NCBI GenBank assembly: GCA_964456585.1 | Contig: CAYWBT010000002.1 | Location: 1 to 57,135, forward strand | DNA length: 57,135 nt | Reading direction: 5' to 3' | Source: an uncultured bacterium | GTDB taxonomy: Bacteria; Latescibacterota; Latescibacteria; Latescibacterales; Latescibacteraceae | In this document: positions 1 through 57,135 of the stretch, piece by piece | Position numbering within the stretch: the first letter of the stretch is position 1 | How the letters are laid out: the number at the start of each line of letters is the position of its first letter | Made by a program: the position numbers and the translations under genes | The notes under the pieces: model-generated | What the model saw: the letters and a program-made list of their open reading frames with translations, nothing else | Databases searched by the model: none | What the model was told of the DNA's origin: nothing

Positions 1-976
1 CTGCCCGTGCATCGAGCAGGGATTTCACCGCAAACGCGATCACAAAGACGATAAAGAACCGTGGCGAAACCGGGGAAAGGAGCAGTGCTGCGACCATAAG
101 CAGGTGAAATCCATAGACGATGCCGCCGATAACGATGATCAGCGGGTCGAAATATTTCCCGGTGGACATATGGCGTGTCCTCTGGCGGAAAAAGGATCGA
201 ACATCCCCCGGTGCGCGGGTCAGAACATGGGTAGACTTTTCCGGATTCGTTGCAATTCCCCCCGGATATCGTTTCTGGATACGGTGGAGGAGCAGCGTGT
301 CGTCGCCCGATTGCACCTTCTGGCCTTCACCATACCCGTCAGCCTGCTCGAAAACATCCCGCCGAAACCCGAAATTCCGCCCCGAGGCATGCGTTCCCCG
401 GCCAAGGGCGATACTCCCGGCGGAGAGGACCGCATTCCAGAGATACTCGTGGCGAATGAATGAATTCAATGCGCCCGGCGATGGGATGTATGGTGCCACC
501 CCGGTCACCAGAACTACGCCTTCTTCAAAACGTTTGACCATCCCGGTTATCCAGGATTCCGGAACGATACAGTCCGCATCGGTCTGGAGGATAATCGAGC
601 CCCGGGCGGATGATATGGCGCGGGTCAGTGCATTCTTTTTGGGAGAAACGCCATCCGGCACTAGGAGAACCGTTATAATCTTAAGATTCCCAAAAATCTC
701 CTGAAACCGTCTGACCACCTCGGCGGTACCATCTTCGGATCGGTCATCGGCGATAATAACCTCGAAATTGTCACGTCCATAATCCTGGAGGTACAGCGCG
801 GCAAGACAGGCACCGATCCCCGCACGTTCATTTCGGGCGGCAAGTACAACCGAAACAAACGGTGTTTCTTCGGATACGCCGTGACGCACTGTCCGCAGCG
901 CCTTCAGGATAACGAGCACGAACAGCCCGTAACCCAGGCCGCTTGCGCAGAGAAAGAAAAGATAATATGGCATCAT
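1..976 (-). CDS. Family 2 glycosyltransferase (GT-A fold), 3' end truncated by the window edge
   Basis: Absent from the ORF track because it has no stop inside the window. My minus-strand translation from the ATG at 976 gives MMPYYLFFLCASGLGYGLFVLVILKAL...PFVSVVLAARNE...NFEVIIADDRSEDGT...ILQTDADCIV...QSGDDTLL...FRQRTRH. This is an N-terminal TM helix followed by the GT2 DxD/DAD layout. The frame stays open down to position 1. Confidence 0.75.
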   Translation of the reverse strand, partial: MMPYYLFFLCASGLGYGLFVLVILKALRTVRHGVSEETPFVSVVLAARNERAGIGACLAALYLQDYGRDNFEVIIADDRSEDGTAEVVRRFQEIFGNLKIITVLLVPDGVSPKKNALTRAISSARGSIILQTDADCIVPESWITGMVKRFEEGVVLVTGVAPYIPSPGALNSFIRHEYLWNAVLSAGSIALGRGTHASGRNFGFRRDVFEQADGYGEGQKVQSGDDTLLLHRIQKRYPGGIATNPEKSTHVLTRAPGDVRSFFRQRTRHMSTGKYFDPLIIVIGGIVYGFHLLMVAALLLSPVSPRFFIVFVIAFAVKSLLDARA

Positions 977-1083
977 GTCTACACCACCGGGAAAAAGGTA
1001 CCGGTACCGTTACGACCGGGGGCAACCTAACCATTCAGTAATAAAACAAGTCTATGCATTTACCGCAGAATTACGGCAATAGC

Positions 1084-1113
1084 TTGACAATAGCCTACAT
1101 TTCGGAATATATT
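1084..1113 (+). promoter_or_regulatory. Candidate sigma70-like promoter (TTGACA-N18-TATATT) in the divergent GT2 / L,D-transpeptidase intergenic region
   Basis: TTGACA at 1084-1089 and TATATT about 18 nt downstream, in an AT-rich spacer about 200 nt upstream of the 1318 start. Sequence pattern only. Confidence 0.3.
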
Positions 1114-1317
1114 ATAACTATATAGGTAATTCGATTAAACACCGTACGCAGCGACCGGTACTCGACAAGGCAGCAGGTACACTCAGAATCAATATCAGCT
1201 GTGCAAACCGGTCATCTGCCGGATGTGTAAAAAATGGTATTGGCGCGACGGATCTTATGCGCGCTTCAGTTCATTTGTTAAACGGTCATAGTGGAAAGGA
1301 TACAAAAAGAGGAACCT

Positions 1318-2487
1318 ATGCGCAACTGTCAATATACCGTGAATAGACATATTGTCTTTGTACTCGCTCTCAGTTTTCTTTCACTTCTATCCCCGGCTGG
1401 GTATCCTGGAGCCGGTGAGTCGCCTGCCGAGATTGAAATCCTGAAGAAGGTCGGTTCACGCTCGATACAGCAGGCGTTATCTGACACGGGCGATCTTGAT
1501 GAGACTGCGAAAAGGGTCGGCATCGACCGCCAGGAGTTGGAACAACTCTGTAGAATACTTTCGATCGATCTCAGCTCTTATCAAAAGCAAGTGAGCGTAC
1601 CGGCCGACCCGGTGTCTCTCGAAAAATTCAGCTCGGCAGACTACGAGCCTAGTGTGATCGTCGACTATAACAGCACCTCCCCCTATATTTTAATAGTCGA
1701 AAAAAGCACCCACAAAATTTTCGTTATCAAGCACCGTAACGGGAAAAGCACATTAGAAGGCGTCTTTGAGTGCAAGACCGGTAAAAACCACGGCGATAAG
1801 ACGCAAGAGGGAGACCATAAAACCCCCGAGGGGATATTCTTCCTAGTGGATAAATACGACCGGGCAAAAATCACACGCCTTGTCGGGAAGAGTAATGCCT
1901 ATCAATACGGCGACATGGCGTTCGTTACCAACTTCCCCACCGATATCGATAAATTGAACAAGAAGAATGGCAGCGGAATATGGCTTCATGGCACCGACGA
2001 GGATTTTTTAAACACTCCCTTAGACGACACGAGGGGATGTGTGGTGACAACCAACGAAACGATACAAATCCTCTACAACTATATCAAGCTCCGGGTGACA
2101 CCGCTCATCATCGTTGAAACCCTGGACTTCCTTGACAGGGATGATTATGCGGCGCAGAGAAAACAGTTTCGCGCGACACTCGAGGGTTGGAGAACCGCCT
2201 GGCAGGACAAACAGATTGACGAGTATATCGGGTACTATTCTCCCCTGTTTACAAACAACGGAAGAAATCGCGAGGCATATCGTAATTATAAAGATAACAG
2301 TATATTTAAACGGGTGACAATCAATCACATCGAGCTTGACAACATCATCATGTTGAAACACAAGGGAAGTATGATCATTCAATTCATGCAGGATTATTCA
2401 GCAAGCAACTTGTCCAGCAGAAAACAGAAAACGCTCTATTTTGTCAAAGCTGGGGATTCCTGGAAAATCGTCGCTGAGAAAATTTGA
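1318..2487 (+). CDS. L,D-transpeptidase (YkuD domain) with signal/anchor N-terminus and a C-terminal NTF2/SnoaL-like extension
   Basis: ORF 1291..2487. The ATG at 1318 is preceded by AAAGAGGAA. The YkuD signature is visible: HGDKTQEGDHKTPEGIFF ... GIWLHGT ... DDTRGCVVT (catalytic His and Cys). N-terminus is hydrophobic: IVFVLALSFLSLLSPAG. Confidence 0.8.
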   Translation: MRNCQYTVNRHIVFVLALSFLSLLSPAGYPGAGESPAEIEILKKVGSRSIQQALSDTGDLDETAKRVGIDRQELEQLCRILSIDLSSYQKQVSVPADPVSLEKFSSADYEPSVIVDYNSTSPYILIVEKSTHKIFVIKHRNGKSTLEGVFECKTGKNHGDKTQEGDHKTPEGIFFLVDKYDRAKITRLVGKSNAYQYGDMAFVTNFPTDIDKLNKKNGSGIWLHGTDEDFLNTPLDDTRGCVVTTNETIQILYNYIKLRVTPLIIVETLDFLDRDDYAAQRKQFRATLEGWRTAWQDKQIDEYIGYYSPLFTNNGRNREAYRNYKDNSIFKRVTINHIELDNIIMLKHKGSMIIQFMQDYSASNLSSRKQKTLYFVKAGDSWKIVAEKI

Positions 2488-2505
2488 TGTAACCGAGTTG
2501 GTACA

Positions 2506-3132
2506 ATGTTCAAACCGCCATTTACACTCCTCATTCTAAAAGAATCCCAGAATCCCACAACCATCAGGGTGACCACGGGATCTCTCATTGCATTGAGCGC
2601 TTCCCTCGTGTTCGTTGTCGGTCTCTTAGTTGCCGTTATCATGTTTCTTATTCTCCCGTGGGGTACTACACCTAAAGGTCCTCGCATCTCAGAATCGGTC
2701 TCTGAGGATAGCAAGACTTTCATCGCCGCGTACGAATCACCGGTCCGCGATGGGGAATTATCCGGTATGGAAGAACGTGATATAGAGGATCTCACCATTC
2801 GACAGGGCGAAAATGGCAGCGTGGAGATAAGCTTTACCTTTACCAATACCCGCGCCGACGAAACGCTGTATATCTGGCTCATAGCAAACCCGGATGCGGA
2901 AAAAGCCGGGGACATGATGGTCTATCCCCGCAGTCCGCTTTTTCGTGGCGTTCCGGTGGATTATCGTAATGGCATTCCCTACAAGCCTACCGAGAACAAA
3001 TACCTCAAGGCAACGTTGACCGGCCCCGCAGTAGGCGTCGATCTGGAACGGTTCAGGATATTGGCGTACTCACCGGAAGGGATCAGCGTTCTTGATCGGC
3101 AGTACGTCATAGAACAGAACATAAGGATGTGA
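2506..3132 (+). CDS. Hypothetical membrane-anchored protein
   Basis: 208-aa ORF with a single N-terminal TM segment (LIALSASLVFVVGLLVAVIMFLIL). Packed tightly between the L,D-transpeptidase and the carboxypeptidase genes. I recognise no catalytic motif. Confidence 0.5.
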   Translation: MFKPPFTLLILKESQNPTTIRVTTGSLIALSASLVFVVGLLVAVIMFLILPWGTTPKGPRISESVSEDSKTFIAAYESPVRDGELSGMEERDIEDLTIRQGENGSVEISFTFTNTRADETLYIWLIANPDAEKAGDMMVYPRSPLFRGVPVDYRNGIPYKPTENKYLKATLTGPAVGVDLERFRILAYSPEGISVLDRQYVIEQNIRM

Positions 3133-3138
3133 TGCGCC

Positions 3139-4959
3139 ATGTCATCAGGCAGTATTTTCTTGCATGAGTCTCTGTCTTGCATATCGAGGAGAATGTTGAC
3201 CGGTCGTGCCGTCCTCGCGTGCGTTTTCATTCTTGCCGGAGCATATTTTCTGTCACCTGGTGAATTACCTGCTCAAACCAGGATGGTCACCTACCTGGAG
3301 AATTCCGACCACGAGCTGAAAATTTACTTCATAAACGGCAAGGAATCCGGAAAAACCATGATGATTATCGGCGGCATTCAGGGCGACGAACCCGGTGGAT
3401 ACCTTGCTGCCGATCTGTATGCCGATATGCTGCTCGAACGGGGAAACATGATTGTGGTCCCCCGCGCCAACTTCAATTCGATCAAGAAAAACAGGCGCGG
3501 TGTGAACGGCGACATGAACCGTAAGTTCTCCTATAATCCCACGGAGCCGGAAGATAAAGAACTCCACATCGTCGATATCCTCAAGAGCCTCATGCTCAAG
3601 AGCGATATCCTGCTCAACCTGCACGAGGGATCGGGATTCTACCGGCCCCAGTACTATTCGAATACCATGAATCCCATGCGGTACGGCCAGTCCGTTATTG
3701 CCGATGCCTCGGTCTATACCCTTCCCGATGGGAAACGGATCGAACTGGAAGATATCGCGCAGCGTGTCATTGCAGGAGTGAACAGTAATATTAAAAATGC
3801 CAAACACTTCTTCCAGTTCAACAACCATGATACCCTTTCGGAATATTCGGAACACAAGGAACAACGGAAGAGCGCCACGTTCTTTGCGCTGACCGAGGCG
3901 GGAATTCCCGCTTTCGGCGTGGAAACGTCAAAGAGCATCACAGATATCGAAACGAAGGTGAAGTACGAGACACTGATTATCAACGCCTTCATGTCGGAAT
4001 ATGGCATTATTCCCGAGCATCCGAGCGTTTTTCTTCCCGTTCCCGAACTCGAACACCTCGTCATCCAGATCGAAGGATATACCAATCCGTTTGCGGTAAA
4101 AAACGGAGAAACGCTCCGGATTACGCCGGGCACCTCGATTCATGTCACCTCGGTGGTGGCAAACTACAAGCGGGGGATGTCGATCGATATTTCCGGAGTG
4201 GGGAATATGAACGATCTTGACCGCGTCGCGGTCATTCATTCGCCGGCAACGATCAATGTTTATAAAGATGCGTATCTCTGCGGGAAGGTTACTATTCAGC
4301 TTTTGTCTCTGGACGGGAAAGAAATCGTTCCGGAAACCCCTACGAACTTACCCAGTCTCCTCACCCAGGTTCAATTCAGGGTCGAAAATAAAAATTATGT
4401 TGTATCTGTTGGAGATACTCTACATATTGTACAGGGCGATGTTATGGTCATTACGAAGGCCTGGACAGCGAACCGCGAGGAAACGGGATTCCGTATCAAC
4501 TTCGTCGGATTTGTCGGCAACAAGCTCCGCAACGATGCCGAGGACAGGGGATACCAAATCGATACCGAGCACGATCTCATGAGTGATTGGAGTGTGGACG
4601 GGAGGATATACCGGGTTGAGGCCCAGACATTACCGGAGAGGAAGACAATGGGATCCGTCTACGTTGCCATCGACGAACCTACGATCGACTACCTGATCGT
4701 GGAACGCACCGATGGGGCGAAACTGGCGCTCACCCCCGGTTCGGTCGTGAATTGTGTCAAAGATGAGCGATTCAAGGCGCTCTCGGTTATATCGAATATT
4801 ACCTCTCATCCAGCTGTCGATACCTTCATCAAGGATGGCAACAGCTACTTTAAACGACTCGATTTCCCCGAAGTATTCGAAACGTCATCGGAGATCGACA
4901 TAGAGTTTCGAAGGGGATCTCACCATCTCGGTTCTATTGCATTCAGGATCAGCGGATGA
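3139..4959 (+). CDS. M14/M99-family (Csd4/Pgp1-like) peptidoglycan carboxypeptidase with three C-terminal beta-domain repeats
   Basis: AAGGA lies 11 nt upstream of the ATG. N-terminal TM/signal segment. Motifs: IIGGIQGDEPGG (Gln/Glu metal ligands), VVPRANFNS...R.GVNGDMNRKF, LLNLHEG (His ligand). The C-terminal half contains three similar segments of about 95 aa. Confidence 0.7.
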   Translation: MSSGSIFLHESLSCISRRMLTGRAVLACVFILAGAYFLSPGELPAQTRMVTYLENSDHELKIYFINGKESGKTMMIIGGIQGDEPGGYLAADLYADMLLERGNMIVVPRANFNSIKKNRRGVNGDMNRKFSYNPTEPEDKELHIVDILKSLMLKSDILLNLHEGSGFYRPQYYSNTMNPMRYGQSVIADASVYTLPDGKRIELEDIAQRVIAGVNSNIKNAKHFFQFNNHDTLSEYSEHKEQRKSATFFALTEAGIPAFGVETSKSITDIETKVKYETLIINAFMSEYGIIPEHPSVFLPVPELEHLVIQIEGYTNPFAVKNGETLRITPGTSIHVTSVVANYKRGMSIDISGVGNMNDLDRVAVIHSPATINVYKDAYLCGKVTIQLLSLDGKEIVPETPTNLPSLLTQVQFRVENKNYVVSVGDTLHIVQGDVMVITKAWTANREETGFRINFVGFVGNKLRNDAEDRGYQIDTEHDLMSDWSVDGRIYRVEAQTLPERKTMGSVYVAIDEPTIDYLIVERTDGAKLALTPGSVVNCVKDERFKALSVISNITSHPAVDTFIKDGNSYFKRLDFPEVFETSSEIDIEFRRGSHHLGSIAFRISG

Positions 4960-6059
4960 AAGCTCTAACAGAATTTATAAAAAATAAGATCAGGCGGGTA
5001 CGTTTCAGCAGTCTCAGGCAATTCGAGGACTCTCCGGCTGTCAACATGACACGGATACTCCTGAATCCGAAAAACATCCTGATTATTCCGTACAACCGCA
5101 TGGGAACGATCCTTCTGGCAACCCGCGTATTTAAATCGATCCGCGACCACTATCCCACTTCCAGTATTTCTGTCGCTGCGTACGAACCCTGGAGTGCTCT
5201 CATTTCCAAGGATCCGACTATTGACCGGGTTTTCACCTTCGGCGATGAGATAGAAGATCCGTTCTCCCGGAAGTTTCAACAGATCGGGCAGATGCTCAAG
5301 GAACAGAATTTCGACCTGACCTTCTACCTGTCGTACCAGTTCGACCCGGTCATGGCATATCTGATAAGACTCGCCGGCGCTGATTTACGTGTCGCATTCA
5401 GGAACGATTATGAAGCATCCTATTTCAACGTCGAAATTGTCCCGGCACGCGGTACCATGTATGAAGTCGAACGGTATCTCGAGATGCTCCGTACCCTCGG
5501 TATCGACGGTACTGTCAGGGACTATACGATGAAGATCAACGACAGTATCCGTGAGAAGGCACGAATGCGGTTTCTTCCCGGGTACTCATCGAGCAGGAAC
5601 AACCGATATGCGGGGTTCGATCTGACCAAGGAAATAGCCGGCAATCCCATCGTAAAAAAAGATGCCGAACATGCGATCGGCACCCTCATTTCAGGTTTTG
5701 ATGCCACGGTGATCGTGTTCTTCGAGCCTCATAAAAAAACACTTGCCGCCGAATTGAAGGAAACGTTCGGAAAAAAGTGCATCCTGGTCGAAGACAGACC
5801 GATATCGCTGGTCGCCGGGCTCATGTCGTTCTGCCAGTTCGTGGTAACCCACAACACCGATCTCTTTCAGCTCGCGGTGGCGCTGAAAGTACCAACCATC
5901 GGCGTACTGACCAGTGAAGAGATGATCCAGTGGTCCCCCGTCGAGAACACTCACCTCATCCATCTTGAACTTTCCGGCTCCTGGCCGTCTTCAACAACCA
6001 TCAACCAGACATCGAAACAACTCCTGACCCAGACCGGGCAATCGGTCAACGGGCAGTAG
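4956..6059 (+). CDS. Glycosyltransferase family 9 (heptosyltransferase-like), divergent
   Basis: ATGA start/stop overlap with the upstream gene. GT9-like N-terminus ILIIPYNRMGTILLATRVFKSIRDHYP and C-terminal VVTHNTDLFQLAVALKVPTIGV, the counterpart of the DSGxxHLAxALGxP motif. Confidence 0.6.
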   Translation: MKALTEFIKNKIRRVRFSSLRQFEDSPAVNMTRILLNPKNILIIPYNRMGTILLATRVFKSIRDHYPTSSISVAAYEPWSALISKDPTIDRVFTFGDEIEDPFSRKFQQIGQMLKEQNFDLTFYLSYQFDPVMAYLIRLAGADLRVAFRNDYEASYFNVEIVPARGTMYEVERYLEMLRTLGIDGTVRDYTMKINDSIREKARMRFLPGYSSSRNNRYAGFDLTKEIAGNPIVKKDAEHAIGTLISGFDATVIVFFEPHKKTLAAELKETFGKKCILVEDRPISLVAGLMSFCQFVVTHNTDLFQLAVALKVPTIGVLTSEEMIQWSPVENTHLIHLELSGSWPSSTTINQTSKQLLTQTGQSVNGQ

Positions 6060-6162
6060 TCACGGCATTCACCGGCTGGCAACCTGTTTTCGGAGTGACA
6101 CGGGGAATATTGTCTGTGATGGTACGGTAGCTGTCGACAGCTCGTTAACGTCAGAAGTAATG

Positions 6163-9018
6163 TCATCCTTTCTCGAACCAGTTCTTCACCTGTCCCACGA
6201 GTATCTCGGGATTCTCCACCACGCACACCGTTCCTGGCAGTGAATTCCTGAAAATGGCACCATACCGGGCGGTACTTACACGTTTATCGAGGATAACGAC
6301 AGCACCGCGGTCTGTTCGATGACGGATAAGTCTGCCCACTCCCTGACGCAGCTTGATCGCAGCCTCGGGAACGGAGTATCCGGTGAAGGGATTGCCTCCC
6401 ATTCGTTCAATCTCTTCCATGAGGGCCTGGATGACGGGATCGGTTGGAACCGCAAACGGAAGCCGCATGATCACCACAATCTCGAGGGCGCTTCCCGGCA
6501 CATCGACTCCCTCCCAGAAAGAATCGGTGCCGAAGAGTACCGAGCCGGTCTCCTCGCGGAAACGGCGCAAGATACTGTTCCGGGAACCATCGATCCCCTG
6601 TGCTAGAAGGTGTATTCCCGACCGGAGAAACTGATCCCGCAGGGCATGATATGACTGGAGCAGGTGACCGCGCGAGGTGAAAAGTACGAGCATACCGCGG
6701 CCTATCTCGTTAGCCAGCGAAAAGAGCACGCCATTGGTCTCATCGATAAACTCATCGGATTTCGGGGAGGGAAGGTAGAGCGGTACGACGATCGATGTCT
6801 GAGTGCGGTAATCGAACGGTGAAGCGGCGATGAATTCGACGATTCTGTCACGGGTATCGAGATCGAGGCCGAGACGCTCGATGATATAGGAAAAACTCCG
6901 GGCCACCGCAAGCGTGGCGGACGTCATGATAACCGTTTCCATGTGGTCGTACAGTCCGACAGCAAGCCGCTTGGCAATATCGAGCGGTGCGCTCTTGATC
7001 CTGAGCGAGTAGAAGCTGCCCTCCTCGTTGAATTCGAACCAGAATACGTTCTGTCCCGACGCCTCGACGAGAAAGTCAATATCGTCGATGATAGCCTGCA
7101 GGTCTCCCTGGAGCTCCTCGATCTGGATCATGAGCTCTTCTTTCGCCTCGAGATGACTCGATGAGGCACTCGAGACGATGATCATGACATCGCCGAGGGC
7201 GCCGATCAACGTCGACAAAACCGCCTGGAATGACGCAATCCGCTCACGGTTGGCGTAGAAGACCTCGCAGTCTTTATAAAACCTGAGCTTGCCATCGTGA
7301 CCGGTTCTGCTGCTTTCGGCTGCTGCCACGACTTCTGAGAAGAGGTGTTCGAATAGTTCCCGGGCACTGACGCGCACATGCTTGATTTTGTCTATCGCGT
7401 CTTCGATCGTTGGGGTATTTTCAGCATATGCAGGCCATGCCTTTATCATATCCCGGTTCCACTTGTCAATAACCACTAAAAGCCCATACGACACTTTCCC
7501 GGTGGAATGGAGCCGGTTGAGGACGCGATGAACCCGGTAGGAACTCAGAGTAACTCCGAGAAACTGCATGGCGACTTTCTCGATGTTATGCGCCTCATCG
7601 AACACGATCCGGCTGTACTGACCAAGCACCCCGCCATCCGAAACCATGTCGGAAAATACGAGCGAATGATTGACAATGATAATGTGTGAACGCTGGGCCG
7701 CCTTGCGGACCCGGTTGACATAACACCTTTCACGAGACGGGCAACGCGCTCCCAGACACAGGGGGCTGTCCGAGTTGATTTTTTCCAACAGTCCGCTTTC
7801 GACCACCAGGGGGAAGAAACCGGTTTCGGAAAGATCGCCGGTGAGCGTATGATTGACCCACGAGGCAATTGGTACGAGCAGGCCGCGTTCTTCTTTCGAC
7901 AGGTAGTGCTGGGGCCCGGAAAACAAACGCCGCCATCGGTTGAGACAGATGTAGTTGCCCCGTCCTTTGAGAATCACTGCACGAAACGGAAAACCGATAA
8001 ACTTGTCGAGCAGGGGAATATCCTTGTTGAACAACTGTTCCTGGAGGTTCTTGGTATTTGTGGATATGACAACACGCTCCCGCGACTTCTCTGCCCAGAG
8101 GATCGAGGGAATGAGGTAAGCCAGGGATTTCCCGATTCCAGTCCCCGCTTCGGCGAGGAGTATTTCAGCGTTGTTGAAAGCGGCGGCAATTTTTTCCGCG
8201 AGTGCGATCTGACCGGATCGTTCCTCGTATCCCTCATGATGGCGGGAGAGTGCACCGTCTTCCCGCAAAAGCGACGTCACATACGACACGTTGATCCCGG
8301 GCACTCCCGGTTCCGGGGGAGGACCCTCACCGGTGAAATCACCGAATATATTCTGATTCCGGGGAAGATGTGGCGGAAGCTGCACGCCTGCAGCGTGTCT
8401 CTCCGGCGCCCGTCCCGCCACGTATTCTTGAAGAACCGCCTCGAAGATTTCCTTGATGGCATGATCGCTTCCGGCAGCTATTTTCAGCAACTCTCCAACG
8501 GTGCCCGGCGGTGTGAGTCGCAGCATGTCTATGAGCGCGAGAAAAATCAGTGCGGTCAGGCGCGCATCTTCGAGGGCGCGGTGTCGGGCGCCGGGTTTGA
8601 GGGCGAAAAACTCGATCAGGCTGTCCAAGCTGAATGAGTGCAACTGCGGCAGCATGATACGTGCCAAGTCGATGTTATCAATCGCCTGTCCGGTCGGTAC
8701 ATATCCCGCGTATGTTCGCAGAAATCCCATGTCAAATCCGACATTCTGACCGACAAGATCGGAGTCTCTCGCAAAAGCGAGGAATGACTCGATCACTTCC
8801 CCGGTGGATCGGGCATTCCCGACATCTTCGTTCCGTATCCCGGTCAGGGCGGTGATGAAGGGAGGGATTGTTCTCTCAGGTTTGACAAACTCGGAGAATT
8901 CATCGATAATCGTGCCGTCCTCGACTCTGACAGCGCCGATCTCAATGATCTCGTTCGTCTGCGGATCGAGGCCGGTCGTCTCGAGGTCGAATGATACAAA
9001 TGTGTCCGGGCTCTTCAT
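6163..9018 (-). CDS. dinG: DinG-family ATP-dependent DNA helicase with N-terminal DnaQ-like 3'-5' exonuclease domain
   Basis: Exo I motif FVSFDLETTGLDP..EIIEIGAV and HRALEDA at the N-terminus. Helicase motif I AEAGTGIGKSLAYL, motif II DEAHN, and a C-terminal GVGRLIR motif. Cys pattern C-x62-C-x4-C-x5-C between motifs I and II. Confidence 0.85.
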   Translation of the reverse strand: MKSPDTFVSFDLETTGLDPQTNEIIEIGAVRVEDGTIIDEFSEFVKPERTIPPFITALTGIRNEDVGNARSTGEVIESFLAFARDSDLVGQNVGFDMGFLRTYAGYVPTGQAIDNIDLARIMLPQLHSFSLDSLIEFFALKPGARHRALEDARLTALIFLALIDMLRLTPPGTVGELLKIAAGSDHAIKEIFEAVLQEYVAGRAPERHAAGVQLPPHLPRNQNIFGDFTGEGPPPEPGVPGINVSYVTSLLREDGALSRHHEGYEERSGQIALAEKIAAAFNNAEILLAEAGTGIGKSLAYLIPSILWAEKSRERVVISTNTKNLQEQLFNKDIPLLDKFIGFPFRAVILKGRGNYICLNRWRRLFSGPQHYLSKEERGLLVPIASWVNHTLTGDLSETGFFPLVVESGLLEKINSDSPLCLGARCPSRERCYVNRVRKAAQRSHIIIVNHSLVFSDMVSDGGVLGQYSRIVFDEAHNIEKVAMQFLGVTLSSYRVHRVLNRLHSTGKVSYGLLVVIDKWNRDMIKAWPAYAENTPTIEDAIDKIKHVRVSARELFEHLFSEVVAAAESSRTGHDGKLRFYKDCEVFYANRERIASFQAVLSTLIGALGDVMIIVSSASSSHLEAKEELMIQIEELQGDLQAIIDDIDFLVEASGQNVFWFEFNEEGSFYSLRIKSAPLDIAKRLAVGLYDHMETVIMTSATLAVARSFSYIIERLGLDLDTRDRIVEFIAASPFDYRTQTSIVVPLYLPSPKSDEFIDETNGVLFSLANEIGRGMLVLFTSRGHLLQSYHALRDQFLRSGIHLLAQGIDGSRNSILRRFREETGSVLFGTDSFWEGVDVPGSALEIVVIMRLPFAVPTDPVIQALMEEIERMGGNPFTGYSVPEAAIKLRQGVGRLIRHRTDRGAVVILDKRVSTARYGAIFRNSLPGTVCVVENPEILVGQVKNWFEKG

Positions 9019-9178
9019 CGGAGGGTCCTACTGGTAGGTATTCGGCGGTACCGGGCGGCACATTGATCGGCCGTAACCCTCATAAGATAGCATGGAATCA
9101 CATGAAAAAGAAGTGTTATTTTTTGCATTGGTATGATACGGTCAGGCGACAGGCGGGTTTCATCGATTTACTGCAATG

Positions 9179-9742
9179 TCAGGCGATTCTTTCGAGGAGC
9201 CAGGCGATGTTCTCTGCAAAAGCCCGGATCGTCCGAACCCCTTCTTCATCCTTGAGCACATCGATGTCATGGGAGCCGAAGGCTATGTTCCAGTACGTAC
9301 TGCCCGGAACGATCATGCCGTTTATCATGAACCACATAAGAAGCTGGGCGAGAGTAAAGTTCTGGCCGATTCGCCGGGCAACGACCACCGGGCCGCCGAC
9401 CTTTCGGTAGAAAAGATTGCCGTTCTTCCGGGCCACGTACCCGGCACGGTCCAGAAGAGCGGTGATCTCCCCGGTCGCTGAACCGAAATAGACCGGTGAG
9501 CCGATAATAATGCCATCCGCGCCGATCATTGCCCGGAAGATGGGATCGAAATCGTCCTCGAGCACACACTTCGGGGCTTTCGTGCAGGCCATGCAGGCGG
9601 TACAGGTTTTGATGGTTTTTCCGGCAAGCGATACAAATTCAGTCTCGATGCCCCTCTCTTCCAGCACCTCGAATGCAACCCTCATTAGCGTATCCGTGTT
9701 GCCGTCACGCCGCGGGCTCCCTGAAATGGCAAGTACCTTCAT
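9179..9742 (-). CDS. NADPH-dependent FMN reductase / iron-sulfur flavoprotein-like flavodoxin-fold protein
   Basis: ORF 9179..9814. The internal ATG at 9742 follows GGAGAA. MKVLAISGSPRRDGNTD is the typical N-terminus of this family. A Cys-rich CTACMACTKAPKC segment is present, followed by GSPVYFGS. Confidence 0.7.
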   Translation of the reverse strand: MKVLAISGSPRRDGNTDTLMRVAFEVLEERGIETEFVSLAGKTIKTCTACMACTKAPKCVLEDDFDPIFRAMIGADGIIIGSPVYFGSATGEITALLDRAGYVARKNGNLFYRKVGGPVVVARRIGQNFTLAQLLMWFMINGMIVPGSTYWNIAFGSHDIDVLKDEEGVRTIRAFAENIAWLLERIA

Positions 9743-9875
9743 CGATTTTCTCCAAAACATACTCAATGGGCACGGGGCACATCCGATACCAGGAAAACCT
9801 TGTGCCGGGAACACCGGTCAGGACAGACCCATCCGACTGAAGACGAACGGGCCGGCGAACATGCCGTTGAGCCTA

Positions 9876-11105
9876 TCAATCGGTGACCGAGAGCGAGTCG
9901 AAAATCTGGTAAGCCCAATCCATTGCCTCCATGTGGAGGTCGGCGAGAGTAGTAAGATCGATATTAAGCTGACGAGACCGTTCAGCAACCGTTTCCCAGT
10001 CGGCACGCTCATAGCTCAGAGCGAGGTCTAAGATGTTCTTGAATTCACCATCTTCACCGAGAAGGGTTTTGGTGATGTCATCAGACAGGGGAAGCTTTTT
10101 GAGCACATCTTCCATCGATCGGTCCATGAAGGTATCGATCATGGAGAACATTCCCAGGAAAAACAGTTCCGAGTTCCGGTTTTTCAACGGCGTCTTCCCG
10201 GCAAGCGATTCACAGAAACGCGCCCTGACAATCGAGCTGACCATGAGTTCGTCTGGTTTGTCGGTACCGACACTCTTAACGATGATGAGATAGAGCCATT
10301 TCCTGAAATCATTGAGACCCAGGAGGGTCAGCGCCTGTTTTATCGATTGGATATTCGTCTGAAAACCGAAAAATGCCGAGTTGATAAACCTGAGAATTTT
10401 GTACGAGATCGACACATCGTGCTTGATGATTCCCTCGATCCTGCCGAAATTGGCATCGGGCTTGTTTAACTCATGCAGAATATTGAGGACGTTGAGCTTA
10501 TAACCTTCGATATCCTTACTTGAAATGATTATCGGTTTGCTGAAAAAATACCCCTGAAAATACGCAAACCCCATGTCGAGGGCGACCTGAAACTGCTCAG
10601 GGGTTTCCACTTTCTCGGCGAGAAACTGTATCCCCTTCTGTTTTCCGAATTTATCGATCAATGATCGGATTTCCTCTTCATCGGACAGGGTAAAATCAAC
10701 CTTGATAATATCGGCAAGCATGATGAGGGGGGTAAACTTCGGCTCGAAGATAAAGTCGTCGAGCGCCAGTGCATACCCCGAATCTTTCAGCTTTCTGCAG
10801 GCGCTGATGATCTCACTGCTCGGATCGATATTTTCGAGAATTTCGACGACCAGGAAATCTTTCGGCAGTATGGTGGCCGTTTCATCCAATAACAGGTTCC
10901 CGGTGAAATTGATAAACGCCTTCTTCCCGCGGGTCAGTTTCTCCATCCCAATCACGAGGAAGCTGTTCGTAATCACAATCGATGTCGCCAGGTCGCCGTC
11001 AACCTCGGTAAACTTGTTTTCCAGTCCGAGGCGGAACAGAAGTTCATACCCATAAACCTTCTTTTTCCGGTCAAAAATCGGCTGACGAGCTACATGGACA
11101 TCCAT
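9876..11105 (-). CDS. EAL domain (c-di-GMP phosphodiesterase) plus HDOD domain protein
   Basis: ORF 9876..11162. The ATG at 11105 follows GGAGAGGAG. EAL motifs: QPIFD..YGYELLFR, VVEILEN, ALDDF, IIKVD, LAEKVET, QGYFFSKP. C-terminal HDOD-like ILRFINSAFFGF. Confidence 0.8.
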   Translation of the reverse strand: MDVHVARQPIFDRKKKVYGYELLFRLGLENKFTEVDGDLATSIVITNSFLVIGMEKLTRGKKAFINFTGNLLLDETATILPKDFLVVEILENIDPSSEIISACRKLKDSGYALALDDFIFEPKFTPLIMLADIIKVDFTLSDEEEIRSLIDKFGKQKGIQFLAEKVETPEQFQVALDMGFAYFQGYFFSKPIIISSKDIEGYKLNVLNILHELNKPDANFGRIEGIIKHDVSISYKILRFINSAFFGFQTNIQSIKQALTLLGLNDFRKWLYLIIVKSVGTDKPDELMVSSIVRARFCESLAGKTPLKNRNSELFFLGMFSMIDTFMDRSMEDVLKKLPLSDDITKTLLGEDGEFKNILDLALSYERADWETVAERSRQLNIDLTTLADLHMEAMDWAYQIFDSLSVTD

Positions 11106-11398
11106 GAGATTCTCCTCTCCGGTTCGTGAGTCACTACCGGAATGAACAGGATGACAACACATTCAAAAAACAGGTCACTCCGTATATAAAATTGGGTGCC
11201 CAGCATATTATTCTACCAGATTTTAAAAATACTCTAATTTACCATAAAAAGACAGGAAGAGGTGTCCGTTCTTAAAAATAAACTATTTCCCTTGTGCGGG
11301 CAACCTCTTTCACCATGCCGCGCCGAAACGCTGATTGAATGGCATGGTGACACTTCTCGCACGCAGTGCACATAGTGTGTGACACGTATTGGTGCCGG

Positions 11399-11433
11399 AA
11401 GGATCAACGGCAGCTGGCAATCCGTTGATCCTT
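11399..11433 (-). terminator. Strong hairpin (12-bp perfect stem, 11-nt loop) 46 nt downstream of the GT9 gene; no U-tract
   Basis: AAGGATCAACGG (11399-11410) pairs perfectly with CCGTTGATCCTT (11422-11433). There is no T/A run on either side, so it is not a canonical intrinsic terminator. Confidence 0.3.
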
Positions 11434-11478
11434 TCAGGCTATCTCCAACGGATGGCCGCGCGAGTACACACAAAAACG

Positions 11479-12486
11479 TCACGCTCCCATCTTTTCGTCC
11501 AGAACGCGCAAAACCTGTTCCCAGGTAATGGAATCCATGCAGATACGCCGCTTCATCCTGCATGGCGCAGCACCGTGGAGACTGCAGGGGCTGCAGGGTA
11601 CGTTGGAACACACGATAACTCCGGAGGGATAGCCCGGGGTGAATCCCAGGTCAGGATGTGTCGGTCCGAATACGGCAGCGAACGGAACGCCGAGTGCCCC
11701 GGCAAGGTGCATGGGTCCGCTGTCGTTGGTCACCAGACCGTCCAAGAGGGAAACGACCCCGATTGTATCCCCAAGATCAATTTTCCCGGCAAGAGAGCGG
11801 GCACTGCCGGACATGAGGTCCTCGATCCTGCCGATAACCTCGGTATCGTTTTCATCGCCGATAAACACCGGCAGGTCGCCGCGGTTGAGCAGTTCATCGG
11901 CGAGCCGGGCAAAGGTGTGCTCGTTCCAGCGTTTCGTCGCATGACGGGCACCGGGAGCAATACCGACTACCCTGCCCCGCTGCTCCCCAGCCAGCTCAGC
12001 CGGAAGCAACCTTCCGGCGGCTTCGAGCATGGCACTGTCGACCGCCAGTTTCGGGAGCGTCTCCCCCGATATTCCGAGGGGATGCAGTGTCTGAAGACAG
12101 CTCGCAAGGACATCAAACCGGCGGCGATACCTGTTTCGTGTCCAGATCATGAGTCGCCGGGCGATGACGTGCTTATTCAGCCGCAATTTACACGGTGATG
12201 TAATAAGGGCGGAAACGGCGATACTCCGCAGTGTGCCATGTAGATCGATAACGACATCGAATTTTTTCCGCCCGATCATCCGGACGATCTGGGACGGGGA
12301 TTCATTCCCTTTGATGGTAAAAACACCCGATATGCGGGCATCGGAATCAAATACCGGGGAGTAAGTGCACCTGGTGAGAACGTAGATGTGGTCTTCTGGA
12401 GCATACCGGTTCAGCGCCTCGGCAACCGCGGTGGTCATGACGACATCGCCGAGAGAACTGAACCGAATCATGAGAATGTCCCGCAC
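11479..12486 (-). CDS. Glycosyltransferase family 9 (ADP-heptose:LPS heptosyltransferase-like)
   Basis: ILMIRFSSLGDVVMTTAVAEAL at the N-terminus and NDSGPMHLAGALGVPFAAVFGPT near the C-terminus. Both are classic GT9 motifs. Confidence 0.8.
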   Translation of the reverse strand: MRDILMIRFSSLGDVVMTTAVAEALNRYAPEDHIYVLTRCTYSPVFDSDARISGVFTIKGNESPSQIVRMIGRKKFDVVIDLHGTLRSIAVSALITSPCKLRLNKHVIARRLMIWTRNRYRRRFDVLASCLQTLHPLGISGETLPKLAVDSAMLEAAGRLLPAELAGEQRGRVVGIAPGARHATKRWNEHTFARLADELLNRGDLPVFIGDENDTEVIGRIEDLMSGSARSLAGKIDLGDTIGVVSLLDGLVTNDSGPMHLAGALGVPFAAVFGPTHPDLGFTPGYPSGVIVCSNVPCSPCSLHGAAPCRMKRRICMDSITWEQVLRVLDEKMGA

Positions 12487-12492
12487 GCCCTA

Positions 12493-13377
12493 TCACTCAC
12501 GCCTTTCTTTAATCTGGCCCACAACCTCTTTGCCCTTGGAATACGATCCGAGAATCTTGAGAAACCGGGCGATTTCCTCCAGGTGGTTGATCGCCTTCTT
12601 CGTTACCTCGTGCCTGATATCACCATCAAAATCAAGGTAGAATATGTATTCCCAGGGTGCCCCCGGCTGGGGTCGCGATTCGATCTTGTAGAGATCTATA
12701 TCACGAAGCGCAAAGACGCTCAGGCTCTTGAACAGTGCCCCGGGGATATTTTTCGTGGCGAAGACGATTGATGTCTTCGGATCTTCCGCCTCTTCAGCAA
12801 GATCACGTGATAAAACGTAGAACCGGGTATAATTTCTGTGATTTGATTCGATGCCCGCAGCGACGATTTCAAGCCCGTAATCGAGAGCGGCCTGTGCACT
12901 GGCGATAGCAGCTTCTTCGAGCGATCCGTTCTCCTTGATTTTCTGTGCCGCCCCGGCGGTATCGTACACGCTGACCAGTTCCACATTGGTGAGCGTGGAC
13001 AGAAATGTTTTACACTGGTACAGTGCCTGAGGATGGGAATATACCCTCCTGATCCGGGATAAATCCCCACCCTTGTTGACAATCAGATTGTGTTTAATCC
13101 TGAGTTTTATCTCGCCCGTGATCACGAGGTTGTGCTCGAGCAGGAGATCGTAATTTTCGTGAATGCTGCCGGCAAGCGAGTTTTCGATGGGTATGACGCC
13201 ATGATCGACTTCGGCATTTTTCACCGCGAGGAAGACCTCTTCGAACGTCTCCTTGGGGACCATCCTGACCTGTGGCCCAAATAATTCATATGTGGCAAGT
13301 TCGCTGTAGGCGCCAATTTCACCCTGGAACGCCACCGATGTCAGTGTTTTTTTTGCTTGTTCATCCGGTGTGTTCAA
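12493..13377 (-). CDS. pheA: Prephenate dehydratase (PDT + ACT domains)
   Basis: VAFQGEIGAYSE, IPIENSLAGSI, NYTRFYVL and LYKIESRP are visible. The length and order match monofunctional PheA. Confidence 0.85.
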   Translation of the reverse strand: MNTPDEQAKKTLTSVAFQGEIGAYSELATYELFGPQVRMVPKETFEEVFLAVKNAEVDHGVIPIENSLAGSIHENYDLLLEHNLVITGEIKLRIKHNLIVNKGGDLSRIRRVYSHPQALYQCKTFLSTLTNVELVSVYDTAGAAQKIKENGSLEEAAIASAQAALDYGLEIVAAGIESNHRNYTRFYVLSRDLAEEAEDPKTSIVFATKNIPGALFKSLSVFALRDIDLYKIESRPQPGAPWEYIFYLDFDGDIRHEVTKKAINHLEEIARFLKILGSYSKGKEVVGQIKERRE

Positions 13378-13781
13378 CGTTTTTTATCCTGTTGTTTTTC
13401 TGATGATTTCTCCCCACCTTTTGCCCCCGGTTCCTTCGTTCTCACTTCTTTTATTACATCAAAAAGTGCAGGAACAAGATCGATCAAACGGGTCAGGGTC
13501 GCCTCACGGCTTTTGAGCGGGAGGATCTGTGCTTTCCCCTTGGAAACCACGACAAACGCCACCGGTTCTATGGTGGCACCGACACCGGTCCCGGTTGCAT
13601 CTCCCTTATCCAGATCGCCCTTCGTTCCACCGGCGCCGCCGATACCGAAACCGAAGGTCACCCGTGACACCGGAATGATGACCGACTCCTCGGCCTGAAC
13701 AGGTTCCCCGATGACCGTTTCGGAGCGGACTGTTTCCTTGATCTGCTCCATGAGGACTTTGACAATATTCGTAATATCCAC
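13374..13781 (-). CDS. GerW/YtfJ family protein
   Basis: VIGEPV...VIIPVSRVTFGFGIGGAGG...ATIEPVAFVVVSKGKAQILPL matches the YtfJ/GerW family pattern. 4-nt overlap with pheA. Confidence 0.75.
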   Translation of the reverse strand: MDITNIVKVLMEQIKETVRSETVIGEPVQAEESVIIPVSRVTFGFGIGGAGGTKGDLDKGDATGTGVGATIEPVAFVVVSKGKAQILPLKSREATLTRLIDLVPALFDVIKEVRTKEPGAKGGEKSSEKQQDKKR

Positions 13782-13784
13782 AGC

Positions 13785-14510
13785 TTACACCTCCTGAAAA
13801 GTAACGGAATCTACACGAGATTTCTTCTGACTTCTTCTTTCCCGCAGGATGTCTATGATCAACGGTACATTCTTTACAAGCCGGTACCATAAGATATGAT
13901 TGTTCACCGTTACCGTCAAGCTGAGCTCACCCTGAAAGGCACACCGCGAAAACTCCCACTTCGGCGTGATGGTATACCGTGACGGCAACAGACCGTTCAG
14001 GGCATACAGGTAACCGACAATCCTGCCTGTCAGGGCCGGATTCCCGAGACCGAGCGTCACCTGCGACGATACCTGTTCTATCTGGAGCACCCCATGCAGT
14101 TCACGGCGTACCGTAGTGAAATATTTCCGGAAGGTCACTACTTGATGGTATAACTCCCGGATACGCTGAAGGAGGGGCTTTGCGGGCTTTATTTCTCTTT
14201 TTTTTCCTGCTTTTCGCGATGGTTTCGACCCTTCTGACCGCCGAAATTTTGCCCGAAAAAACGCAACGAGCGGTCGTACATTCAGTGACAGTACCATCCA
14301 TCGGGAGAGGTATACATCGACTCGGTAGCGCTCTTTCCGATAGAGAAGGCCGCCCCCGACAGCACCGGCAAAGAACATAATTCTGCCAAAGAATTCGAGC
14401 CGGTCCTCGGTCCCTCCCGACACCCGGAACGATAAACGGACAGGGAGAATAACCGCCAGGAGTGCAAGCGAAGCGAGGACACAAAAAACATACAGGAACA
14501 GTAGATACAT
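13785..14510 (-). CDS. DUF2953 (YtfI-like) membrane protein
   Basis: N-terminal TM segment (LASLALLAVILPV), then RLSFRVSG...V.LS..MVLSLNV and C-terminal GLGNPALTGRIVGYLYAL...FQGELSLTVTVNN. This resembles DUF2953. Its stop lies 3 nt upstream of the ytfJ-like start. Confidence 0.6.
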   Translation of the reverse strand: MYLLFLYVFCVLASLALLAVILPVRLSFRVSGGTEDRLEFFGRIMFFAGAVGGGLLYRKERYRVDVYLSRWMVLSLNVRPLVAFFRAKFRRSEGSKPSRKAGKKREIKPAKPLLQRIRELYHQVVTFRKYFTTVRRELHGVLQIEQVSSQVTLGLGNPALTGRIVGYLYALNGLLPSRYTITPKWEFSRCAFQGELSLTVTVNNHILWYRLVKNVPLIIDILRERRSQKKSRVDSVTFQEV

Positions 14511-14720
14511 GCCGTGTCGATTCCTTCAGGTATAATCGATAAATAATAGAATATAAACAACACGCTAAGTCAAGCGCTTTCTTTTTCCCGCCTGTTATTT
14601 TTCCCCTGGCCAATCAACCGGGTAAACACCGAATCGGCTATTCGATGTTCGGTTGCTTTTACGTTTGGAAATTACATCCGGAAACGTTATTTTTCGGGCA
14701 CACTATAGGGAATACGGATA

Positions 14721-15305
14721 ATGAAATACCTTCTCATGCTGCTTTTCACCTGGATGTTATCGGGGTTCTCATTTGCCGAAGAGCCGCCCGTACCGGACAG
14801 TATTGTCCTTTCAGAGGTTCTCCGTCACTGTATCAGTGATTGTATTTCCGACCACCTTCAACTGTTCACCGGGAAAACGGCTGTGCTCTCATTCTCGCCT
14901 GGCATCAGACTCGCCCGTCAGGCACAACAAGAAGTTGAGGCACTTCTCACCACCGTGGGACTCGCCATCACCCGCGATGCGGCGAATCCGGATTTCACGT
15001 TTACCCTCGGTCTCTCGGATGCCCGTATCGTCGTCAGACGCTTCGGAGAGGGAGATGTCCGCCGCACGGTGAAAATGAAGGTTCATCTGTCATGTGTTGA
15101 TGCGGCGGGACTGGTTGTTGTCGCAACCTCGCGCGAGAAAATCCTGTCGGATACCTTTCCCCTGCATTTCATGCGGTCGACCGATGACAGCAACCTGTTT
15201 TCACGAAATATAACTCGGTACTCGCTTCGGAAGAACCGGGGCCGCTGGTGGCTCGCATCGCTCGTTGTTTTCATGGGGGTTCTCGTATATTTTGCATTCG
15301 AATGA
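14721..15305 (+). CDS. Hypothetical exported protein with a C-terminal TM anchor
   Basis: Signal-like N-terminus MKYLLMLLFTWMLSGFSFAEE and C-terminal WWLASLVVFMGVLVYFAF. I recognise no family motif. Confidence 0.45.
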   Translation: MKYLLMLLFTWMLSGFSFAEEPPVPDSIVLSEVLRHCISDCISDHLQLFTGKTAVLSFSPGIRLARQAQQEVEALLTTVGLAITRDAANPDFTFTLGLSDARIVVRRFGEGDVRRTVKMKVHLSCVDAAGLVVVATSREKILSDTFPLHFMRSTDDSNLFSRNITRYSLRKNRGRWWLASLVVFMGVLVYFAFE

Positions 15306-15489
15306 TTACCATGGATAGAAACCGGTAGTATTTTCTCCATGGTGACAGAGGTCATAATTCTTGCGGTATTTTTCCGGCAGAATGACCGGGTGAAAAAAAA
15401 TTACCATCTTCATGCTCTTTTTTGTAAGAACATTAAACCATCTCAGATACTCCCACGTCTATACTCAAAATGAAAGGATAACATCCCCC

Positions 15490-16386
15490 ATGAAAATATC
15501 GATCGAGAACCTGAGCAAATTTTACAAAAACGGTACGGTAGCTCTTAAAAATGTCAATCTCGAGATCGAGAGCGGCATATTCGGTCTTCTCGGTCCGAAC
15601 GGTGCGGGAAAAACGACGCTCATGAGCATTCTGGTCACCCTGCTCGATCAGTCCGAGGGGCGGATAACGGTCGACCAGTACGACCTGCGGAAAAATCGCC
15701 GTGAGATCCGCGCCATGCTCGGATACCTGCCCCAGGAGTTCACCATGTTCTCACGGCTGAAAACGTGGGAATTTCTCGATTACGCGGCCAGGCTCGCCGG
15801 AGTAAAGTCGATAAATGACCGGAAACGAGCGGTCGAAGAAATGCTCGAAAATGTCGGTCTCTACGAAGCGCGGGACCGGAGTGCCAACAAGCTCTCGGGT
15901 GGCATGAAACGCAGGCTCGGTATAGCACAGGCACTCATCGGCCATCCCAAGATCGTCATAGTCGATGAACCGACAACGGGGCTTGATCCTGAGGAGCGGC
16001 TCCGTTTCAGGAACCTGCTTTCTGACATGAGCCGTGAGGATATCATCATTATCCTTTCGACTCATATTGTCGGGGATATTTCCAGCACGTGCGATAACAT
16101 GGCCATGCTCAACCGTGGCGAGTTGGTTTTCAACGATTCACCAGAGGTGCTCATCGATCAGGCGAGAGGGCATGTCTGGCTTATCGAGGTCGACGACAGC
16201 AGGCTCGAGCTGGTCAAGGCGAAATACCCGGTCATAGCAACCATACCATCCGAGAAGGGCTGGGAAGTCCAGGTGGTGAGCGAAACGCTCGATGGTTATA
16301 ACGGTCAACCGATTGAGCCAAATCTTGAACACGCGTTAGTTTATTTCAAGGAACACCAACCGGCCGAATCCTGGGAAGCGCAGTAA
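15490..16386 (+). CDS. ABC transporter ATP-binding protein (ABC-2 type partner, with C-terminal accessory domain)
   Basis: ORF 15412..16386. The ATG at 15490 follows AAAGGA. Walker A GLLGPNGAGKTT, Q-loop LGYLPQE, signature LSGGMKRR, Walker B IVIVDEPTTGLD, H-loop LSTH. Confidence 0.9.
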   Translation: MKISIENLSKFYKNGTVALKNVNLEIESGIFGLLGPNGAGKTTLMSILVTLLDQSEGRITVDQYDLRKNRREIRAMLGYLPQEFTMFSRLKTWEFLDYAARLAGVKSINDRKRAVEEMLENVGLYEARDRSANKLSGGMKRRLGIAQALIGHPKIVIVDEPTTGLDPEERLRFRNLLSDMSREDIIIILSTHIVGDISSTCDNMAMLNRGELVFNDSPEVLIDQARGHVWLIEVDDSRLELVKAKYPVIATIPSEKGWEVQVVSETLDGYNGQPIEPNLEHALVYFKEHQPAESWEAQ

Positions 16387-16448
16387 AAAAGCGTGCCCGG
16401 ACATGTACAAACGTACGTACGAACTCCCGATATTGAGAGGTGACATAC

Positions 16449-19400
16449 ATGCTCTCGCTCTATAACATCCTGAGTATTGCTCTCTACGAAATCAAGACGC
16501 TCTCGAGAAGCTGGTTCTTCAGGATATTCTCCGTGGTCACGATAGTCATTCTCATTTTTCTCAACACGGTTCTGTTCATCACCCCCCAGTCGGCGCCATG
16601 GATGCTGCGGGGCGTCTCATCATCAATACCGTACCTGAACCTGATGCTCCTCAATGTTGTCCAGGCGATCATCGGAATTTTTATGGCATCCGACTTTTTC
16701 AAGTACGACAGGAAGCTTGACAGCACCCAGGTCATCTATATGCGTTCCATGACCAACGCCGACTACGTATTGGGAAAAGCTCTGGGAGTTTGTATCCTCT
16801 TTCTTTTTATCAACGTGCTTATATTGATCCTCTCATTCGTTTTTAACATGTTTTTTGCCGATGTACCGGTAGTATTCCAGATGTACCTGTACTATCCGCT
16901 CCTCATCAGTTTCCCGACACTGGTTTACATCTTCGGGCTCTCGTTCATCTCCATGGCAATCTTCAAGAGCCAGGCCGTCACCTTTATTATCCTTCTCGGG
17001 TACATTGCCAGCACACTCTTCTTCCTGGGTGGTAAATTTCACCACCTCTTCGATTACATGGCATACCAGGTGCCGCTCTTGTACTCGGACTTTGTCGGAT
17101 TCGGTGTCGTGAGTCCCATTCTCATTCATCGGGGAATGTACCTGTTTCTTGGCCTGGGCTTCACCTTCGCCACCGTGCTCTTCCTGAAACGTCTGCCCCA
17201 GTCGGTGATTATGAACCGGATATCGCTGATACTGTCGATCGCCCTTATCGTCGGCGCAGGCGCGCTCGGATTTGTCTATGTCTCCCAGATTACCTCGGGA
17301 AAGGAATTGCGCCGTGAGATGGCGGCGTTGAACAAGCTCTCAGCAGATGAACCGAAAGCGGCGATGGCCACCTGTCGTCTCGAGCTTGAGCACCACGGCG
17401 ACACAATCGCTGTCACCGCCGAGATGACCCTCGAAAACACGACCTCGGTACCGCTCGACACATTCATATTCAGTCTTAATCCTGCCCTCATCGTCGCCCA
17501 GGCGACCATGGGGAGCACCGATGTCGAGTATACCCGTAATCTGCACCTGGTCTCGGTTAAACCGACTACACCGCTCCAACCGGGCGACACCGCGAATGTC
17601 ACCCTCTCATACCACGGCCGGATCGACGAAGAGGCATGCTATGTCGATATCGACGAAGACATACGTGAAGAGAACTACCGGTTGTTCCTCTACAACATCG
17701 ACAAGCGCTATGCGTTCATCACTCCCGACTACCTGCTGTTAACGCCGGAAGCCCTTTGGTATCCTTCAACGGGAGTACCGTACGGTTCTGGGTACCCGAA
17801 CATGCAGAACAGAGATTTTGTGAATTACGAACTCACCGTTTCGACCGCACAGGATTTGACAGCGGTTTCCCAGGGTGCGATGGAAAGAACCGGCGAGGGA
17901 GCGTTCCGGTTCAGACCGGAGTCCCCCCTTCCGCAGATCTCGCTCTCCATCGGGCAGTACGAACTTAAATCGGTAACCGTGGACAGCACGTCCTACAACC
18001 TCTACGTGTTGAAGGGCCACGACTATTTTTCGCAGTACTTCACCACGATCGGTGAAAAACTCACGGAATCCATCAAAGAAGTCAGGCAGGATTACGAGCG
18101 TTCAATCAATGGTATCTACCCATTCAAGAGATTCACCGTTATCGAGGTGCCGATCCAGTTTTACGCCTATGAACGGGCCTGGACACTGGGCCAGGAAGTC
18201 GTGCAGCCCGAACAGGTTCTCCTGCCCGAGAAGGCAGTCATGCTGTTCAGCGCGGACTTCAAACGGTCTCGCTACGGGTTTGAACGGCGCGGCCGACGAG
18301 ATGCAACGCAAACACCCGAGGAAATGGAGCAGCAGCTCTTCCAGCGTTTCGTTCAGAATACCTTCATCACCGATTTTTTCGGGCGAAGATTTGGCAGCGT
18401 TCGGCGTAGTATGGGCAGACAGGGCGGATTATCATTTCAGCGGATTTTCTTCAGCTTTCTGCCGTCCTTTTCAACAAACTATAACGTTTTTCCAAACTTT
18501 TTTACCTTTACCACCTATTTCCATTCCGAAAACTACCAGATTTTTAATATCATTCTTGAACACTACCTGAAGGGCAAACTCGAGAACAGAAACGTCGGAT
18601 TCATGCGATTCATTCAGGGAATCAGTAGCGAGGAATTGGCAAACAGTGCGCTTGCAAAGGAAACACTCCCCGAAATTCTCGCCGATCCCGAGAAGAAAGA
18701 CCTCGTGTATGATGTTCTAAAAATGAAATCGGATTATCTCTTCGGACTGATCAAGGCAGAGGTCGGCGCAGAAGCGTTCGAAGAGTTCCTGACGGAATTC
18801 ATCGCTGGGCACACGTTCAGGACGGTCGAGGTTGACGAATTCATCAGGGCCGTCTACGAGAATTTTCTCCTCGACCTCGAACCGCGCCTTCAACAGTGGT
18901 ATCATGTGAAAGAATTGCCAGCCTTCCTCGTCACCGGCCTGAAATGCACCGAGATTATTGATTTCGACGCCACCCGGTATAAGGTCGTCTTCACGGTTTC
19001 TAATCCTGAACCGATTGAGGGACTCATCCGGATTAGCGCCATGACCGGCGGGGGAGGTCGCGGTATGGGTGGCCGGGGGGGAATGTCGTTCGGGGGTCCA
19101 ACGCCTGCAGACGAAGAATTCTACATTCTCAAGGCTCATCAAGCCAAGGAAATTGGGATGGTTCTTGACCAACCGCCACGGATTCTTCAATTCAATACGT
19201 ACATTTCCCAGAATATCCCCTACCAATTTGATCAGAATCCCGGGGAACCGCAGACAGATGACTTCAGTGAAATATTCGAGGGTGAGCAAATCCTTGATGA
19301 TCTTCCCCTTTTTCTCGAACCTGGTGAGATCATTGTCGACGATGAGGACGATGGCTTCGAGATTCTCACCCAGCAGAAAGAAAACGCGATTAAAAAATTC

Positions 19401-19865
19401 CTCCTCCGGAATACCGTGGAGGAGGAATTCACGGGGCTGAATTTCTGGCATCCTCCCTCAAAATGGAGTGCCGCAGTCAACAATAATTCGTACGGAAAGT
19501 ACCGACACTCCACGCACTTCAAGAAGTCCGGTGACGGCAGTCAATTGGTTCGGTGGAAAGCGGACATTCCCGAGACCGGCAAATATGATGTCTACTACTA
19601 TACCCAGAATTTCGCCCAGCAAGGCATGTTCCGCAGGGGGGGGCGGGGACGATTCGGCAATACGGATATCCTCGCAGATCTTTCTTTCACTGTCTATCAT
19701 GATGACGGTACCGAAGAAGTGACGCTGGATCTCAAGGACATTGAGGAGGAGTGGAGCTATTTGGGCACCTATTATTTCTCCCAGGGTCAGGCGAAAATTG
19801 AACTGTCCGACAAATCGAAGGGACGGATCGTCTATGCCGACGCGGTCAAGTGGAAGAAAAAATAG
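16449..19865 (+). CDS. Fusion protein: ABC-2 type permease (about 7 TM), M1 aminopeptidase-like domain lacking HExxH, and a golvesin C-terminal-like domain
   Basis: ORF 16440..19865. The ATG at 16449 lies 8 nt after GAGAGG. About 290 aa of hydrophobic N-terminus. A central region resembles the M1 N-terminal beta and catalytic folds (LELEHHGDTIAVTAEMTLENT..., YPFKRFTVIEVP). C-terminus is GKYDVYYY...VYADAVKWKK. Confidence 0.7.
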   Translation: MLSLYNILSIALYEIKTLSRSWFFRIFSVVTIVILIFLNTVLFITPQSAPWMLRGVSSSIPYLNLMLLNVVQAIIGIFMASDFFKYDRKLDSTQVIYMRSMTNADYVLGKALGVCILFLFINVLILILSFVFNMFFADVPVVFQMYLYYPLLISFPTLVYIFGLSFISMAIFKSQAVTFIILLGYIASTLFFLGGKFHHLFDYMAYQVPLLYSDFVGFGVVSPILIHRGMYLFLGLGFTFATVLFLKRLPQSVIMNRISLILSIALIVGAGALGFVYVSQITSGKELRREMAALNKLSADEPKAAMATCRLELEHHGDTIAVTAEMTLENTTSVPLDTFIFSLNPALIVAQATMGSTDVEYTRNLHLVSVKPTTPLQPGDTANVTLSYHGRIDEEACYVDIDEDIREENYRLFLYNIDKRYAFITPDYLLLTPEALWYPSTGVPYGSGYPNMQNRDFVNYELTVSTAQDLTAVSQGAMERTGEGAFRFRPESPLPQISLSIGQYELKSVTVDSTSYNLYVLKGHDYFSQYFTTIGEKLTESIKEVRQDYERSINGIYPFKRFTVIEVPIQFYAYERAWTLGQEVVQPEQVLLPEKAVMLFSADFKRSRYGFERRGRRDATQTPEEMEQQLFQRFVQNTFITDFFGRRFGSVRRSMGRQGGLSFQRIFFSFLPSFSTNYNVFPNFFTFTTYFHSENYQIFNIILEHYLKGKLENRNVGFMRFIQGISSEELANSALAKETLPEILADPEKKDLVYDVLKMKSDYLFGLIKAEVGAEAFEEFLTEFIAGHTFRTVEVDEFIRAVYENFLLDLEPRLQQWYHVKELPAFLVTGLKCTEIIDFDATRYKVVFTVSNPEPIEGLIRISAMTGGGGRGMGGRGGMSFGGPTPADEEFYILKAHQAKEIGMVLDQPPRILQFNTYISQNIPYQFDQNPGEPQTDDFSEIFEGEQILDDLPLFLEPGEIIVDDEDDGFEILTQQKENAIKKFLLRNTVEEEFTGLNFWHPPSKWSAAVNNNSYGKYRHSTHFKKSGDGSQLVRWKADIPETGKYDVYYYTQNFAQQGMFRRGGRGRFGNTDILADLSFTVYHDDGTEEVTLDLKDIEEEWSYLGTYYFSQGQAKIELSDKSKGRIVYADAVKWKKK

Positions 19866-19921
19866 TAGCAAGGATACAGTTTATTACGTGCACCATCTGA
19901 AAAAAAGGAACGGGTAATCCG

Positions 19922-21418
19922 ATGAAGAATCAAACGCTTACCATGCTTCTTACCAGCATACTCATCACAGCGGTTGTCGTGGCCGCATCTGCAACAATAT
20001 CATATTCTGCAGAGCTGTACACACTGGACACAGCGCTCTCGACCGCAATGGAAAACAGCCCTGATATCAAGCAGACCGAGCTCTCTCTCGAACGGAGCCG
20101 TGAAACGCTCAAAGCCCGGCAGGCGGCATTGAAGTCACAGTTCAGCCTGCAGATAAATCCCTTCTCATTCAACCGCGACCGGACGTTCAGCGAGTTCTTC
20201 TCCACCTGGAATTCAACCGATACGAAGGCATCAGGAGGAACATTCCGGGTGAACCAGCCGCTCGAGTGGACGGACGGAACCATTGCGTTGACCAACAATT
20301 TCAGGTGGCAGAATTCGTATTCCGAGTATACGGACGTTCGGAAGAAAACGTACAATAACAACCTCTATATTGCCTACGAACAACCGCTCTTCACCTACAA
20401 CCAAATCAAACTCGATACGCGTGAGCTCGAGCTCAATTTGGAAAATACTCTCTATACCTATACCATCCAGAAGATGGCGCTGGAACAGTCGGTCACCCAA
20501 GCGTTTTTCGACGTTTTCCAGCGTAAAATGGACCTCGATATCACGGCTGATGAACGCGTGAACCAGCAGCAGAGTTACGATATCATCAAGAACAAGGTCG
20601 ATGCCGGACTCTCGGCCATGGAGGAACTCTATCAGGCCGAACTGAACCTCGCCAGCAGTGAGCTGGCTGTCCAGAACCAGCAGGAATCACTGGATAATGC
20701 CCTGGATTCCTTCAAGGTACTGATCGGCATACCGATATCCTTTGACATAATGGTCGATGCGAGTGTCGTATTTGAGCCGGTCGACATCAATCTCGATACG
20801 GCACTGAACAGCGGCCTGAAGAACCGCCTGGAACTCCGGCAGCGCGACATCAACATTGAGAGGGCACTGCAGAATCTCACCCGAACCGCCGCGCAGAATG
20901 AGTTCAAGGGGAGTTTGACCCTGTCGTACGGCATCACCGGGGAAGACGAACAGTTCGGCAATGTCTTTGAAACACCGACGAAAAAGCAGGCTGTCGGCAT
21001 TTCCTTTGATATTCCCCTCTGGGACTGGGGCGAGAAGAAATCGCGCATGAGGGCATCCGAACTCAGTATTGAACAGGAACACATTTCTCTCGAAGATCTT
21101 CGTAACAACATTATACTTGCCATCAGGCGGGCGCACCGCAACCTGCTTAAGTTCAACAACCAGATCGACATTGCTGAACAGAATGTGCGAAACGCTGGAC
21201 TCACTTACGATATCAACCTGGAACGCTACCGGAACGGCGATCTGACCAGCATGGATCTCAACCTGTATCAAGCCCAGCTTTCCGCGAGAAAAAGTAGCCT
21301 GGTGCAAACCCAGATCAGTTACAAGCTGGCGCTGCTCAACATGAAAATCCTATCGCTCTGGGATTTTGAAAAGAACATGCAGGTTCTGCCGGATAACATT
21401 TTCAACGAAAATAAATGA
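19922..21418 (+). CDS. TolC-family outer membrane efflux protein
   Basis: Signal peptide, then the two-repeat OEP layout. Starts LDTALSTAMENSPDIKQTELSLERSRE and has a later repeat LDTALNSGLKNRLELRQRDINIERA ... ERYRNGDLTSMDLNLYQAQL. Confidence 0.85.
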   Translation: MKNQTLTMLLTSILITAVVVAASATISYSAELYTLDTALSTAMENSPDIKQTELSLERSRETLKARQAALKSQFSLQINPFSFNRDRTFSEFFSTWNSTDTKASGGTFRVNQPLEWTDGTIALTNNFRWQNSYSEYTDVRKKTYNNNLYIAYEQPLFTYNQIKLDTRELELNLENTLYTYTIQKMALEQSVTQAFFDVFQRKMDLDITADERVNQQQSYDIIKNKVDAGLSAMEELYQAELNLASSELAVQNQQESLDNALDSFKVLIGIPISFDIMVDASVVFEPVDINLDTALNSGLKNRLELRQRDINIERALQNLTRTAAQNEFKGSLTLSYGITGEDEQFGNVFETPTKKQAVGISFDIPLWDWGEKKSRMRASELSIEQEHISLEDLRNNIILAIRRAHRNLLKFNNQIDIAEQNVRNAGLTYDINLERYRNGDLTSMDLNLYQAQLSARKSSLVQTQISYKLALLNMKILSLWDFEKNMQVLPDNIFNENK

Positions 21419-21491
21419 GAACATAATCGAACGGGATGACATCATAGTTTTGAAACACGTCATTGAGACATTCTTACCACAGGAGCATACG

Positions 21492-22544
21492 GTGAAACGA
21501 GCACTTTGTATTCCACTACTCATTATCGTTCTTATTGCGGCATGCGGCAGTCCTGAATCGCAGGTTGAAACGGATATCGCAACGCCGGTCTCGGTTCAGG
21601 AAGTCACCTTGAAACCGATCGAGGAGTATGTCACTGCGACAGGTACCGTGAATCCGACACAGGAGGCCGCGTTGAAATCAGAGATGGCCGGATTCTACCA
21701 CCTTGCGATCAATCCACGGATGAAAAAGTCCTTTGCATTCGGCGACATGGTCAAGAAGGGGGATCTCATCATCAAACTCGAAAATCCCGAGCAGGAAAAC
21801 AGCATCAGGATCGAATCTCAACGGCTGAATCTCGACATTTCGAAAAGTGAACACGAGAAACAGCAATCCCTCTACGAGAAGGGCGGTGTCACACTTCGCG
21901 AGCTGAAGGATTCTGAACGGTCGTACCTCGACGCCCAGTATTCGTTCGACAACGCGAACATCCAACTCGAACAGATGAAGGTGATCGCTCCTTTTAACGG
22001 TATCGTCGCTGATATACCCTACTACACCGAGGGAATCAAGGTCGATGCAGGCGCCGACATGGTGCATATCATGAACTACGAGAAGCTTACCATGGAAATC
22101 AACCTCCCCGGAAAGCTCCTCGGGCGCATTTCCGAAGGTCAGCCGGTACGGGTGACCAATTATACGGTGCCGGATAAAAAGCTCAGCGGGATTGTCACCC
22201 AGGTATCTCCCGTCCTCAATCCGGAAACACGGACGTTCAAGGCCACGGTTGTTGTCGAAAACAACGAGCTCATCCTGCGGCCGGGAATGTTTATCAAGGC
22301 CGATGTCATCGTCGCACAGAAGGACAGCACCATTGTCATTCCAAAGGACATCATCATCTCCCGCAGGAACAGGAAAACGGTATTCGTGGTTGAGCGCGGC
22401 ACCTCGATCGAGCGCAGTATCGAGACCGGACTTGAAAATCCCGATGAAGTCGAGATCACCGGCGGGCTGGAAGTCGACGAGCGGCTGGTGGTCGAGGGAT
22501 TCGAGACACTGCGGAACCGTTCAAAGGTGAATATCGTCCGCTGA
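21492..22544 (+). CDS. Efflux RND periplasmic adaptor (membrane fusion protein), lipoprotein
   Basis: ORF 21366..22544 overlaps tolC. The in-frame GTG at 21492 follows AGGAGCA and gives VKRALCIPLLIIVLIAACGS (lipobox). HlyD/AcrA-like: ATGTVNP, coiled-coil region, IAPFNGIVAD, G.V..VSPVLNPETRTF, VPKDII. Confidence 0.8.
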   Translation: MKRALCIPLLIIVLIAACGSPESQVETDIATPVSVQEVTLKPIEEYVTATGTVNPTQEAALKSEMAGFYHLAINPRMKKSFAFGDMVKKGDLIIKLENPEQENSIRIESQRLNLDISKSEHEKQQSLYEKGGVTLRELKDSERSYLDAQYSFDNANIQLEQMKVIAPFNGIVADIPYYTEGIKVDAGADMVHIMNYEKLTMEINLPGKLLGRISEGQPVRVTNYTVPDKKLSGIVTQVSPVLNPETRTFKATVVVENNELILRPGMFIKADVIVAQKDSTIVIPKDIIISRRNRKTVFVVERGTSIERSIETGLENPDEVEITGGLEVDERLVVEGFETLRNRSKVNIVR

Positions 22545-22735
22545 TCCGGACTGCATTTCCCCGGGAACATCCGAGTCGGTTTCACCTGCGGATGAAACGG
22601 GAAAAGAGAAAGACACTTCTGACACGCGAGGTTCTTGATGAGTGCACGGCGGAGAGCATATCGCTTGGGAAACACGTATCACGCTGACTGTTTTTCGGCC
22701 GCACCGTTCATACAACTCAAACAGAAACGAGACTC

Positions 22736-25700
22736 ATGAATAAAATAGCCCGCTTCTCAGTCGAATATCCGATTACGGTCTTTATGATCGTTCTTGCTGT
22801 ACTCTTGCTCGGTTACATTTCGTTCAGCAAACTGGGAATGGATCTGTTTCCCGATCTCAACAATCCGAGAATATTCGTCGAGATCAAGACGGGAGAGCGT
22901 CCTCCCGAAGAGATCGAAAAACAGTTTGTTAAGAACATCGAGGCACTCTCGATCCAGCAGAAGGGGGCGGTGAAGGTCTCCTCGATCATCCAAACTGGGG
23001 CAGCGCTGGTAACCGTCGAATATGCGTGGAACACAAACATGGACGAGGCGTTCCTCAACCTTCAGAAAACGCTCACCTCCTTCACCCAGAACGAGGAGAT
23101 CGACGAACTGGTCATCAGTCAGCACGATCCCAATGCCACACCGATTATCACCCTCGGCCTGTCACATCCGGACATCACTGACATGGATGAACTGCGGCGG
23201 ATTGCGGAAAACTATCTGCGCAACGAGTTGATCCGCATGGAGGGAATCGCCGATGTGGGAATTATGGGCCAGGAGGAGAAGGAAGTCGTAATTTCCACGA
23301 ACAATTACCTGATGAAGGCGTACGGTGTGACTCCATCAACCATCGCCAGCCGCATCGATGAGTATAACCGCAATGTCTCCGGCGGCTCTATTGTCGAGAT
23401 GGGATTGAACTATATCATCAGGGGAGTCGGTGAATTTAACTCTCTCGAAGATATCAGCAATCTCATCATCACCTACAAAACTCCCGAGGTACTCACCAAC
23501 ACCGCTTCTGCTACCGGGGAAAAAACACCGGTCTTCCTGAAGGATATCGCCGAGATCGAGTTCCGGAACAAAAAGCCGGATAACATTGTCCGGATCAATG
23601 GTAAGCGGTGCCTCGGTCTCTCCATCTATAAGGAGACGAAGTTCAATACGGTGAAAATCGTCGATACATTCTTCGAGAACCTCGACGTACTCCGCCGCGC
23701 TCTGCCCGGTTATGAACTGACCATCATCCAGAACCAGGGAGCGTTCATTACCAATGCGATCGATGAAGTCAAGCAGACCGCCCTGATCGGCATCTTCTTC
23801 GCGGTGCTCATCCTGTTTGTATTCCTCCGGCGAATAAGCGCAACCATCATCATCAGCCTCGCCATCCCCATCTCGATCGTCGCCACGTTCAACCTGATGT
23901 ACTTCCGCGGGCTGACGCTGAATATCATGACGCTTGGGGGGCTTGCCCTTGGCGCCGGCATGCTCGTTGATAATGCAATCGTGGTCATGGAAAGCATCTT
24001 TCGTAACCTCGAATCCGGGCTTACGCTCAAGGAGGCGTCGGTCGCAGGCACCTCGCAGGTTGCAGGGGCGATTACCGCTTCCACGGTGACCACGATTGTC
24101 GTGTTCCTTCCCATCGTATACCTGCACGGGACCGCTGGTGAACTCTTCAGGGAGCAGGCATGGACCGTGGCATTCTCGCTGTTGTCATCGCTCGTGGTGG
24201 CGATCCTTGTCATACCGATGTTGAGTACGAAAATCCTTAGGGGAACAGCGAAAACCATGTTGAGAGAACGATCGATCAGGTTCCCCCGTTACAAGAAATT
24301 CCTCTCTGCCGTTCTCGGAATGCGCTGGCTGGTCATCACGGCTGCGGTGGTACTCACCTTCGCCGCCTTCCGTATGATCCCCCTGATCGGAAGCGAATTT
24401 ATGCCCAAGACAGACCTCAACGAATTCTCGATCGATATAAAACTCCCGGAGGGCACCGAACTCTTCCGCACCGAAAATGTGGTCGATAATATCGAAAAGA
24501 ACATCCAGGGAGTCCTGGGGAATAACGTAAAAACAATCTACAGCACCATCGGCCCCAGCGAGGTAGAAAGCACCGATGAGAGCGATGCCCTCAAGGATGA
24601 GAACTCTGCGACGATTAAACTTATCCTCACCGACAATACCCTGATGACGCCAAATATGGTCTTCCAGCATTTGGACGCCATACTCTCGGTAATTCCCGAT
24701 CTCGAATCGAATATCACCCAGGAAGAAACCGTCCTGCAACTGACCCTCGGGACAGAAGCCGCGCCGATCGCTGTTGAAATCAGGGGGGAAGACCTCGAAC
24801 TACTCCAGGAATTGACCGAACAGGCGCGGGAGCAGTTGAGCGCCATCGAAGACCTCTATAACATCGAGACCAGCTTCGACGAGGGCAGGCCGGAGATCGA
24901 AATCCTTCTCGATCGTACACGGGCCGGCCTAAACAATGTGAGCATCAATCAGCTCGGCACAGAGATCCGTAACCAGCTCATGGGAACAAGCGCCGGAAAG
25001 TGGGAGAGCGAGGGTGAAATGCGCGACATCACCATCGAACTGCCGAAAGTCGGGGCACATCAGCTCGAGGACATTGTGATTGCCGCCAACAATCGCGATA
25101 TCTCGCTCTATGAGATTGCAAACATTGGCTACGCTCTGGCACCAAAGGAGATACTGCGGGAAAACCAGACACGCGTGGGAAAGATTACCGCCAATCTGAA
25201 GAAGACACAGCCGCTCGACCATGTTGTCAGTGAAATCAATGAGAAAATGAGCAGTCTCTCGTTTCCTCCGGACTACACGTTCGAGATAACCGGGGAAGAG
25301 CAAAAACGCCGTGAGGCCTTCGACAACCTGAAATTCGCCCTGATCCTGTCGGTGATTCTCGTCTACATGGTCCTGGCATCGCAATTCGAATCGCTCATCC
25401 ACCCGTTTACCATCCTGCTTTCGATACCGCTCGCCACTGTCGGCGCTCTCCTGATCTTTCTCATACTCGGCAGATCGCTCAACATCATGGCATATATCGG
25501 CATCATCATGCTTGCCGGTATAGCGGTCAATGACTCGATCATCCTCGTGGATGCGGTCAACCAGTTGAAGAACGAGGGACTCTCGCGTTTCGATGCGATC
25601 ATCGAGGCCGGGCAACGGCGTATTCGACCGATTATCATGACCAGTCTGACAACCATCCTGGCGCTCCTGCCGCTGACCTTCGGTTTCGGCGAGGGAGCAT

Positions 25701-25834
25701 CACTCCGGTCGCCGATGGCACTCGCGGTGATTGGAGGTTTGATTACCTCCACGCTGCTGACGCTCGTTGTTATACCCTGTGTGTACTCTGTTATGGACGC
25801 ACTCGGGACGCGGTTGTCTTCACTTCTCAGTTAG
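22736..25834 (+). CDS. RND efflux transporter permease (AcrB/HAE1-like), 1032 aa
   Basis: Typical start FSVEYPITVFMIVLAVLLLGYISFSKLGMDLFPDL. 12-TM, two-large-loop layout. GMLVDNAIVVMESI and GIAVNDSIILVD motifs in TM4/TM10. Confidence 0.9.
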   Translation: MNKIARFSVEYPITVFMIVLAVLLLGYISFSKLGMDLFPDLNNPRIFVEIKTGERPPEEIEKQFVKNIEALSIQQKGAVKVSSIIQTGAALVTVEYAWNTNMDEAFLNLQKTLTSFTQNEEIDELVISQHDPNATPIITLGLSHPDITDMDELRRIAENYLRNELIRMEGIADVGIMGQEEKEVVISTNNYLMKAYGVTPSTIASRIDEYNRNVSGGSIVEMGLNYIIRGVGEFNSLEDISNLIITYKTPEVLTNTASATGEKTPVFLKDIAEIEFRNKKPDNIVRINGKRCLGLSIYKETKFNTVKIVDTFFENLDVLRRALPGYELTIIQNQGAFITNAIDEVKQTALIGIFFAVLILFVFLRRISATIIISLAIPISIVATFNLMYFRGLTLNIMTLGGLALGAGMLVDNAIVVMESIFRNLESGLTLKEASVAGTSQVAGAITASTVTTIVVFLPIVYLHGTAGELFREQAWTVAFSLLSSLVVAILVIPMLSTKILRGTAKTMLRERSIRFPRYKKFLSAVLGMRWLVITAAVVLTFAAFRMIPLIGSEFMPKTDLNEFSIDIKLPEGTELFRTENVVDNIEKNIQGVLGNNVKTIYSTIGPSEVESTDESDALKDENSATIKLILTDNTLMTPNMVFQHLDAILSVIPDLESNITQEETVLQLTLGTEAAPIAVEIRGEDLELLQELTEQAREQLSAIEDLYNIETSFDEGRPEIEILLDRTRAGLNNVSINQLGTEIRNQLMGTSAGKWESEGEMRDITIELPKVGAHQLEDIVIAANNRDISLYEIANIGYALAPKEILRENQTRVGKITANLKKTQPLDHVVSEINEKMSSLSFPPDYTFEITGEEQKRREAFDNLKFALILSVILVYMVLASQFESLIHPFTILLSIPLATVGALLIFLILGRSLNIMAYIGIIMLAGIAVNDSIILVDAVNQLKNEGLSRFDAIIEAGQRRIRPIIMTSLTTILALLPLTFGFGEGASLRSPMALAVIGGLITSTLLTLVVIPCVYSVMDALGTRLSSLLS

Positions 25835-25939
25835 GAATGAAGAAGAATCCACGACGGACAGATCCCGGAGTCCGTTTCCCGGCTTGCCCTCCGGGCGAAC
25901 CAGTTCATGTACGATCGATATGAGAGAAACCGTGATATC

Positions 25940-28900
25940 ATGAAATTTATTATAACCCGAAAAGTTTTCATCAGCATGCTGTTTATCGGCGTTACCCTCC
26001 TCGGGTACATTTCATATTCACAGCTGCCGGTGGAACTCCTTCCCAATGCAGAAGTCCCCTTCCTGATCGTCATGGTGAACAGTACGATCGATGTGGATCC
26101 CGATTACCTGGAGAAGGAGGCGATTATTCCGCTCGAGGGAGCGGTCAGCACGCTGGAGGGAATCGACGAAATCGAATCCACCATACAGAGTCAACGCGGA
26201 ACAATCTACGTCTACTACAACCAGAATGTCGAGATCAAGTACGCCTACCTGAAACTCCAGGAGCGGGTGAACGAGATCAAATCCTCCATCTCGGAGGAAT
26301 TCCGCATCAACGTGGTCAAGATCGATACCGAGCGGCTGTCAAACCAGTTCATGACCCTCCAGGTCAGGGGGAGCGGCGGGCAGGAACGGATTCGCTCGAT
26401 TGTCGACGAAAAAGTATCCCCGGAACTTCAGAGCATCGATGGTATCGCAAACGTAGAAATCGTGGGGGGAAATGTCCGGGCACTCGAAATTATTCTCGAT
26501 GAAGACGCCTACAGCCAATACAACATTACGCCCGCGAGGATCAGGTCGCTCATTTCCCAGAATACCCAGAGTAAAACGTTCCTCGGCTGGGCAGGAGAGA
26601 ACGACCGGCGGTACGTTGTCAACCTGCTTACCGAATACACCGATGTGAGCAACATCGAGGACATTATTGTCGTTCCCGAAGGTCCGATCTTGCTCAAAGA
26701 TATCGCGGACATCAACTTCGGTCAGAAGGAACAAGAGTCCATCAGCCGCGTCAATGGCATGGAGGCGGTCTCCATCAGCCTGGTCCGTGACTCGCAAACC
26801 AATCTCATTGAACTCTCCCATACCACAGTAGTACGTATCAGCGAACTGAACGAACGGCTCGCATCCCAGGATATCGAAATCGTCATCCAGACCAACACCG
26901 CCGCGGATGTGGAGGAGAATATCAACCTCATCATCGAACTCGCGCTTATCGGCGGCGCATTGGCGGTGGTCATTCTTTGGTTCTTCCTCAGAAACCTGCG
27001 GCTTGTGCTTATCATGATGCTGGCGATTCCGATCTCGGTGTTTACCGCATTTAACTTCTTTTACGCGTTCGGCATAAGCCTCAACAGCTTTACCCTCGTG
27101 GGAATCGCTCTCGCAGTGGGCATGCTCCTCGATAACAGCGTGGTTGTCCTCGAGAACATCTACCGGCTCGTAGAGAACCGAAAAGATAGCGATACCGCGG
27201 TTATTCAGGGGACACGCGAGGTCTGGCGCGCCATACTCGCGGCAACCCTCACCACGATAACCGTGTTTCTGCCATTCGTGTTCTCCACAAACTACCTGGT
27301 AAGACTCATCGGACGCCATGTCGGCGTTTCAATCATCTCGACTCTCCTCGTCTCACTCGTGGTGGCGTTGCTCCTCGTACCGATGGCAACCCACTTCTTC
27401 CTCAAGCGGCGGCCCCGTGAACGGAGCTTTAAGTTTCACCGTATATCACAGCGGAACCGCCTGGTTCAGATATATACCCTCCTGTTGAAAACAGCAATGC
27501 GGTACCCGGCACAGACGATCATCGGTGCGGTCGTTGCCTTTTTTGCGAGTATTCTCATCTGCATGTCTTTGAGCATGACAGTGCCGAGCGAGATCGATCT
27601 CACGGAGTTCAACCTGTATGTGACCATGTCGCGCGGTTCCACCCTCGAAATGACCGATACGATCGTTGCGGACTTCGAAGAAAAAATCTCGGGTATAGAG
27701 GAGATTAAGGATATCGTCTGCACTATCTATGACGAAGAAGCGAACATCACGGTTATTCTGAAAGACGATTTTGAATCGATCGCGAACAGAACCATCGCGC
27801 AGATTAAAAACGAAATCGAGGAACAGGCTGATAATTTCCGCGCGGCCGACATCAGCATGTCCGAGCCCCAGTCGAGCAGGCGTTTCGGGGGCGGTATGCG
27901 GAGTAATCCCATGGCATCCCTGGAACGGATGTTCGGGATCGGCAGTCCCCAGGAAAAGGTCGTGGTCAAGGGCAACGACTTCGGCATGATCCGCACGGTC
28001 GCAGAAGATGTCAAGTACTACATCGACAATCTCGAGTCGATAAACAACGAGGCACGGTTGAGTATATCGGGAAACCGCCCGGAAATACACCTGCTCTTCG
28101 ACAACCAGCTTCTGAGCCTGTACGACATCTCCCTGAACAACATTGCCGCGGAGTTGTCATCGTTCCAGCGAGAGTCAACCACCAATATGAAGTTCAAGCA
28201 GGGAACCGAGGAATACGACATCATCATCAAAACCAATGAGCCCGAAGAGGAAAAAACGTTCGCGGATCTCAAGGAACTCCCGGTACCAGATCGTGCAGGA
28301 GCGCCCCATGTCCTCGAAAACGTGAGCCGGATCATCTACTCGTACGGCACCTCGGAAATTACCCGCATCAACCAGGAGAAGCAGGTCGAGGTATCGTTCA
28401 GTTTCCTGGAAGACATCACCGATTCCAAAACGCTCCTCGGCGAATCGCGTGAAGAGGTCGAGGACCTTATCGCCAGCATAGCGCTTCCGCCGGGTGTCGC
28501 GGTCGAGCTGGTTCACGATGAAACTGAGTACAACGAGTTCTACTACCTTATCGCTGCGGCCTTTATCCTGATTTACATGATTCTTGCCTCGGTGTTCGAA
28601 TCCCTCTCGACCCCGGTTGTCATGATGTTCACAATCCCCCTCGCCGCGATCGGGGCGTTCTGGGCGCTGATTTTCACCGGCAATTCGATCTTCAACGCCA
28701 ACTCGCTCATCGGGCTTCTCATACTCCTGGGGGTGGTGGTCAATAACGGGATTATTCTCATCGACTATACCCGTATACTTCGTGTGCGCGGGCTCGGCCG
28801 GACGAGGGCGCTCATGATGGCCGGCCAAGCGCGTGTTCGTCCCATTCTCATCACCACGATCACGACAATCTTCGCCATGCTGCCCCTCGCCATGGGAAAT

Positions 28901-30673
28901 ACTGAGCAGATATCGCGCATCGGCGCGCCGTTCGCCATTACCGTGATCGGTGGTCTTGCGCTGAGTACGTTGTTTACGCTGGTCTTTATCCCGACCGTCT
29001 ACTCGGGGATGGAGATGGCGATCGACTGGCTGCGGAATCTCTCCTGGAAAATGAAGCTTCTCCAGGTCTTCCTGTTTATAACCGGCGGCCTGCTCGTCTA
29101 TCTCTATATCGAGAGTGTACTCTGGCAGTTTGCCTACCTGTTCTTCCTCGTGATGGCAGTCCCCGGCGGAACCTACTTTGTCATGAACAGCCTACGCCGT
29201 GCACAGAGTGATGTTGTCGGACAGGAGAAATCGCTCATCATCACCATCAGGCAAACCGTGAAGATATACGACAACTATAGCAGGTTCGTGCGCGAATGGA
29301 AGAAGGGGGAAAGGCTCGAGCGGCTCTACGGCCGGGTGAAAGATTATCGGTCATGGCGTGATTTTGCCGCGTTCCAGTGGCAGATCCCCCTCCTCGGATT
29401 TCTGGTTTATTTCACCTACTGGTATCTGGAGAGCAATTTCTGGCAGTTCGTTCTCTCGCTCGTGGCGTACTTCTACGTGTTTCTCCTGCTGATGCCGATC
29501 CGCAGGTACCTCGAAAATCGGGCCGACCAAACGGGCAGGGATATTCACCGCCGTGACGGTCAGCTCCTCTACCACCTCATCCTGTGGGGGGTTCCCGGTC
29601 TCAATCTGTGGTTTTTCTCCACCCGGAATTTCAAACCCGGTATACTGGCTTTTATCGCCATCGCCTGGGTCGCCACCCTTGGGATTTACACCATATCGAA
29701 CCGCCTCCATGCGGGCAGGGTCAACATTATGCGGCTGACCGGCCGATTAGCAAATCTCCGGAAAAATATCTACCGATTCGTGCTCTTCATCCCGGTGATC
29801 GGAAGAAAGAAAAATCCGTTCAACGCCCTCGATGGTGTCTCGCTCGAAATCGGAAGCGGCATGTTCGGTCTTCTGGGACCGAACGGCGCCGGTAAAACAA
29901 CCATAATGCGTATCATCTGCGGTATATTGAATCAGACGATGGGAACCATTTCTATCAACGAGAACGATTACCGCACGAAACGCGAAGAGCTCCAGGGTCT
30001 CATCGGCTACCTGCCGCAGGAATTCGGAACCTATGAAAATATGACTGCATACGAATTCCTTGACTACTTAGCGATCCTCAAAAGCATCTATGACAGTGAG
30101 AAACGGAAAAATATTGTGAACTACGTGCTTGAGTCAGTCCATCTCGACGACCATAAACATCAGAAGATCAACTCATTCTCGGGAGGCATGAAACAGCGGG
30201 TTGGTATCGCGCTGACCCTTCTCCACCTTCCCCGGATCCTCGTGGTGGATGAGCCGACTGCGGGACTCGACCCCCGAGAGCGCATTCGCTTCAGAAACCT
30301 GCTCGTCGAACTGAGCCGCGACAGGATCGTGATATTCTCCACCCACATTATCGAGGATATTTCCAGTTCCTGCAACAAGCTCGCCGTACTCAACCGCGGC
30401 GCCCTCTACTACATCGGCAAACCTGCCAAAATGATCGACTCCGCCAGGGGAAATGTCTGGCAGTTCGTCGTGAGCGAGCAAGAGTTCGGAACCTTGCGGC
30501 ATGAGATCAGAATCGTGCACCACATGAAGTTCGATAAGGGAATCAGGATTCGCTGCCTTGCCGAAACGAAACCGCATCCGGAAGCGATCACGGTCAATCC
30601 AACCCTGGAAGATGCCTACCTGTGGCTTCTTGGCGAAGTTCCCCAGGCTGTGCGAGCGGAGGATACGGTATGA
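25940..30673 (+). CDS. Single-ORF fusion: complete RND efflux permease, about 6 additional TM helices, and a C-terminal ABC transporter ATP-binding domain
   Basis: Uninterrupted ORF 25907..30673 with a likely ATG at 25940 (MKFIITRKVFISMLFIGVTLLGY...). RND core to about 29030 (GMLLDNSVVVLENI, GVVVNNGIILIDY). Hydrophobic hairpins from about 29040 to 29760. Then Walker A GLLGPNGAGKTT (29867-29902), LIGYLPQE, FSGGMKQR (30176-), ILVVDEPTAGLD, FSTH. Confidence 0.85.
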   Translation: MKFIITRKVFISMLFIGVTLLGYISYSQLPVELLPNAEVPFLIVMVNSTIDVDPDYLEKEAIIPLEGAVSTLEGIDEIESTIQSQRGTIYVYYNQNVEIKYAYLKLQERVNEIKSSISEEFRINVVKIDTERLSNQFMTLQVRGSGGQERIRSIVDEKVSPELQSIDGIANVEIVGGNVRALEIILDEDAYSQYNITPARIRSLISQNTQSKTFLGWAGENDRRYVVNLLTEYTDVSNIEDIIVVPEGPILLKDIADINFGQKEQESISRVNGMEAVSISLVRDSQTNLIELSHTTVVRISELNERLASQDIEIVIQTNTAADVEENINLIIELALIGGALAVVILWFFLRNLRLVLIMMLAIPISVFTAFNFFYAFGISLNSFTLVGIALAVGMLLDNSVVVLENIYRLVENRKDSDTAVIQGTREVWRAILAATLTTITVFLPFVFSTNYLVRLIGRHVGVSIISTLLVSLVVALLLVPMATHFFLKRRPRERSFKFHRISQRNRLVQIYTLLLKTAMRYPAQTIIGAVVAFFASILICMSLSMTVPSEIDLTEFNLYVTMSRGSTLEMTDTIVADFEEKISGIEEIKDIVCTIYDEEANITVILKDDFESIANRTIAQIKNEIEEQADNFRAADISMSEPQSSRRFGGGMRSNPMASLERMFGIGSPQEKVVVKGNDFGMIRTVAEDVKYYIDNLESINNEARLSISGNRPEIHLLFDNQLLSLYDISLNNIAAELSSFQRESTTNMKFKQGTEEYDIIIKTNEPEEEKTFADLKELPVPDRAGAPHVLENVSRIIYSYGTSEITRINQEKQVEVSFSFLEDITDSKTLLGESREEVEDLIASIALPPGVAVELVHDETEYNEFYYLIAAAFILIYMILASVFESLSTPVVMMFTIPLAAIGAFWALIFTGNSIFNANSLIGLLILLGVVVNNGIILIDYTRILRVRGLGRTRALMMAGQARVRPILITTITTIFAMLPLAMGNTEQISRIGAPFAITVIGGLALSTLFTLVFIPTVYSGMEMAIDWLRNLSWKMKLLQVFLFITGGLLVYLYIESVLWQFAYLFFLVMAVPGGTYFVMNSLRRAQSDVVGQEKSLIITIRQTVKIYDNYSRFVREWKKGERLERLYGRVKDYRSWRDFAAFQWQIPLLGFLVYFTYWYLESNFWQFVLSLVAYFYVFLLLMPIRRYLENRADQTGRDIHRRDGQLLYHLILWGVPGLNLWFFSTRNFKPGILAFIAIAWVATLGIYTISNRLHAGRVNIMRLTGRLANLRKNIYRFVLFIPVIGRKKNPFNALDGVSLEIGSGMFGLLGPNGAGKTTIMRIICGILNQTMGTISINENDYRTKREELQGLIGYLPQEFGTYENMTAYEFLDYLAILKSIYDSEKRKNIVNYVLESVHLDDHKHQKINSFSGGMKQRVGIALTLLHLPRILVVDEPTAGLDPRERIRFRNLLVELSRDRIVIFSTHIIEDISSSCNKLAVLNRGALYYIGKPAKMIDSARGNVWQFVVSEQEFGTLRHEIRIVHHMKFDKGIRIRCLAETKPHPEAITVNPTLEDAYLWLLGEVPQAVRAEDTV

Positions 30674-31401
30674 ACATGAAAACGTTTTCCCATCACGCGA
30701 CCAACATTCTGCAGGTGACATTCAAACTGTTCAGGTACAACGTGAAGGTTATCTTCGCCAACAAGTTCCCTTATTTCCTCACCGCCGCTGTCGTGATATT
30801 TCTTGGGGTAACCCTCATGAACCTGCTGAGCGCCAACGCTGATCCAAGCGAAGCGACCGGGTACTGGCTCCTGCTCGTGCCGGGTATCCTGCTCGTTTTC
30901 TACCCGACGACCTTCGGAATCCAGAACGACATCGATACCCGCATGATCGAAATACTGTTCGGTATTCCTAACTACCGCTACAAGGTATGGCTGGTGCGTT
31001 TGTTCCTGATATTTCTGGTTGCCGTCGTTATCCTGACTGTGCTCGCCGTAGTACTCTCCTACATCCTCATCGACATTCCGGTCACGAAGATGATCATTCA
31101 ACTCATGTTTCCGGTTTGCTTTATCGGCAGCCTTGCCTTCATGTTCTCGACGATCATCCGGAACGGCAACGGCACTGCCGTGGTGATGGTGCTCATCGGC
31201 ATGGTGTTCTGGTTTTCACAGGGACAGATCAGCCTCAGCGAATGGAACCTCCTCCTCAATCCATTCGGTACGCCGGAAAACGTCCTCCAGACGGCATGGG
31301 AGGAAACCATCTTCAACAACAGGATATACCTTCTGGTGGGTTCGGTGATCGCGATGCTCTGGGGACTGCTCAACCTCCAGAAACGCGAACGGTTTATCTG
31401 A
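30670..31401 (+). CDS. ABC-2 type transporter permease (6 TM)
   Basis: ORF 30622..31401. The ATG at 30670 overlaps the upstream TGA (ATGA). About six hydrophobic segments, and its size is typical of ABC-2 permeases. Confidence 0.7.
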   Translation: MNMKTFSHHATNILQVTFKLFRYNVKVIFANKFPYFLTAAVVIFLGVTLMNLLSANADPSEATGYWLLLVPGILLVFYPTTFGIQNDIDTRMIEILFGIPNYRYKVWLVRLFLIFLVAVVILTVLAVVLSYILIDIPVTKMIIQLMFPVCFIGSLAFMFSTIIRNGNGTAVVMVLIGMVFWFSQGQISLSEWNLLLNPFGTPENVLQTAWEETIFNNRIYLLVGSVIAMLWGLLNLQKRERFI

Positions 31402-31552
31402 TGCGATGTATGGTATGGGAAAGAGACAATCGTCCCTGAAAACGGTGCGTTAGAGGGGAATGCCCCGAGGTTATGCACTTGGGAGGTTGACGATTGTACT
31501 CTTTTCAAGGGGGCTGGTGGAGTGCTCACGGGATGAGATTACCACAAACGCC

Positions 31553-34074
<2,522 letters not shown>

Positions 34075-34117
34075 GACTTCACCATATTTCTGTACAGGTT
34101 TCGTGCGTTTGTGATAG

Positions 34118-35545
34118 TTAGTGACGGAAACTGAGCGTTTTAGCAGTCTCTGCTTCTTCCGGATTGCGAAACGGCGTTAACTGCGCCTCGACAAAATCCG
34201 GGTCTCCCGGCTTGACATCATCATACCAGTAGAGGGGGATGTTGCATTGACCGACCAGCCACTCCTGAAGCGACATGATGTATTCCTGATTCGCGAGCAC
34301 TTCATGGGTGTTGATCATGTTCCCGGCACAGAACGCCGCAAATTCGCCCGCGCTCTCGCCGATTACCCACTCGACTGAACGTGCAGAATAGGCGCTCGAT
34401 GCAACGTATGTACAACCGATCGTCCTTCCCGCGGAAATATAGTTAGCAGATTCACGGGGCACCAGTGCGGTGAGTGGAATCTGGTATGGTTTCGTGGCGA
34501 CAATGACCGGTTCTCCCTCTGCTCCGGTTATCCTGATCGGGCTGTACCCGATACCGACCGACATGCGTGAGTATCGGGCGCGCGGCCCGCTCTGAAACGG
34601 TTCGGCAATATCCTCTTCGACGATCCTTTCAAACGATTTCATACGACGCGGTTCACGGGTTATCGCAACCACTCCCACTGAGTCTGCACCCGCCGGCCGC
34701 TTGTTGAGAAGAGCGATCTCTCCGAAGTCGGTTATGGTGTCGAGTACCCCGGCATCGTAGTAGTAATACGCGAAGGCACTGAGACTGTCGGCCTCATTGG
34801 CGGCATGCGGTTCGCCCGTATCTTCCCTGCTCTCACTGCCGATAACGCTCTCGATACCGACGAGGGGCAGCACATCCCCGGTCTCCGTGGCGTCGATGAA
34901 CATCCAGCCGGTCACCTGGTTGAGTACCTTGTTATCCAGGTCAACCACCTGCACGGACGCTGTTTTAAGATTGAATCTCGTGGCGCTGTATATTTTATGG
35001 CGTCTCAGTATGATCAGGTTTTCACGATCTACATACTTCTTGAGCATGCTGCGGATGACATCGATCGCCGCATCCGTCTCAAAGCAAAACCGATTCGTGT
35101 TGAAATCGCCGAGGTCGGCATACACCGGCGACATGAATTCCGGCTGGTCGAGAACCTTTTGCCGATACCACTCCCTGATCCGTTCGCGAAACTCGAGGTA
35201 GCGGGGCGATGACCCGGACGTTTCGACAAAGCGGTTATCGAGATATCGTGACGTATCCTGTTCGGTGAAACAGCCGCCGATGTGATCCGTTTCCTCGATG
35301 AGAATCGTCATACGTCCCGACGAACACGCGGCCAGTGCCGCCGCAATTCCTCCCAGACCGCCTCCCATGATGACAAAATCGGCCTCGTAAAAGTTCTCAT
35401 ACCGGGTTCGTTCTCCACGCAGCACCACCAGTTTCATGTGCTCACGATCGATGACACGGATTTCTTCAACCGCTTCCTCTCCGCAGCCACACAGTTGCGC
35501 GGCCATGAGAAAAACCGTCAGTATTCCTGCCTCCATGTTTTTCAT
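34118..35545 (-). CDS. FAD-dependent oxidoreductase, probable lipoprotein
   Basis: ORF 34118..35611. The ATG at 35545 gives MKNMEAGILTVFLMAAQLCGCG (lipobox). Dinucleotide-binding DFVIMGGGLGGIAAALAA. Confidence 0.6.
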   Translation of the reverse strand: MKNMEAGILTVFLMAAQLCGCGEEAVEEIRVIDREHMKLVVLRGERTRYENFYEADFVIMGGGLGGIAAALAACSSGRMTILIEETDHIGGCFTEQDTSRYLDNRFVETSGSSPRYLEFRERIREWYRQKVLDQPEFMSPVYADLGDFNTNRFCFETDAAIDVIRSMLKKYVDRENLIILRRHKIYSATRFNLKTASVQVVDLDNKVLNQVTGWMFIDATETGDVLPLVGIESVIGSESREDTGEPHAANEADSLSAFAYYYYDAGVLDTITDFGEIALLNKRPAGADSVGVVAITREPRRMKSFERIVEEDIAEPFQSGPRARYSRMSVGIGYSPIRITGAEGEPVIVATKPYQIPLTALVPRESANYISAGRTIGCTYVASSAYSARSVEWVIGESAGEFAAFCAGNMINTHEVLANQEYIMSLQEWLVGQCNIPLYWYDDVKPGDPDFVEAQLTPFRNPEEAETAKTLSFRH

Positions 35546-35731
35546 TCTATAACCATCTCTCCCCGGGATGTTTCTGTTACCTGCATGGTATTCCCCTGCC
35601 ACCACCACCACCGGCCAACTGACGGGATTCCAAAATCAATGTTCTCGAGCGGGCAGCACCCCTCTCTTAAAATTAGCAATCTCGCACTGAAACACAACTT
35701 TTTTTAGTGTTGTCAGACCGATTATCTTCCC

Positions 35732-36913
35732 TTACGCTGTTCCCCCGATCGGCTCAACGATGAACGCTGTATGAACATCCAACTCCCTCGTAAGAATCAC
35801 TGTGGCGCTCGCCGCTCCCCGGAGGCGGAGTTTCGCGATGACCTCTTCCGGGAGCATCGGGAAACCGCGCTTCTTCACCGTGATATTGCCCACGTTCATA
35901 TCGTTCAGCGTCTGTTCCAACCTCCTGAGGTTGAATTTCATCGATGCCACCGTTCGAAATGCCCGGAAAAACGGATCGTCGACGAAATCGTCTGCGGTCA
36001 TGTAGGCAATGTCTCTGCTGATGAGACTCATCCCGAGGCTCGCTGCTTTTCTTCCGAGGAGTTCAGACCTGATCAGCGCCGGATCGGGTTCATACAGGTA
36101 TGCGCCGGCTGGAGTAATCGGCGGTTCCCCAACAGGCAGTTCATGATCGCAGAGGCTGACTCCCCGGTGAAGCAAGGTGACCGATATCTCTGCCCGCGGG
36201 AAATCACCCGTCCATGCCACTGCTTCCTTGAGTCCTTCTGCGGTGGATATCCACTCGAGTTCGTGGGAAAATGAGAGGGTGCTTCTGGTGGTGGAGGGTG
36301 GAAGTTTCACCGCACCGCGGGGAACCATGCGCAGTATCTTTTCAACCGTACGAAGAGGCGGCTCCATGTCGTAGAGGCTTCGTGTCCTCTTCGAGCCCCG
36401 GCGTCGCGAGGGATCGATAAAGACTGCATCGAAATTTTGCAGGTTTGCCACCTGTTCACCAACATCCTCTTCAATCATCCGCACCGTGATACCATGAACC
36501 GCGAGATTCTCACGGCAGAACAGGCTCCTGACCGGATCGCGCTCGTAACAGGTGAGGTGTGTAACCACCTTGCCGAGAGCAATCGAGTCACCCCCGATTC
36601 CCGCACACAGATCGCAGACGCTCTCCAGCCCGGAGAAGCGTTCCGCCCGGTGTGCGGCAACATTCTCGCCGGTTGCCTGTTCGAGGGACTCACGGGTGAA
36701 GTACATATCCCGTGCTCGCGTAAACTTTCGCACTCCCAGCCTGCGCGCGTCGGCCAGTTCCATTGCAGCGGCGAGGAATGCCGGGTCGATGTCCGTGTAG
36801 TGTTTCCTGAGACGTGTCCCAATCGTGAGCGTATCTCCGGTTCCCTCCCCGATGGAGGACAGAACGGTTCTTCCCGCATCGGAGAGCAGAAAGTGTGCGG
36901 CACGGTCATCCAT
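35732..36913 (-). CDS. Class I SAM-dependent methyltransferase (THUMP-like C-terminal domain type)
   Basis: SAM motif I VCDLCAGIGGDSIALG, followed by AVFIDPSRR. The fold assignment is by eye only. Confidence 0.55.
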   Translation of the reverse strand: MDDRAAHFLLSDAGRTVLSSIGEGTGDTLTIGTRLRKHYTDIDPAFLAAAMELADARRLGVRKFTRARDMYFTRESLEQATGENVAAHRAERFSGLESVCDLCAGIGGDSIALGKVVTHLTCYERDPVRSLFCRENLAVHGITVRMIEEDVGEQVANLQNFDAVFIDPSRRRGSKRTRSLYDMEPPLRTVEKILRMVPRGAVKLPPSTTRSTLSFSHELEWISTAEGLKEAVAWTGDFPRAEISVTLLHRGVSLCDHELPVGEPPITPAGAYLYEPDPALIRSELLGRKAASLGMSLISRDIAYMTADDFVDDPFFRAFRTVASMKFNLRRLEQTLNDMNVGNITVKKRGFPMLPEEVIAKLRLRGAASATVILTRELDVHTAFIVEPIGGTA

Positions 36914-37047
36914 CTTCGCTAGTTTCTCCCATGAGTTACGAAAGCAAGGGGCGTCTTTCTCACTGCGGTATTCGGGAAATATATGCAGTGCCGGTATGGC
37001 GAAGCACCGATAGGAATGAGCGCGATGTCGCCGTCAGACCCTTCAAG

Positions 37048-38400
37048 TCAGGGCAGTTCGAGAAGAAGCACCGTCTCGATATGAGGGGTATGCGGTGACA
37101 TATCAAACACGGCGGCGTTCGTGATGTTGTACCCGGCCATGAACAGCATCTCGAGGTCGTTCGGCATAGCCTTGATATTGCAGGATACATACACCATGCG
37201 CGGAATCCTCATGCGCACCAGCTGATGCAAAACCTTCGGGTGGATACCTGCCCGCGGGGGATCGCACACCACGACATCGAATCCGTCCATGGACTCGTGA
37301 ATGATCTTTTCCGCCTTTCCCGCGATAAACATGATATTCTCGATACCATTGATTTCGGCGTTTTTTTGTGCATCCCGCACCGCATCTTCGACCATCTCGA
37401 CGCCGGTCACCCTCCCGGCTTTTTCCGCAAGATAGATGCCGATCGAACCGGTGCCGCAGTACAAATCGAGGAGATGCTCGCTACCCGACAACTTGCAGAA
37501 ATCGACGATGGTCCTATAGAGGTTTTCGCATTGGTGCGGATTGGTCTGGAAAAACGAATCGGGCGAGATGATGTAGGTAAACGGACCGATCTTCTCCCGG
37601 ATACTACCATTTCCGTACAGGACAACACGCTCTTCCCCCACCGCAACACTTCCCGTGCTGCGATTAATACTCCACACAATCGTTGATACTTCCGGCACTT
37701 CGTCGAGCAACACACGGCAATACTCGTCCCGAAGATCGAACGCCTCCCCGGAGGTTACCAGGTTAACCATAACATCACCGGTGTTCTTGCCCTCGCGCAC
37801 CACGAGGAAGCGGAGCAAACCGATGTGCGATTTCAATCCGTATGCTGTCAGACCGTGCTTGACTGCAAAATCTCTCGTTGCGGTAATCACACGGTTCGAT
37901 ACCGGGGACTCGAGACGGCAGGCGGTAACAGTAAAGACACGGTCATACCTTCCAAACTCATGCAGCCCCAGCTTGAAGTCGTCTGTTCCCGGGCGACAGT
38001 CGAAGGAAAATTCCATCTTGTTGCGATAGTACACAATATCGGGGGAAGGCACAAACGATAGTTGTTTCAAGGGATTGATACCGGGTATGCCGTTGAGGGT
38101 TTCACGTACCAGTTCCGCCTTCAACGTGCACTGAACCTCGTAGGGGACGTCCTGCCATCGGCATCCGCCACACCGGGGAAAATGGGGACACTCCGCGCAG
38201 GTGCGTTCGATCCCGTGGGAGATAAACGACTCGAGCCTGACACGCGCCGAGTAACGCTTGAGTGCTTGAACCCTCACCTCGACTTCATCTCCGGGCAGGG
38301 CACCCCTCACCGACACAACACGCCCGTCAACCTCGGCCATTCCGCTGCCGTCCGGTGCAAGGTTCTCTATAGTGATTCTGATAATATCGCCTTTTTTCAT
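37048..38400 (-). CDS. rlmD: 23S rRNA (uracil-5-)-methyltransferase RlmD/RumA family (TRAM + Fe-S + MTase)
   Basis: ORF 37048..38520. The ATG at 38400 overlaps the upstream stop (ATGA) and gives the TRAM start MKKGDIIRITIENLAPDGSGMAEVDGRVVSVRGALPGDEV. Fe-S Cys motif CPHFPRCGGCRWQ. MTase motifs DLYCGTGSIG and VVCDPPRAG. Confidence 0.85.
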   Translation of the reverse strand: MKKGDIIRITIENLAPDGSGMAEVDGRVVSVRGALPGDEVEVRVQALKRYSARVRLESFISHGIERTCAECPHFPRCGGCRWQDVPYEVQCTLKAELVRETLNGIPGINPLKQLSFVPSPDIVYYRNKMEFSFDCRPGTDDFKLGLHEFGRYDRVFTVTACRLESPVSNRVITATRDFAVKHGLTAYGLKSHIGLLRFLVVREGKNTGDVMVNLVTSGEAFDLRDEYCRVLLDEVPEVSTIVWSINRSTGSVAVGEERVVLYGNGSIREKIGPFTYIISPDSFFQTNPHQCENLYRTIVDFCKLSGSEHLLDLYCGTGSIGIYLAEKAGRVTGVEMVEDAVRDAQKNAEINGIENIMFIAGKAEKIIHESMDGFDVVVCDPPRAGIHPKVLHQLVRMRIPRMVYVSCNIKAMPNDLEMLFMAGYNITNAAVFDMSPHTPHIETVLLLELP

Positions 38401-39638
38401 TGCAGTCCAAAGTGCGGGTTGAGTACACCCGCAGGATCGAGTTCTCCCTTTAGTGAGCGGGCAAACGCAAGTGTCGGTCGATCGAACAGTTGATCGATCC
38501 CCTTTACCGTGGTATACCACGCGACAGGATGCTTGCCGCCGAGAGCAAGCGCTATGGTGGTAATTCTGTCCATCGTATCACGATCATGACACCTGACATG
38601 AAACCTGCCGAGCTGCGGGTGGCCGATGATCGGGAGATCGGGAGAGATCGCACTGATCCGTTCCAGAAACGACGGTACGGAAACCCGCGGCACGGAGATG
38701 ATGTACAATCCATGGCCCGCCATCTTGGCAGCCGCCTTACGGCGTTTTTTCCAGAAGGTTTTGTAGCTCTTACAAACAACCGTTTCGGCACCGTCTGCCA
38801 CAAGCAGTTCTGCCAAACGTCCGCTTTCCCTCCGTACGAGGGACTTCATTCCCTCGAATCCGACACCGATCATGACCGCACCAGCTAAACCATCGAGCGC
38901 CACCAATTCGAAGCGTTTCACCTCTCCGAAGTCTGCGAGTACCCTCGATACCGCGCGGCACGCTCCCGCATGGTTGAAAAAGTGCGCCATCACCATGATC
39001 CTGGATTCCGGGAAGACCCGTACTTTCAGAATCAACTCCACCGCAATGGCAAAGAGCCCCCGTGTTCCCGCAAGGAAGCGGGTAACATCATACCCGGTCA
39101 CATTCTTAGCGGTTCGTCCGCCGAAGGTGACCACATCACCGCTGGCGGTCAGACAGCTAACTCCGAGAACCGACTCACGAAACGGACCGTAGCCGGTTTC
39201 CCCGGGCGCCACCGCATCGGTCATGTACGCTCCCCCGATGGTTGCACTGTCGCCGGAGGTTATGTCCAGGGGCAGGTACAATCCCGATTCCTCGGCGGCA
39301 GCGGCGGCATCGTCCACGACAACGCCCGCCTGAACCACCATAAGGAAATCATCGGGATGAACCTCCTTAATCCGCGCAAGATTCCTGGTAGAAATGGAGA
39401 TCGTATCGCCCGAAACTTCGGGAGTCGGGAAGGTGCCGCCTCCAAAAAGGCGGACTGGGTACTTTTCAGTACTGATGCGGTGAACGAGTTCGCGCAGTGC
39501 CGCCTCGCTTGAGGGCGAGAAAACCGGCGGATCGGAAGAGGTTTCCACATACCGTGAGCCGATGATTCTTTCGCATTCCTTGAGAAATTGCCCGTTCATT
39601 TTCCAGATCTTTGCGGGGACAGTGGATACCAATCCCAT
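38397..39638 (-). CDS. FAD-linked oxidase (FAD_binding_4; GlcD/GlcE-like)
   Basis: PVRLFGGGT....ISTRNLARIKEVHPDDFLMVVQAGVVVDD and SATIGGAY are typical of the vanillyl-alcohol-oxidase/GlcD-type FAD domain. Confidence 0.65.
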   Translation of the reverse strand: MGLVSTVPAKIWKMNGQFLKECERIIGSRYVETSSDPPVFSPSSEAALRELVHRISTEKYPVRLFGGGTFPTPEVSGDTISISTRNLARIKEVHPDDFLMVVQAGVVVDDAAAAAEESGLYLPLDITSGDSATIGGAYMTDAVAPGETGYGPFRESVLGVSCLTASGDVVTFGGRTAKNVTGYDVTRFLAGTRGLFAIAVELILKVRVFPESRIMVMAHFFNHAGACRAVSRVLADFGEVKRFELVALDGLAGAVMIGVGFEGMKSLVRRESGRLAELLVADGAETVVCKSYKTFWKKRRKAAAKMAGHGLYIISVPRVSVPSFLERISAISPDLPIIGHPQLGRFHVRCHDRDTMDRITTIALALGGKHPVAWYTTVKGIDQLFDRPTLAFARSLKGELDPAGVLNPHFGLQ

Positions 39639-39763
39639 CCGTCCCGCATGTAATAGGTGCCTGGCAGTATTAACAGGGGCGGGTTCATCAGCCCTTCAGA
39701 CGTGACCGTGCCTGTATGATTTCTGTGCCAAAGAAGTATGTCATCCCGTTGTAACAGCGTCGT

Positions 39764-40984
39764 TCATTCGTCGGCATGATCTGAATCGTCATCATCGAGC
39801 AAGGTATCGACGATCACGGCGTAGTCCGGATTTTCGGTGAATGTGGTATAGGAGAATATACTATATCCCATGAGATCAAGTTTTTGCATGAGCCGCACCT
39901 GCTCAACCATACGTTCAGGCGGAATCATGTACGCTCCAACACCACCGATGACCTTTCGGCGATCGACCTTTTTCAGGGAATCCCGGAGTACATCCTCAAT
40001 CCAGTCTGTTTCGGGAAAGTAACTCATGGTGACCACGAAGTCAACTATTCCTTCATTGAGCCAGCCAACCCAGTTCTGCCCAAACTCGAAGTACGCCTGG
40101 TCTGAAGCGGGCTTCACCGCTGCAGAAAGCTTGATCCGTTTCCCCACCAAATTGATGCGCCTCTTGATGCTCATCACCTGCTGGTCGATGTAACTGACTC
40201 GGAAATCAGCCCATTTTTCGAGATATTCGAGTTTTGGATCGACTGCCTCACCCATTCGGACAACAGCAACGGGATCAACGCCGTACCGGGCCTGGAACTG
40301 GTGCCGCGCCTGCTGGTTGAAATCGTAACCACGCCCCGGATATCGCACGTAATCCAAGTGAACCCCGTCAATATCGTAGGTAACCATCACCTCGGTGATG
40401 ACGCGTGAGAGGTAATTCCTGACCTCCTGGTACAGGGGAGATATATATTGGCCTTCGAGATAGTCATCTTTCAAGAGTTCCATCGGACGCTCGCTCATCT
40501 TCATTCCCTCGAGCGAAACCATGAACCATTCGGGATGCGAATGAACGATATGCTCCGGATTGTCGGGCGGGCTGTTGAACGACCAGGTGTAATACATGTT
40601 GAACCAGGCATGTACCTCGATCCCTTTGACGTGGGCAAGCTCGATAATCCGCTTAAGGGGATCAAACTCGTCCGGGATGTTTGGGTAGTTTTCGGGACCG
40701 GGAACGAAGTAGCTTCGGTAAAAGGCATCGCCCCTGCCCCGTACCTGGACGAAAAGGGTGGTAAATCCATGAAGGCTGGCGAAATTTACCAGTTCTTCAA
40801 CCTTCCCGGGAGTCGTTATCGAACTGCGCACCACCCAGAGGGAGCGGACAGTGGTAGCGGCAGGGGAAGTCGGCGCCTGCAGCGCCATCGCGCCAGCAAT
40901 AAGCGTGAGGGCGACAATAAAATGAAAGGGTGCAGAAAAACGTTTTCCACACCCAGCTGTATGTTCAGATTTTATGATGTTCAT
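39764..40984 (-). CDS. Glycoside hydrolase-like GHL10 (DUF187/YngK-like) family protein, exported
   Basis: Signal-like N-terminus. RSLWVVRSS...LVNFASLHGFTTLFVQVRGRGDAFYRSYFVP...DPLKRIIELAHVKGIEVHAWFN matches the GHL10 pattern. Confidence 0.7.
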   Translation of the reverse strand: MNIIKSEHTAGCGKRFSAPFHFIVALTLIAGAMALQAPTSPAATTVRSLWVVRSSITTPGKVEELVNFASLHGFTTLFVQVRGRGDAFYRSYFVPGPENYPNIPDEFDPLKRIIELAHVKGIEVHAWFNMYYTWSFNSPPDNPEHIVHSHPEWFMVSLEGMKMSERPMELLKDDYLEGQYISPLYQEVRNYLSRVITEVMVTYDIDGVHLDYVRYPGRGYDFNQQARHQFQARYGVDPVAVVRMGEAVDPKLEYLEKWADFRVSYIDQQVMSIKRRINLVGKRIKLSAAVKPASDQAYFEFGQNWVGWLNEGIVDFVVTMSYFPETDWIEDVLRDSLKKVDRRKVIGGVGAYMIPPERMVEQVRLMQKLDLMGYSIFSYTTFTENPDYAVIVDTLLDDDDSDHADE

Positions 40985-41007
40985 ATCGATTATGAGAGGT
41001 AAATTCT

Positions 41008-41775
41008 CTATTTTTCACTTTCTGCGGGGTCATCGTTTTTTTCGGGATCTGGCTCATCCGATGCATCCCCGGTGGTTGCTTCGGCTTCGTGTGCTCCTGT
41101 TTCTTCAGCGGCCACTTCTTCTTGAGCCGCCGGGGTTGCTTTCTCGTCTTCCTTCTCCGCTTCGGGTTGCGCGGATGTGTCCTCTTCCGCTTCTGTTTCG
41201 GCAGTCTCCTGAACTGGTGGGGCGGCCGTCTCGGTAACCACTTCCTCCGGTTTCTCGACAGGAGCTTCAACCGGCTCGGGTAATACCTCGGCTGCTGCTT
41301 TGATTTCTTCCGGCTGTTCTTCCATGCCTTCTGCCGCCGATTTTTCCTCCTTCACCGCTGCCTTGACCGGTTTTTCCTTGGATTTCGAAGGTTTTTTCTT
41401 GGCCGGCTTCTTATCAATTTCCTCAGCAACAAACTCGATGAGCGACATCGGGGAATTATCTCCCGGGCGGAAGCCAAGTTTCAAAATCCTCGTGTATCCA
41501 CCGGAACGATCGATAAACTGCGGACCGATTTCATCGAACAGTTTCTTCACAGCGGCAGCGTTTCCGAGACGGGACAGCACGATTCGTCTGGCATGTAGAT
41601 CACCGCGACGTGCAAAGGTAACCATCCGTTCGACAAAGGGCCTCATCTCTTTCGCCTTTGCACTGGTGGTTTTTATCCTGCCGTATTCTATCAACGAAAC
41701 GGCAAGATTTGAAAGCATTGCTTTCCGATGCTCTTTCCGCCTCGAAAGTTTCCTGCCACTTTTCTGGTGTCTCAT
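41008..41775 (-). CDS. rplQ: 50S ribosomal protein L17 with an acidic low-complexity C-terminal tail of about 130 aa
   Basis: MRHQKSGRKLSRRKEHRKAMLSNLAVSLIEYGRIKTT..AKAKEMRPFVERMVT is canonical L17. After about residue 122 the sequence turns into a K-rich and then E/A/P/T-rich tail. Confidence 0.95.
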   Translation of the reverse strand: MRHQKSGRKLSRRKEHRKAMLSNLAVSLIEYGRIKTTSAKAKEMRPFVERMVTFARRGDLHARRIVLSRLGNAAAVKKLFDEIGPQFIDRSGGYTRILKLGFRPGDNSPMSLIEFVAEEIDKKPAKKKPSKSKEKPVKAAVKEEKSAAEGMEEQPEEIKAAAEVLPEPVEAPVEKPEEVVTETAAPPVQETAETEAEEDTSAQPEAEKEDEKATPAAQEEVAAEETGAHEAEATTGDASDEPDPEKNDDPAESEK

Positions 41776-42794
41776 CTCCTATTATCCGCCTTTCCACTTT
41801 TCTGATATCTTGCAAATTCCTCATCATACATCACCGCATTGATCCCAAATGACAGTCCCATGCTGGTCAGCACCTCGTTCAACTCGCTCAAAGATTTACG
41901 GCCGAAGTTACGGTATTTGAGCATCTCGGCCTCAGACCTGGTAACGAGGTCACGGATGCTCTTAATGCCGGCTGCCTTGAGACAGTTCGAGGAGCGGACA
42001 GAAAGCTCCATTTCCTCAACGGGAGTGTCCAGGAGTTGGGCAATGCGGAGTTTCTCTTCATCAAAAACTTCTTCTTCCTCAGCCTCTTCAAATTCTTCTT
42101 CAAAATTGATGAAGAGCTTCAGGTGGTCGGACAGAACTTTTGCGGCATATGCGAGCGCGTCGGACGGTGCAATGGTCTTGTTCGTCCATATCTCAAGAAT
42201 GAGCTTGTCATAGTCGGTTCGATGGCCGACACGAGCGTTACTCACCGTGTAATTCACCTTCCGGATCGGACTGTATATTGAATCCATCATGATGGTGTCA
42301 ACCGAAAGGTTGCTGTGGTTCTTCTTTTCATCGGCAGGAACATATCCCCTTCCATCGCTGATAACGATGTCTGCCTTGAAAACACCATCGACATCCAACT
42401 CGGCAATATAATGATCGGGATTCATGATCTCGAACCGTGAATCAACGGCAAGATCACCCGCAACAAATTTCTTTGGTCCCTTTATCTCGATCGAGATTTC
42501 TGCCTGTTCATCCGAAAGAAGCTTTATATCAATCTCTTTGAGATTCAGGATTATCTCCGGAATATCTTCAACAACTCCGGGAAGTGTCGAAAACTCATGA
42601 TGAATACCTTCAATCAAAATCGAATCTATCGCCCCTCCCTGGATGGAGGAGAGCAAAACACGCCTGAGGGCGTTTCCTAAAGTAATGCCAAAACCTCGCT
42701 CGAGCGGTTGAATCTCAAACTTTCCATAACTGTCGGTTAAAGTCTGGTCATCAACTTCTACACTTTTGGGCATATGAAGACTTTTCCATTTCAT
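41772..42794 (-). CDS. rpoA: DNA-directed RNA polymerase subunit alpha
   Basis: YGKFEIQPLERGFGITLGNALRRVLLSS and the C-terminal domain LELSVRSSNCLK. ORF 41772..42806 starts at a GTG. The ATG at 42794 has the better AAAGGTG spacing. Confidence 0.95.
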   Translation of the reverse strand: MKWKSLHMPKSVEVDDQTLTDSYGKFEIQPLERGFGITLGNALRRVLLSSIQGGAIDSILIEGIHHEFSTLPGVVEDIPEIILNLKEIDIKLLSDEQAEISIEIKGPKKFVAGDLAVDSRFEIMNPDHYIAELDVDGVFKADIVISDGRGYVPADEKKNHSNLSVDTIMMDSIYSPIRKVNYTVSNARVGHRTDYDKLILEIWTNKTIAPSDALAYAAKVLSDHLKLFINFEEEFEEAEEEEVFDEEKLRIAQLLDTPVEEMELSVRSSNCLKAAGIKSIRDLVTRSEAEMLKYRNFGRKSLSELNEVLTSMGLSFGINAVMYDEEFARYQKSGKADNRR

Positions 42795-42834
42795 ACCCGG
42801 ATTCACCTTTCATAAAGGTTATCGTGCGTACAGT

Positions 42835-43443
42835 TTACTTGGAGTAATATTCGATAACCATGTTTTCATCTAACGTAACCGGGATCATTTCCCGTAGCGG
42901 CATCTCCGTCAAGGTGATGCTCAGGTCCGGCCGTAAGACCTCAAGGTATGGAAACGTTAAATTTGCAGATTTTCCCACCGTTTCACGGAGTTGGGGATTG
43001 TTCAGCATCTTCTTGTTCATCTGGATCTTCATACCGGGTTTCACCTGAAAAGAAGGAACATTGATGCACTTTCCGTCAACGAGAACGTGTTTGTGGGTCA
43101 CGAGCTGTCGTGCTTCACACATAGTACGGGTAAAACCAGCCCGGTAAATAAGGTTGTCCAATCTCGTTTCCAGCTTCTGAAGGAGGTTCTCACCTGCCAC
43201 GCCGGACTTGGACATAGCCTTGAATACATAGTTACGGAACTGCTTTTCCAGTAATCCGTAGGTATATCTGAAGCGTTGTTTTTCAAGAAGATGCCTGCCA
43301 TAATCAGACATCTTGTGTTTCATCCTGCCCCCGTGCTGACCGGGCGGATTCGGACGTTTTTCCATGATCCGCGCCGCCTTGTCGGAAAGGGGAATACCGA
43401 GTCTTCTTGACTTCTTCACCAGTGAGCCTCTGAATCTAGCCAT
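42835..43443 (-). CDS. rpsD: 30S ribosomal protein S4
   Basis: MARFRGSLVKKSRRLG... and the S4 domain ARQLVTHKHVLVDGK. Confidence 0.95.
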   Translation of the reverse strand: MARFRGSLVKKSRRLGIPLSDKAARIMEKRPNPPGQHGGRMKHKMSDYGRHLLEKQRFRYTYGLLEKQFRNYVFKAMSKSGVAGENLLQKLETRLDNLIYRAGFTRTMCEARQLVTHKHVLVDGKCINVPSFQVKPGMKIQMNKKMLNNPQLRETVGKSANLTFPYLEVLRPDLSITLTEMPLREMIPVTLDENMVIEYYSK

Positions 43444-43474
43444 ATACTATCGCCTCCGTTACTTCTCTCATTTC

Positions 43475-43864
43475 TTATACCCTGCGTCTCTTGGGAGGTC
43501 TGCACCCATTATGAGGAATGGGGGTAACATCCTTTATCGCGGTCACATCGAGACCCGCCGCCTGGAGAGATCGTACCGCCGCCTCTCGTCCGACACCTGG
43601 CCCCTTGACAAAAATTTCAACTTTTTTAACTCCCAGGGCAATTGCCTCTCTCGCTGAAACATCAGCGGCGGTCTGGGCAGCGAATGGTGTTGACTTTCGC
43701 GAACCCTTGAAGCCAACCTTGCCGGCAGAAGCCCATGAGATCGTGTTTCCCTGTTTATCGGTAATGGTTATAATGGTGTTATTGAACGTAGCCTTGATAT
43801 GGGCTACTCCAAGTGGATCCGCCTTCTTATCTTTCTTTTTCGTCCGTTTTCTCGGCGCCGCCAC
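43475..43864 (-). CDS. rpsK: 30S ribosomal protein S11
   Basis: [41 protein letters not shown]. Confidence 0.95.
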
Positions 43865-43904
43865 TAGACACCTCCTTTATCTACTTGTACATGACAATAC
43901 AACA

Positions 43905-44279
43905 TTATTTTTTCTTTTTCTTACCAGCAATCGTTCGTTTCGGACCCTTACGAGTTCGGGCATTCGTCTGTGTACGCTGGCCGCGAACCGGAAGACCTCG
44001 TCGATGCCGCAGGCCTCGGTACGATCCGATATCCAAGAGCCTTTTGATATTCATGGTTACTTCACTTCGGAGAATCCCCTCAACCTTGTACTCCTCCTCA
44101 ATACAGTGGCGAAGACGGTTGAGTTGGTCCTCGGTGAGATTCTTAACACGTGAGTCATCGGGTATTTTGGCTTCTCCGCATATTTTCTTCGCGCTTGAAG
44201 GACCGATACCATAAATCCGTGTTAAGGCCACCTCGGTTCTCTTTTCCTTTGGCAGATCAACTCCCGCTATTCGTGCCAC
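43905..44279 (-). CDS. rpsM: 30S ribosomal protein S13
   Basis: [14 protein letters not shown]...ALTRIYGIG...[20 protein letters not shown]. Confidence 0.95.
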
Positions 44280-44307
44280 GTACTATAACCTCCGTTTTAT
44301 AAAAAAA

Positions 44308-44421
44308 CTAACCCTGTCGCTGTTTGTGCCGCGGATTGATACAGATGACGCGCAGTATCCCTTTCCGCTTGATAAGCTTGCACTGTTTGCAACGTTTCTT
44401 CACCGATGCTTTCACTTTCAT
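44308..44421 (-). CDS. rpmJ: 50S ribosomal protein L36
   Basis: Below the ORF-track size cutoff. My minus-strand translation gives [37 protein letters not shown] followed by a stop. It sits in the canonical infA-rpmJ-rpsM position. Confidence 0.9.
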
Positions 44422-44494
44422 TGATAACCACCTCTTCTCTATCATTCCTTCCCGTGATCAACGCTCTTCAAGAACATCCGGCACTCCCCGCAAC

Positions 44495-44713
44495 CTACTT
44501 GTAACGATACACGACTCGCCCCTTGGTCAGGTCATATACAGAAAGTTCAACAGTCACCTTATCGCCCGGCAATATCTTGATAAAATGCATTCTCATCTTG
44601 CCGGAAATATGTGCCAGTATAACATGATTGTTTTCCAGCTTAACCCTGAACGTCGCATTCGGAAGCGATTCTACAACAACACCTTCCGTTGTTATTATAT
44701 CGTCCTTTGCCAT
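44495..44713 (-). CDS. infA: Translation initiation factor IF-1
   Basis: [53 protein letters not shown]. Confidence 0.95.
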
Positions 44714-45471
44714 CTTTCCTCTCCATTCATGAGCGTAAGTATCTCAGGGGAACCATCGCGTACTATACAGGTATTTTCAAAGTGCGCCGAAAGTTTACCG
44801 TCCATCGTAACAACAGTCCAGTCATCATCCAGCGTCTCGACCTCCCAGGTCCCTATATTAATCATCGGTTCGATGGCAAGCACCATTCTCTCTTTCAGCC
44901 TCGCTCCTTCACCTGCCCTGCCGAAGTTCGGCACCTGTGGTTCCTCGTGGAGATGCCTGCCGATGCCATGCCCGACAAGCGCCCGAACGACACCGTACCC
45001 ACGCGCCTCGACAAAGGACTGAATAGCCTGGCCAATCTCCCCAACATGATTTCCCGTAACCGCCGCCGCAATCCCACGATAGAGGGAATCCTCCGTGGTC
45101 ATCAGGAGTGCCCCAGCTTCCGCGGACACCGCTCCGACCGTAAACGACCTCGCCATATCACCATAAAATCCATGTTTATAGGTCCCGAGGTCAATTTTTA
45201 CTACATCACCATCCTTGATTATCCTCTCACTCGGAATCCCGTGAACAACTTCCTCGTTGATCGAGATACAAATCGCACCCGGAAAACCCTGATAACCGAG
45301 AAATGCCGCTTTCGCACCGCCCGCCTCGATGAAGTCTCTGACTTTCTCAGAAACGGCCCGGGTCGTTATCCCCACTATAACGGTATCCCTGGCGACTTCC
45401 ATCGCCTCTGCCGCCAGTCTGCAGACAGACCGGATCTTTTCAATATCATCTTCGGAACGAATTTGTATCAT
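44695..45471 (-). CDS. map: Type I methionine aminopeptidase
   Basis: Metal-ligand context [37 protein letters not shown] and FENT. Confidence 0.9.
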
Positions 45472-46031
45472 TTGACAAGAACAGCCTTTATTCTATCAAA
45501 AATATCCTCAATTGTGCCAACACCTTCCACAGGTTTCAGACAACCGCGTCGTCCATAGTATTCCTTTAAGGGTTCCGTTTGTTCGTAGTATATCCGCAAA
45601 CGGTTCTCTATCGTTTCACGATTGTCATCGCTCCGGCCTTCGACTTCGGCACGCTTGAGCAGTCTGTCGATGACCGCGACGTCGGGTACCTCAATCGACA
45701 CCACCGCATCAAGTTCCAAATCCCGTTGAGCGAGCATTTCATCGAGACCTTCCGCCTGCGGAATCGTCCGGGGAAAACCGTCGAACAGAAATCCGTTCTT
45801 CATGTCGGGTGACGCCAGTTTTTCGTCGATGATACCCAGGATGATATCGTCCGGCAGGAGCTTTCCCGCATCCATGTACTCACCGGCTTTCACGCCTAAC
45901 TCGGTACCGGCGGCGCGTGCCTCACGAAGAACTTCACCGGTCGAAACGTGCGGAATGCCGAAATGCTCTCTAAGCTTCGCCGCCTGGGTTCCCTTACCGG
46001 CTCCCGGACCGCCGAGAAGAATAAGTTTCAC
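45468..46031 (-). CDS. adk: Adenylate kinase (short LID type)
   Basis: MKLILLGGPGAGKGTQA, GFLFDGFPRT, no Cys4 LID. Confidence 0.95.
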   Translation of the reverse strand: MKLILLGGPGAGKGTQAAKLREHFGIPHVSTGEVLREARAAGTELGVKAGEYMDAGKLLPDDIILGIIDEKLASPDMKNGFLFDGFPRTIPQAEGLDEMLAQRDLELDAVVSIEVPDVAVIDRLLKRAEVEGRSDDNRETIENRLRIYYEQTEPLKEYYGRRGCLKPVEGVGTIEDIFDRIKAVLVK

Positions 46032-46108
46032 GTATGTTCCTTTCCCGTTTTTTTCTTCCCAACTCTCACCGACTTCATCCGTTCCAGTCAGAGGGAGCTT
46101 GCTATGAG

Positions 46109-47428
46109 CTACCTGCGGCCCCGAAGGCGCGCACCCTTGAGCAGGCCTTCATAGTGCCGTTCGACCATCTTTGCTTCGATTTGCTGGAGGGTATCGAGCG
46201 CAACACCAACCACGATCAACAGACCGGTACCGCCGAAGAACGAGGCGAAGTTGTAGTTCACCTTGCCGAAGCGCCCGATGAAAAACGGCATGATCGCTAT
46301 GATCGCGAGAAATACCGATCCCGGAAGGGTAATCCTCGTTAGAATCCTGTCAATATATTCAGCAGTCTTCTTTCCGGGGGGTTTCTGCGGAATAACCGCA
46401 CCGTACTTCTTGAGATTATCAGCAAGATCGACGGGGTTGAAAACGATGGCGGTATAGAAATAGGTGAAGAAAATGATTAATAAACCGTAAAAAAACCAAT
46501 AAACCGGGTGGCTCATCTCAAAATAATTCTTGGCGTACTGGAAAAGTTCCCAGGGAATCAGGGTTGCAATCGTGCTCGGTACGAACATGATCGCCTGGGC
46601 AAAGATAATCGGAATCACCCCCGCTGTGTTGACCCGTAGGGGAATGTACGTTGATTGACCGCTGTATATCTTACGCCCGACAACTTTCTTGGGATACTGA
46701 ACACGAATCCTCCGCTGTCCCTGCGTCAAGAGAACGACTGCCGCAATAACGACCACCATGAACACTACGAGAAACACCCCGGTAAACAGGCTCATGGTGC
46801 CAGCCTGTAACTCGGCAATCTGCATCTTCACCGCGAAAGGAAACCGCGCGATAATACCAACAAAGATAATGATCGATATACCGTTCCCGATGCCGTGCTC
46901 GGTCATCTGCTCTCCGAGCCACATGATAAAGATCGTACCCGAAACGATGGTGGTGATCACCAGAAACATGAATCCGATTCCGGGATTGTGAACGATGGGA
47001 TACCCGCCGGACGTCTGCATATTTTCCAGCCACTTCGAAATGCCGAACGCCTGAGCCGCTGCCAGTATGACCGTACCATACCGCGTGTACTGGGTCAGTT
47101 TTTTGCGCCCCTCTTCACCTTCCTTCGACAAACGCTGGAAAAACGGAACCACCGAGCCGAGTAGCTGGATGATAATCGACGCGGAAATGTAGGGCATGAT
47201 TCCAAGCGCAAAAATACTCATCCGGGTGAACGAACCGCCCACAAACATGTCATACATGCCGAAAAGGGTGTTATTGAGGCTGCTCATGTACGCCATGAGT
47301 GCATCGGCGTTGATGCCGGGAATCGGAATCTTGCTACCAATCCGGTAGACGATGGTCATGAGGAGCACGAACGTAATGCGTTTCCGCAAATCCGGTATTT
47401 TAAACAAACTATTAACAGTATTCAGCAT
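46109..47428 (-). CDS. secY: Preprotein translocase subunit SecY
   Basis: 10-TM protein in the spc operon position. IFALGIMPYISASIIIQLL and GISIIIFVGI motifs. Confidence 0.95.
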   Translation of the reverse strand: MLNTVNSLFKIPDLRKRITFVLLMTIVYRIGSKIPIPGINADALMAYMSSLNNTLFGMYDMFVGGSFTRMSIFALGIMPYISASIIIQLLGSVVPFFQRLSKEGEEGRKKLTQYTRYGTVILAAAQAFGISKWLENMQTSGGYPIVHNPGIGFMFLVITTIVSGTIFIMWLGEQMTEHGIGNGISIIIFVGIIARFPFAVKMQIAELQAGTMSLFTGVFLVVFMVVVIAAVVLLTQGQRRIRVQYPKKVVGRKIYSGQSTYIPLRVNTAGVIPIIFAQAIMFVPSTIATLIPWELFQYAKNYFEMSHPVYWFFYGLLIIFFTYFYTAIVFNPVDLADNLKKYGAVIPQKPPGKKTAEYIDRILTRITLPGSVFLAIIAIMPFFIGRFGKVNYNFASFFGGTGLLIVVGVALDTLQQIEAKMVERHYEGLLKGARLRGRR

Positions 47429-47429
47429 A

Positions 47430-47873
47430 TCACATCACCTCGATTGTCCCACCGGCCTTGTTGATTTTTTCCTCGGCCGACGCACTCCATGCATGAGCCT
47501 TTATATTCAGGGCTTTTTTAATGTCGCCGCCGCCCAGGATTTTCACCTTCGAAGCGGTTTTTTTGATGAGACCTGCCTCCTTGAGAACTTGGGGATTCAC
47601 CTCGCCTGTCAGGTCTTTTTGTGTGATATCAGACAGGTTGACAATCTCGTATTCCTTCCGGAATAAATTGTGGAATCCTCGTTTCGGCACTCTCCTGATG
47701 AGCGGCATCTGACCGCCCTCGAAACCGCGACGCGGCTTTCCGCCAGAGCGTGATTTCTGGCCTCCGTGCCCCCTGCCGGCAGTACATCCCTGTCCGGTAG
47801 CGGCACCCCTTCCGCGCCTTTTCGTGGCCTTTGCCGTTGCCTGAGAAGGAATCTGTAATTCATTGAGCTTCAC
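47430..47873 (-). CDS. rplO: 50S ribosomal protein L15
   Basis: MKLNEL...KRRGRG..TGQG.TAGRGHGGQKSRSG....GFEGGQMPL.RR.PKRGF. Confidence 0.95.
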   Translation of the reverse strand: MKLNELQIPSQATAKATKRRGRGAATGQGCTAGRGHGGQKSRSGGKPRRGFEGGQMPLIRRVPKRGFHNLFRKEYEIVNLSDITQKDLTGEVNPQVLKEAGLIKKTASKVKILGGGDIKKALNIKAHAWSASAEEKINKAGGTIEVM

Positions 47874-47905
47874 GTGGACCTCGTATATTGTATATTCGCT
47901 ACCAG

Positions 47906-48091
47906 TTATTCTTTCACTTCCTTGACTTCTAAGAGATGGCTGATCTTGTTGATCATGCCCCTGATCTGCGGCGTATCGGTATGCACAACCTCTCCACCCA
48001 TCCGGGTAATACCCAAGGCGACGAGGGTTCGTTTTTGATCAATTCTTCGACCAATCGCCGATCGAACCTGTTTTATACTCAACTGAGCCAT
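47906..48091 (-). CDS. rpmD: 50S ribosomal protein L30
   Basis: ORF 47906..48229. The conserved L30 begins at MAQLSIKQVRSAIGRRIDQKRTLVALGI...TPQIRGMINKISHLL (ATG 48091, AGGGGA upstream). The 46-aa upstream extension has no L30 counterpart. Confidence 0.85.
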   Translation of the reverse strand: MAQLSIKQVRSAIGRRIDQKRTLVALGITRMGGEVVHTDTPQIRGMINKISHLLEVKEVKE

Positions 48092-48230
48092 TTCATCCCC
48101 TGTTCTTAATCTGGTACAAAACCCACATGACAGCGTCGGTTTTTCTTCACCACTCAAGACGAGCGGTTTATGTTCACACTTCGCCTCTCCGGTCGACTCC
48201 AGTCGTAGGATGGCAAACCGTACCGGCAAC

Positions 48231-48761
48231 CTACCGTATTTTGTTGATCGGCAGATCGCGCATTCTCGAAACCGCTTCGATATTACGGAGTTCGGACAAG
48301 CCCTTCATCGTGGCTTTCACCACGTTGTGAGGATTCGAAGTTCCGAGCGATTTTGCCAGGATATTTCTTATCCCCGCCGGCTCGAGCACGGCACGTACTG
48401 CTCCACCTGCTATCAGACCCGTTCCCGGTGCGGCCGGTTTGAGCAGAACCTTCGCCGCCGAATACTTACACAGTATCGTGTGGGGAATGGTACCGTTTTC
48501 GACTGGGATCGAAATCATGTTCTTCCGGGCGTTTTCCGTTCCCTTGCGAATTGCCTCGGATACTTCTGATGCCTTGCCGAGGCCGATTCCGATCCTGCCT
48601 TTATTGTCGCCGACCGAAACGAGGGCACTAAACGAAAATCTGCGACCGCCCTTGATAACTTTTGCTACCCGGTTGATGTGAATCACGTTCTCACTGAATT
48701 CACTCTCTTTTTCCTGCCGTCTTTGCAAGCTCTTCCTTCTCCTCTCGTTCTCCTTCAGCAA
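48231..48761 (-). CDS. rpsE: 30S ribosomal protein S5
   Basis: [38 protein letters not shown]. Confidence 0.95.
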
Positions 48762-48816
48762 CGGGCTTTTTAATTATCCGCGCACGACTGCTGAATATTC
48801 AATTCACCTGTTGCCG

Positions 48817-49188
48817 TTACACTTTGAGTCCGCCTTCACGGGCACCTTCGGCCACTGCTTTGACACGACCGTGGTAAAGACATCCGCCCCGGTCAAACAC
48901 GACCTTTTCAATGTTCTTTTCCCGTGCCCGCTCGGCAATTAGTTTTCCCACAGCCCGTGACACCTGGGTTTTCCCGCCTTCGATACCCATTCCCCGGATT
49001 ACACTGTCAGCCGATGACACACCAACCAGCGTAACACCCTTCGTATCATCGATGATCTGGGCATACACATTTGTCAAGCTCCGGTACACCGACAACCTCG
49101 GAGTCTCCGGTGTCCCGAAGATCTTTTTCCGGACACGTTTCGCCCTGATCTTTCTGGGAGATAACTTTTCCTTTTTGGGATATTTCAT
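48817..49188 (-). CDS. rplR: 50S ribosomal protein L18
   Basis: R.KRVRKKI.GT...[16 protein letters not shown]....TL...S and C-terminal [21 protein letters not shown]. Confidence 0.95.
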
Positions 49189-49209
49189 TGTCTCTGAAAC
49201 TCCTGTTTA

Positions 49210-49767
49210 TTAGCCGGTTGCCTTACCAGCTTTTCTTCGTACGTATTCACCACGATACCTGATGCCCTTGCCCTTGTACGGCTCGGGCGGCTTGAAGGCA
49301 CGGATTTTAGCGGAAACATCGCCGACAAGCTGCTTGTCGATGCCTCGCACCTTTACTACCTGAACATTCTCACCCTCGATCGATTCCTGTGCCGCCTCAA
49401 AGCTTACCCCCGCAGGTGGTTTCACCTCGATCGGGTGGGATTGACCTACCTGAAGATCGAGGTTGTTGCCCTTGACCTGGGCACGATACCCGATGCCTCG
49501 GACCTCAAGCACTTTCTCCCAACCCTGGTGTACGCCCAAAACCGCGTTGTTGATCAAAGCTCTCGTCAATCCCCAGAGCGCCTTGATGCTATTGTCGTCA
49601 TCACGCGGGGAAACAGTGATGATTGAGCCGTCGATCGAGACCTGTACTTTATCCGAAACCGGAACTTCCAACTGCCCTTTTGCGCTTTTGACGGTCAACA
49701 TGTTTCCCTTTATGTCCACCGTAACGCCATCGGGGATTTGTATCGGTTGCTTCCCAATTCGTGACAC
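49210..49767 (-). CDS. rplF: 50S ribosomal protein L6
   Basis: MSRIGKQPIQIPDGVTVDIKGNMLTVKS.KG and GIGYRA...G..L.L..G.SHP. Confidence 0.95.
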   Translation of the reverse strand: MSRIGKQPIQIPDGVTVDIKGNMLTVKSAKGQLEVPVSDKVQVSIDGSIITVSPRDDDNSIKALWGLTRALINNAVLGVHQGWEKVLEVRGIGYRAQVKGNNLDLQVGQSHPIEVKPPAGVSFEAAQESIEGENVQVVKVRGIDKQLVGDVSAKIRAFKPPEPYKGKGIRYRGEYVRRKAGKATG

Positions 49768-49786
49768 AGCTTTCTCCCTTTACACC

Positions 49787-50185
49787 TTACCAAATGTAGC
49801 AGACAACCTCACCGCCGACACCCTTTTTTCTGGCGTCACGGTCGGTCATTACGCCGCTTGATGTGGAAATAACAGCTATCCCGAGCCCGTTGAGTACCCG
49901 TGGTAGTCCGTTCGCGGGAGAGTACTTCCTCAGGCCGGGTTTTGAAATTCGCCGAATACCTTTTATTATCGGCTTCTCAGATTTATCATACCGGAGAAAA
50001 ACCTGCAGCTCTCCCTGCCTTCCATCCTCGTGATAGACACACCGCTCAATGAAATGCTCTTCGGTGAGAATGTGGGCCAGTTCCCGCTTCAGTTTCGAAG
50101 CAGGGATACTCACCCACTTTTTGCCCGCCTTGGAACCATTCCGAATTCTTGTCAGCATATCAGCAATAGGGTCTGTCATCCCCAT
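49787..50185 (-). CDS. rpsH: 30S ribosomal protein S8
   Basis: MTDPIADMLTRIRN...and C-terminal G.AV.STS.G.MTD..ARK.GVGGEV.C..W. Confidence 0.95.
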   Translation of the reverse strand: MGMTDPIADMLTRIRNGSKAGKKWVSIPASKLKRELAHILTEEHFIERCVYHEDGRQGELQVFLRYDKSEKPIIKGIRRISKPGLRKYSPANGLPRVLNGLGIAVISTSSGVMTDRDARKKGVGGEVVCYIW

Positions 50186-50215
50186 ATAACTGCTCCTCGT
50201 TCAAAGTTCAACGTT

Positions 50216-50401
50216 TTACCAACTGGCTTTTGTCACTCCGGGAATCTCCCCTTTGAGCGCCAGTTCTCGAAAACAAATCCTGCATATACCGAACTTCCTC
50301 ATGTATGCCCGTGACCTTCCGCAGCGGAAACACCTGTTGTACTTTTGTACAGGAAACTTCGGCTTTTTCTTCTGTTTTACGATGAGCGCTTTCTTGGCCA
50401 C
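50216..50401 (-). CDS. rpsZ: 30S ribosomal protein S14 type Z (zinc-binding, 61 aa)
   Basis: GTG start 10 nt after [17 protein letters not shown]....[43 protein letters not shown] with CxxC...CxxC. Confidence 0.95.
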
Positions 50402-50560
50402 GCTAGCATTACCTCCTTAAAAGAGTGGCAAAAATATTTCCCGAATGTGATCATTACCTCGGAGATCAGACAGAATAATCGACCCGCCTGCCTCCGCGAG
50501 TACTCCCCGACTCTTTTCTTACGAACAAAGTAGGAAACACTATGGCGTCAGTATCCCCTC

Positions 50561-51103
50561 TCAATCCTTAAAAGGAAATCCAAACCCCTTCAGGAGAGCC
50601 TTTGCCTCTTCATCCCGTTTCCCCGTGGTCACAAACGTAATGTTTAATCCTCTGATTTTTTCAATCTTGTCTAAATCAACCTCCGGAAAAATAATCTGTT
50701 CCTTGAGGCCAATCGAATAGTTTCCATACCCATCGAAGGAACGTCCCGGTAGTCCTCGAAAATCGCGTACTCTCGGGATGGCAAAGCTCAAGAGCCTGTC
50801 CAGAAATTCGAACATCCGGTCTCGCCGGAGGGTCACCTTGCACCCGACCGGCATGCCGATTCTCAGCTTGAAATTCGAAATCGCCTTCTTTGCCTTCCTG
50901 ATTATGGGCTTCTGCCCGGTGATGAGCGTCATCTCATCCACCGCTGCATCAAGCACCTTTCGGTCCTGAATCGCCTCGCCAACGCCCACATTAACCACGA
51001 TCTTGGTCAGCTTCGGGATTTCCATGGGACTCTTATACTTGAACTCCTTCTTGAGTGCAGGTATAATTTCCTGTTCATATTTTTCTTTCAGTCTCGGCGC
51101 CAT
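50561..51103 (-). CDS. rplE: 50S ribosomal protein L5
   Basis: [14 protein letters not shown]...NVGVGEA......L......L..ITGQKP...AKK.I..FK.R.GMP.G.KVTLR. Confidence 0.95.
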
Positions 51104-51141
51104 GCTCGCGTACCTCTCCTCTCAGTATCCATACCACTCCC

Positions 51142-51468
51142 TTAGGAAGTTGAGTTGGTAATCATTTCACCACAACGCTTGCACGTTCTCACCTTGCCAC
51201 CATCAGAAAGCCGGGTCATCTTCGTTTTCACTCCGGCATTGCACTTGCCGCATATGACCATGAGATTCGATAAGCGCACCGCGGCTTCCTTCTCTACAAT
51301 TCCCCCCTGGGGATTCTGCTGGGTGGGCCGCATGTGGCGTTTCACAAAATTGACACTTTCGACGATCGCTCGATTGTTCTCCGTATCAACCTTGAGCACT
51401 TTCCCTTCCTTGCCCCGGTCATCCCCACTGATCACAATAACCCTGTCATTTTTGCAGATTTTTTTCAT
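51142..51468 (-). CDS. rplX: 50S ribosomal protein L24 (with CxxC...CxxC in the C-terminal part)
   Basis: ORF 51142..51501. The conserved start is [27 protein letters not shown] at ATG 51468, 13 nt after the rplN stop. [26 protein letters not shown]. Confidence 0.9.
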
Positions 51469-51481
51469 CTTGCACCATACC

Positions 51482-51850
51482 TTATAATACTTCGCTTGCA
51501 AGCGAAATGATCTTCATATACTGTTTTTCGCGAAGCTCACGCGCCACAGGGCCGAAAATACGCGTCCCCTGGGGTTCCTTCTGATCGTCAATAATAACCG
51601 CAGCGTTATCGTCGAACTTGATGTACGAACCATCCTTCCGCCGCACCGACTTCCTCGTTCTCACCACGACAGCCCGAACGACATCGCCCTTCTTCACCTG
51701 ACCGTGCGGTGTCGAATCCTTGACCGAACACACGATGACATCGCCGATAGAAGCGAACTTCCTATGTGTTCCCCCGAGTACCCGGAAGCACATGATTCGC
51801 TTCGCACCGGTATTGTCTGCTACGTTGAGTATGGTATATTCTTGTATCAT
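51482..51850 (-). CDS. rplN: 50S ribosomal protein L14
   Basis: [26 protein letters not shown]...A.IGDVIV.SVK. Confidence 0.95.
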
Positions 51851-51860
51851 CCTTCTGCCC

Positions 51861-52121
51861 CTATTTAGCCCGCTCCAATATTTTCGTCAGGCGCCATCGC
51901 TTGGTTTTCGAACGAGGCTTCGTTTCCATGACCTCAACGAGGTCGCCGATGTTCGCTTCGTTCTGTTCATCGTGAACCATCAGTTTTGACCGCTTCTTGA
52001 TAACCCTGCTGTAGCGGGGGTGTCGAACCAGCCGTTCGATTCTCACGGCAACAGTCTTATCACTCTTGTTGCTCGTTACTTTGCCTGACCTGACCTTTCT
52101 TTGGTTTCTCTGTTCTGTCAT
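51861..52121 (-). CDS. rpsQ: 30S ribosomal protein S17
   Basis: [42 protein letters not shown]. Confidence 0.95.
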
Positions 52122-52351
52122 TGCGTATCCTCTCCACCGGCCGGTTCTCCCAGCGTATGTATCCCCCGCTCGTGTTCACGGATGATGGTTTTCAGCCTGG
52201 CAACATTTCTCTTTGCTTGCTTGATGAGCGATGAATTATTGAGCTGAGAAGTAACCAGTTGAAAACGAATCGTTCTCAAATTTTCTTCCGCCGCAAGTAA
52301 ATCGTCCCTGACTTCCTGCAGCAATTTTCCACGGATTTCCTGCGGCTTCAT
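52118..52351 (-). CDS. rpmC: 50S ribosomal protein L29
   Basis: 77-aa helical protein in the canonical position between rplP and rpsQ. EIR.....L.......E.L...RFQ...GQL.N-like pattern (LRTIRFQLVTSQLNN). Confidence 0.9.
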   Translation of the reverse strand: MKPQEIRGKLLQEVRDDLLAAEENLRTIRFQLVTSQLNNSSLIKQAKRNVARLKTIIREHERGIHTLGEPAGGEDTQ

Positions 52352-52354
52352 GCG

Positions 52355-52774
52355 TTATTCCCCATACTCTTTACGTGAGACAAATTTTGTTTTGATGTTC
52401 AGCTTGTGACTGGCAAGCCGCATGGCTTCCTTGGCGATTTCCACTTCGACACCTTCTATTTCGAACAGAATTCGGCACGGCTTCACCACGGCTACCCAGT
52501 GATCAGGGGAACCCTTACCCTTTCCCATACGTGTCTCTGCGGGCTTCAGGGTAATCGGCTTGGAGGGAAATATCCTGATCCATACTTTTCCACCCCTCTT
52601 TATGTGACGTGTAATGGCGACACGGGCGGCCTCAATCTGCCGATCGGTAATCCACCCGGGTTCGAGCGCCATCAGTCCATGCTCGCCGAATGATACCGTC
52701 CCGCCGCGGTACGCTATACCACGACGGTTGCCGCGGTGTTCCTTGCGATGCTTGACTCTTTTGGGCATTAACAT
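52355..52774 (-). CDS. rplP: 50S ribosomal protein L16
   Basis: [15 protein letters not shown]...[54 protein letters not shown]. Confidence 0.95.
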
Positions 52775-52815
52775 TATAAAGGTTCCTCTATAGTTACTCT
52801 ATCCTGAAATTTCAA

Positions 52816-53463
52816 CTACTTCGATATCCCCTGAGTATCCAGTATCTCTCCCTTTGACACCCAAACCTTGACACCAATTGTTCCATAGGTCGTATAAGAG
52901 GTGGCTGTGGCGTAATCTATATCGGCACGGAGGGTGTGTAGGGGCACCCTGCCGACGAGATAGCGTTCCTTGCGGGCCATTTCCCCACCACCAAGCCGTC
53001 CCGAGCACATGATGCGAATTCCCTCTGCACCGAGCCGGATTGCCGAGGTCACCGCTTTCTTCATCGCCCGTCGGTGACTGACCCGTTGCTCGAGCTGTCG
53101 AGCGATGTTTTGGGCGATTAGTTGGGCATCGCTCTCGGGATTCTTGACTTCAATGATGTTGAGGAACACATCTTTCTTGGTGAGAAGCTTCAACTCATCC
53201 CGCAGCTTGTCAACCTCGACGCCCTTCCGCCCAATGACAACTCCCGGACGGGCGGTATGGATGTTAACCGTTACCTGATTGGCCGTCCGTCGCTCGATTT
53301 CTACCTGCGACACACCAGCCCTTTCAAGACGTTTGTTGATATAGCGCCGAAGTATGACATCTTCCTGCAGATTCTTATGGAAATTCTTCTCTGTGAACCA
53401 CTTGGAAGACCAGGTTTTGGATATTCCTAGCCTGAAACCAATAGGATGAGTCTTCTGTCCCAA
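52816..53463 (-). CDS. rpsC: 30S ribosomal protein S3
   Basis: [20 protein letters not shown] and the KH domain I.R.....[13 protein letters not shown]. Confidence 0.95.
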
Positions 53464-53477
53464 AATATAACCCCCTT

Positions 53478-53825
53478 TTATTCTTCCCTGTATTCAACAA
53501 TAATTTTTAAATGGCAGGTCCGCTTGCGTATGCGGAAGGCACGCCCCATTGCGCGGGCCCTGATCCTCTTCATCATCGGCCCATCATCACAAGTGGCGTC
53601 CGTTATCATAAGTCTGTTAGGATCGTGAATCTTGTCTCCGTACATATTCTGCGCATTGGCGACCGCGCATCGTACTACCTTTTCCAGGTCGAACGCACTC
53701 TTTTTATTCGTGTGATGAAGTACGTTCAGTGCTTTCTCGACATTCTCTCCCCGTACCAGGTCAAGTACCTGGCGCATTTTCCGGGCGGAACCCCTCAGAA
53801 ATCGTGCACGAGCAACTGCTTGCAT
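53478..53825 (-). CDS. rplV: 50S ribosomal protein L22
   Basis: A.AR..R.S.RK.R.V.DL.RG..V..AL..L.......A....K...SA.ANA and RI.PRA.GRA..I.KRT.H..I. Confidence 0.95.
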
Positions 53826-53857
53826 ATTTATTCCTCTGAAAATCCCCTCAGGGGTGG

Positions 53858-54145
53858 TTATTTAATTGAGACGGCACGTTCTACGAGCTTGCCGCTGTGT
53901 CCGCGGTAGGTGCGGGTAGGCGCGAATTCTCCGAGCTTGTGACCAACCATGTTTTCGGTTATGTATACGGGGATAAACTTGTTCCCGTTATGAACCGCGA
54001 TGGTGTGACCGATAAAATCGGGAGTAATGGTAGAACGCCTGGACCAGGTTTGAATGACCTTCTTATCGTTACGTTTGTTGAGTTCCTTAATTTTTTTCAT
54101 AATGTGGTCATCGACAAACGGTCCTTTTTTTACTGACCGCGCCAT
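53858..54145 (-). CDS. rpsS: 30S ribosomal protein S19
   Basis: [15 protein letters not shown]........[47 protein letters not shown]. Confidence 0.95.
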
Positions 54146-54163
54146 AAATAGTACCTCCCAAAT

Positions 54164-54991
54164 TTACTTTTGTCTGCGCTTAACAATAAATTTATCAGAC
54201 TGTTTATTCACTTTTCGTGTCTTGTAGCCTCTGGTCGGCATACCCCAGGGTGTCACGGGGTGACGCCCACCGGAAGAACGCCCTTCACCACCGCCGTGCG
54301 GATGGTCGATGGGATTCATTGCAACACCCCTGACTTTCGGACGCTTACCCTGCCACCGCGACTTGCCAGCCTTTCCCAGCACTTCGTTCGAATGGTCGAG
54401 ATTCCCTACCTGACCGATGGTCGCCATACAATTCTCGTTGATAACGCGCATCTCGGAGGAGGGCAACCGTAAGGTAATCATGTTGCCCTCGCGGGCCATG
54501 ATCTGGCAGGAAGCGCCGGCACTCCGTCCGATCTGCGCCCCCTTGCCGGGCTTCATCTCGATCGCATGCACCTGCGTACCAACCGGTATTCTATTGAGGG
54601 GAAGCGAGTTTCCTGCGCGGATTTCTGCTTTGGAACCGCTCATGAGCGTATCACCGACTTCCACCCCCTCAGGGGAAAGAATGTAACGCTTCTCGCCATC
54701 AGCATACACGAGAAGGGCAATTCGCGCCGAACGGTTTGGATCATACTGAATCGAGTCAACCCGCGCGGGTATGCCTGCCTTGTCACGCTTGAAGTCGACA
54801 ATACGATAAAATCTCTTGTGCCCACCGCCCCGTCGCCGAACGGTGATACGACCGTTTGAGTTTCTGCCGCCGGATTTCTTCAGGGGCACCAAAAGCGACT
54901 TCTCCGGGGTACCCGAAGTGATCTCGGCGAGATCTGATGATGCCATGAACCGCCGTGACGGTGTTGTTGGTTTGTATGTTTTTACACCCAT
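54164..54991 (-). CDS. rplB: 50S ribosomal protein L2
   Basis: [14 protein letters not shown]......[22 protein letters not shown] and [17 protein letters not shown]. Confidence 0.95.
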
Positions 54992-55003
54992 CGTATTTTT
55001 TCC

Positions 55004-55294
55004 TTACACTCCTTCAAAGAACTCAATCGTATCGCCGACCTCAAGCTGAACGATTGCCCGCTTCCAGTCGGGTCGTCTGCCACTGAATTTGCCCTGGGTT
55101 CTCACCTTTCCATGCGTCCGATAGGTATGTACATCCTTGACCGTGACATTAAACTGGTCCTCGATCGCTTTTCGAATCTCGATCTTGTTACAGTCCTTTT
55201 CGACTTCGAACACATACTTATTCTCATTCTCCTTCATCATGGTGGCTTTTTCCGTGATGATCGGCCTTCTCAGGATAAATTTACTATGTTTCAT
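55004..55294 (-). CDS. rplW: 50S ribosomal protein L23
   Basis: ORF 55004..55312. The ATG at 55294 follows GAGGAAGGTG. ILRRPIITEKAT......NKYVFEV....NK.EI..AIE..F.V.V..V.T. Confidence 0.9.
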   Translation of the reverse strand: MKHSKFILRRPIITEKATMMKENENKYVFEVEKDCNKIEIRKAIEDQFNVTVKDVHTYRTHGKVRTQGKFSGRRPDWKRAIVQLEVGDTIEFFEGV

Positions 55295-55352
55295 ACCACA
55301 CCTTCCTCGCAAATATATAGCTCATCTATCAAAAAGAAGCGTACCAGTTTCC

Positions 55353-56006
55353 TCAGACCTGTGCTTCCTGTACTTTTTCTTTATTGAAAAAATCAACGAC
55401 CTGGTCAACCGATGCCCTCGTCATAAGCAGCACATCCGAATTTGCCACATGGTATGTCGTCGCCCTCGGTGCCATATCCACGATGAGATTGGGAATATTA
55501 TTCGAAGACTTAACCAGATTATCGTCTTTACCCGGTATCAGGAATATAATTTTCTTGCCCGCGATACCGAGTGCCTTAAGCACGTGAGCAACATTCTTTG
55601 TCTTCGGTTCACTCAACTCGAAGTCCTCAACCACGTAAATGGCGTCTTGTGCGGCCTTCATGCTATAGGCACTCTTGAGTCCAATATGGCGCATTTTCTT
55701 GTTAAGCTTCTGATGGTACGATCGGGGCTTCGGTCCGAACGCCACACCACCGCCTACCCAGAGGGGAGAACTCGCCTTTCCCGCACGGGCACGGCCGGTG
55801 CCTTTCTGGCGGTAGGGTTTCGCTTTTGATGCATTGATTTCGCCCCTGCTCTTTGATGAAGCGTTTCCCTGGCGATTGTTTGCCAGGTACGCTTTTATCG
55901 CCTGGTAGAGAACCGTCATGGAAGGCTCTATTCCAAAAATGTCGTCCGGCAATTCCACCGTGCCCGCTTCGCTACCGTCATGTTTGTACAGCGTTACAGC
56001 TTTCAT
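55353..56006 (-). CDS. rplD: 50S ribosomal protein L4
   Basis: V.A.LAN.RQG.AS.K.RGE...[14 protein letters not shown]...SPLW.GGGV.FGPKPR.Y. Confidence 0.95.
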
Positions 56007-56122
56007 CTTTACCTCATCTATCGTCCATACGCGGTTCGATCAGTCGGGCCAATTTGTGCATGGTATATCGTTCCGTGCGTAACCAAACTTCCCTGCAAAT
56101 CAAGTAAAACCTCTACAGTTTG

Positions 56123-56740
56123 TCACCGCTGCTTTGTTACGAATACAATTCCTTTTTTCGCACCGGGAACAGCACCCTTCACGAAGATTATATTGTTCTC
56201 GGTATCGACCTTGAGAACCTCAAGCCCTTTGACCGTATGCTTTTTGTTGCCGTAATGGCCGGGAAGTTTTTTCCCCTTAAACACCCTCGAGGGGTCGGAG
56301 GATGCACCAATGGAACCGGGAATCCTTTTTGCACGGCAACCGTGGCTATCATCGCCGCCCTTGAAACCATAACGCTTGGTAACGCCGGCAAAACCGCGTC
56401 CCTTTGTCGTACCGGTAACCATGATCATCTCACCCACCTCGAATATGTCCGCGGTGAGGGTTGAGCCGACTTCGTAGTCATCGGTACTGTCCACCCGGAA
56501 CTCGTGCATGACTTTCATCGGTACGACACCGGCTTTTTCACACACGCCTCTCTCGGGTTTACTGATCTTTTTAGACTCCCAATAGCCGAGTTTTACCGCT
56601 GCATACCCGTCCTTGCCATCAACGTCCTTGACCTGAACAACGGGGCATGGCCCGATTAAGAGCACAGATGTCGGACATATGACACCATTTTCCAGATAAA
56701 ACTGGCTCATGCCAACTTTTTTTCCTATGAGACCTATCAT
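56123..56740 (-). CDS. rplC: 50S ribosomal protein L3
   Basis: MIGLIGKKVGMSQ.......PT.V......V.Q.K..D.DGY.A.KLG and TGT.KGRGFAG..KR..F.GG...HG. Confidence 0.95.
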   Translation of the reverse strand: MIGLIGKKVGMSQFYLENGVICPTSVLLIGPCPVVQVKDVDGKDGYAAVKLGYWESKKISKPERGVCEKAGVVPMKVMHEFRVDSTDDYEVGSTLTADIFEVGEMIMVTGTTKGRGFAGVTKRYGFKGGDDSHGCRAKRIPGSIGASSDPSRVFKGKKLPGHYGNKKHTVKGLEVLKVDTENNIIFVKGAVPGAKKGIVFVTKQR

Positions 56741-56758
56741 ATCTCGTTCCTATACCTG

Positions 56759-57076
56759 TTACACTTTGATTTCAATATCAACACCGGCCGGTAGATCAAG
56801 CTTCATGAGCGAATCAACCGTCTGGGTATTGGAATCATAAATGTCGATCAATCGCTTGTGAATACGTGTTTCAAACTGCTCTCTTGATTTCTTGTCAACA
56901 AAAGGGCTCCTCAGCACCGTGTACACCGATCTCCTTGTCGGAAGCGGCACCGGGCCTGATATGCGAGCACCCGTACGCATAACCGTTCTCACAATCTCAT
57001 CGCTGGAACGATCAAGCGATGCATGGTCGTAGGCCTTGAGCTTTATCCTGATTTTCTGACCTTCCACGTTTGCCAC
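56759..57076 (-). CDS. rpsJ: 30S ribosomal protein S10
   Basis: GTG start. [15 protein letters not shown]...IV.T...TGA...GP.PLPT......VLRSP..DK.SREQFE.R.HKRLIDI. Confidence 0.95.
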
Positions 57077-57083
57077 CTCTCAC

Positions 57084-57135
57084 CTACTCAATAATTTCAG
57101 TTACAACGCCGGCACCGATCGTGCGGCCACCCTCA
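57084..57135 (-). CDS. tuf: Elongation factor Tu, 3' end only (5' part outside the window)
   Basis: My minus-strand translation from 57135 gives ...EGGRTIGAGVVTEIIE followed by TAG (57086-57084). This is the canonical EF-Tu C-terminus, immediately upstream of rpsJ. Confidence 0.85.
   Translation of the reverse strand, partial: EGGRTIGAGVVTEIIE

What the first reader, a model, noticed from the sequence alone, without database searches (positions are those of the whole stretch)
15490..31401. Composite same-strand locus: two ABC-2 systems bracketing a TolC-MFP-RND-RND core
Seven consecutive plus-strand genes with short spacers form one apparent module:
- NBD (15490-16386)
- giant ABC-2 permease fusion (16449-19865)
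- TolC (19922-21418)
- lipoprotein MFP (21492-22544)
- RND-1 (22736-25834)
- RND-2::NBD fusion (25940-30673)
- ABC-2 permease (30670-31401, ATGA-coupled)

Classical tripartite pumps use either an RND or an ABC (MacB-type) inner-membrane engine. Here both energy classes are encoded together, one of them fused, and the ABC parts are ABC-2 type (NatAB/GldAF-like), not MacB type. The locus is bounded by a 184-bp spacer upstream and a convergent ligA downstream, which suggests a discrete operon-like unit. I cannot read the substrate from the sequence. The periplasmic M1-like and golvesin-like domains hint at a peptide- or glycan-decorated envelope component rather than small-molecule drugs; this is inference.
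Basis: partly seen in the sequence, partly recalled or inferred. Interest (0 to 1): 0.75.

Follow-up and report, generated by a model that had tools for sequence, protein, structure and literature searches.

The report
Conserved RND pump fused to ABC ATPase
Seven neighbouring genes encode a cell-envelope export pump in which a proton-driven (RND) transporter is permanently fused to an ATP-driven (ABC) motor; hundreds of bacterial species keep the same arrangement, and I found no paper that describes it.

Summary
There are seven plus-strand genes:
- an ABC ATPase;
- a 1138-aa permease;
- a TolC-family channel;
- a lipoprotein RND adaptor;
- RND-1;
- an RND-2::ATPase fusion;
- a 243-aa membrane protein.

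A search seeded with the permease found at least 542 species genomes. Of 56 loci with enough flank, 53 keep the order, and all 53 keep the fusion in frame. They include Bacteroidota (cultured Prolixibacteraceae), Latescibacterota, KSB1, Krumholzibacteriota, Gemmatimonadota, Calditrichota and Melioribacteraceae. Flanking genes differ between phyla.

New details:
- The permease ectodomain has an M1-aminopeptidase fold but no zinc site in 0 of 120 homologues. It ends in a lectin-type module.
- The 274-aa junction holds six extra membrane helices. It occurs only in these fusions.
- The ATPase's first strand appears to be separated from its core by four of those helices.

Most likely this is one export machine: an MdtBC-like RND core served by two ATP-driven ABC-2 loaders. 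Its cargo is unknown. The complex and the hand-over are inferred.

A rejected lead: the altered proton-relay residues also occur in ordinary pumps.

Verdict: a new variant of a known kind, interest 0.75.

The parts
15490..16386 (+). g1, the free ABC ATPase (NBD-1, 298 aa). It belongs to the ABC-2 class (DrrA/GldA-like) and has a C-terminal beta domain.
   Evidence: ABC_tran E 1e-32. Best NCBIfam matches are DrrA (204 bits) and GldA (183 bits), both below their cut-offs. Walker A, signature, Walker B and H-loop are all canonical. It is 44% identical to the fused NBD-2. It lies directly upstream of g2 in 70 of 71 loci.
16449..17343 (+). g2 membrane part (aa 1-298): an amphipathic N-terminal helix, six NosY-like ABC-2 membrane helices, and a seventh stalk helix that carries the rest of the protein into the periplasm.
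   Evidence: AF2 model with pLDDT 82.4 and pTM 0.80 shows helices 4-20, 22-44, 59-82, 103-136, 143-172, 175-196, 221-245 and 253-298. ABC2_membrane_2 matches 28 of 43 family members, best E 3e-10. The window's own copy does not match at E<=1.
17346..19298 (+). g2 periplasmic pseudo-aminopeptidase (aa ~300-950): an M1-aminopeptidase fold without the zinc site.
   Evidence: Foldseek against PDB finds IRAP, ERAP1 and PepN at E 5e-18 to 1e-14, with about 660 aligned columns and about 10% identity. Peptidase_M1 (C-terminal part of the catalytic domain) matches 42 of 43 members. The PDB profile search finds 3cia and 4kx7. None of 120 homologues has HExxH or GxMEN.
19446..19865 (+). g2 C-terminal lectin-type module (Golvesin_C, InterPro CBM6-CBM35-CBM36_like_2).
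   Evidence: Golvesin_C is above its cut-off in 43 of 43 members. The profile matches the C-terminal domain of Paenibacillus xanthan lyase 6f2p at E 2.5e-7. The domain class is described as carbohydrate-binding in PMC9166713.
19922..21418 (+). g3, the TolC-family outer-membrane factor (498 aa), with a signal peptide and no lipobox.
   Evidence: OEP E 3e-45 over two stretches; TolC and NodT NCBIfam models match below their cut-offs. N-terminal sequence read.
21492..22544 (+). g4, the lipoprotein periplasmic adaptor (MFP, 350 aa) of the RND type.
   Evidence: TIGR01730 RND_mfp scores 182.9 bits against a cut-off of 94.9. HlyD_D23 also matches. The lipobox is LIAAC.
22736..25834 (+). g5, RND-1 (1032 aa), a full-length RND permease with no ATPase attached.
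   Evidence: ACR_tran E 1e-208. The closest solved structure is MdtB 9lyq at E 1e-86. It is 29% identical to RND-2.
25940..29005 (+). g6, RND-2 portion of the fusion (aa 1-1022), with 12 membrane helices.
   Evidence: ACR_tran over aa 2-1022, E 3e-160.
29006..29827 (+). g6 junction (aa 1023-1296). It holds two extra membrane helices (aa ~1036-1085) and a conserved cytosolic strand, IITIRQTVKIY (aa 1101-1110; K1108 and Y1110 are invariant). Cytosolic helices follow, then four more membrane helices (aa ~1145-1258).
   Evidence: AF2 model with pLDDT 82.4 gives the secondary structure. phmmer against 1.84 billion representatives finds only 89 hits, and every full-length one carries the junction at about aa 1025-1297 of a 1550-1585-aa fusion. 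hhalign finds no similarity to g7 or to the g2 membrane part.
29816..30673 (+). g6, NBD-2 core (aa 1293-1577), an ABC-2-class ATPase with canonical motifs and a C-terminal beta domain.
   Evidence: ABC_tran E 4.5e-28; GldA and DrrA are the best models. Foldseek finds TM_1403, LptB, NosF and MetN. Joining aa 1098-1112 to aa 1293-1577 extends the GldA model match from position 16 back to position 3, a gain of 4.3 bits.
30670..31401 (+). g7, a 243-aa six-helix membrane protein that overlaps the fusion's stop codon (ATGA). It is the probable ABC-2-type partner of NBD-2.
   Evidence: 5468 protein clusters match, all unnamed and about 240 aa. ABC2_membrane_3 matches weakly in 12 of 29 members (best E 7e-6) and ABC2_membrane_2 in 4 of 29. 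g7 directly follows the fusion in all seven loci that reach that far: L001, L002, L004, L005, L088, L089 and L097. The best-conserved segments lie just before helix 1 and between helices 2 and 3.

Best explanation
The seven genes encode one envelope-spanning export apparatus that is conserved in bacteria of the FCB group.

**Core.** The core is an MdtABC-like tripartite pump. It has a TolC-family outer-membrane channel, a lipoprotein RND-type adaptor and two diverged RND paralogues. The paralogues probably form a heterotrimer driven by the proton gradient.

**Two ATPase modules.** Two paralogous ABC-2-class ATPase modules are attached to this core.
1. NBD-2 is covalently tied to the C-terminus of RND-2 through six extra membrane helices. 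It works with the small membrane protein g7.
2. NBD-1 works with g2. g2 is a seven-helix NosY-like permease that holds an 850-residue binding ectodomain in the periplasm. That ectodomain is a zinc-less M1-aminopeptidase fold plus a lectin-type module.

**Proposed operation.**
- The ATP-driven modules act as loaders.
- NBD-2/g7 moves cargo out of the cytoplasm or the inner leaflet, right beside the RND trimer.
- NBD-1/g2 uses ATP to work its periplasmic binding domain, much as NosFY works NosD.
- The RND trimer then expels the cargo through the adaptor and the channel.

A heterotrimer with two RND-2 subunits and one RND-1 would supply exactly the two NBD-2 copies that an ABC dimer needs. That would explain why a second, unfused RND paralogue is always kept.

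**Shown:** gene content, the fusion, the folds, and conservation of order.
**Inferred:** the physical complex, its stoichiometry, the hand-over, and a glycan- or peptide-bearing cargo.
For: - **Conserved order.** Loci found through the fusion keep it in Calditrichota, Krumholzibacteriota, Gemmatimonadota and unnamed lineages. That includes the most diverged fusion examined.
- **Independent seed.** Among 79 loci found through g2, 70 of 71 have NBD-1 upstream. Of 56 with at least 9.6 kb downstream, 53 are collinear, and all 53 keep the fusion in frame.
- **Flanks differ.** Nothing upstream or downstream is conserved across phyla, so selection acts on the seven genes as a set.
- **Order survives insertions.** Mobile genes have landed in two intergenic gaps of L089 without changing the order.
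- **Old, exclusive fusion.** More than 120 full-length homologues exist. The junction is found nowhere else among 1.84 billion representative proteins.
- **One adaptor, one channel.** Only one of each is encoded for all the engines, and the adaptor is RND type.
- **Active, related ATPases.** Both have intact catalytic motifs. They are each other's close paralogues, 44% identical.
- **g1 and g2 travel together.** The pair duplicates as a unit in L008.
- **A binding ectodomain.** g2 has the M1 fold without catalytic motifs, plus a carbohydrate-binding module.
- **Precedent for heterotrimers.** E. coli MdtBC is a B2C heterotrimer (PMC4462101; PMC8277102). MdtB is the closest solved relative of RND-1.
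Against: - There are no expression, interaction or phenotype data of any kind.
- g7 is only weakly recognisable as an ABC-2 permease. It shows no similarity to the g2 membrane part or to the junction.
- Two KSB1 genomes end the module after the adaptor gene and continue with nusA and infB. The two halves can therefore be encoded apart.
- g2 paralogues also occur outside the module, without an ATPase gene beside them.
- Two short contigs have an in-frame stop at the RND-2 | junction boundary. The covalent link may therefore be dispensable.
- No biosynthetic or regulatory gene is conserved next to the module, so the cargo cannot be read from context.
- The RND proton-relay pattern matches that of ordinary stand-alone pumps. 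Nothing in the RND sequence points to unusual energy coupling.
- Coordinates of the models were not available, so contacts between parts could not be inspected.
Confidence: 0.5

Rival explanations
1. The genes are neighbours under common regulation but encode mechanistically independent transporters: an MdtABC-like RND pump and two separate ABC-2 exporters. On this view they act on related substrates without forming a complex. The fusion only guarantees equal dosage or co-localisation.
For: Functional cooperation between single-component inner-membrane transporters and tripartite pumps, without physical contact, is established (review PMC4338810, listed). KSB1 genomes separate g1-g4 from the RND genes. 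g2 paralogues exist away from the module. There may be split versions of the fusion.
Against: The fusion is kept in frame in 53 of 53 loci and in more than 120 homologues across phyla. The 274-aa junction is conserved and found only here. That is hard to explain by dosage alone. Only one adaptor and one channel are encoded. The order of all seven genes holds while the flanks turn over.
Confidence: 0.2
2. The two ABC halves form a single heterodimeric ABC-2 transporter, NBD-1·g2 with NBD-2·g7. One RND-2 subunit tethers it to a trimer of two RND-1 and one RND-2. On this view the locus holds one ABC system rather than two.
For: NBD-1 and NBD-2 are close paralogues, 44% identical including the C-terminal domain. 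They almost always co-occur. Each sits next to a different membrane partner, as in pairs of half-transporters. One NBD per trimer would also solve the mismatch between three-fold and two-fold symmetry.
Against: Both ATPases keep fully canonical catalytic motifs, whereas heterodimeric ABC pairs often carry one degenerate site. The g1-g2 pair duplicates as a unit in L008. That pair stays with the adaptor and channel genes when the module is split, which suggests it can work alone. g2 and g7 show no detectable similarity to each other.
Confidence: 0.15
3. NBD-2 with g7 and the junction helices is not a transporter. It is an ATP-dependent gate, assembly factor or sensor for the RND pump, acting by mechanotransmission as MacB, FtsEX or BceAB do. 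Pump activity would then be tied to the cell's ATP level or to the presence of substrate.
For: The ATPase's first strand, with its A-loop tyrosine, appears to be separated from the core by four membrane helices. That would couple nucleotide binding very directly to the membrane part next to RND-2. The junction resembles no known transport domain. Mechanotransmission by ABC proteins is established (PMC8277102).
Against: g7 has the size, helix count and weak family signal of an ABC-2 permease. NBD-2 belongs to the exporter-associated DrrA/GldA/NodI/LptB-like class. No sensor kinase or regulator is conserved nearby.
Confidence: 0.12
4. The long ORF is an artefact: a lost stop codon, a frameshift or a chimeric assembly has joined an RND gene to an ABC gene.
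For: None beyond prior suspicion of any 1577-aa hybrid ORF. Two short contigs do show a stop at the junction.
Against: More than 120 independent full-length homologues come from NCBI, JGI, ENA and Logan assemblies. In 53 of 53 genomes the reading frame is continuous, among them isolates and one complete genome, Gaoshiqia hydrogeniformans Z1-71. The junction sequence is itself conserved, with invariant residues.
Confidence: 0.01

Closest known systems
MdtABC-TolC of Escherichia coli (heterotrimeric RND pump)
   Same: Two adjacent, diverged RND paralogues are served by one RND-type adaptor and a TolC-family channel. MdtB is the closest solved structure to RND-1. MdtBC works as a B2C heterotrimer (PMC4462101).
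   Different: Here one paralogue carries six extra membrane helices and an ABC ATPase. The channel gene lies inside the module, and two ABC-2 modules are added. The paralogues are 29% identical and score equally against the MdtB and MdtC models, far below the equivalog cut-offs. The duplication is therefore independent of the MdtB/MdtC one. The TM4/TM10 residues are D-N/N instead of D-D/K.
MacAB-TolC and DevBCA-type ABC tripartite pumps
   Same: An ATP-driven inner-membrane engine with a large periplasmic domain works with an adaptor and a TolC-family channel. ATP energy is used for work in the periplasm (mechanotransmission; PMC8277102).
   Different: No FtsX/MacB membrane domain is present. 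The membrane parts are ABC-2 (type V-like) with a C-terminal rather than an inter-helix periplasmic domain. The adaptor is RND type; the MacA model scores only 43 bits. RND engines are present as well.
NosDFY (ABC-2 complex that powers a periplasmic partner)
   Same: The g2 membrane part belongs to the NosY-like ABC2_membrane_2 family, and JGI names some homologues accordingly. NosF is among the structural matches of NBD-2. In both systems an ABC-2 engine is joined to a large periplasmic domain.
   Different: The periplasmic partner is fused to the permease. It has an M1-peptidase-like fold with a carbohydrate-binding module, not the NosD beta-helix. No NosD, NosL or NosZ gene is present, and the context is an efflux pump.
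M1 zinc aminopeptidases (PepN, ERAP1, IRAP)
   Same: The multi-domain fold matches over about 660 columns (Foldseek E down to 5e-18). Profile similarity covers the C-terminal part of the catalytic domain.
   Different: HExxH and GxMEN are absent in all 120 homologues examined. The domain is anchored to an ABC-2 permease and followed by a lectin-type module. It is therefore a pseudo-enzyme.
GldA/GldF/GldG gliding-motility ABC transporter and NodIJ of rhizobia
   Same: Both ATPases score best, or nearly best, against the GldA and DrrA models and also match NodI. All are ABC-2-class exporters, and the GldAFG system is from the same superphylum. From my own knowledge, the ABC-2 exporter NodIJ and RND-type Nol proteins have both been implicated in export of the same Nod factors. 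That would be a non-fused analogy.
   Different: The GldA score of 183 bits is far below the cut-off of 402.6. No NCBIfam model, GldF included, matched g7 at E<=0.01. None of the seven genes resembles GldG. No nodulation or gliding genes lie nearby.

Membership tests
RND tripartite efflux pump (HAE-type) | Full-length 12-helix RND permease (Pfam ACR_tran end to end) | tested here: met
   RND-1 covers profile positions 1-1020 of 1021 at E 1e-208. RND-2 covers 3-1018 at E 3e-160.
RND tripartite efflux pump (HAE-type) | RND-type periplasmic adaptor and TolC-family outer-membrane factor encoded alongside | tested here: met
   TIGR01730 scores 182.9 bits against a cut-off of 94.9. OEP matches in two stretches at E 3e-45.
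RND tripartite efflux pump (HAE-type) | Canonical HAE-1 proton relay (AcrB D407, D408, K940, R971, T978) | tested here: not met
   Both paralogues have D, N, N, R, T (RND-1 in 57 of 58 sequences, RND-2 in 58 of 59). Stand-alone pumps of Acetoanaerobium, Cetobacterium and Ilyobacter share this pattern. It is therefore a subfamily trait, not a sign of lost function.
MdtBC heterotrimeric RND | Orthology to MdtB and MdtC (NCBIfam equivalog cut-offs) | tested here: not met
   RND-1 scores 345 bits against MdtB (cut-off 1584) and 346 against MdtC (cut-off 1774). RND-2 scores 256 and 263.
MdtBC heterotrimeric RND | Two RND paralogues forming a 2:1 heterotrimer | not testable with these tools
   Two adjacent paralogues are conserved. 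Stoichiometry needs biochemistry or a multimer prediction.
MacB-type ABC tripartite pump | FtsX-type four-helix membrane domain with a periplasmic domain between helices 1 and 2, and an N-terminal fused ATPase | tested here: not met
   No FtsX or MacB_PCD match in g2, g6 or g7.
ABC-2 (type V-like) transporter | ATPase with intact Walker A, Q-loop, signature, Walker B-Glu and H-loop | tested here: met
   g1 has GPNGAGKTT, LSGGMKRR, VDEPT and STH. NBD-2 has GPNGAGKTT, FSGGMKQR, VDEPT and STH. DrrA and GldA are the best NCBIfam models.
ABC-2 (type V-like) transporter | Six-helix ABC-2 membrane domain recognised by a Pfam ABC2_membrane family (g2) | tested here: inconclusive
   ABC2_membrane_2 matches 28 of 43 family members, best E 3e-10, but not the window's copy at E<=1. 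The AF2 model shows an N-terminal amphipathic helix and six helices.
ABC-2 (type V-like) transporter | Six-helix ABC-2 membrane domain recognised by a Pfam ABC2_membrane family (g7) | tested here: inconclusive
   ABC2_membrane_3 matches 12 of 29 members, best E 7e-6; the window's copy scores E 1.6. ABC2_membrane_2 matches 4 of 29. The PDB profile search finds nothing real.
M1 zinc aminopeptidase | M1 fold (N-terminal beta domain, thermolysin-like catalytic domain, beta sandwich) | tested here: met
   Foldseek finds IRAP, ERAP1 and PepN at E 5e-18 to 1e-14 over about 660 columns.
M1 zinc aminopeptidase | HExxH-(18x)-E zinc site and GxMEN exopeptidase motif | tested here: not met
   None of 120 homologues carries HExxH or GxMEN.
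GldAFG gliding-motility ABC transporter | GldA, GldF and GldG equivalogs | tested here: not met
   GldA scores 183 and 174 bits against a cut-off of 402.6. No NCBIfam model matches g7 or g2 at E<=0.01.
Golvesin_C / CBM6-35-36-like carbohydrate-binding module | Pfam PF25275 above its gathering score | tested here: met
   62.9 bits against a cut-off of 31.6, and 43 of 43 members match. Sugar binding itself was not tested.
Anti-phage defence systems (PADLOC) | A specific match of any component to a defence-system model | tested here: not met
   The two ATPases give only generic ABC-ATPase matches. g2 and g7 give none.

The most novel reading that the evidence does not exclude
The fusion is a true dual-energy machine. 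ATP binding and hydrolysis in NBD-2 are transmitted mechanically, through the six junction helices and g7, to the RND-2 protomer. A single trans-envelope pump would then be driven or gated by both ATP and the proton gradient. The ATPase fold is split by a four-helix membrane insertion between its first strand and its core. That would be the first covalent hybrid of a primary and a secondary active transporter.
Probability: 0.3. Interest if true: 0.9.

Novelty: new variant of a known kind. Interest (0 to 1): 0.75.

Why it matters
Textbook tripartite pumps use one engine class: RND, ABC (MacB or type I secretion) or MFS. Here a proton-driven RND protomer is permanently joined to an ATPase. It sits with a second ABC module whose periplasmic part is a dead aminopeptidase plus a lectin.

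The whole set is kept across at least six phyla and more than 500 species, including cultivable Prolixibacteraceae.

- **For transporter mechanics.** If the parts form one machine, it offers a natural system for two questions. One is how transport across the inner membrane is handed to transport across the outer membrane. The other is how a three-fold RND assembly accommodates a two-fold ABC dimer.
- **For annotation.** The pieces are currently labelled only 'efflux RND transporter permease', 'hypothetical protein' or 'M1 family aminopeptidase'. Those labels hide the system.
- **For microbial ecology.** The module is common in sediment and digester lineages such as Latescibacterota, KSB1 and Krumholzibacteriota, whose envelope biology is largely unknown.

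Tried and rejected
1. **Loss of proton coupling in the fused RND.** Both paralogues carry D408N and K940N relative to AcrB. This first looked like evidence for an ATP-driven RND. Ordinary stand-alone pumps of Acetoanaerobium, Cetobacterium and Ilyobacter carry the same D-N/N-N/R/T pattern. The idea was dropped.
2. **g7, the junction helices and the g2 membrane part as duplicates of one another.** hhalign gives probabilities of 1% or less.
3. **A solved structure related to g7 by sequence.** The search returned only chance matches to BCL6.
4. **An active M1 peptidase.** The motifs are absent in all 120 homologues.
5. **A defence system.** PADLOC gave generic ATPase matches only.
6. **GldAFG or Nos membership.** Scores are below the cut-offs and the partner genes are absent.
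7. **A conserved regulator or biosynthetic neighbour.** Nothing is shared across phyla. Prolixibacteraceae alone share a 194-aa DUF3244 protein upstream. The window's own 194-aa upstream ORF is unrelated to it.
8. **Promoter and terminator scans.** Counts are not above the shuffled expectation, and the promoter consensus used may not apply to these phyla.
9. **Unfused ancestors of the junction.** P0393 and P0443 sit at contig starts, with an in-frame stop just upstream. Whether these are real split genes remains unresolved.
10. **Literature on an RND-ABC fusion, on this permease or on these organisms' pumps.** Nothing was found in the held library.
11. **Inspecting contacts in the models.** These are the DSSP strand assignment, the invariant K and Y residues, and a 4.3-bit gain in a splicing test.

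Full report

Yes. The spacers are 62, 56, 73, 191 and 105 bp, and the last two genes overlap by ATGA. A 184-bp gap lies upstream, and a convergent NAD-dependent ligase lies downstream.

Pfam and NCBIfam assign the genes as follows:

| Gene | Coordinates | Assignment |
|---|---|---|
| g1 | 15490-16386 | ABC ATPase of the DrrA/GldA-like class |
| g2 | 16449-19865 | 1138 aa; only Golvesin_C is above threshold |
| g3 | 19922-21418 | OEP (TolC family) |
| g4 | 21492-22544 | RND-type adaptor, TIGR01730 above cut-off, lipobox LIAAC |
| g5 | 22736-25834 | full-length ACR_tran (RND-1) |
| g6 | 25940-30673 | ACR_tran over aa 2-1022 and ABC_tran over aa 1297-1441, in one ORF |
| g7 | 30670-31401 | no family above threshold |

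The surrounding window is ordinary chromosome. It holds a DinG-like helicase, a heptosyltransferase, prephenate dehydratase, ligA and the ribosomal-protein superoperon. It has no tRNA or Rfam match.

**2. Is the fusion real?**

- The 1577-aa protein has more than 120 full-length homologues, 55-71% identical and 1556-1614 aa long. They come from NCBI, JGI, ENA and Logan assemblies.
- Where named, their sources are Latescibacterota, KSB1, Calditrichota, Krumholzibacteriota, Gemmatimonadota and others.
- The names they carry are generic: 'efflux RND transporter permease subunit' or 'ATP-binding cassette domain-containing protein'.

**3. Is the seven-gene order conserved?**

*Seeded with the fusion.* These loci all show g2 (Golvesin_C), OEP, adaptor, RND, fusion and a protein of about 235 aa, in that order, wherever the flank reaches:
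- a Calditrichota MAG;
- a Krumholzibacteriota MAG;
- a 1.67-Mb contig;
- a 701-kb contig;
- a Gemmatimonadota contig;
- the most diverged fusion I could find, whose junction is 27% identical.

The genes downstream of g7 differ every time.

*Seeded with g2.* I scanned one genome per species with an alignment of g2.
- At least 542 species encode a relative.
- I ran tblastn with the window's proteins against the best 79 loci.
- NBD-1 lies directly upstream in 70 of 71 loci.
- Of 56 loci with at least 9.6 kb downstream, 53 are collinear through RND-2 and the junction. In all 53 the RND-2-to-junction reading frame is open.
- These loci include isolates of Prolixibacteraceae: Draconibacterium orientale DSM 25947, Mariniphaga anaerophila DSM 26910, Sunxiuqinia elliptica, Maribellus luteus, Mangrovibacterium lignilyticum and Gaoshiqia. 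They also include a Melioribacteraceae MAG.

*Exceptions.*
- One Latescibacterota single-cell genome has g2 alone.
- Two KSB1 genomes stop after the adaptor gene and continue with a TPR gene, nusA and infB.
- One locus was simply too short.
- L008 carries a tandem duplication of the g1-g2 pair.
- L089 has GIY-YIG and Y1-transposase genes inserted in the two larger gaps without disturbing the order.

Nothing upstream of g1 is conserved across phyla. The module is therefore exactly these seven genes. There may be a seam between g4 and g5.

**4. Anatomy of g2**

- *Model.* An AF2 model built on 61 sequences has pLDDT 82.4 and pTM 0.80.
- *Membrane part.* It shows an N-terminal amphipathic helix, six membrane helices and a seventh long helix leading into the periplasm. 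It belongs to the NosY-like ABC2_membrane_2 family at the family level: 28 of 43 members match, best E 3e-10.
- *M1-like region.* Foldseek matches the periplasmic region to IRAP, ERAP1 and PepN at E down to 5e-18 over about 660 columns. Profile searches agree.
- *No active site.* None of 120 homologues has HExxH or GxMEN. The domain is a pseudo-peptidase, that is, a binding scaffold.
- *Lectin-type end.* The C-terminal 130 residues are a Golvesin_C module, similar to the C-terminal domain of a xanthan lyase (6f2p, E 2.5e-7). InterPro files this class as CBM6-CBM35-CBM36_like_2, and it occurs in Bacteroides lectins (PMC9166713).
- *Paralogue arrays.* Some Latescibacterota carry g2 paralogues outside the module, four in a row in L087. 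That would fit a role for g2 as a specificity subunit, though this is inference.

**5. Anatomy of the fusion's C-terminal third**

- *Layout.* An AF2 model of aa 1010-1577 has pLDDT 82.4. After RND helix 12 it shows, in order:
  - two membrane helices;
  - a 10-residue beta strand (aa 1101-1110, IITIRQTVKIY);
  - short cytosolic helices;
  - four more membrane helices;
  - the ATPase core.
- *The strand looks like the start of an ABC ATPase.* K1108 and Y1110 are invariant. The segment resembles the first strand and A-loop of g1 (KISIENLSKFY).
- *Splicing test.* Joining aa 1098-1112 to aa 1293-1577 extends the GldA model match from position 16 back to position 3 and adds 4.3 bits.
- *Inference.* The ATPase is split by a four-helix membrane insertion. 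I rate this as moderately supported, because I could not inspect model coordinates.
- *The junction is unique to this family.* phmmer against 1.84 billion representatives finds 89 hits. Every full-length one is a fusion of about 1570 aa.
- *Junction similarities.* The junction shows no profile similarity to g7 or to the g2 membrane part.
- *Structural matches.* They are ABC-2-class or related ATPases (TM_1403, LptB, NosF). ABCA-family half-transporters also match over 470-540 columns, but with high rmsd.

**6. g7**

- The family is large: 5468 clusters, all unnamed.
- The protein has six predicted helices.
- Its best-conserved segments lie just before helix 1 and between helices 2 and 3.
- Matches to ABC2_membrane_3 and ABC2_membrane_2 recur but stay below threshold.
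- It follows the fusion directly in all seven loci that reach that far.
- I call it a probable ABC-2-type partner of NBD-2. This is not proven.

**7. Energy coupling: a lead that failed**

- Aligned to AcrB, MdtB and MdtC, both RND paralogues keep D407, R971 and T978 but have N at positions 408 and 940.
- The closest solved pumps all have D-D or D-A at the first pair.
- As a control I fetched stand-alone RND genes from Acetoanaerobium, Cetobacterium and Ilyobacter replicons. These have an adaptor, with or without a TolC gene, and no ABC part.
- They show the same D-N/N-N/R/T pattern.
- The pattern is therefore a trait of this RND subfamily. It says nothing about ATP-driven RND transport.

**8. 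How it most likely works**

*Shown:*
- The seven genes are selected as a set.
- One adaptor and one channel serve all the engines.
- Both ATPases are catalytically intact.
- The two ATPases are close paralogues, 44% identical.
- One ATPase is welded to one of two RND paralogues, which are 29% identical to each other.
- g2 displays a non-catalytic binding ectodomain.

*Inferred:*
- The RND paralogues form a heterotrimer like MdtB2C (PMC4462101).
- The ABC-2 modules act as ATP-driven loaders for that trimer.
- NBD-2/g7 brings cargo across or out of the inner membrane next to the trimer.
- NBD-1/g2 works its periplasmic lectin and pseudo-peptidase domain in the way NosFY works NosD.
- The trimer expels the cargo through the adaptor and the channel.
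- Two RND-2 subunits per trimer would give exactly one NBD-2 dimer.
- One RND-2 per trimer would instead call for an NBD-1/NBD-2 heterodimer.

I cannot tell these two stoichiometries apart. The cargo is unknown. The ectodomain points to glycan- or peptide-bearing material, and the lack of any conserved biosynthetic neighbour points to a common envelope or environmental substrate.

I put 0.5 on the integrated-machine model. The rivals are independent but co-regulated pumps (0.2), a single heterodimeric ABC system on the trimer (0.15), a regulatory or gating ATPase (0.12) and an artefact (0.01).

**9. Comparison with known systems and novelty**

- The core works like MdtABC-TolC but is not orthologous to it. 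Scores are far below the equivalog cut-offs, and the duplication is independent.
- The ABC parts are not MacB type and are not GldAFG or NosDFY members.
- The ectodomain has the M1 fold but fails the catalytic membership test.
- Full-text searches found no description of an RND-ABC fusion or of this permease family. That library is incomplete.
- I rate the system a new variant of a known kind. Every part belongs to a known class. The covalent RND-ATPase hybrid, the family-specific junction and the fixed seven-gene composition are new.
- Interest is 0.75. The system is real and widespread, it would surprise transporter specialists, and it can be tested in cultivable strains. No function has been shown.

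Noticed in passing
window 41008-57076, minus strand: A ribosomal-protein superoperon with rpoA, S4, L17, map, adk, secY, S3 and L2. It explains the strongly negative GC skew and AT skew of the last 13 kb and shows that the window is core chromosome.
   Followed up: partly
window 6163-9018, minus strand: A 951-aa protein that joins an N-terminal RNase_T exonuclease domain to a DinG-type helicase (DEAD plus Helicase_C_2).
   Followed up: no
window 9876-11162, minus strand: A 428-aa protein with an EAL domain followed by an HDOD domain (cyclic-di-GMP signalling type). It lies next to an FMN reductase and a GT9 heptosyltransferase.
   Followed up: no
window 14721-15305, plus strand: A 194-aa ORF directly upstream of the module, with a signal peptide and a C-terminal hydrophobic helix. 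It has no Pfam or NCBIfam match, no relative in any of the 84 related loci searched, and no similarity to the 194-aa DUF3244 protein at the same position in Prolixibacteraceae.
   Followed up: yes
L087 6602-20861 (Latescibacterota GCA_042563565.1): Four tandem paralogues of the giant permease (1112-1125 aa) with no ATPase gene beside them, and a fifth ORF cut by the contig end. In L006 a single copy stands alone. The g2 family therefore also exists outside the module, possibly as exchangeable specificity subunits.
   Followed up: partly
L008 9007-22696: A tandem duplication of the ATPase-permease pair (g1-g2-g1-g2) ahead of the channel and adaptor genes. L026 has an unexamined 4.4-kb insert at the same place.
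   Followed up: partly
L051 and L063 (KSB1 MAGs): The module stops after the adaptor gene. A TPR protein, nusA and infB follow. The RND genes must lie elsewhere in the genome or be absent, which marks a natural seam between g4 and g5.
   Followed up: partly
L089 5755-6018 and 9349-9792: Small mobile-element genes (GIY-YIG, 87 aa; Y1 transposase, 147 aa) sit in the adaptor|RND-1 and RND-1|RND-2 gaps of an otherwise intact module.
   Followed up: no
L096 1-1645 and L097 1-3746: Two short contigs in which the junction-ATPase ORF is preceded by an in-frame stop right at the RND-2 boundary. These may be naturally split versions of the fusion. In L097 an OEP gene follows g7, which is a different gene order.
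   Followed up: partly
window 22736-29005 and control loci L090, L092, L095: An RND subfamily has Asn instead of AcrB's Asp408 and Lys940 (pattern D-N/N-N/R/T). It is present here and in stand-alone pumps of Clostridia and Fusobacteriota. None of the closest solved RND structures has this pattern.
   Followed up: yes

What the first reader, a model, noticed from the sequence alone, without database searches (positions are those of the whole stretch)
25940..30673. One polypeptide containing a complete RND pump and a complete ABC ATPase domain
Directly visible: a single stop-free frame of 1588 codons.
- Residues up to about 1035 form a full 12-TM AcrB-like RND permease, with both large-loop halves and the TM4/TM10 motifs GMLLDNSVVVLEN and GVVVNNGIILIDY.
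- About 250 aa of hydrophobic hairpins follow.
- The C-terminus is a full nucleotide-binding domain: Walker A GLLGPNGAGKTT (29867-29902), Q-loop, signature FSGGMKQR, Walker B ILVVDEPT and H-loop.

RND pumps are proton-motive-force driven antiporters, whereas ABC NBDs hydrolyse ATP. I know of no characterised protein that joins the two covalently. The number of inserted TM segments looks even (three hairpins). That would keep the NBD cytoplasmic after the cytoplasmic RND C-terminus, so the fusion is topologically coherent rather than a random read-through.

The NBD's natural partner appears to be the ABC-2 permease that starts in the ATGA overlap at 30670. The implied assembly is an ABC importer/exporter physically tethered to an RND-MFP-TolC duct. 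Possible roles, all inference:
- a two-stage relay, with the ABC-2 extracting or flipping substrate from the inner membrane and the RND expelling it through TolC
- ATP-gated regulation of the RND pump
Basis: partly seen in the sequence, partly recalled or inferred. Interest (0 to 1): 0.9.

Follow-up and report, generated by a model that had tools for sequence, protein, structure and literature searches.

The report
Natural RND–ABC fusion efflux protein
One gene really does encode a complete proton-type (RND) efflux pump joined to a complete ATP-driven (ABC) motor; the fusion is conserved in many independent bacterial genomes inside a fixed seven-gene export cassette, and I found no paper that studies it.

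Summary
ORF 25907-30673 (likely start 25940) carries a full ACR_tran domain (res 11-1033, E 1.8e-160) and an ABC_tran domain (E 4.6e-28).

It is not an assembly artefact:
- At least 120 protein clusters (55-71% id, full length) carry both domains.
- 31 independent genome loci hold it as one intact ORF. They include cultured Bacteroidota (Prolixibacter, Marivirga, Parabacteroides, Draconibacterium), Calditrichota and Latescibacterota.

1. The gene sits in a strictly conserved cassette: ABC ATPase, ABC-2 permease with a large periplasmic domain, OMF, MFP, RND1, RND2::NBD, small ABC-2 permease.
2. The true tether is one TM hairpin. The other four TMs are an insertion inside the NBD, between strand β1 (with the A-loop Tyr) and β2.
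3. Both RND paralogues have a non-canonical relay (TM4 D-N, TM10 N-N/D, no Lys).
4. The upstream permease is the 'TMD2 + periplasmic' half of a stand-alone 12-TM permease family.

Best reading (inferred): an ABC-2 exporter hard-wired to a heteromeric RND-MFP-OMF duct, working as a two-stage relay. Direct ATP coupling to the RND is not excluded. No literature on this architecture was found. Substrate unknown.

The parts
15412..16386 (+). ABC_A: stand-alone ABC-2-class ATPase. The ORF is 324 aa; the NBD starts at 'MKISIENL', about nt 15490. It is a 44%-identical paralogue of the fused NBD.
   Evidence: Pfam ABC_tran E 1.4e-32. NCBIfam DrrA/GldA. BLASTP against the fused NBD gives 44% id, E 3e-83. 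Present upstream in every locus with enough flank.
16440..19865 (+). BigPerm: one ABC-2 membrane domain (about res 1-290), a large periplasmic M1-aminopeptidase-like domain that has no HExxH or GxMEN motif, and a C-terminal Golvesin_C / xanthan-lyase CBM-like module.
   Evidence: Pfam on 14 orthologues: Golvesin_C 14/14, Peptidase_M1 11/14 (weak), ABC2_membrane_2 7/14. PDB profile search: 6f2p E 6e-9, M1 peptidases about 1e-5. No zinc motif in any orthologue. hhalign to TMD2 of stand-alone 12-TM relatives E 7.5e-13; periplasmic part E 8.5e-14.
19922..21418 (+). Outer-membrane factor (TolC-like)
   Evidence: Pfam OEP E 2.9e-45, two repeats. Conserved at this position in 30 of 31 complete loci.
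21366..22544 (+). Membrane-fusion / periplasmic adaptor protein. The ORF is drawn from a TTG; the true start is probably further downstream.
   Evidence: Pfam HlyD_D23 E 2.3e-21, HlyD_3. Conserved in the loci.
22736..25834 (+). RND1: unfused 1032-aa RND permease, 29% identical to the RND part of the fusion.
   Evidence: ACR_tran E 1.5e-208. BLASTP against RND2 gives 29% id over 1086 columns. It always lies directly upstream of the fusion. Motifs: TM4 D-N, TM10 N-N/D.
25940..30673 (+). The fusion gene (the ORF is open from 25907): RND2, then TM13-14, then a split NBD carrying a 4-TM insertion.
25937..29005 (+). RND2 domain (res 11-1033): complete 12-TM AcrB-like permease with both periplasmic loops.
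   Evidence: ACR_tran profile 1-1018 of 1021. Best solved relative is MdtB 9lyq, E 9e-65.
29045..29191 (+). TM13-TM14 hairpin (res 1047-1095): the actual tether between the RND C-terminus and the NBD.
   Evidence: AF2 helices 18-38 and 42-66 of the model, which starts at residue 1030. Hydropathy 1.7-1.8.
29240..29275 (+). NBD strand β1 plus the A-loop ('ITIRQTVKIYDN', res 1112-1123; K1119 and Y1121 invariant).
   Evidence: AF2/DSSP β-strand at model residues 83-92, pLDDT about 88. It aligns with ABC_A 'ISIENLSKFYKN'. Splicing it onto res 1303-1588 extends the GldA profile match from position 16 to position 3 and adds 4.2 bits. The NodI, LptB, GlcV and PhnC matches are extended in the same way. 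Invariance is shown.
29282..29788 (+). Insertion in the NBD β1-β2 loop (res 1126-1294): a basic amphipathic helix (RFVREWKKG motif), TM15-TM18, and a basic helix.
   Evidence: AF2 helices. K/R distribution. phmmer of res 1036-1314 against 1.84 billion representatives finds 92 hits; no full-length hit is anything other than a fusion protein. No profile similarity to ABC-2 TMDs.
29813..30670 (+). Rest of the NBD (β2 onward, Walker A at 29867-29902) plus a C-terminal domain of about 80 aa that ABC_A also has.
   Evidence: ABC_tran. Foldseek best hits TM_1403 4yer, NosF 7osf and ABCA NBDs. Motifs invariant.
30670..31401 (+). SmallTM: 243-aa ABC-2 (type V) permease with an invariant coupling-helix region (GIQNDxDxRMxE..F.IPNYRYK).
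   Evidence: AF2 pLDDT 80. The Foldseek top hits are all type V TMDs: PmtCD 9q2n, NosY, ABCG25, ABCG2, KpsM, with TM 0.5-0.64. ABC2_membrane_3 in 8 of 31 orthologues. It always follows the fusion.

Best explanation
The ORF is a genuine, ancient and selectively maintained gene fusion. It is the sixth gene of a seven-gene envelope-export cassette: ABC_A, BigPerm, OMF, MFP, RND1, RND2::NBD, SmallTM.

Shown here:
- RND2 is a complete AcrB-type permease.
- One TM hairpin (TM13-14) returns the chain to the cytoplasm, where a catalytically complete ABC-2-class NBD follows.
- The β1/A-loop strand of that NBD is separated from the rest by a family-specific 4-TM bundle.
- A type V (ABC-2) permease gene follows immediately.
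- A second ATPase/ABC-2-permease pair and a second RND paralogue are always co-inherited.

Inferred mechanism:
- The NBD does what ABC-2 NBDs normally do. It dimerises and drives ABC-2 membrane domains: SmallTM, and probably also BigPerm as the second half, with ABC_A as the second NBD.
- That module extracts or flips an amphiphilic substrate from the cytoplasm or inner leaflet to the periplasmic face.
- RND2, most likely in a heterotrimer with RND1 as in MdtB2C, picks the substrate up there and expels it through the single MFP and OMF, using the ion gradient.
- The covalent tether, and perhaps the 4-TM bundle, fixes the ABC module next to the RND trimer at a defined stoichiometry. This makes a hard-wired two-stage, dual-energy relay.
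- The substrate is unknown. The inactive M1-peptidase-like and CBM-like periplasmic domain of BigPerm suggests a peptide- or glycan-bearing amphiphile.
For: Reality and selection:
- At least 120 clusters at 55-71% id and 98-99% coverage all carry PF00873 + PF00005.
- 31 loci hold single intact ORFs of 1565-1616 aa in independent assemblies, including seven cultured strains.
- The linker is conserved with invariant residues.

Cassette:
- Identical gene order in L001-L036 across Bacteroidota, Calditrichota and Latescibacterota.

NBD competence:
- Walker A/B, Q-loop, signature, catalytic Glu and H-loop are invariant. The A-loop Tyr lies on the displaced β1.

Canonical TMD partner:
- SmallTM has a type V fold and an invariant coupling helix.

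Possible heterodimeric ABC:
- ABC_A and the fused NBD are paralogues at 44% id.
- BigPerm corresponds to only the TMD2 + periplasmic half of stand-alone TMD1-TMD2-periplasmic permeases.
- SmallTM is weakly closer to TMD1 (E 1e-3) than to TMD2 (E 0.046).

Heteromeric RND:
- Two RND paralogues at 29% id, with one MFP and one OMF. This is the MdtABC layout (PMC8277102).

Ion coupling plausibly retained:
- The TM4 Asp (D409) and the TM11 RxRPILxT motif are invariant in both paralogues.
Against: - No experiment or complex model was possible, so every functional step is inference.
- In a crude NJ tree the fused NBD is not sister to ABC_A. ABC_A groups with the stand-alone ATPases. Two separate homodimeric ABC-2 transporters are therefore about as likely as one heterodimer.
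- The similarity of SmallTM to TMD1 is marginal (hhalign probability 21%).
- Both RNDs lack AcrB's D408 and K940 equivalents, so PMF coupling cannot be taken for granted.
- The role of the conserved 4-TM insertion is unexplained by a simple tether model.
- The stoichiometry problem (trimeric RND against dimeric NBD) is solved only by assumption.
Confidence: 0.5

Rival explanations
1. ATP-driven or ATP-gated RND. Closure of the NBD dimer is transmitted through TM13-18, which pack against the RND2 transmembrane domain. ATP hydrolysis then powers or licenses the RND transport cycle and replaces or supplements a weakened proton relay.
For: - Both RND paralogues lack the canonical second Asp and the TM10 Lys.
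- The 4-TM insertion and TM13-14 are unique to this family. They are conserved with invariant Trp, Pro and Arg residues and have no other obvious job.
- The NBD is wired into the membrane at two points.
Against: - The non-canonical relay is shared by the unfused RND1, so it is not linked to the fusion.
- D409 and the TM11 Arg/Thr motif stay invariant. These are a plausible minimal relay, as in SecDF (my knowledge).
- The NBD has an ordinary ABC-2 permease partner with an invariant coupling helix, which is sufficient to explain its presence.
Confidence: 0.15
2. Co-expression or scaffolding fusion without substrate hand-over. The ABC-2 module(s) and the RND pump act on different substrates or steps. 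For example, the ABC module could sense flux, assemble or maintain the machine, or import something. The fusion would then only ensure co-localisation or equal dosage.
For: - Stand-alone versions of the ABC_A/BigPerm-type system exist without any RND.
- The fused NBD belongs to a separate NBD clade.
- Two contigs carry an in-frame stop at the junction, so covalent linkage may be dispensable.
Against: - All inner-membrane components are strictly co-inherited, even in the most divergent Latescibacterota branch at 33-36% id (L034).
- Conservation is unusually high across phyla: 54% over 1577 aa between the window and Bacteroidales.
- Only about 15 residues separate TM14 from the NBD β1 strand, which holds the NBD close to the RND.
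Confidence: 0.2
3. Artefact: a chimeric assembly join, a collapsed indel or a read-through of two adjacent genes.
For: - The window is a single metagenome contig and raw reads cannot be checked here.
- Two short contigs (L082, L083) and one MAG locus (L021) show stops or frameshifts in or near the junction.
Against: - The same uninterrupted architecture occurs in at least 120 protein clusters and 31 genome loci from different projects and phyla, including isolate genomes.
- The junction region is conserved at protein level.
Confidence: 0.01

Closest known systems
MdtABC-TolC / MuxABC-OpmB (heteromultimeric RND tripartite pumps)
   Same: Two paralogous RND permease genes lie in tandem, served by one adaptor (MFP) and one OMF. 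The best solved-structure match of RND2 is MdtB. A heterotrimer (MdtB2C) is the accepted assembly (PMC8277102).
   Different: RND1 and RND2 are only 29% identical and are not orthologues of MdtB/C. TM4 is D-N and TM10 is N-N/D instead of DD/K. One paralogue carries six extra TMs and an NBD. Two ABC-2 permeases and a second ATPase belong to the operon.
ABC-2 / type V ABC exporters with separate NBD and TMD (NosFY, PmtCD, Wzm-Wzt, KpsMT, ABCG/ABCA)
   Same: The NBD class is the same (DrrA/GldA/NosF/TM_1403-like). SmallTM has the type V fold with an interface helix and a coupling helix. BigPerm has an ABC2_membrane_2-type TMD.
   Different: The NBD is covalently attached to an RND pump. Its β1 strand is separated from β2 by a 4-TM bundle. 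I know of no type V system with either feature.
MacAB-TolC / DevBCA-HgdD (ABC-driven tripartite pumps)
   Same: An ABC ATPase is encoded in one operon with an MFP and an OMF, which implies trans-envelope export.
   Different: Those systems use MacB-type (type VII, 4-TM) permeases that bind the MFP directly and contain no RND. Here the permeases are type V, and a complete RND pair is the likely MFP partner.
Stand-alone ATPase + 12-TM (TMD1-TMD2)-M1-like permease of Flavobacteriia, Cytophagia and others. RefSeq names these 'ABC transporter permease/M1 family aminopeptidase' (from memory).
   Same: ABC_A is sister to their ATPases. BigPerm's TMD and periplasmic domain are homologous to their TMD2 and C-terminal domain.
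   Different: BigPerm lacks TMD1. The cassette adds RND1, RND2::NBD, SmallTM, MFP and OMF. As far as I could find, the stand-alone family is also uncharacterised.
CFTR NBD1 regulatory insertion (between β1 and β2)
   Same: The insertion site in the NBD fold is the same, which shows that this loop tolerates large insertions (established structural knowledge, from memory).
   Different: The CFTR insertion is a soluble disordered segment of about 30 aa. Here it is about 170 aa with four TM helices.
SecDF with SecYEG/SecA, and two-stage drug efflux (single-component pumps feeding AcrAB-TolC)
   Same: These are functional precedents for an ATP-driven step and an ion-gradient-driven RND-superfamily step acting in series on one substrate (from memory; SecDF is covered in PMC8277102).
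   Different: In those cases the partners are separate proteins with no covalent link or fixed operon.

Membership tests
RND superfamily, AcrB/HAE-1-like permease | 12 TM helices with two large periplasmic loops; full-length match to ACR_tran | tested here: met
   ACR_tran profile 1-1018 of 1021, E 1.8e-160. Aligns end to end with MexB-type and CmeB chains.
RND superfamily, AcrB/HAE-1-like permease | Canonical proton relay: TM4 Asp-Asp (AcrB D407/D408) and TM10 Lys (K940) | tested here: not met
   TM4 is LLDNS (D409 in 118/120, N410 in 116/120). TM10 is VVNNG (N946 and N947 each in 118/120). MdtB and MexB-type chains show DD and K in the same columns. RND1 shares the deviation.
RND superfamily, AcrB/HAE-1-like permease | TM11 Arg/Thr motif (RxRPILxT, holding AcrB R971 and T978) | tested here: met
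   R976, R978 and T983 are invariant in 120/120 sequences. Numbering relative to AcrB is from memory.
RND superfamily, AcrB/HAE-1-like permease | Operon partners: periplasmic adaptor (MFP) and outer-membrane factor | tested here: met
   HlyD_D23 and OEP genes lie upstream and are conserved in the loci.
RND superfamily, AcrB/HAE-1-like permease | Curated subfamily score (NCBIfam RND_permease_1/2, MdtB, MdtC, CusA) | tested here: not met
   Best is RND_permease_2 at 467 bits against a cut-off of 1250. No equivalog reaches its cut-off.
MdtABC-type heteromultimeric RND | Two paralogous RND genes adjacent, with a single MFP | tested here: met
   RND1 at 22736-25834 and RND2 at 25940 onward, with one MFP. 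Conserved in 30 loci.
MdtABC-type heteromultimeric RND | Physical heterotrimer (2:1) | not testable with these tools
   Needs co-purification, cryo-EM or a multimer prediction.
ABC ATPase (ABC-2 / DrrA-GldA class NBD) | Walker A, Q-loop, signature, Walker B with catalytic Glu, H-loop | tested here: met
   GPNGAGKT, Q1371, SGGMKQR, VVDEPT (E1449) and H1480 are invariant in 25 of 25 sequences. ABC_tran covers profile 1-137 of 137.
ABC ATPase (ABC-2 / DrrA-GldA class NBD) | Contiguous NBD fold (β1/A-loop directly followed by β2) | tested here: not met
   β1/A-loop lies at res 1112-1123 and β2 starts at about 1305. Four TM helices lie between them.
ABC ATPase (ABC-2 / DrrA-GldA class NBD) | Adjacent ABC-2 (type V) membrane-domain partner | tested here: met
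   SmallTM: Foldseek top hits PmtCD, NosY, ABCG25 and KpsM, TM 0.5-0.64 with marginal E of about 1e-2. ABC2_membrane_3 in 8 of 31 orthologues, best 7e-6.
ABC ATPase (ABC-2 / DrrA-GldA class NBD) | ATP hydrolysis and NBD dimerisation | not testable with these tools
   Biochemistry is required.
MacB-type (type VII) ABC tripartite pump | 4-TM permease with a periplasmic domain between TM1 and TM2, and the NBD fused N-terminally | tested here: not met
   The SmallTM and BigPerm TMDs are 6-TM ABC-2 type. No FtsX/MacB_PCD hit was found.
M1 aminopeptidase (for BigPerm's periplasmic domain) | HExxH-18-E zinc site and GxMEN exopeptidase motif | tested here: not met
   No HE..H or G.MEN in any of 14 orthologues. 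Only weak matches to the C-terminal part of Peptidase_M1.

The most novel reading that the evidence does not exclude
One heterodimeric ABC-2 transporter (ABC_A plus the fused NBD, with BigPerm plus SmallTM) docks through TM13-18 against an RND1(2):RND2(1) heterotrimer. The result would be a single machine with a continuous substrate path from the cytoplasm or inner leaflet to the cell exterior. ATP hydrolysis and the ion gradient would be mechanically coupled, making this an ATP-gated or ATP-assisted RND pump. That would be a transporter class energised by both sources within one polypeptide.
Probability: 0.15. Interest if true: 0.95.

Novelty: new variant of a known kind. Interest (0 to 1): 0.8.

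Why it matters
RND pumps (ion-gradient antiporters) and ABC transporters (ATPases) are textbook examples of the two separate ways bacteria energise efflux. Tripartite pumps are classified by which of the two they use.

This protein joins them covalently, and it does so in a slowly evolving seven-gene cassette. The cassette is found from gut Parabacteroides and Bacteroides to marine Cytophagales and candidate phyla (Latescibacterota, KSB1, Calditrichota, Krumholzibacteriota).

If the relay model is right, it is the first hard-wired version of 'two-stage' efflux and gives a defined complex in which to study hand-over between an inner-membrane exporter and an RND duct. If ATP is coupled directly to the RND cycle, that would be a new energisation principle.

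Two further points are of independent interest to transporter structural biologists:
- The NBD carries a membrane-embedded insertion in its β1-β2 loop.
- The RND clade has a D-N / N-N relay.

Cultured, partly genetically tractable carriers exist, so the questions are directly testable. High cross-phylum conservation hints at a housekeeping envelope function rather than drug resistance.

Tried and rejected
- **Degenerate relay specific to the fused RND.** I asked whether the fused RND had lost its proton relay while RND1 kept it. Rejected: RND1 orthologues share TM4 D-N, and their TM10 Asp is present in only 15 of 31.
- **TM13-18 as a cryptic ABC-2 membrane domain.** hhalign against four ABC-2 TMD profiles gave nothing (E ≥ 0.065). 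Foldseek matches to ABCA TMD-NBD have RMSD of about 20 Å.
- **Unfused 'linker + NBD' genes.** The linker phmmer search found no full-length hit other than fusion proteins. The two best short candidates (P0148, P0186) sit at contig starts with a single in-frame stop at the junction. It is ambiguous whether these are split genes or errors.
- **SmallTM against the BigPerm TMD.** BLASTP found nothing. hhalign gave only a colinear alignment with P of 0.01-0.03.
- **ABC_A and the fused NBD as a recent duplication.** Not supported by the NJ tree.
- **Promoter and terminator scan of the operon.** Counts were not above the shuffled expectation.
- **Rfam and tRNA scans of the window.** No riboswitch or RNA gene that could hint at a substrate.
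- **Literature.** Seven searches and one review gave no description of an RND-ABC fusion or of the permease/M1-like family.
- **Organism names.** A cluster look-up for the closest homologues returned no names.
- **NCBIfam and PDB sequence searches of BigPerm and SmallTM as single sequences.** No hits.
Full report
**1. The observation**

The window has one stop-free frame from 25907 to 30673 on the + strand, 1588 codons. For random sequence this has a probability of about (61/64)^1588. It is the likely start.

Domain matches:
- Pfam places ACR_tran on residues 11-1033, covering profile 1-1018 of 1021 (E 1.8e-160).
- Pfam places ABC_tran on residues 1308-1452, covering the full profile (E 4.6e-28).
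- NCBIfam assigns the NBD to the ABC-2 class: GldA 6.6e-51, DrrA 2e-45.

Walker A lies at 29867-29902 as stated. The ATGA overlap with the next ORF at 30670 is real.

**2. Not an artefact**

A search of 5.8 billion proteins returned at least 120 clusters with 55-71% identity over 98-99% of the length. All are about 1560-1590 aa and all carry PF00873 plus PF00005.
- Source names include Latescibacterota, KSB1, Calditrichota, Gemmatimonadota, Krumholzibacteriota and Oleimicrobiaceae.
- JGI's pipeline already names them 'AcrB / ABC-type multidrug transport system ATPase'.

A scan of species-representative genomes gave 35 loci (L002-L036) that encode the fusion. With L001 this makes 36:
- 31 hold a single intact ORF of 1565-1616 aa.
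- 4 are cut by contig ends.
- 1 (L021) is broken.

Carriers include these isolates: Draconibacterium mangrovi GM2-18, Prolixibacter bellariivorans ATCC BAA-1284, Marivirga sericea DSM 4125, Marivirga tractuosa ac6, Parabacteroides massiliensis SN4, Bacteroides sp. 224 and Maribellus maritimus 5E3.

The window itself is chromosomal. It carries SecY, LigA and tRNA methyltransferase genes. Its closest named relatives are Latescibacterota.

**3. The gene is one part of a fixed seven-gene cassette**

The gene order in the window is:

| Gene | Coordinates | Description |
|---|---|---|
| ABC_A | 15412-16386 | ABC-2-class ATPase |
| BigPerm | 16440-19865 | ABC-2 permease with a large periplasmic domain |
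| OMF | 19922-21418 | outer-membrane factor |
| MFP | 21366-22544 | periplasmic adaptor |
| RND1 | 22736-25834 | unfused RND permease |
| RND2::NBD | 25940-30673 | the fusion |
| SmallTM | 30670-31401 | small ABC-2 permease |

LigA follows, convergently. tblastn of these products against L001-L036 finds the same order in every locus with enough flank. The only exception is a missing OMF in the most divergent Latescibacterota locus, L034.

Identities to the window across these loci:

| Component | % identity |
|---|---|
| ABC_A | 49-70 |
| BigPerm | 24-45 |
| OMF | 40-54 |
| MFP | 32-57 |
| RND1 | 41-61 |
| RND2 part | 32-59 |
| linker | 26-43 |
| fused NBD | 55-70 |
| SmallTM | 24-56 |

For transporters compared across phyla this is slow, housekeeping-like divergence.

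**4. Anatomy of the junction**

AlphaFold2 on residues 1030-1588 with 33 homologues gave mean pLDDT 81.8. In protein numbering the model shows:
- TM13, 1047-1067
- TM14, 1071-1095
- a β-strand, 1112-1121
- a basic helix, 1126-1141
- TM15, 1150-1173
- TM16, 1177-1209
- TM17, 1212-1239
- TM18, 1244-1270
- a helix, 1282-1294
- the NBD sheet, from 1305

DSSP calls a strand only when it is hydrogen-bonded to another strand, and the only other strands in the model are in the NBD.

The strand sequence ITIRQTVKIYDN aligns with the N-terminal strand of the paralogue ABC_A (ISIENLSKFYKN, directly followed there by ...ALKNVNLEI). K1119 and Y1121 are invariant. Y1121 is in the position of the A-loop aromatic residue.

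As a test I spliced residues 1109-1123 onto 1303-1588. The GldA profile match then started at profile position 3 instead of 16 and gained 4.2 bits. The NodI, LptB, GlcV, PotA and PhnC matches were extended in the same way. A control with the contiguous upstream residues was not extended.

So the real RND-to-NBD tether is a single hairpin. TM15-18 are an insertion of about 170 aa in the β1-β2 loop of the NBD. From my knowledge, this is the site of CFTR's regulatory insertion.

The topology is coherent:
- The predicted cytoplasmic segments are K/R-rich: 14 in residues 1096-1149, 9 in 1271-1304, and the RRYLENRADQTGRDIHRR turn.
- The predicted periplasmic turns are IES, LES and RNFK.

The linker is family-specific. 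phmmer of residues 1036-1314 against 1.84 billion representatives found only 92 hits. Every full-length hit is a fusion of about 1570 aa with the linker at about 1030-1300. The linker has no profile similarity to ABC-2 membrane domains.

**5. The ABC partners**

*SmallTM.*
- As a single sequence it has no Pfam or NCBIfam hit.
- 8 of 31 orthologues hit ABC2_membrane_3, best E 7e-6.
- Its AF2 model has pLDDT 80. It shows an interface helix, TM1-2, a short coupling helix, then TM3-6 with short external helices.
- The model's top structural matches are type V exporter TMDs. These are PmtCD 9q2n, NosY, ABCG25, ABCG2, KpsM and Wzm, with TM 0.5-0.64, probability about 1 and marginal E-values.
- Its most conserved block, GIQNDxDxRMxExxFxIPNYRYK, covers the coupling helix.

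*ABC_A.* It is 44% identical to the fused NBD, including a shared C-terminal domain of about 80 aa.

*BigPerm.*
- It has an ABC2_membrane_2-type TMD in 7 of 14 orthologues.
- It has a weak Peptidase_M1-like region in 11 of 14, with no HExxH or GxMEN motif in any.
- It has a Golvesin_C / xanthan-lyase CBM-like C-terminus in 14 of 14 (PDB 6f2p, E 6e-9).

*Stand-alone relatives.* In 15 unrelated loci (Flavobacteriales, Cytophagales, Gemmatimonadota, Kangiellaceae) an ATPase 40-47% identical to ABC_A is followed directly by a protein of about 1200 aa. That protein has 12-13 TMs plus a C-terminal domain of about 600 aa.

Profile comparisons:

| Comparison | E-value |
|---|---|
| BigPerm TMD vs stand-alone TMD2 | 7.5e-13 |
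| BigPerm TMD vs stand-alone TMD1 | 2.3e-7 |
| BigPerm periplasmic domain vs stand-alone C-terminal domain | 8.5e-14 |
| SmallTM vs stand-alone TMD1 | 1e-3 |
| SmallTM vs stand-alone TMD2 | 0.046 |

BigPerm is thus 'half' of that permease, which suggests it needs a second TMD. SmallTM is the obvious candidate, but the evidence is weak. In a crude NJ tree, ABC_A groups with the stand-alone ATPases and the fused NBDs form a separate clade. One heterodimeric ABC-2 transporter and two homodimeric ones remain about equally likely.

**6. The RND partners**

RND1 and RND2 are 29% identical. They share one MFP and one OMF. This is the MdtABC layout, for which a heterotrimer is accepted (PMC8277102).

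A mixed trimer would also ease the mismatch between a trimeric RND and a dimeric NBD:
- One RND2 per trimer would pair with ABC_A.
- Two RND2 per trimer would give an NBD homodimer.
This is inference only.

Both paralogues deviate from the HAE-1 relay:
- TM4 is D-N, where MdtB and MexB have D-D.
- TM10 is N-N in RND2 (118 of 120) and N-N or N-D in RND1 (16 vs 15), where MdtB and MexB have a Lys.

D409 and the TM11 RxRPILxT motif are invariant in both. The deviation is therefore a clade trait, not a consequence of the fusion. It neither proves nor excludes ion coupling.

**7. Mechanism**

The best-supported reading is a hard-wired two-stage exporter.
- The NBD (with SmallTM, and possibly ABC_A and BigPerm) performs an ATP-driven extraction or flipping step at the inner membrane.
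- The RND1/RND2-MFP-OMF duct performs ion-gradient-driven expulsion.
- The tether and the 4-TM bundle fix proximity and stoichiometry.

Shown: the architecture, its conservation, the catalytic completeness of the NBD, the fold class of the partners, and the co-inheritance. Inferred: the assembly, the direction of transport, the hand-over and the energy use. I put this at about 0.5.

Rivals:
- Direct ATP coupling or gating of the RND, 0.15. It draws on the unexplained conserved TM insertion and the odd relay.
- Co-localisation without hand-over, 0.2.
- Artefact, 0.01 or less.

The substrate is unknown. The inactive peptidase-like and CBM-like periplasmic domain, the ABC-2 class (typically lipids, glycolipids, polymers and amphipathic peptides; my knowledge) and the housekeeping-like conservation point to an envelope component rather than drugs.

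**8. Novelty**

Seven full-text searches and a comprehensive 2021 review of tripartite systems yielded no description of an RND-ABC fusion or of this cassette. The proteins exist in databases only under automatic names.

Both modules belong to known superfamilies, so I rate the finding a new variant of a known kind. Three features are, to my knowledge, unprecedented:
- the covalent RND-NBD link;
- an NBD split by a transmembrane insertion;
- the composite operon.

If the two energy sources prove to be mechanically coupled, it would be categorically new.

Noticed in passing
L082:1-130 and L083:1-120 (contigs JAMHJE010019392.1 and Ga0136653_10017584): Two short metagenome contigs carry a single in-frame stop codon exactly at the RND / TM13 junction. 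Gene callers therefore report a 'linker + NBD' protein of about 500-526 aa (P0148, P0186). This could be a real split form, a pseudogene or a sequencing error. In L083 an OMF gene follows SmallTM, which is a different gene order.
   Followed up: partly
L044, L046-L050, L052, L057, L058, L062, L065, L070, L072, L074, L080: There is a separate, apparently uncharacterised family. An ABC-2-class ATPase is followed by a protein of about 1200 aa with two tandem ABC-2 membrane domains (12-13 TMs) and a C-terminal M1-peptidase-like domain of about 600 aa. It occurs in Flavobacteriales, Cytophagales, Gemmatimonadota and Kangiellaceae. BigPerm of the cassette is its TMD2 + C-terminal half.
   Followed up: partly
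window 22736-25834 (RND1) and orthologues in L001-L036: At the TM10 position after the Lys-equivalent, RND1 orthologues split about evenly between Asn (16) and Asp (15). RND2 is always Asn. Both paralogues are Asn-rich where AcrB has Asp and Lys. This might indicate a different coupling ion such as Na+ (speculation).
   Followed up: partly
window 16440-19865 (BigPerm), about res 880-900 and 1085-1100: There are Gly/Arg-rich low-complexity stretches (GGGGRGMGGRGGMSFGG; FRRGGRGRFG) inside the predicted periplasmic domain. Similar G/R-rich columns appear in the orthologue consensus. Their function is unknown.
   Followed up: no
L023 (Marivirga tractuosa ac6, NZ_CP159478.1) and L021 (Prolixibacteraceae MAG): In L023 the RND1 gene, and probably BigPerm, are split into two ORFs. 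In L021 the fusion and RND1 are broken into pieces. These could be assembly indels or decaying cassettes.
   Followed up: no
window 14721-15305 (+): A 194-aa ORF lies directly upstream of the cassette. It has a signal-peptide-like N-terminus, a repeated CISD motif and a C-terminal TM helix, and no Pfam hit. tblastn did not find it in the related loci, but their upstream flanks end inside ABC_A, so its conservation could not be judged.
   Followed up: partly
window 6163-9018 (-): A 951-aa protein combines an N-terminal RNase_T exonuclease domain with a DEAD / Helicase_C_2 (DinG-like) helicase. It is unrelated to the finding.
   Followed up: no
L037, L042 (Symbiobacteriaceae and Anaerolineae MAGs): Two NBD-like matches lie about 5 kb apart on the same strand (46% / 32% and 44% / 29% to the fused NBD), with no RND. 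This may be another multi-NBD ABC-2 arrangement.
   Followed up: no
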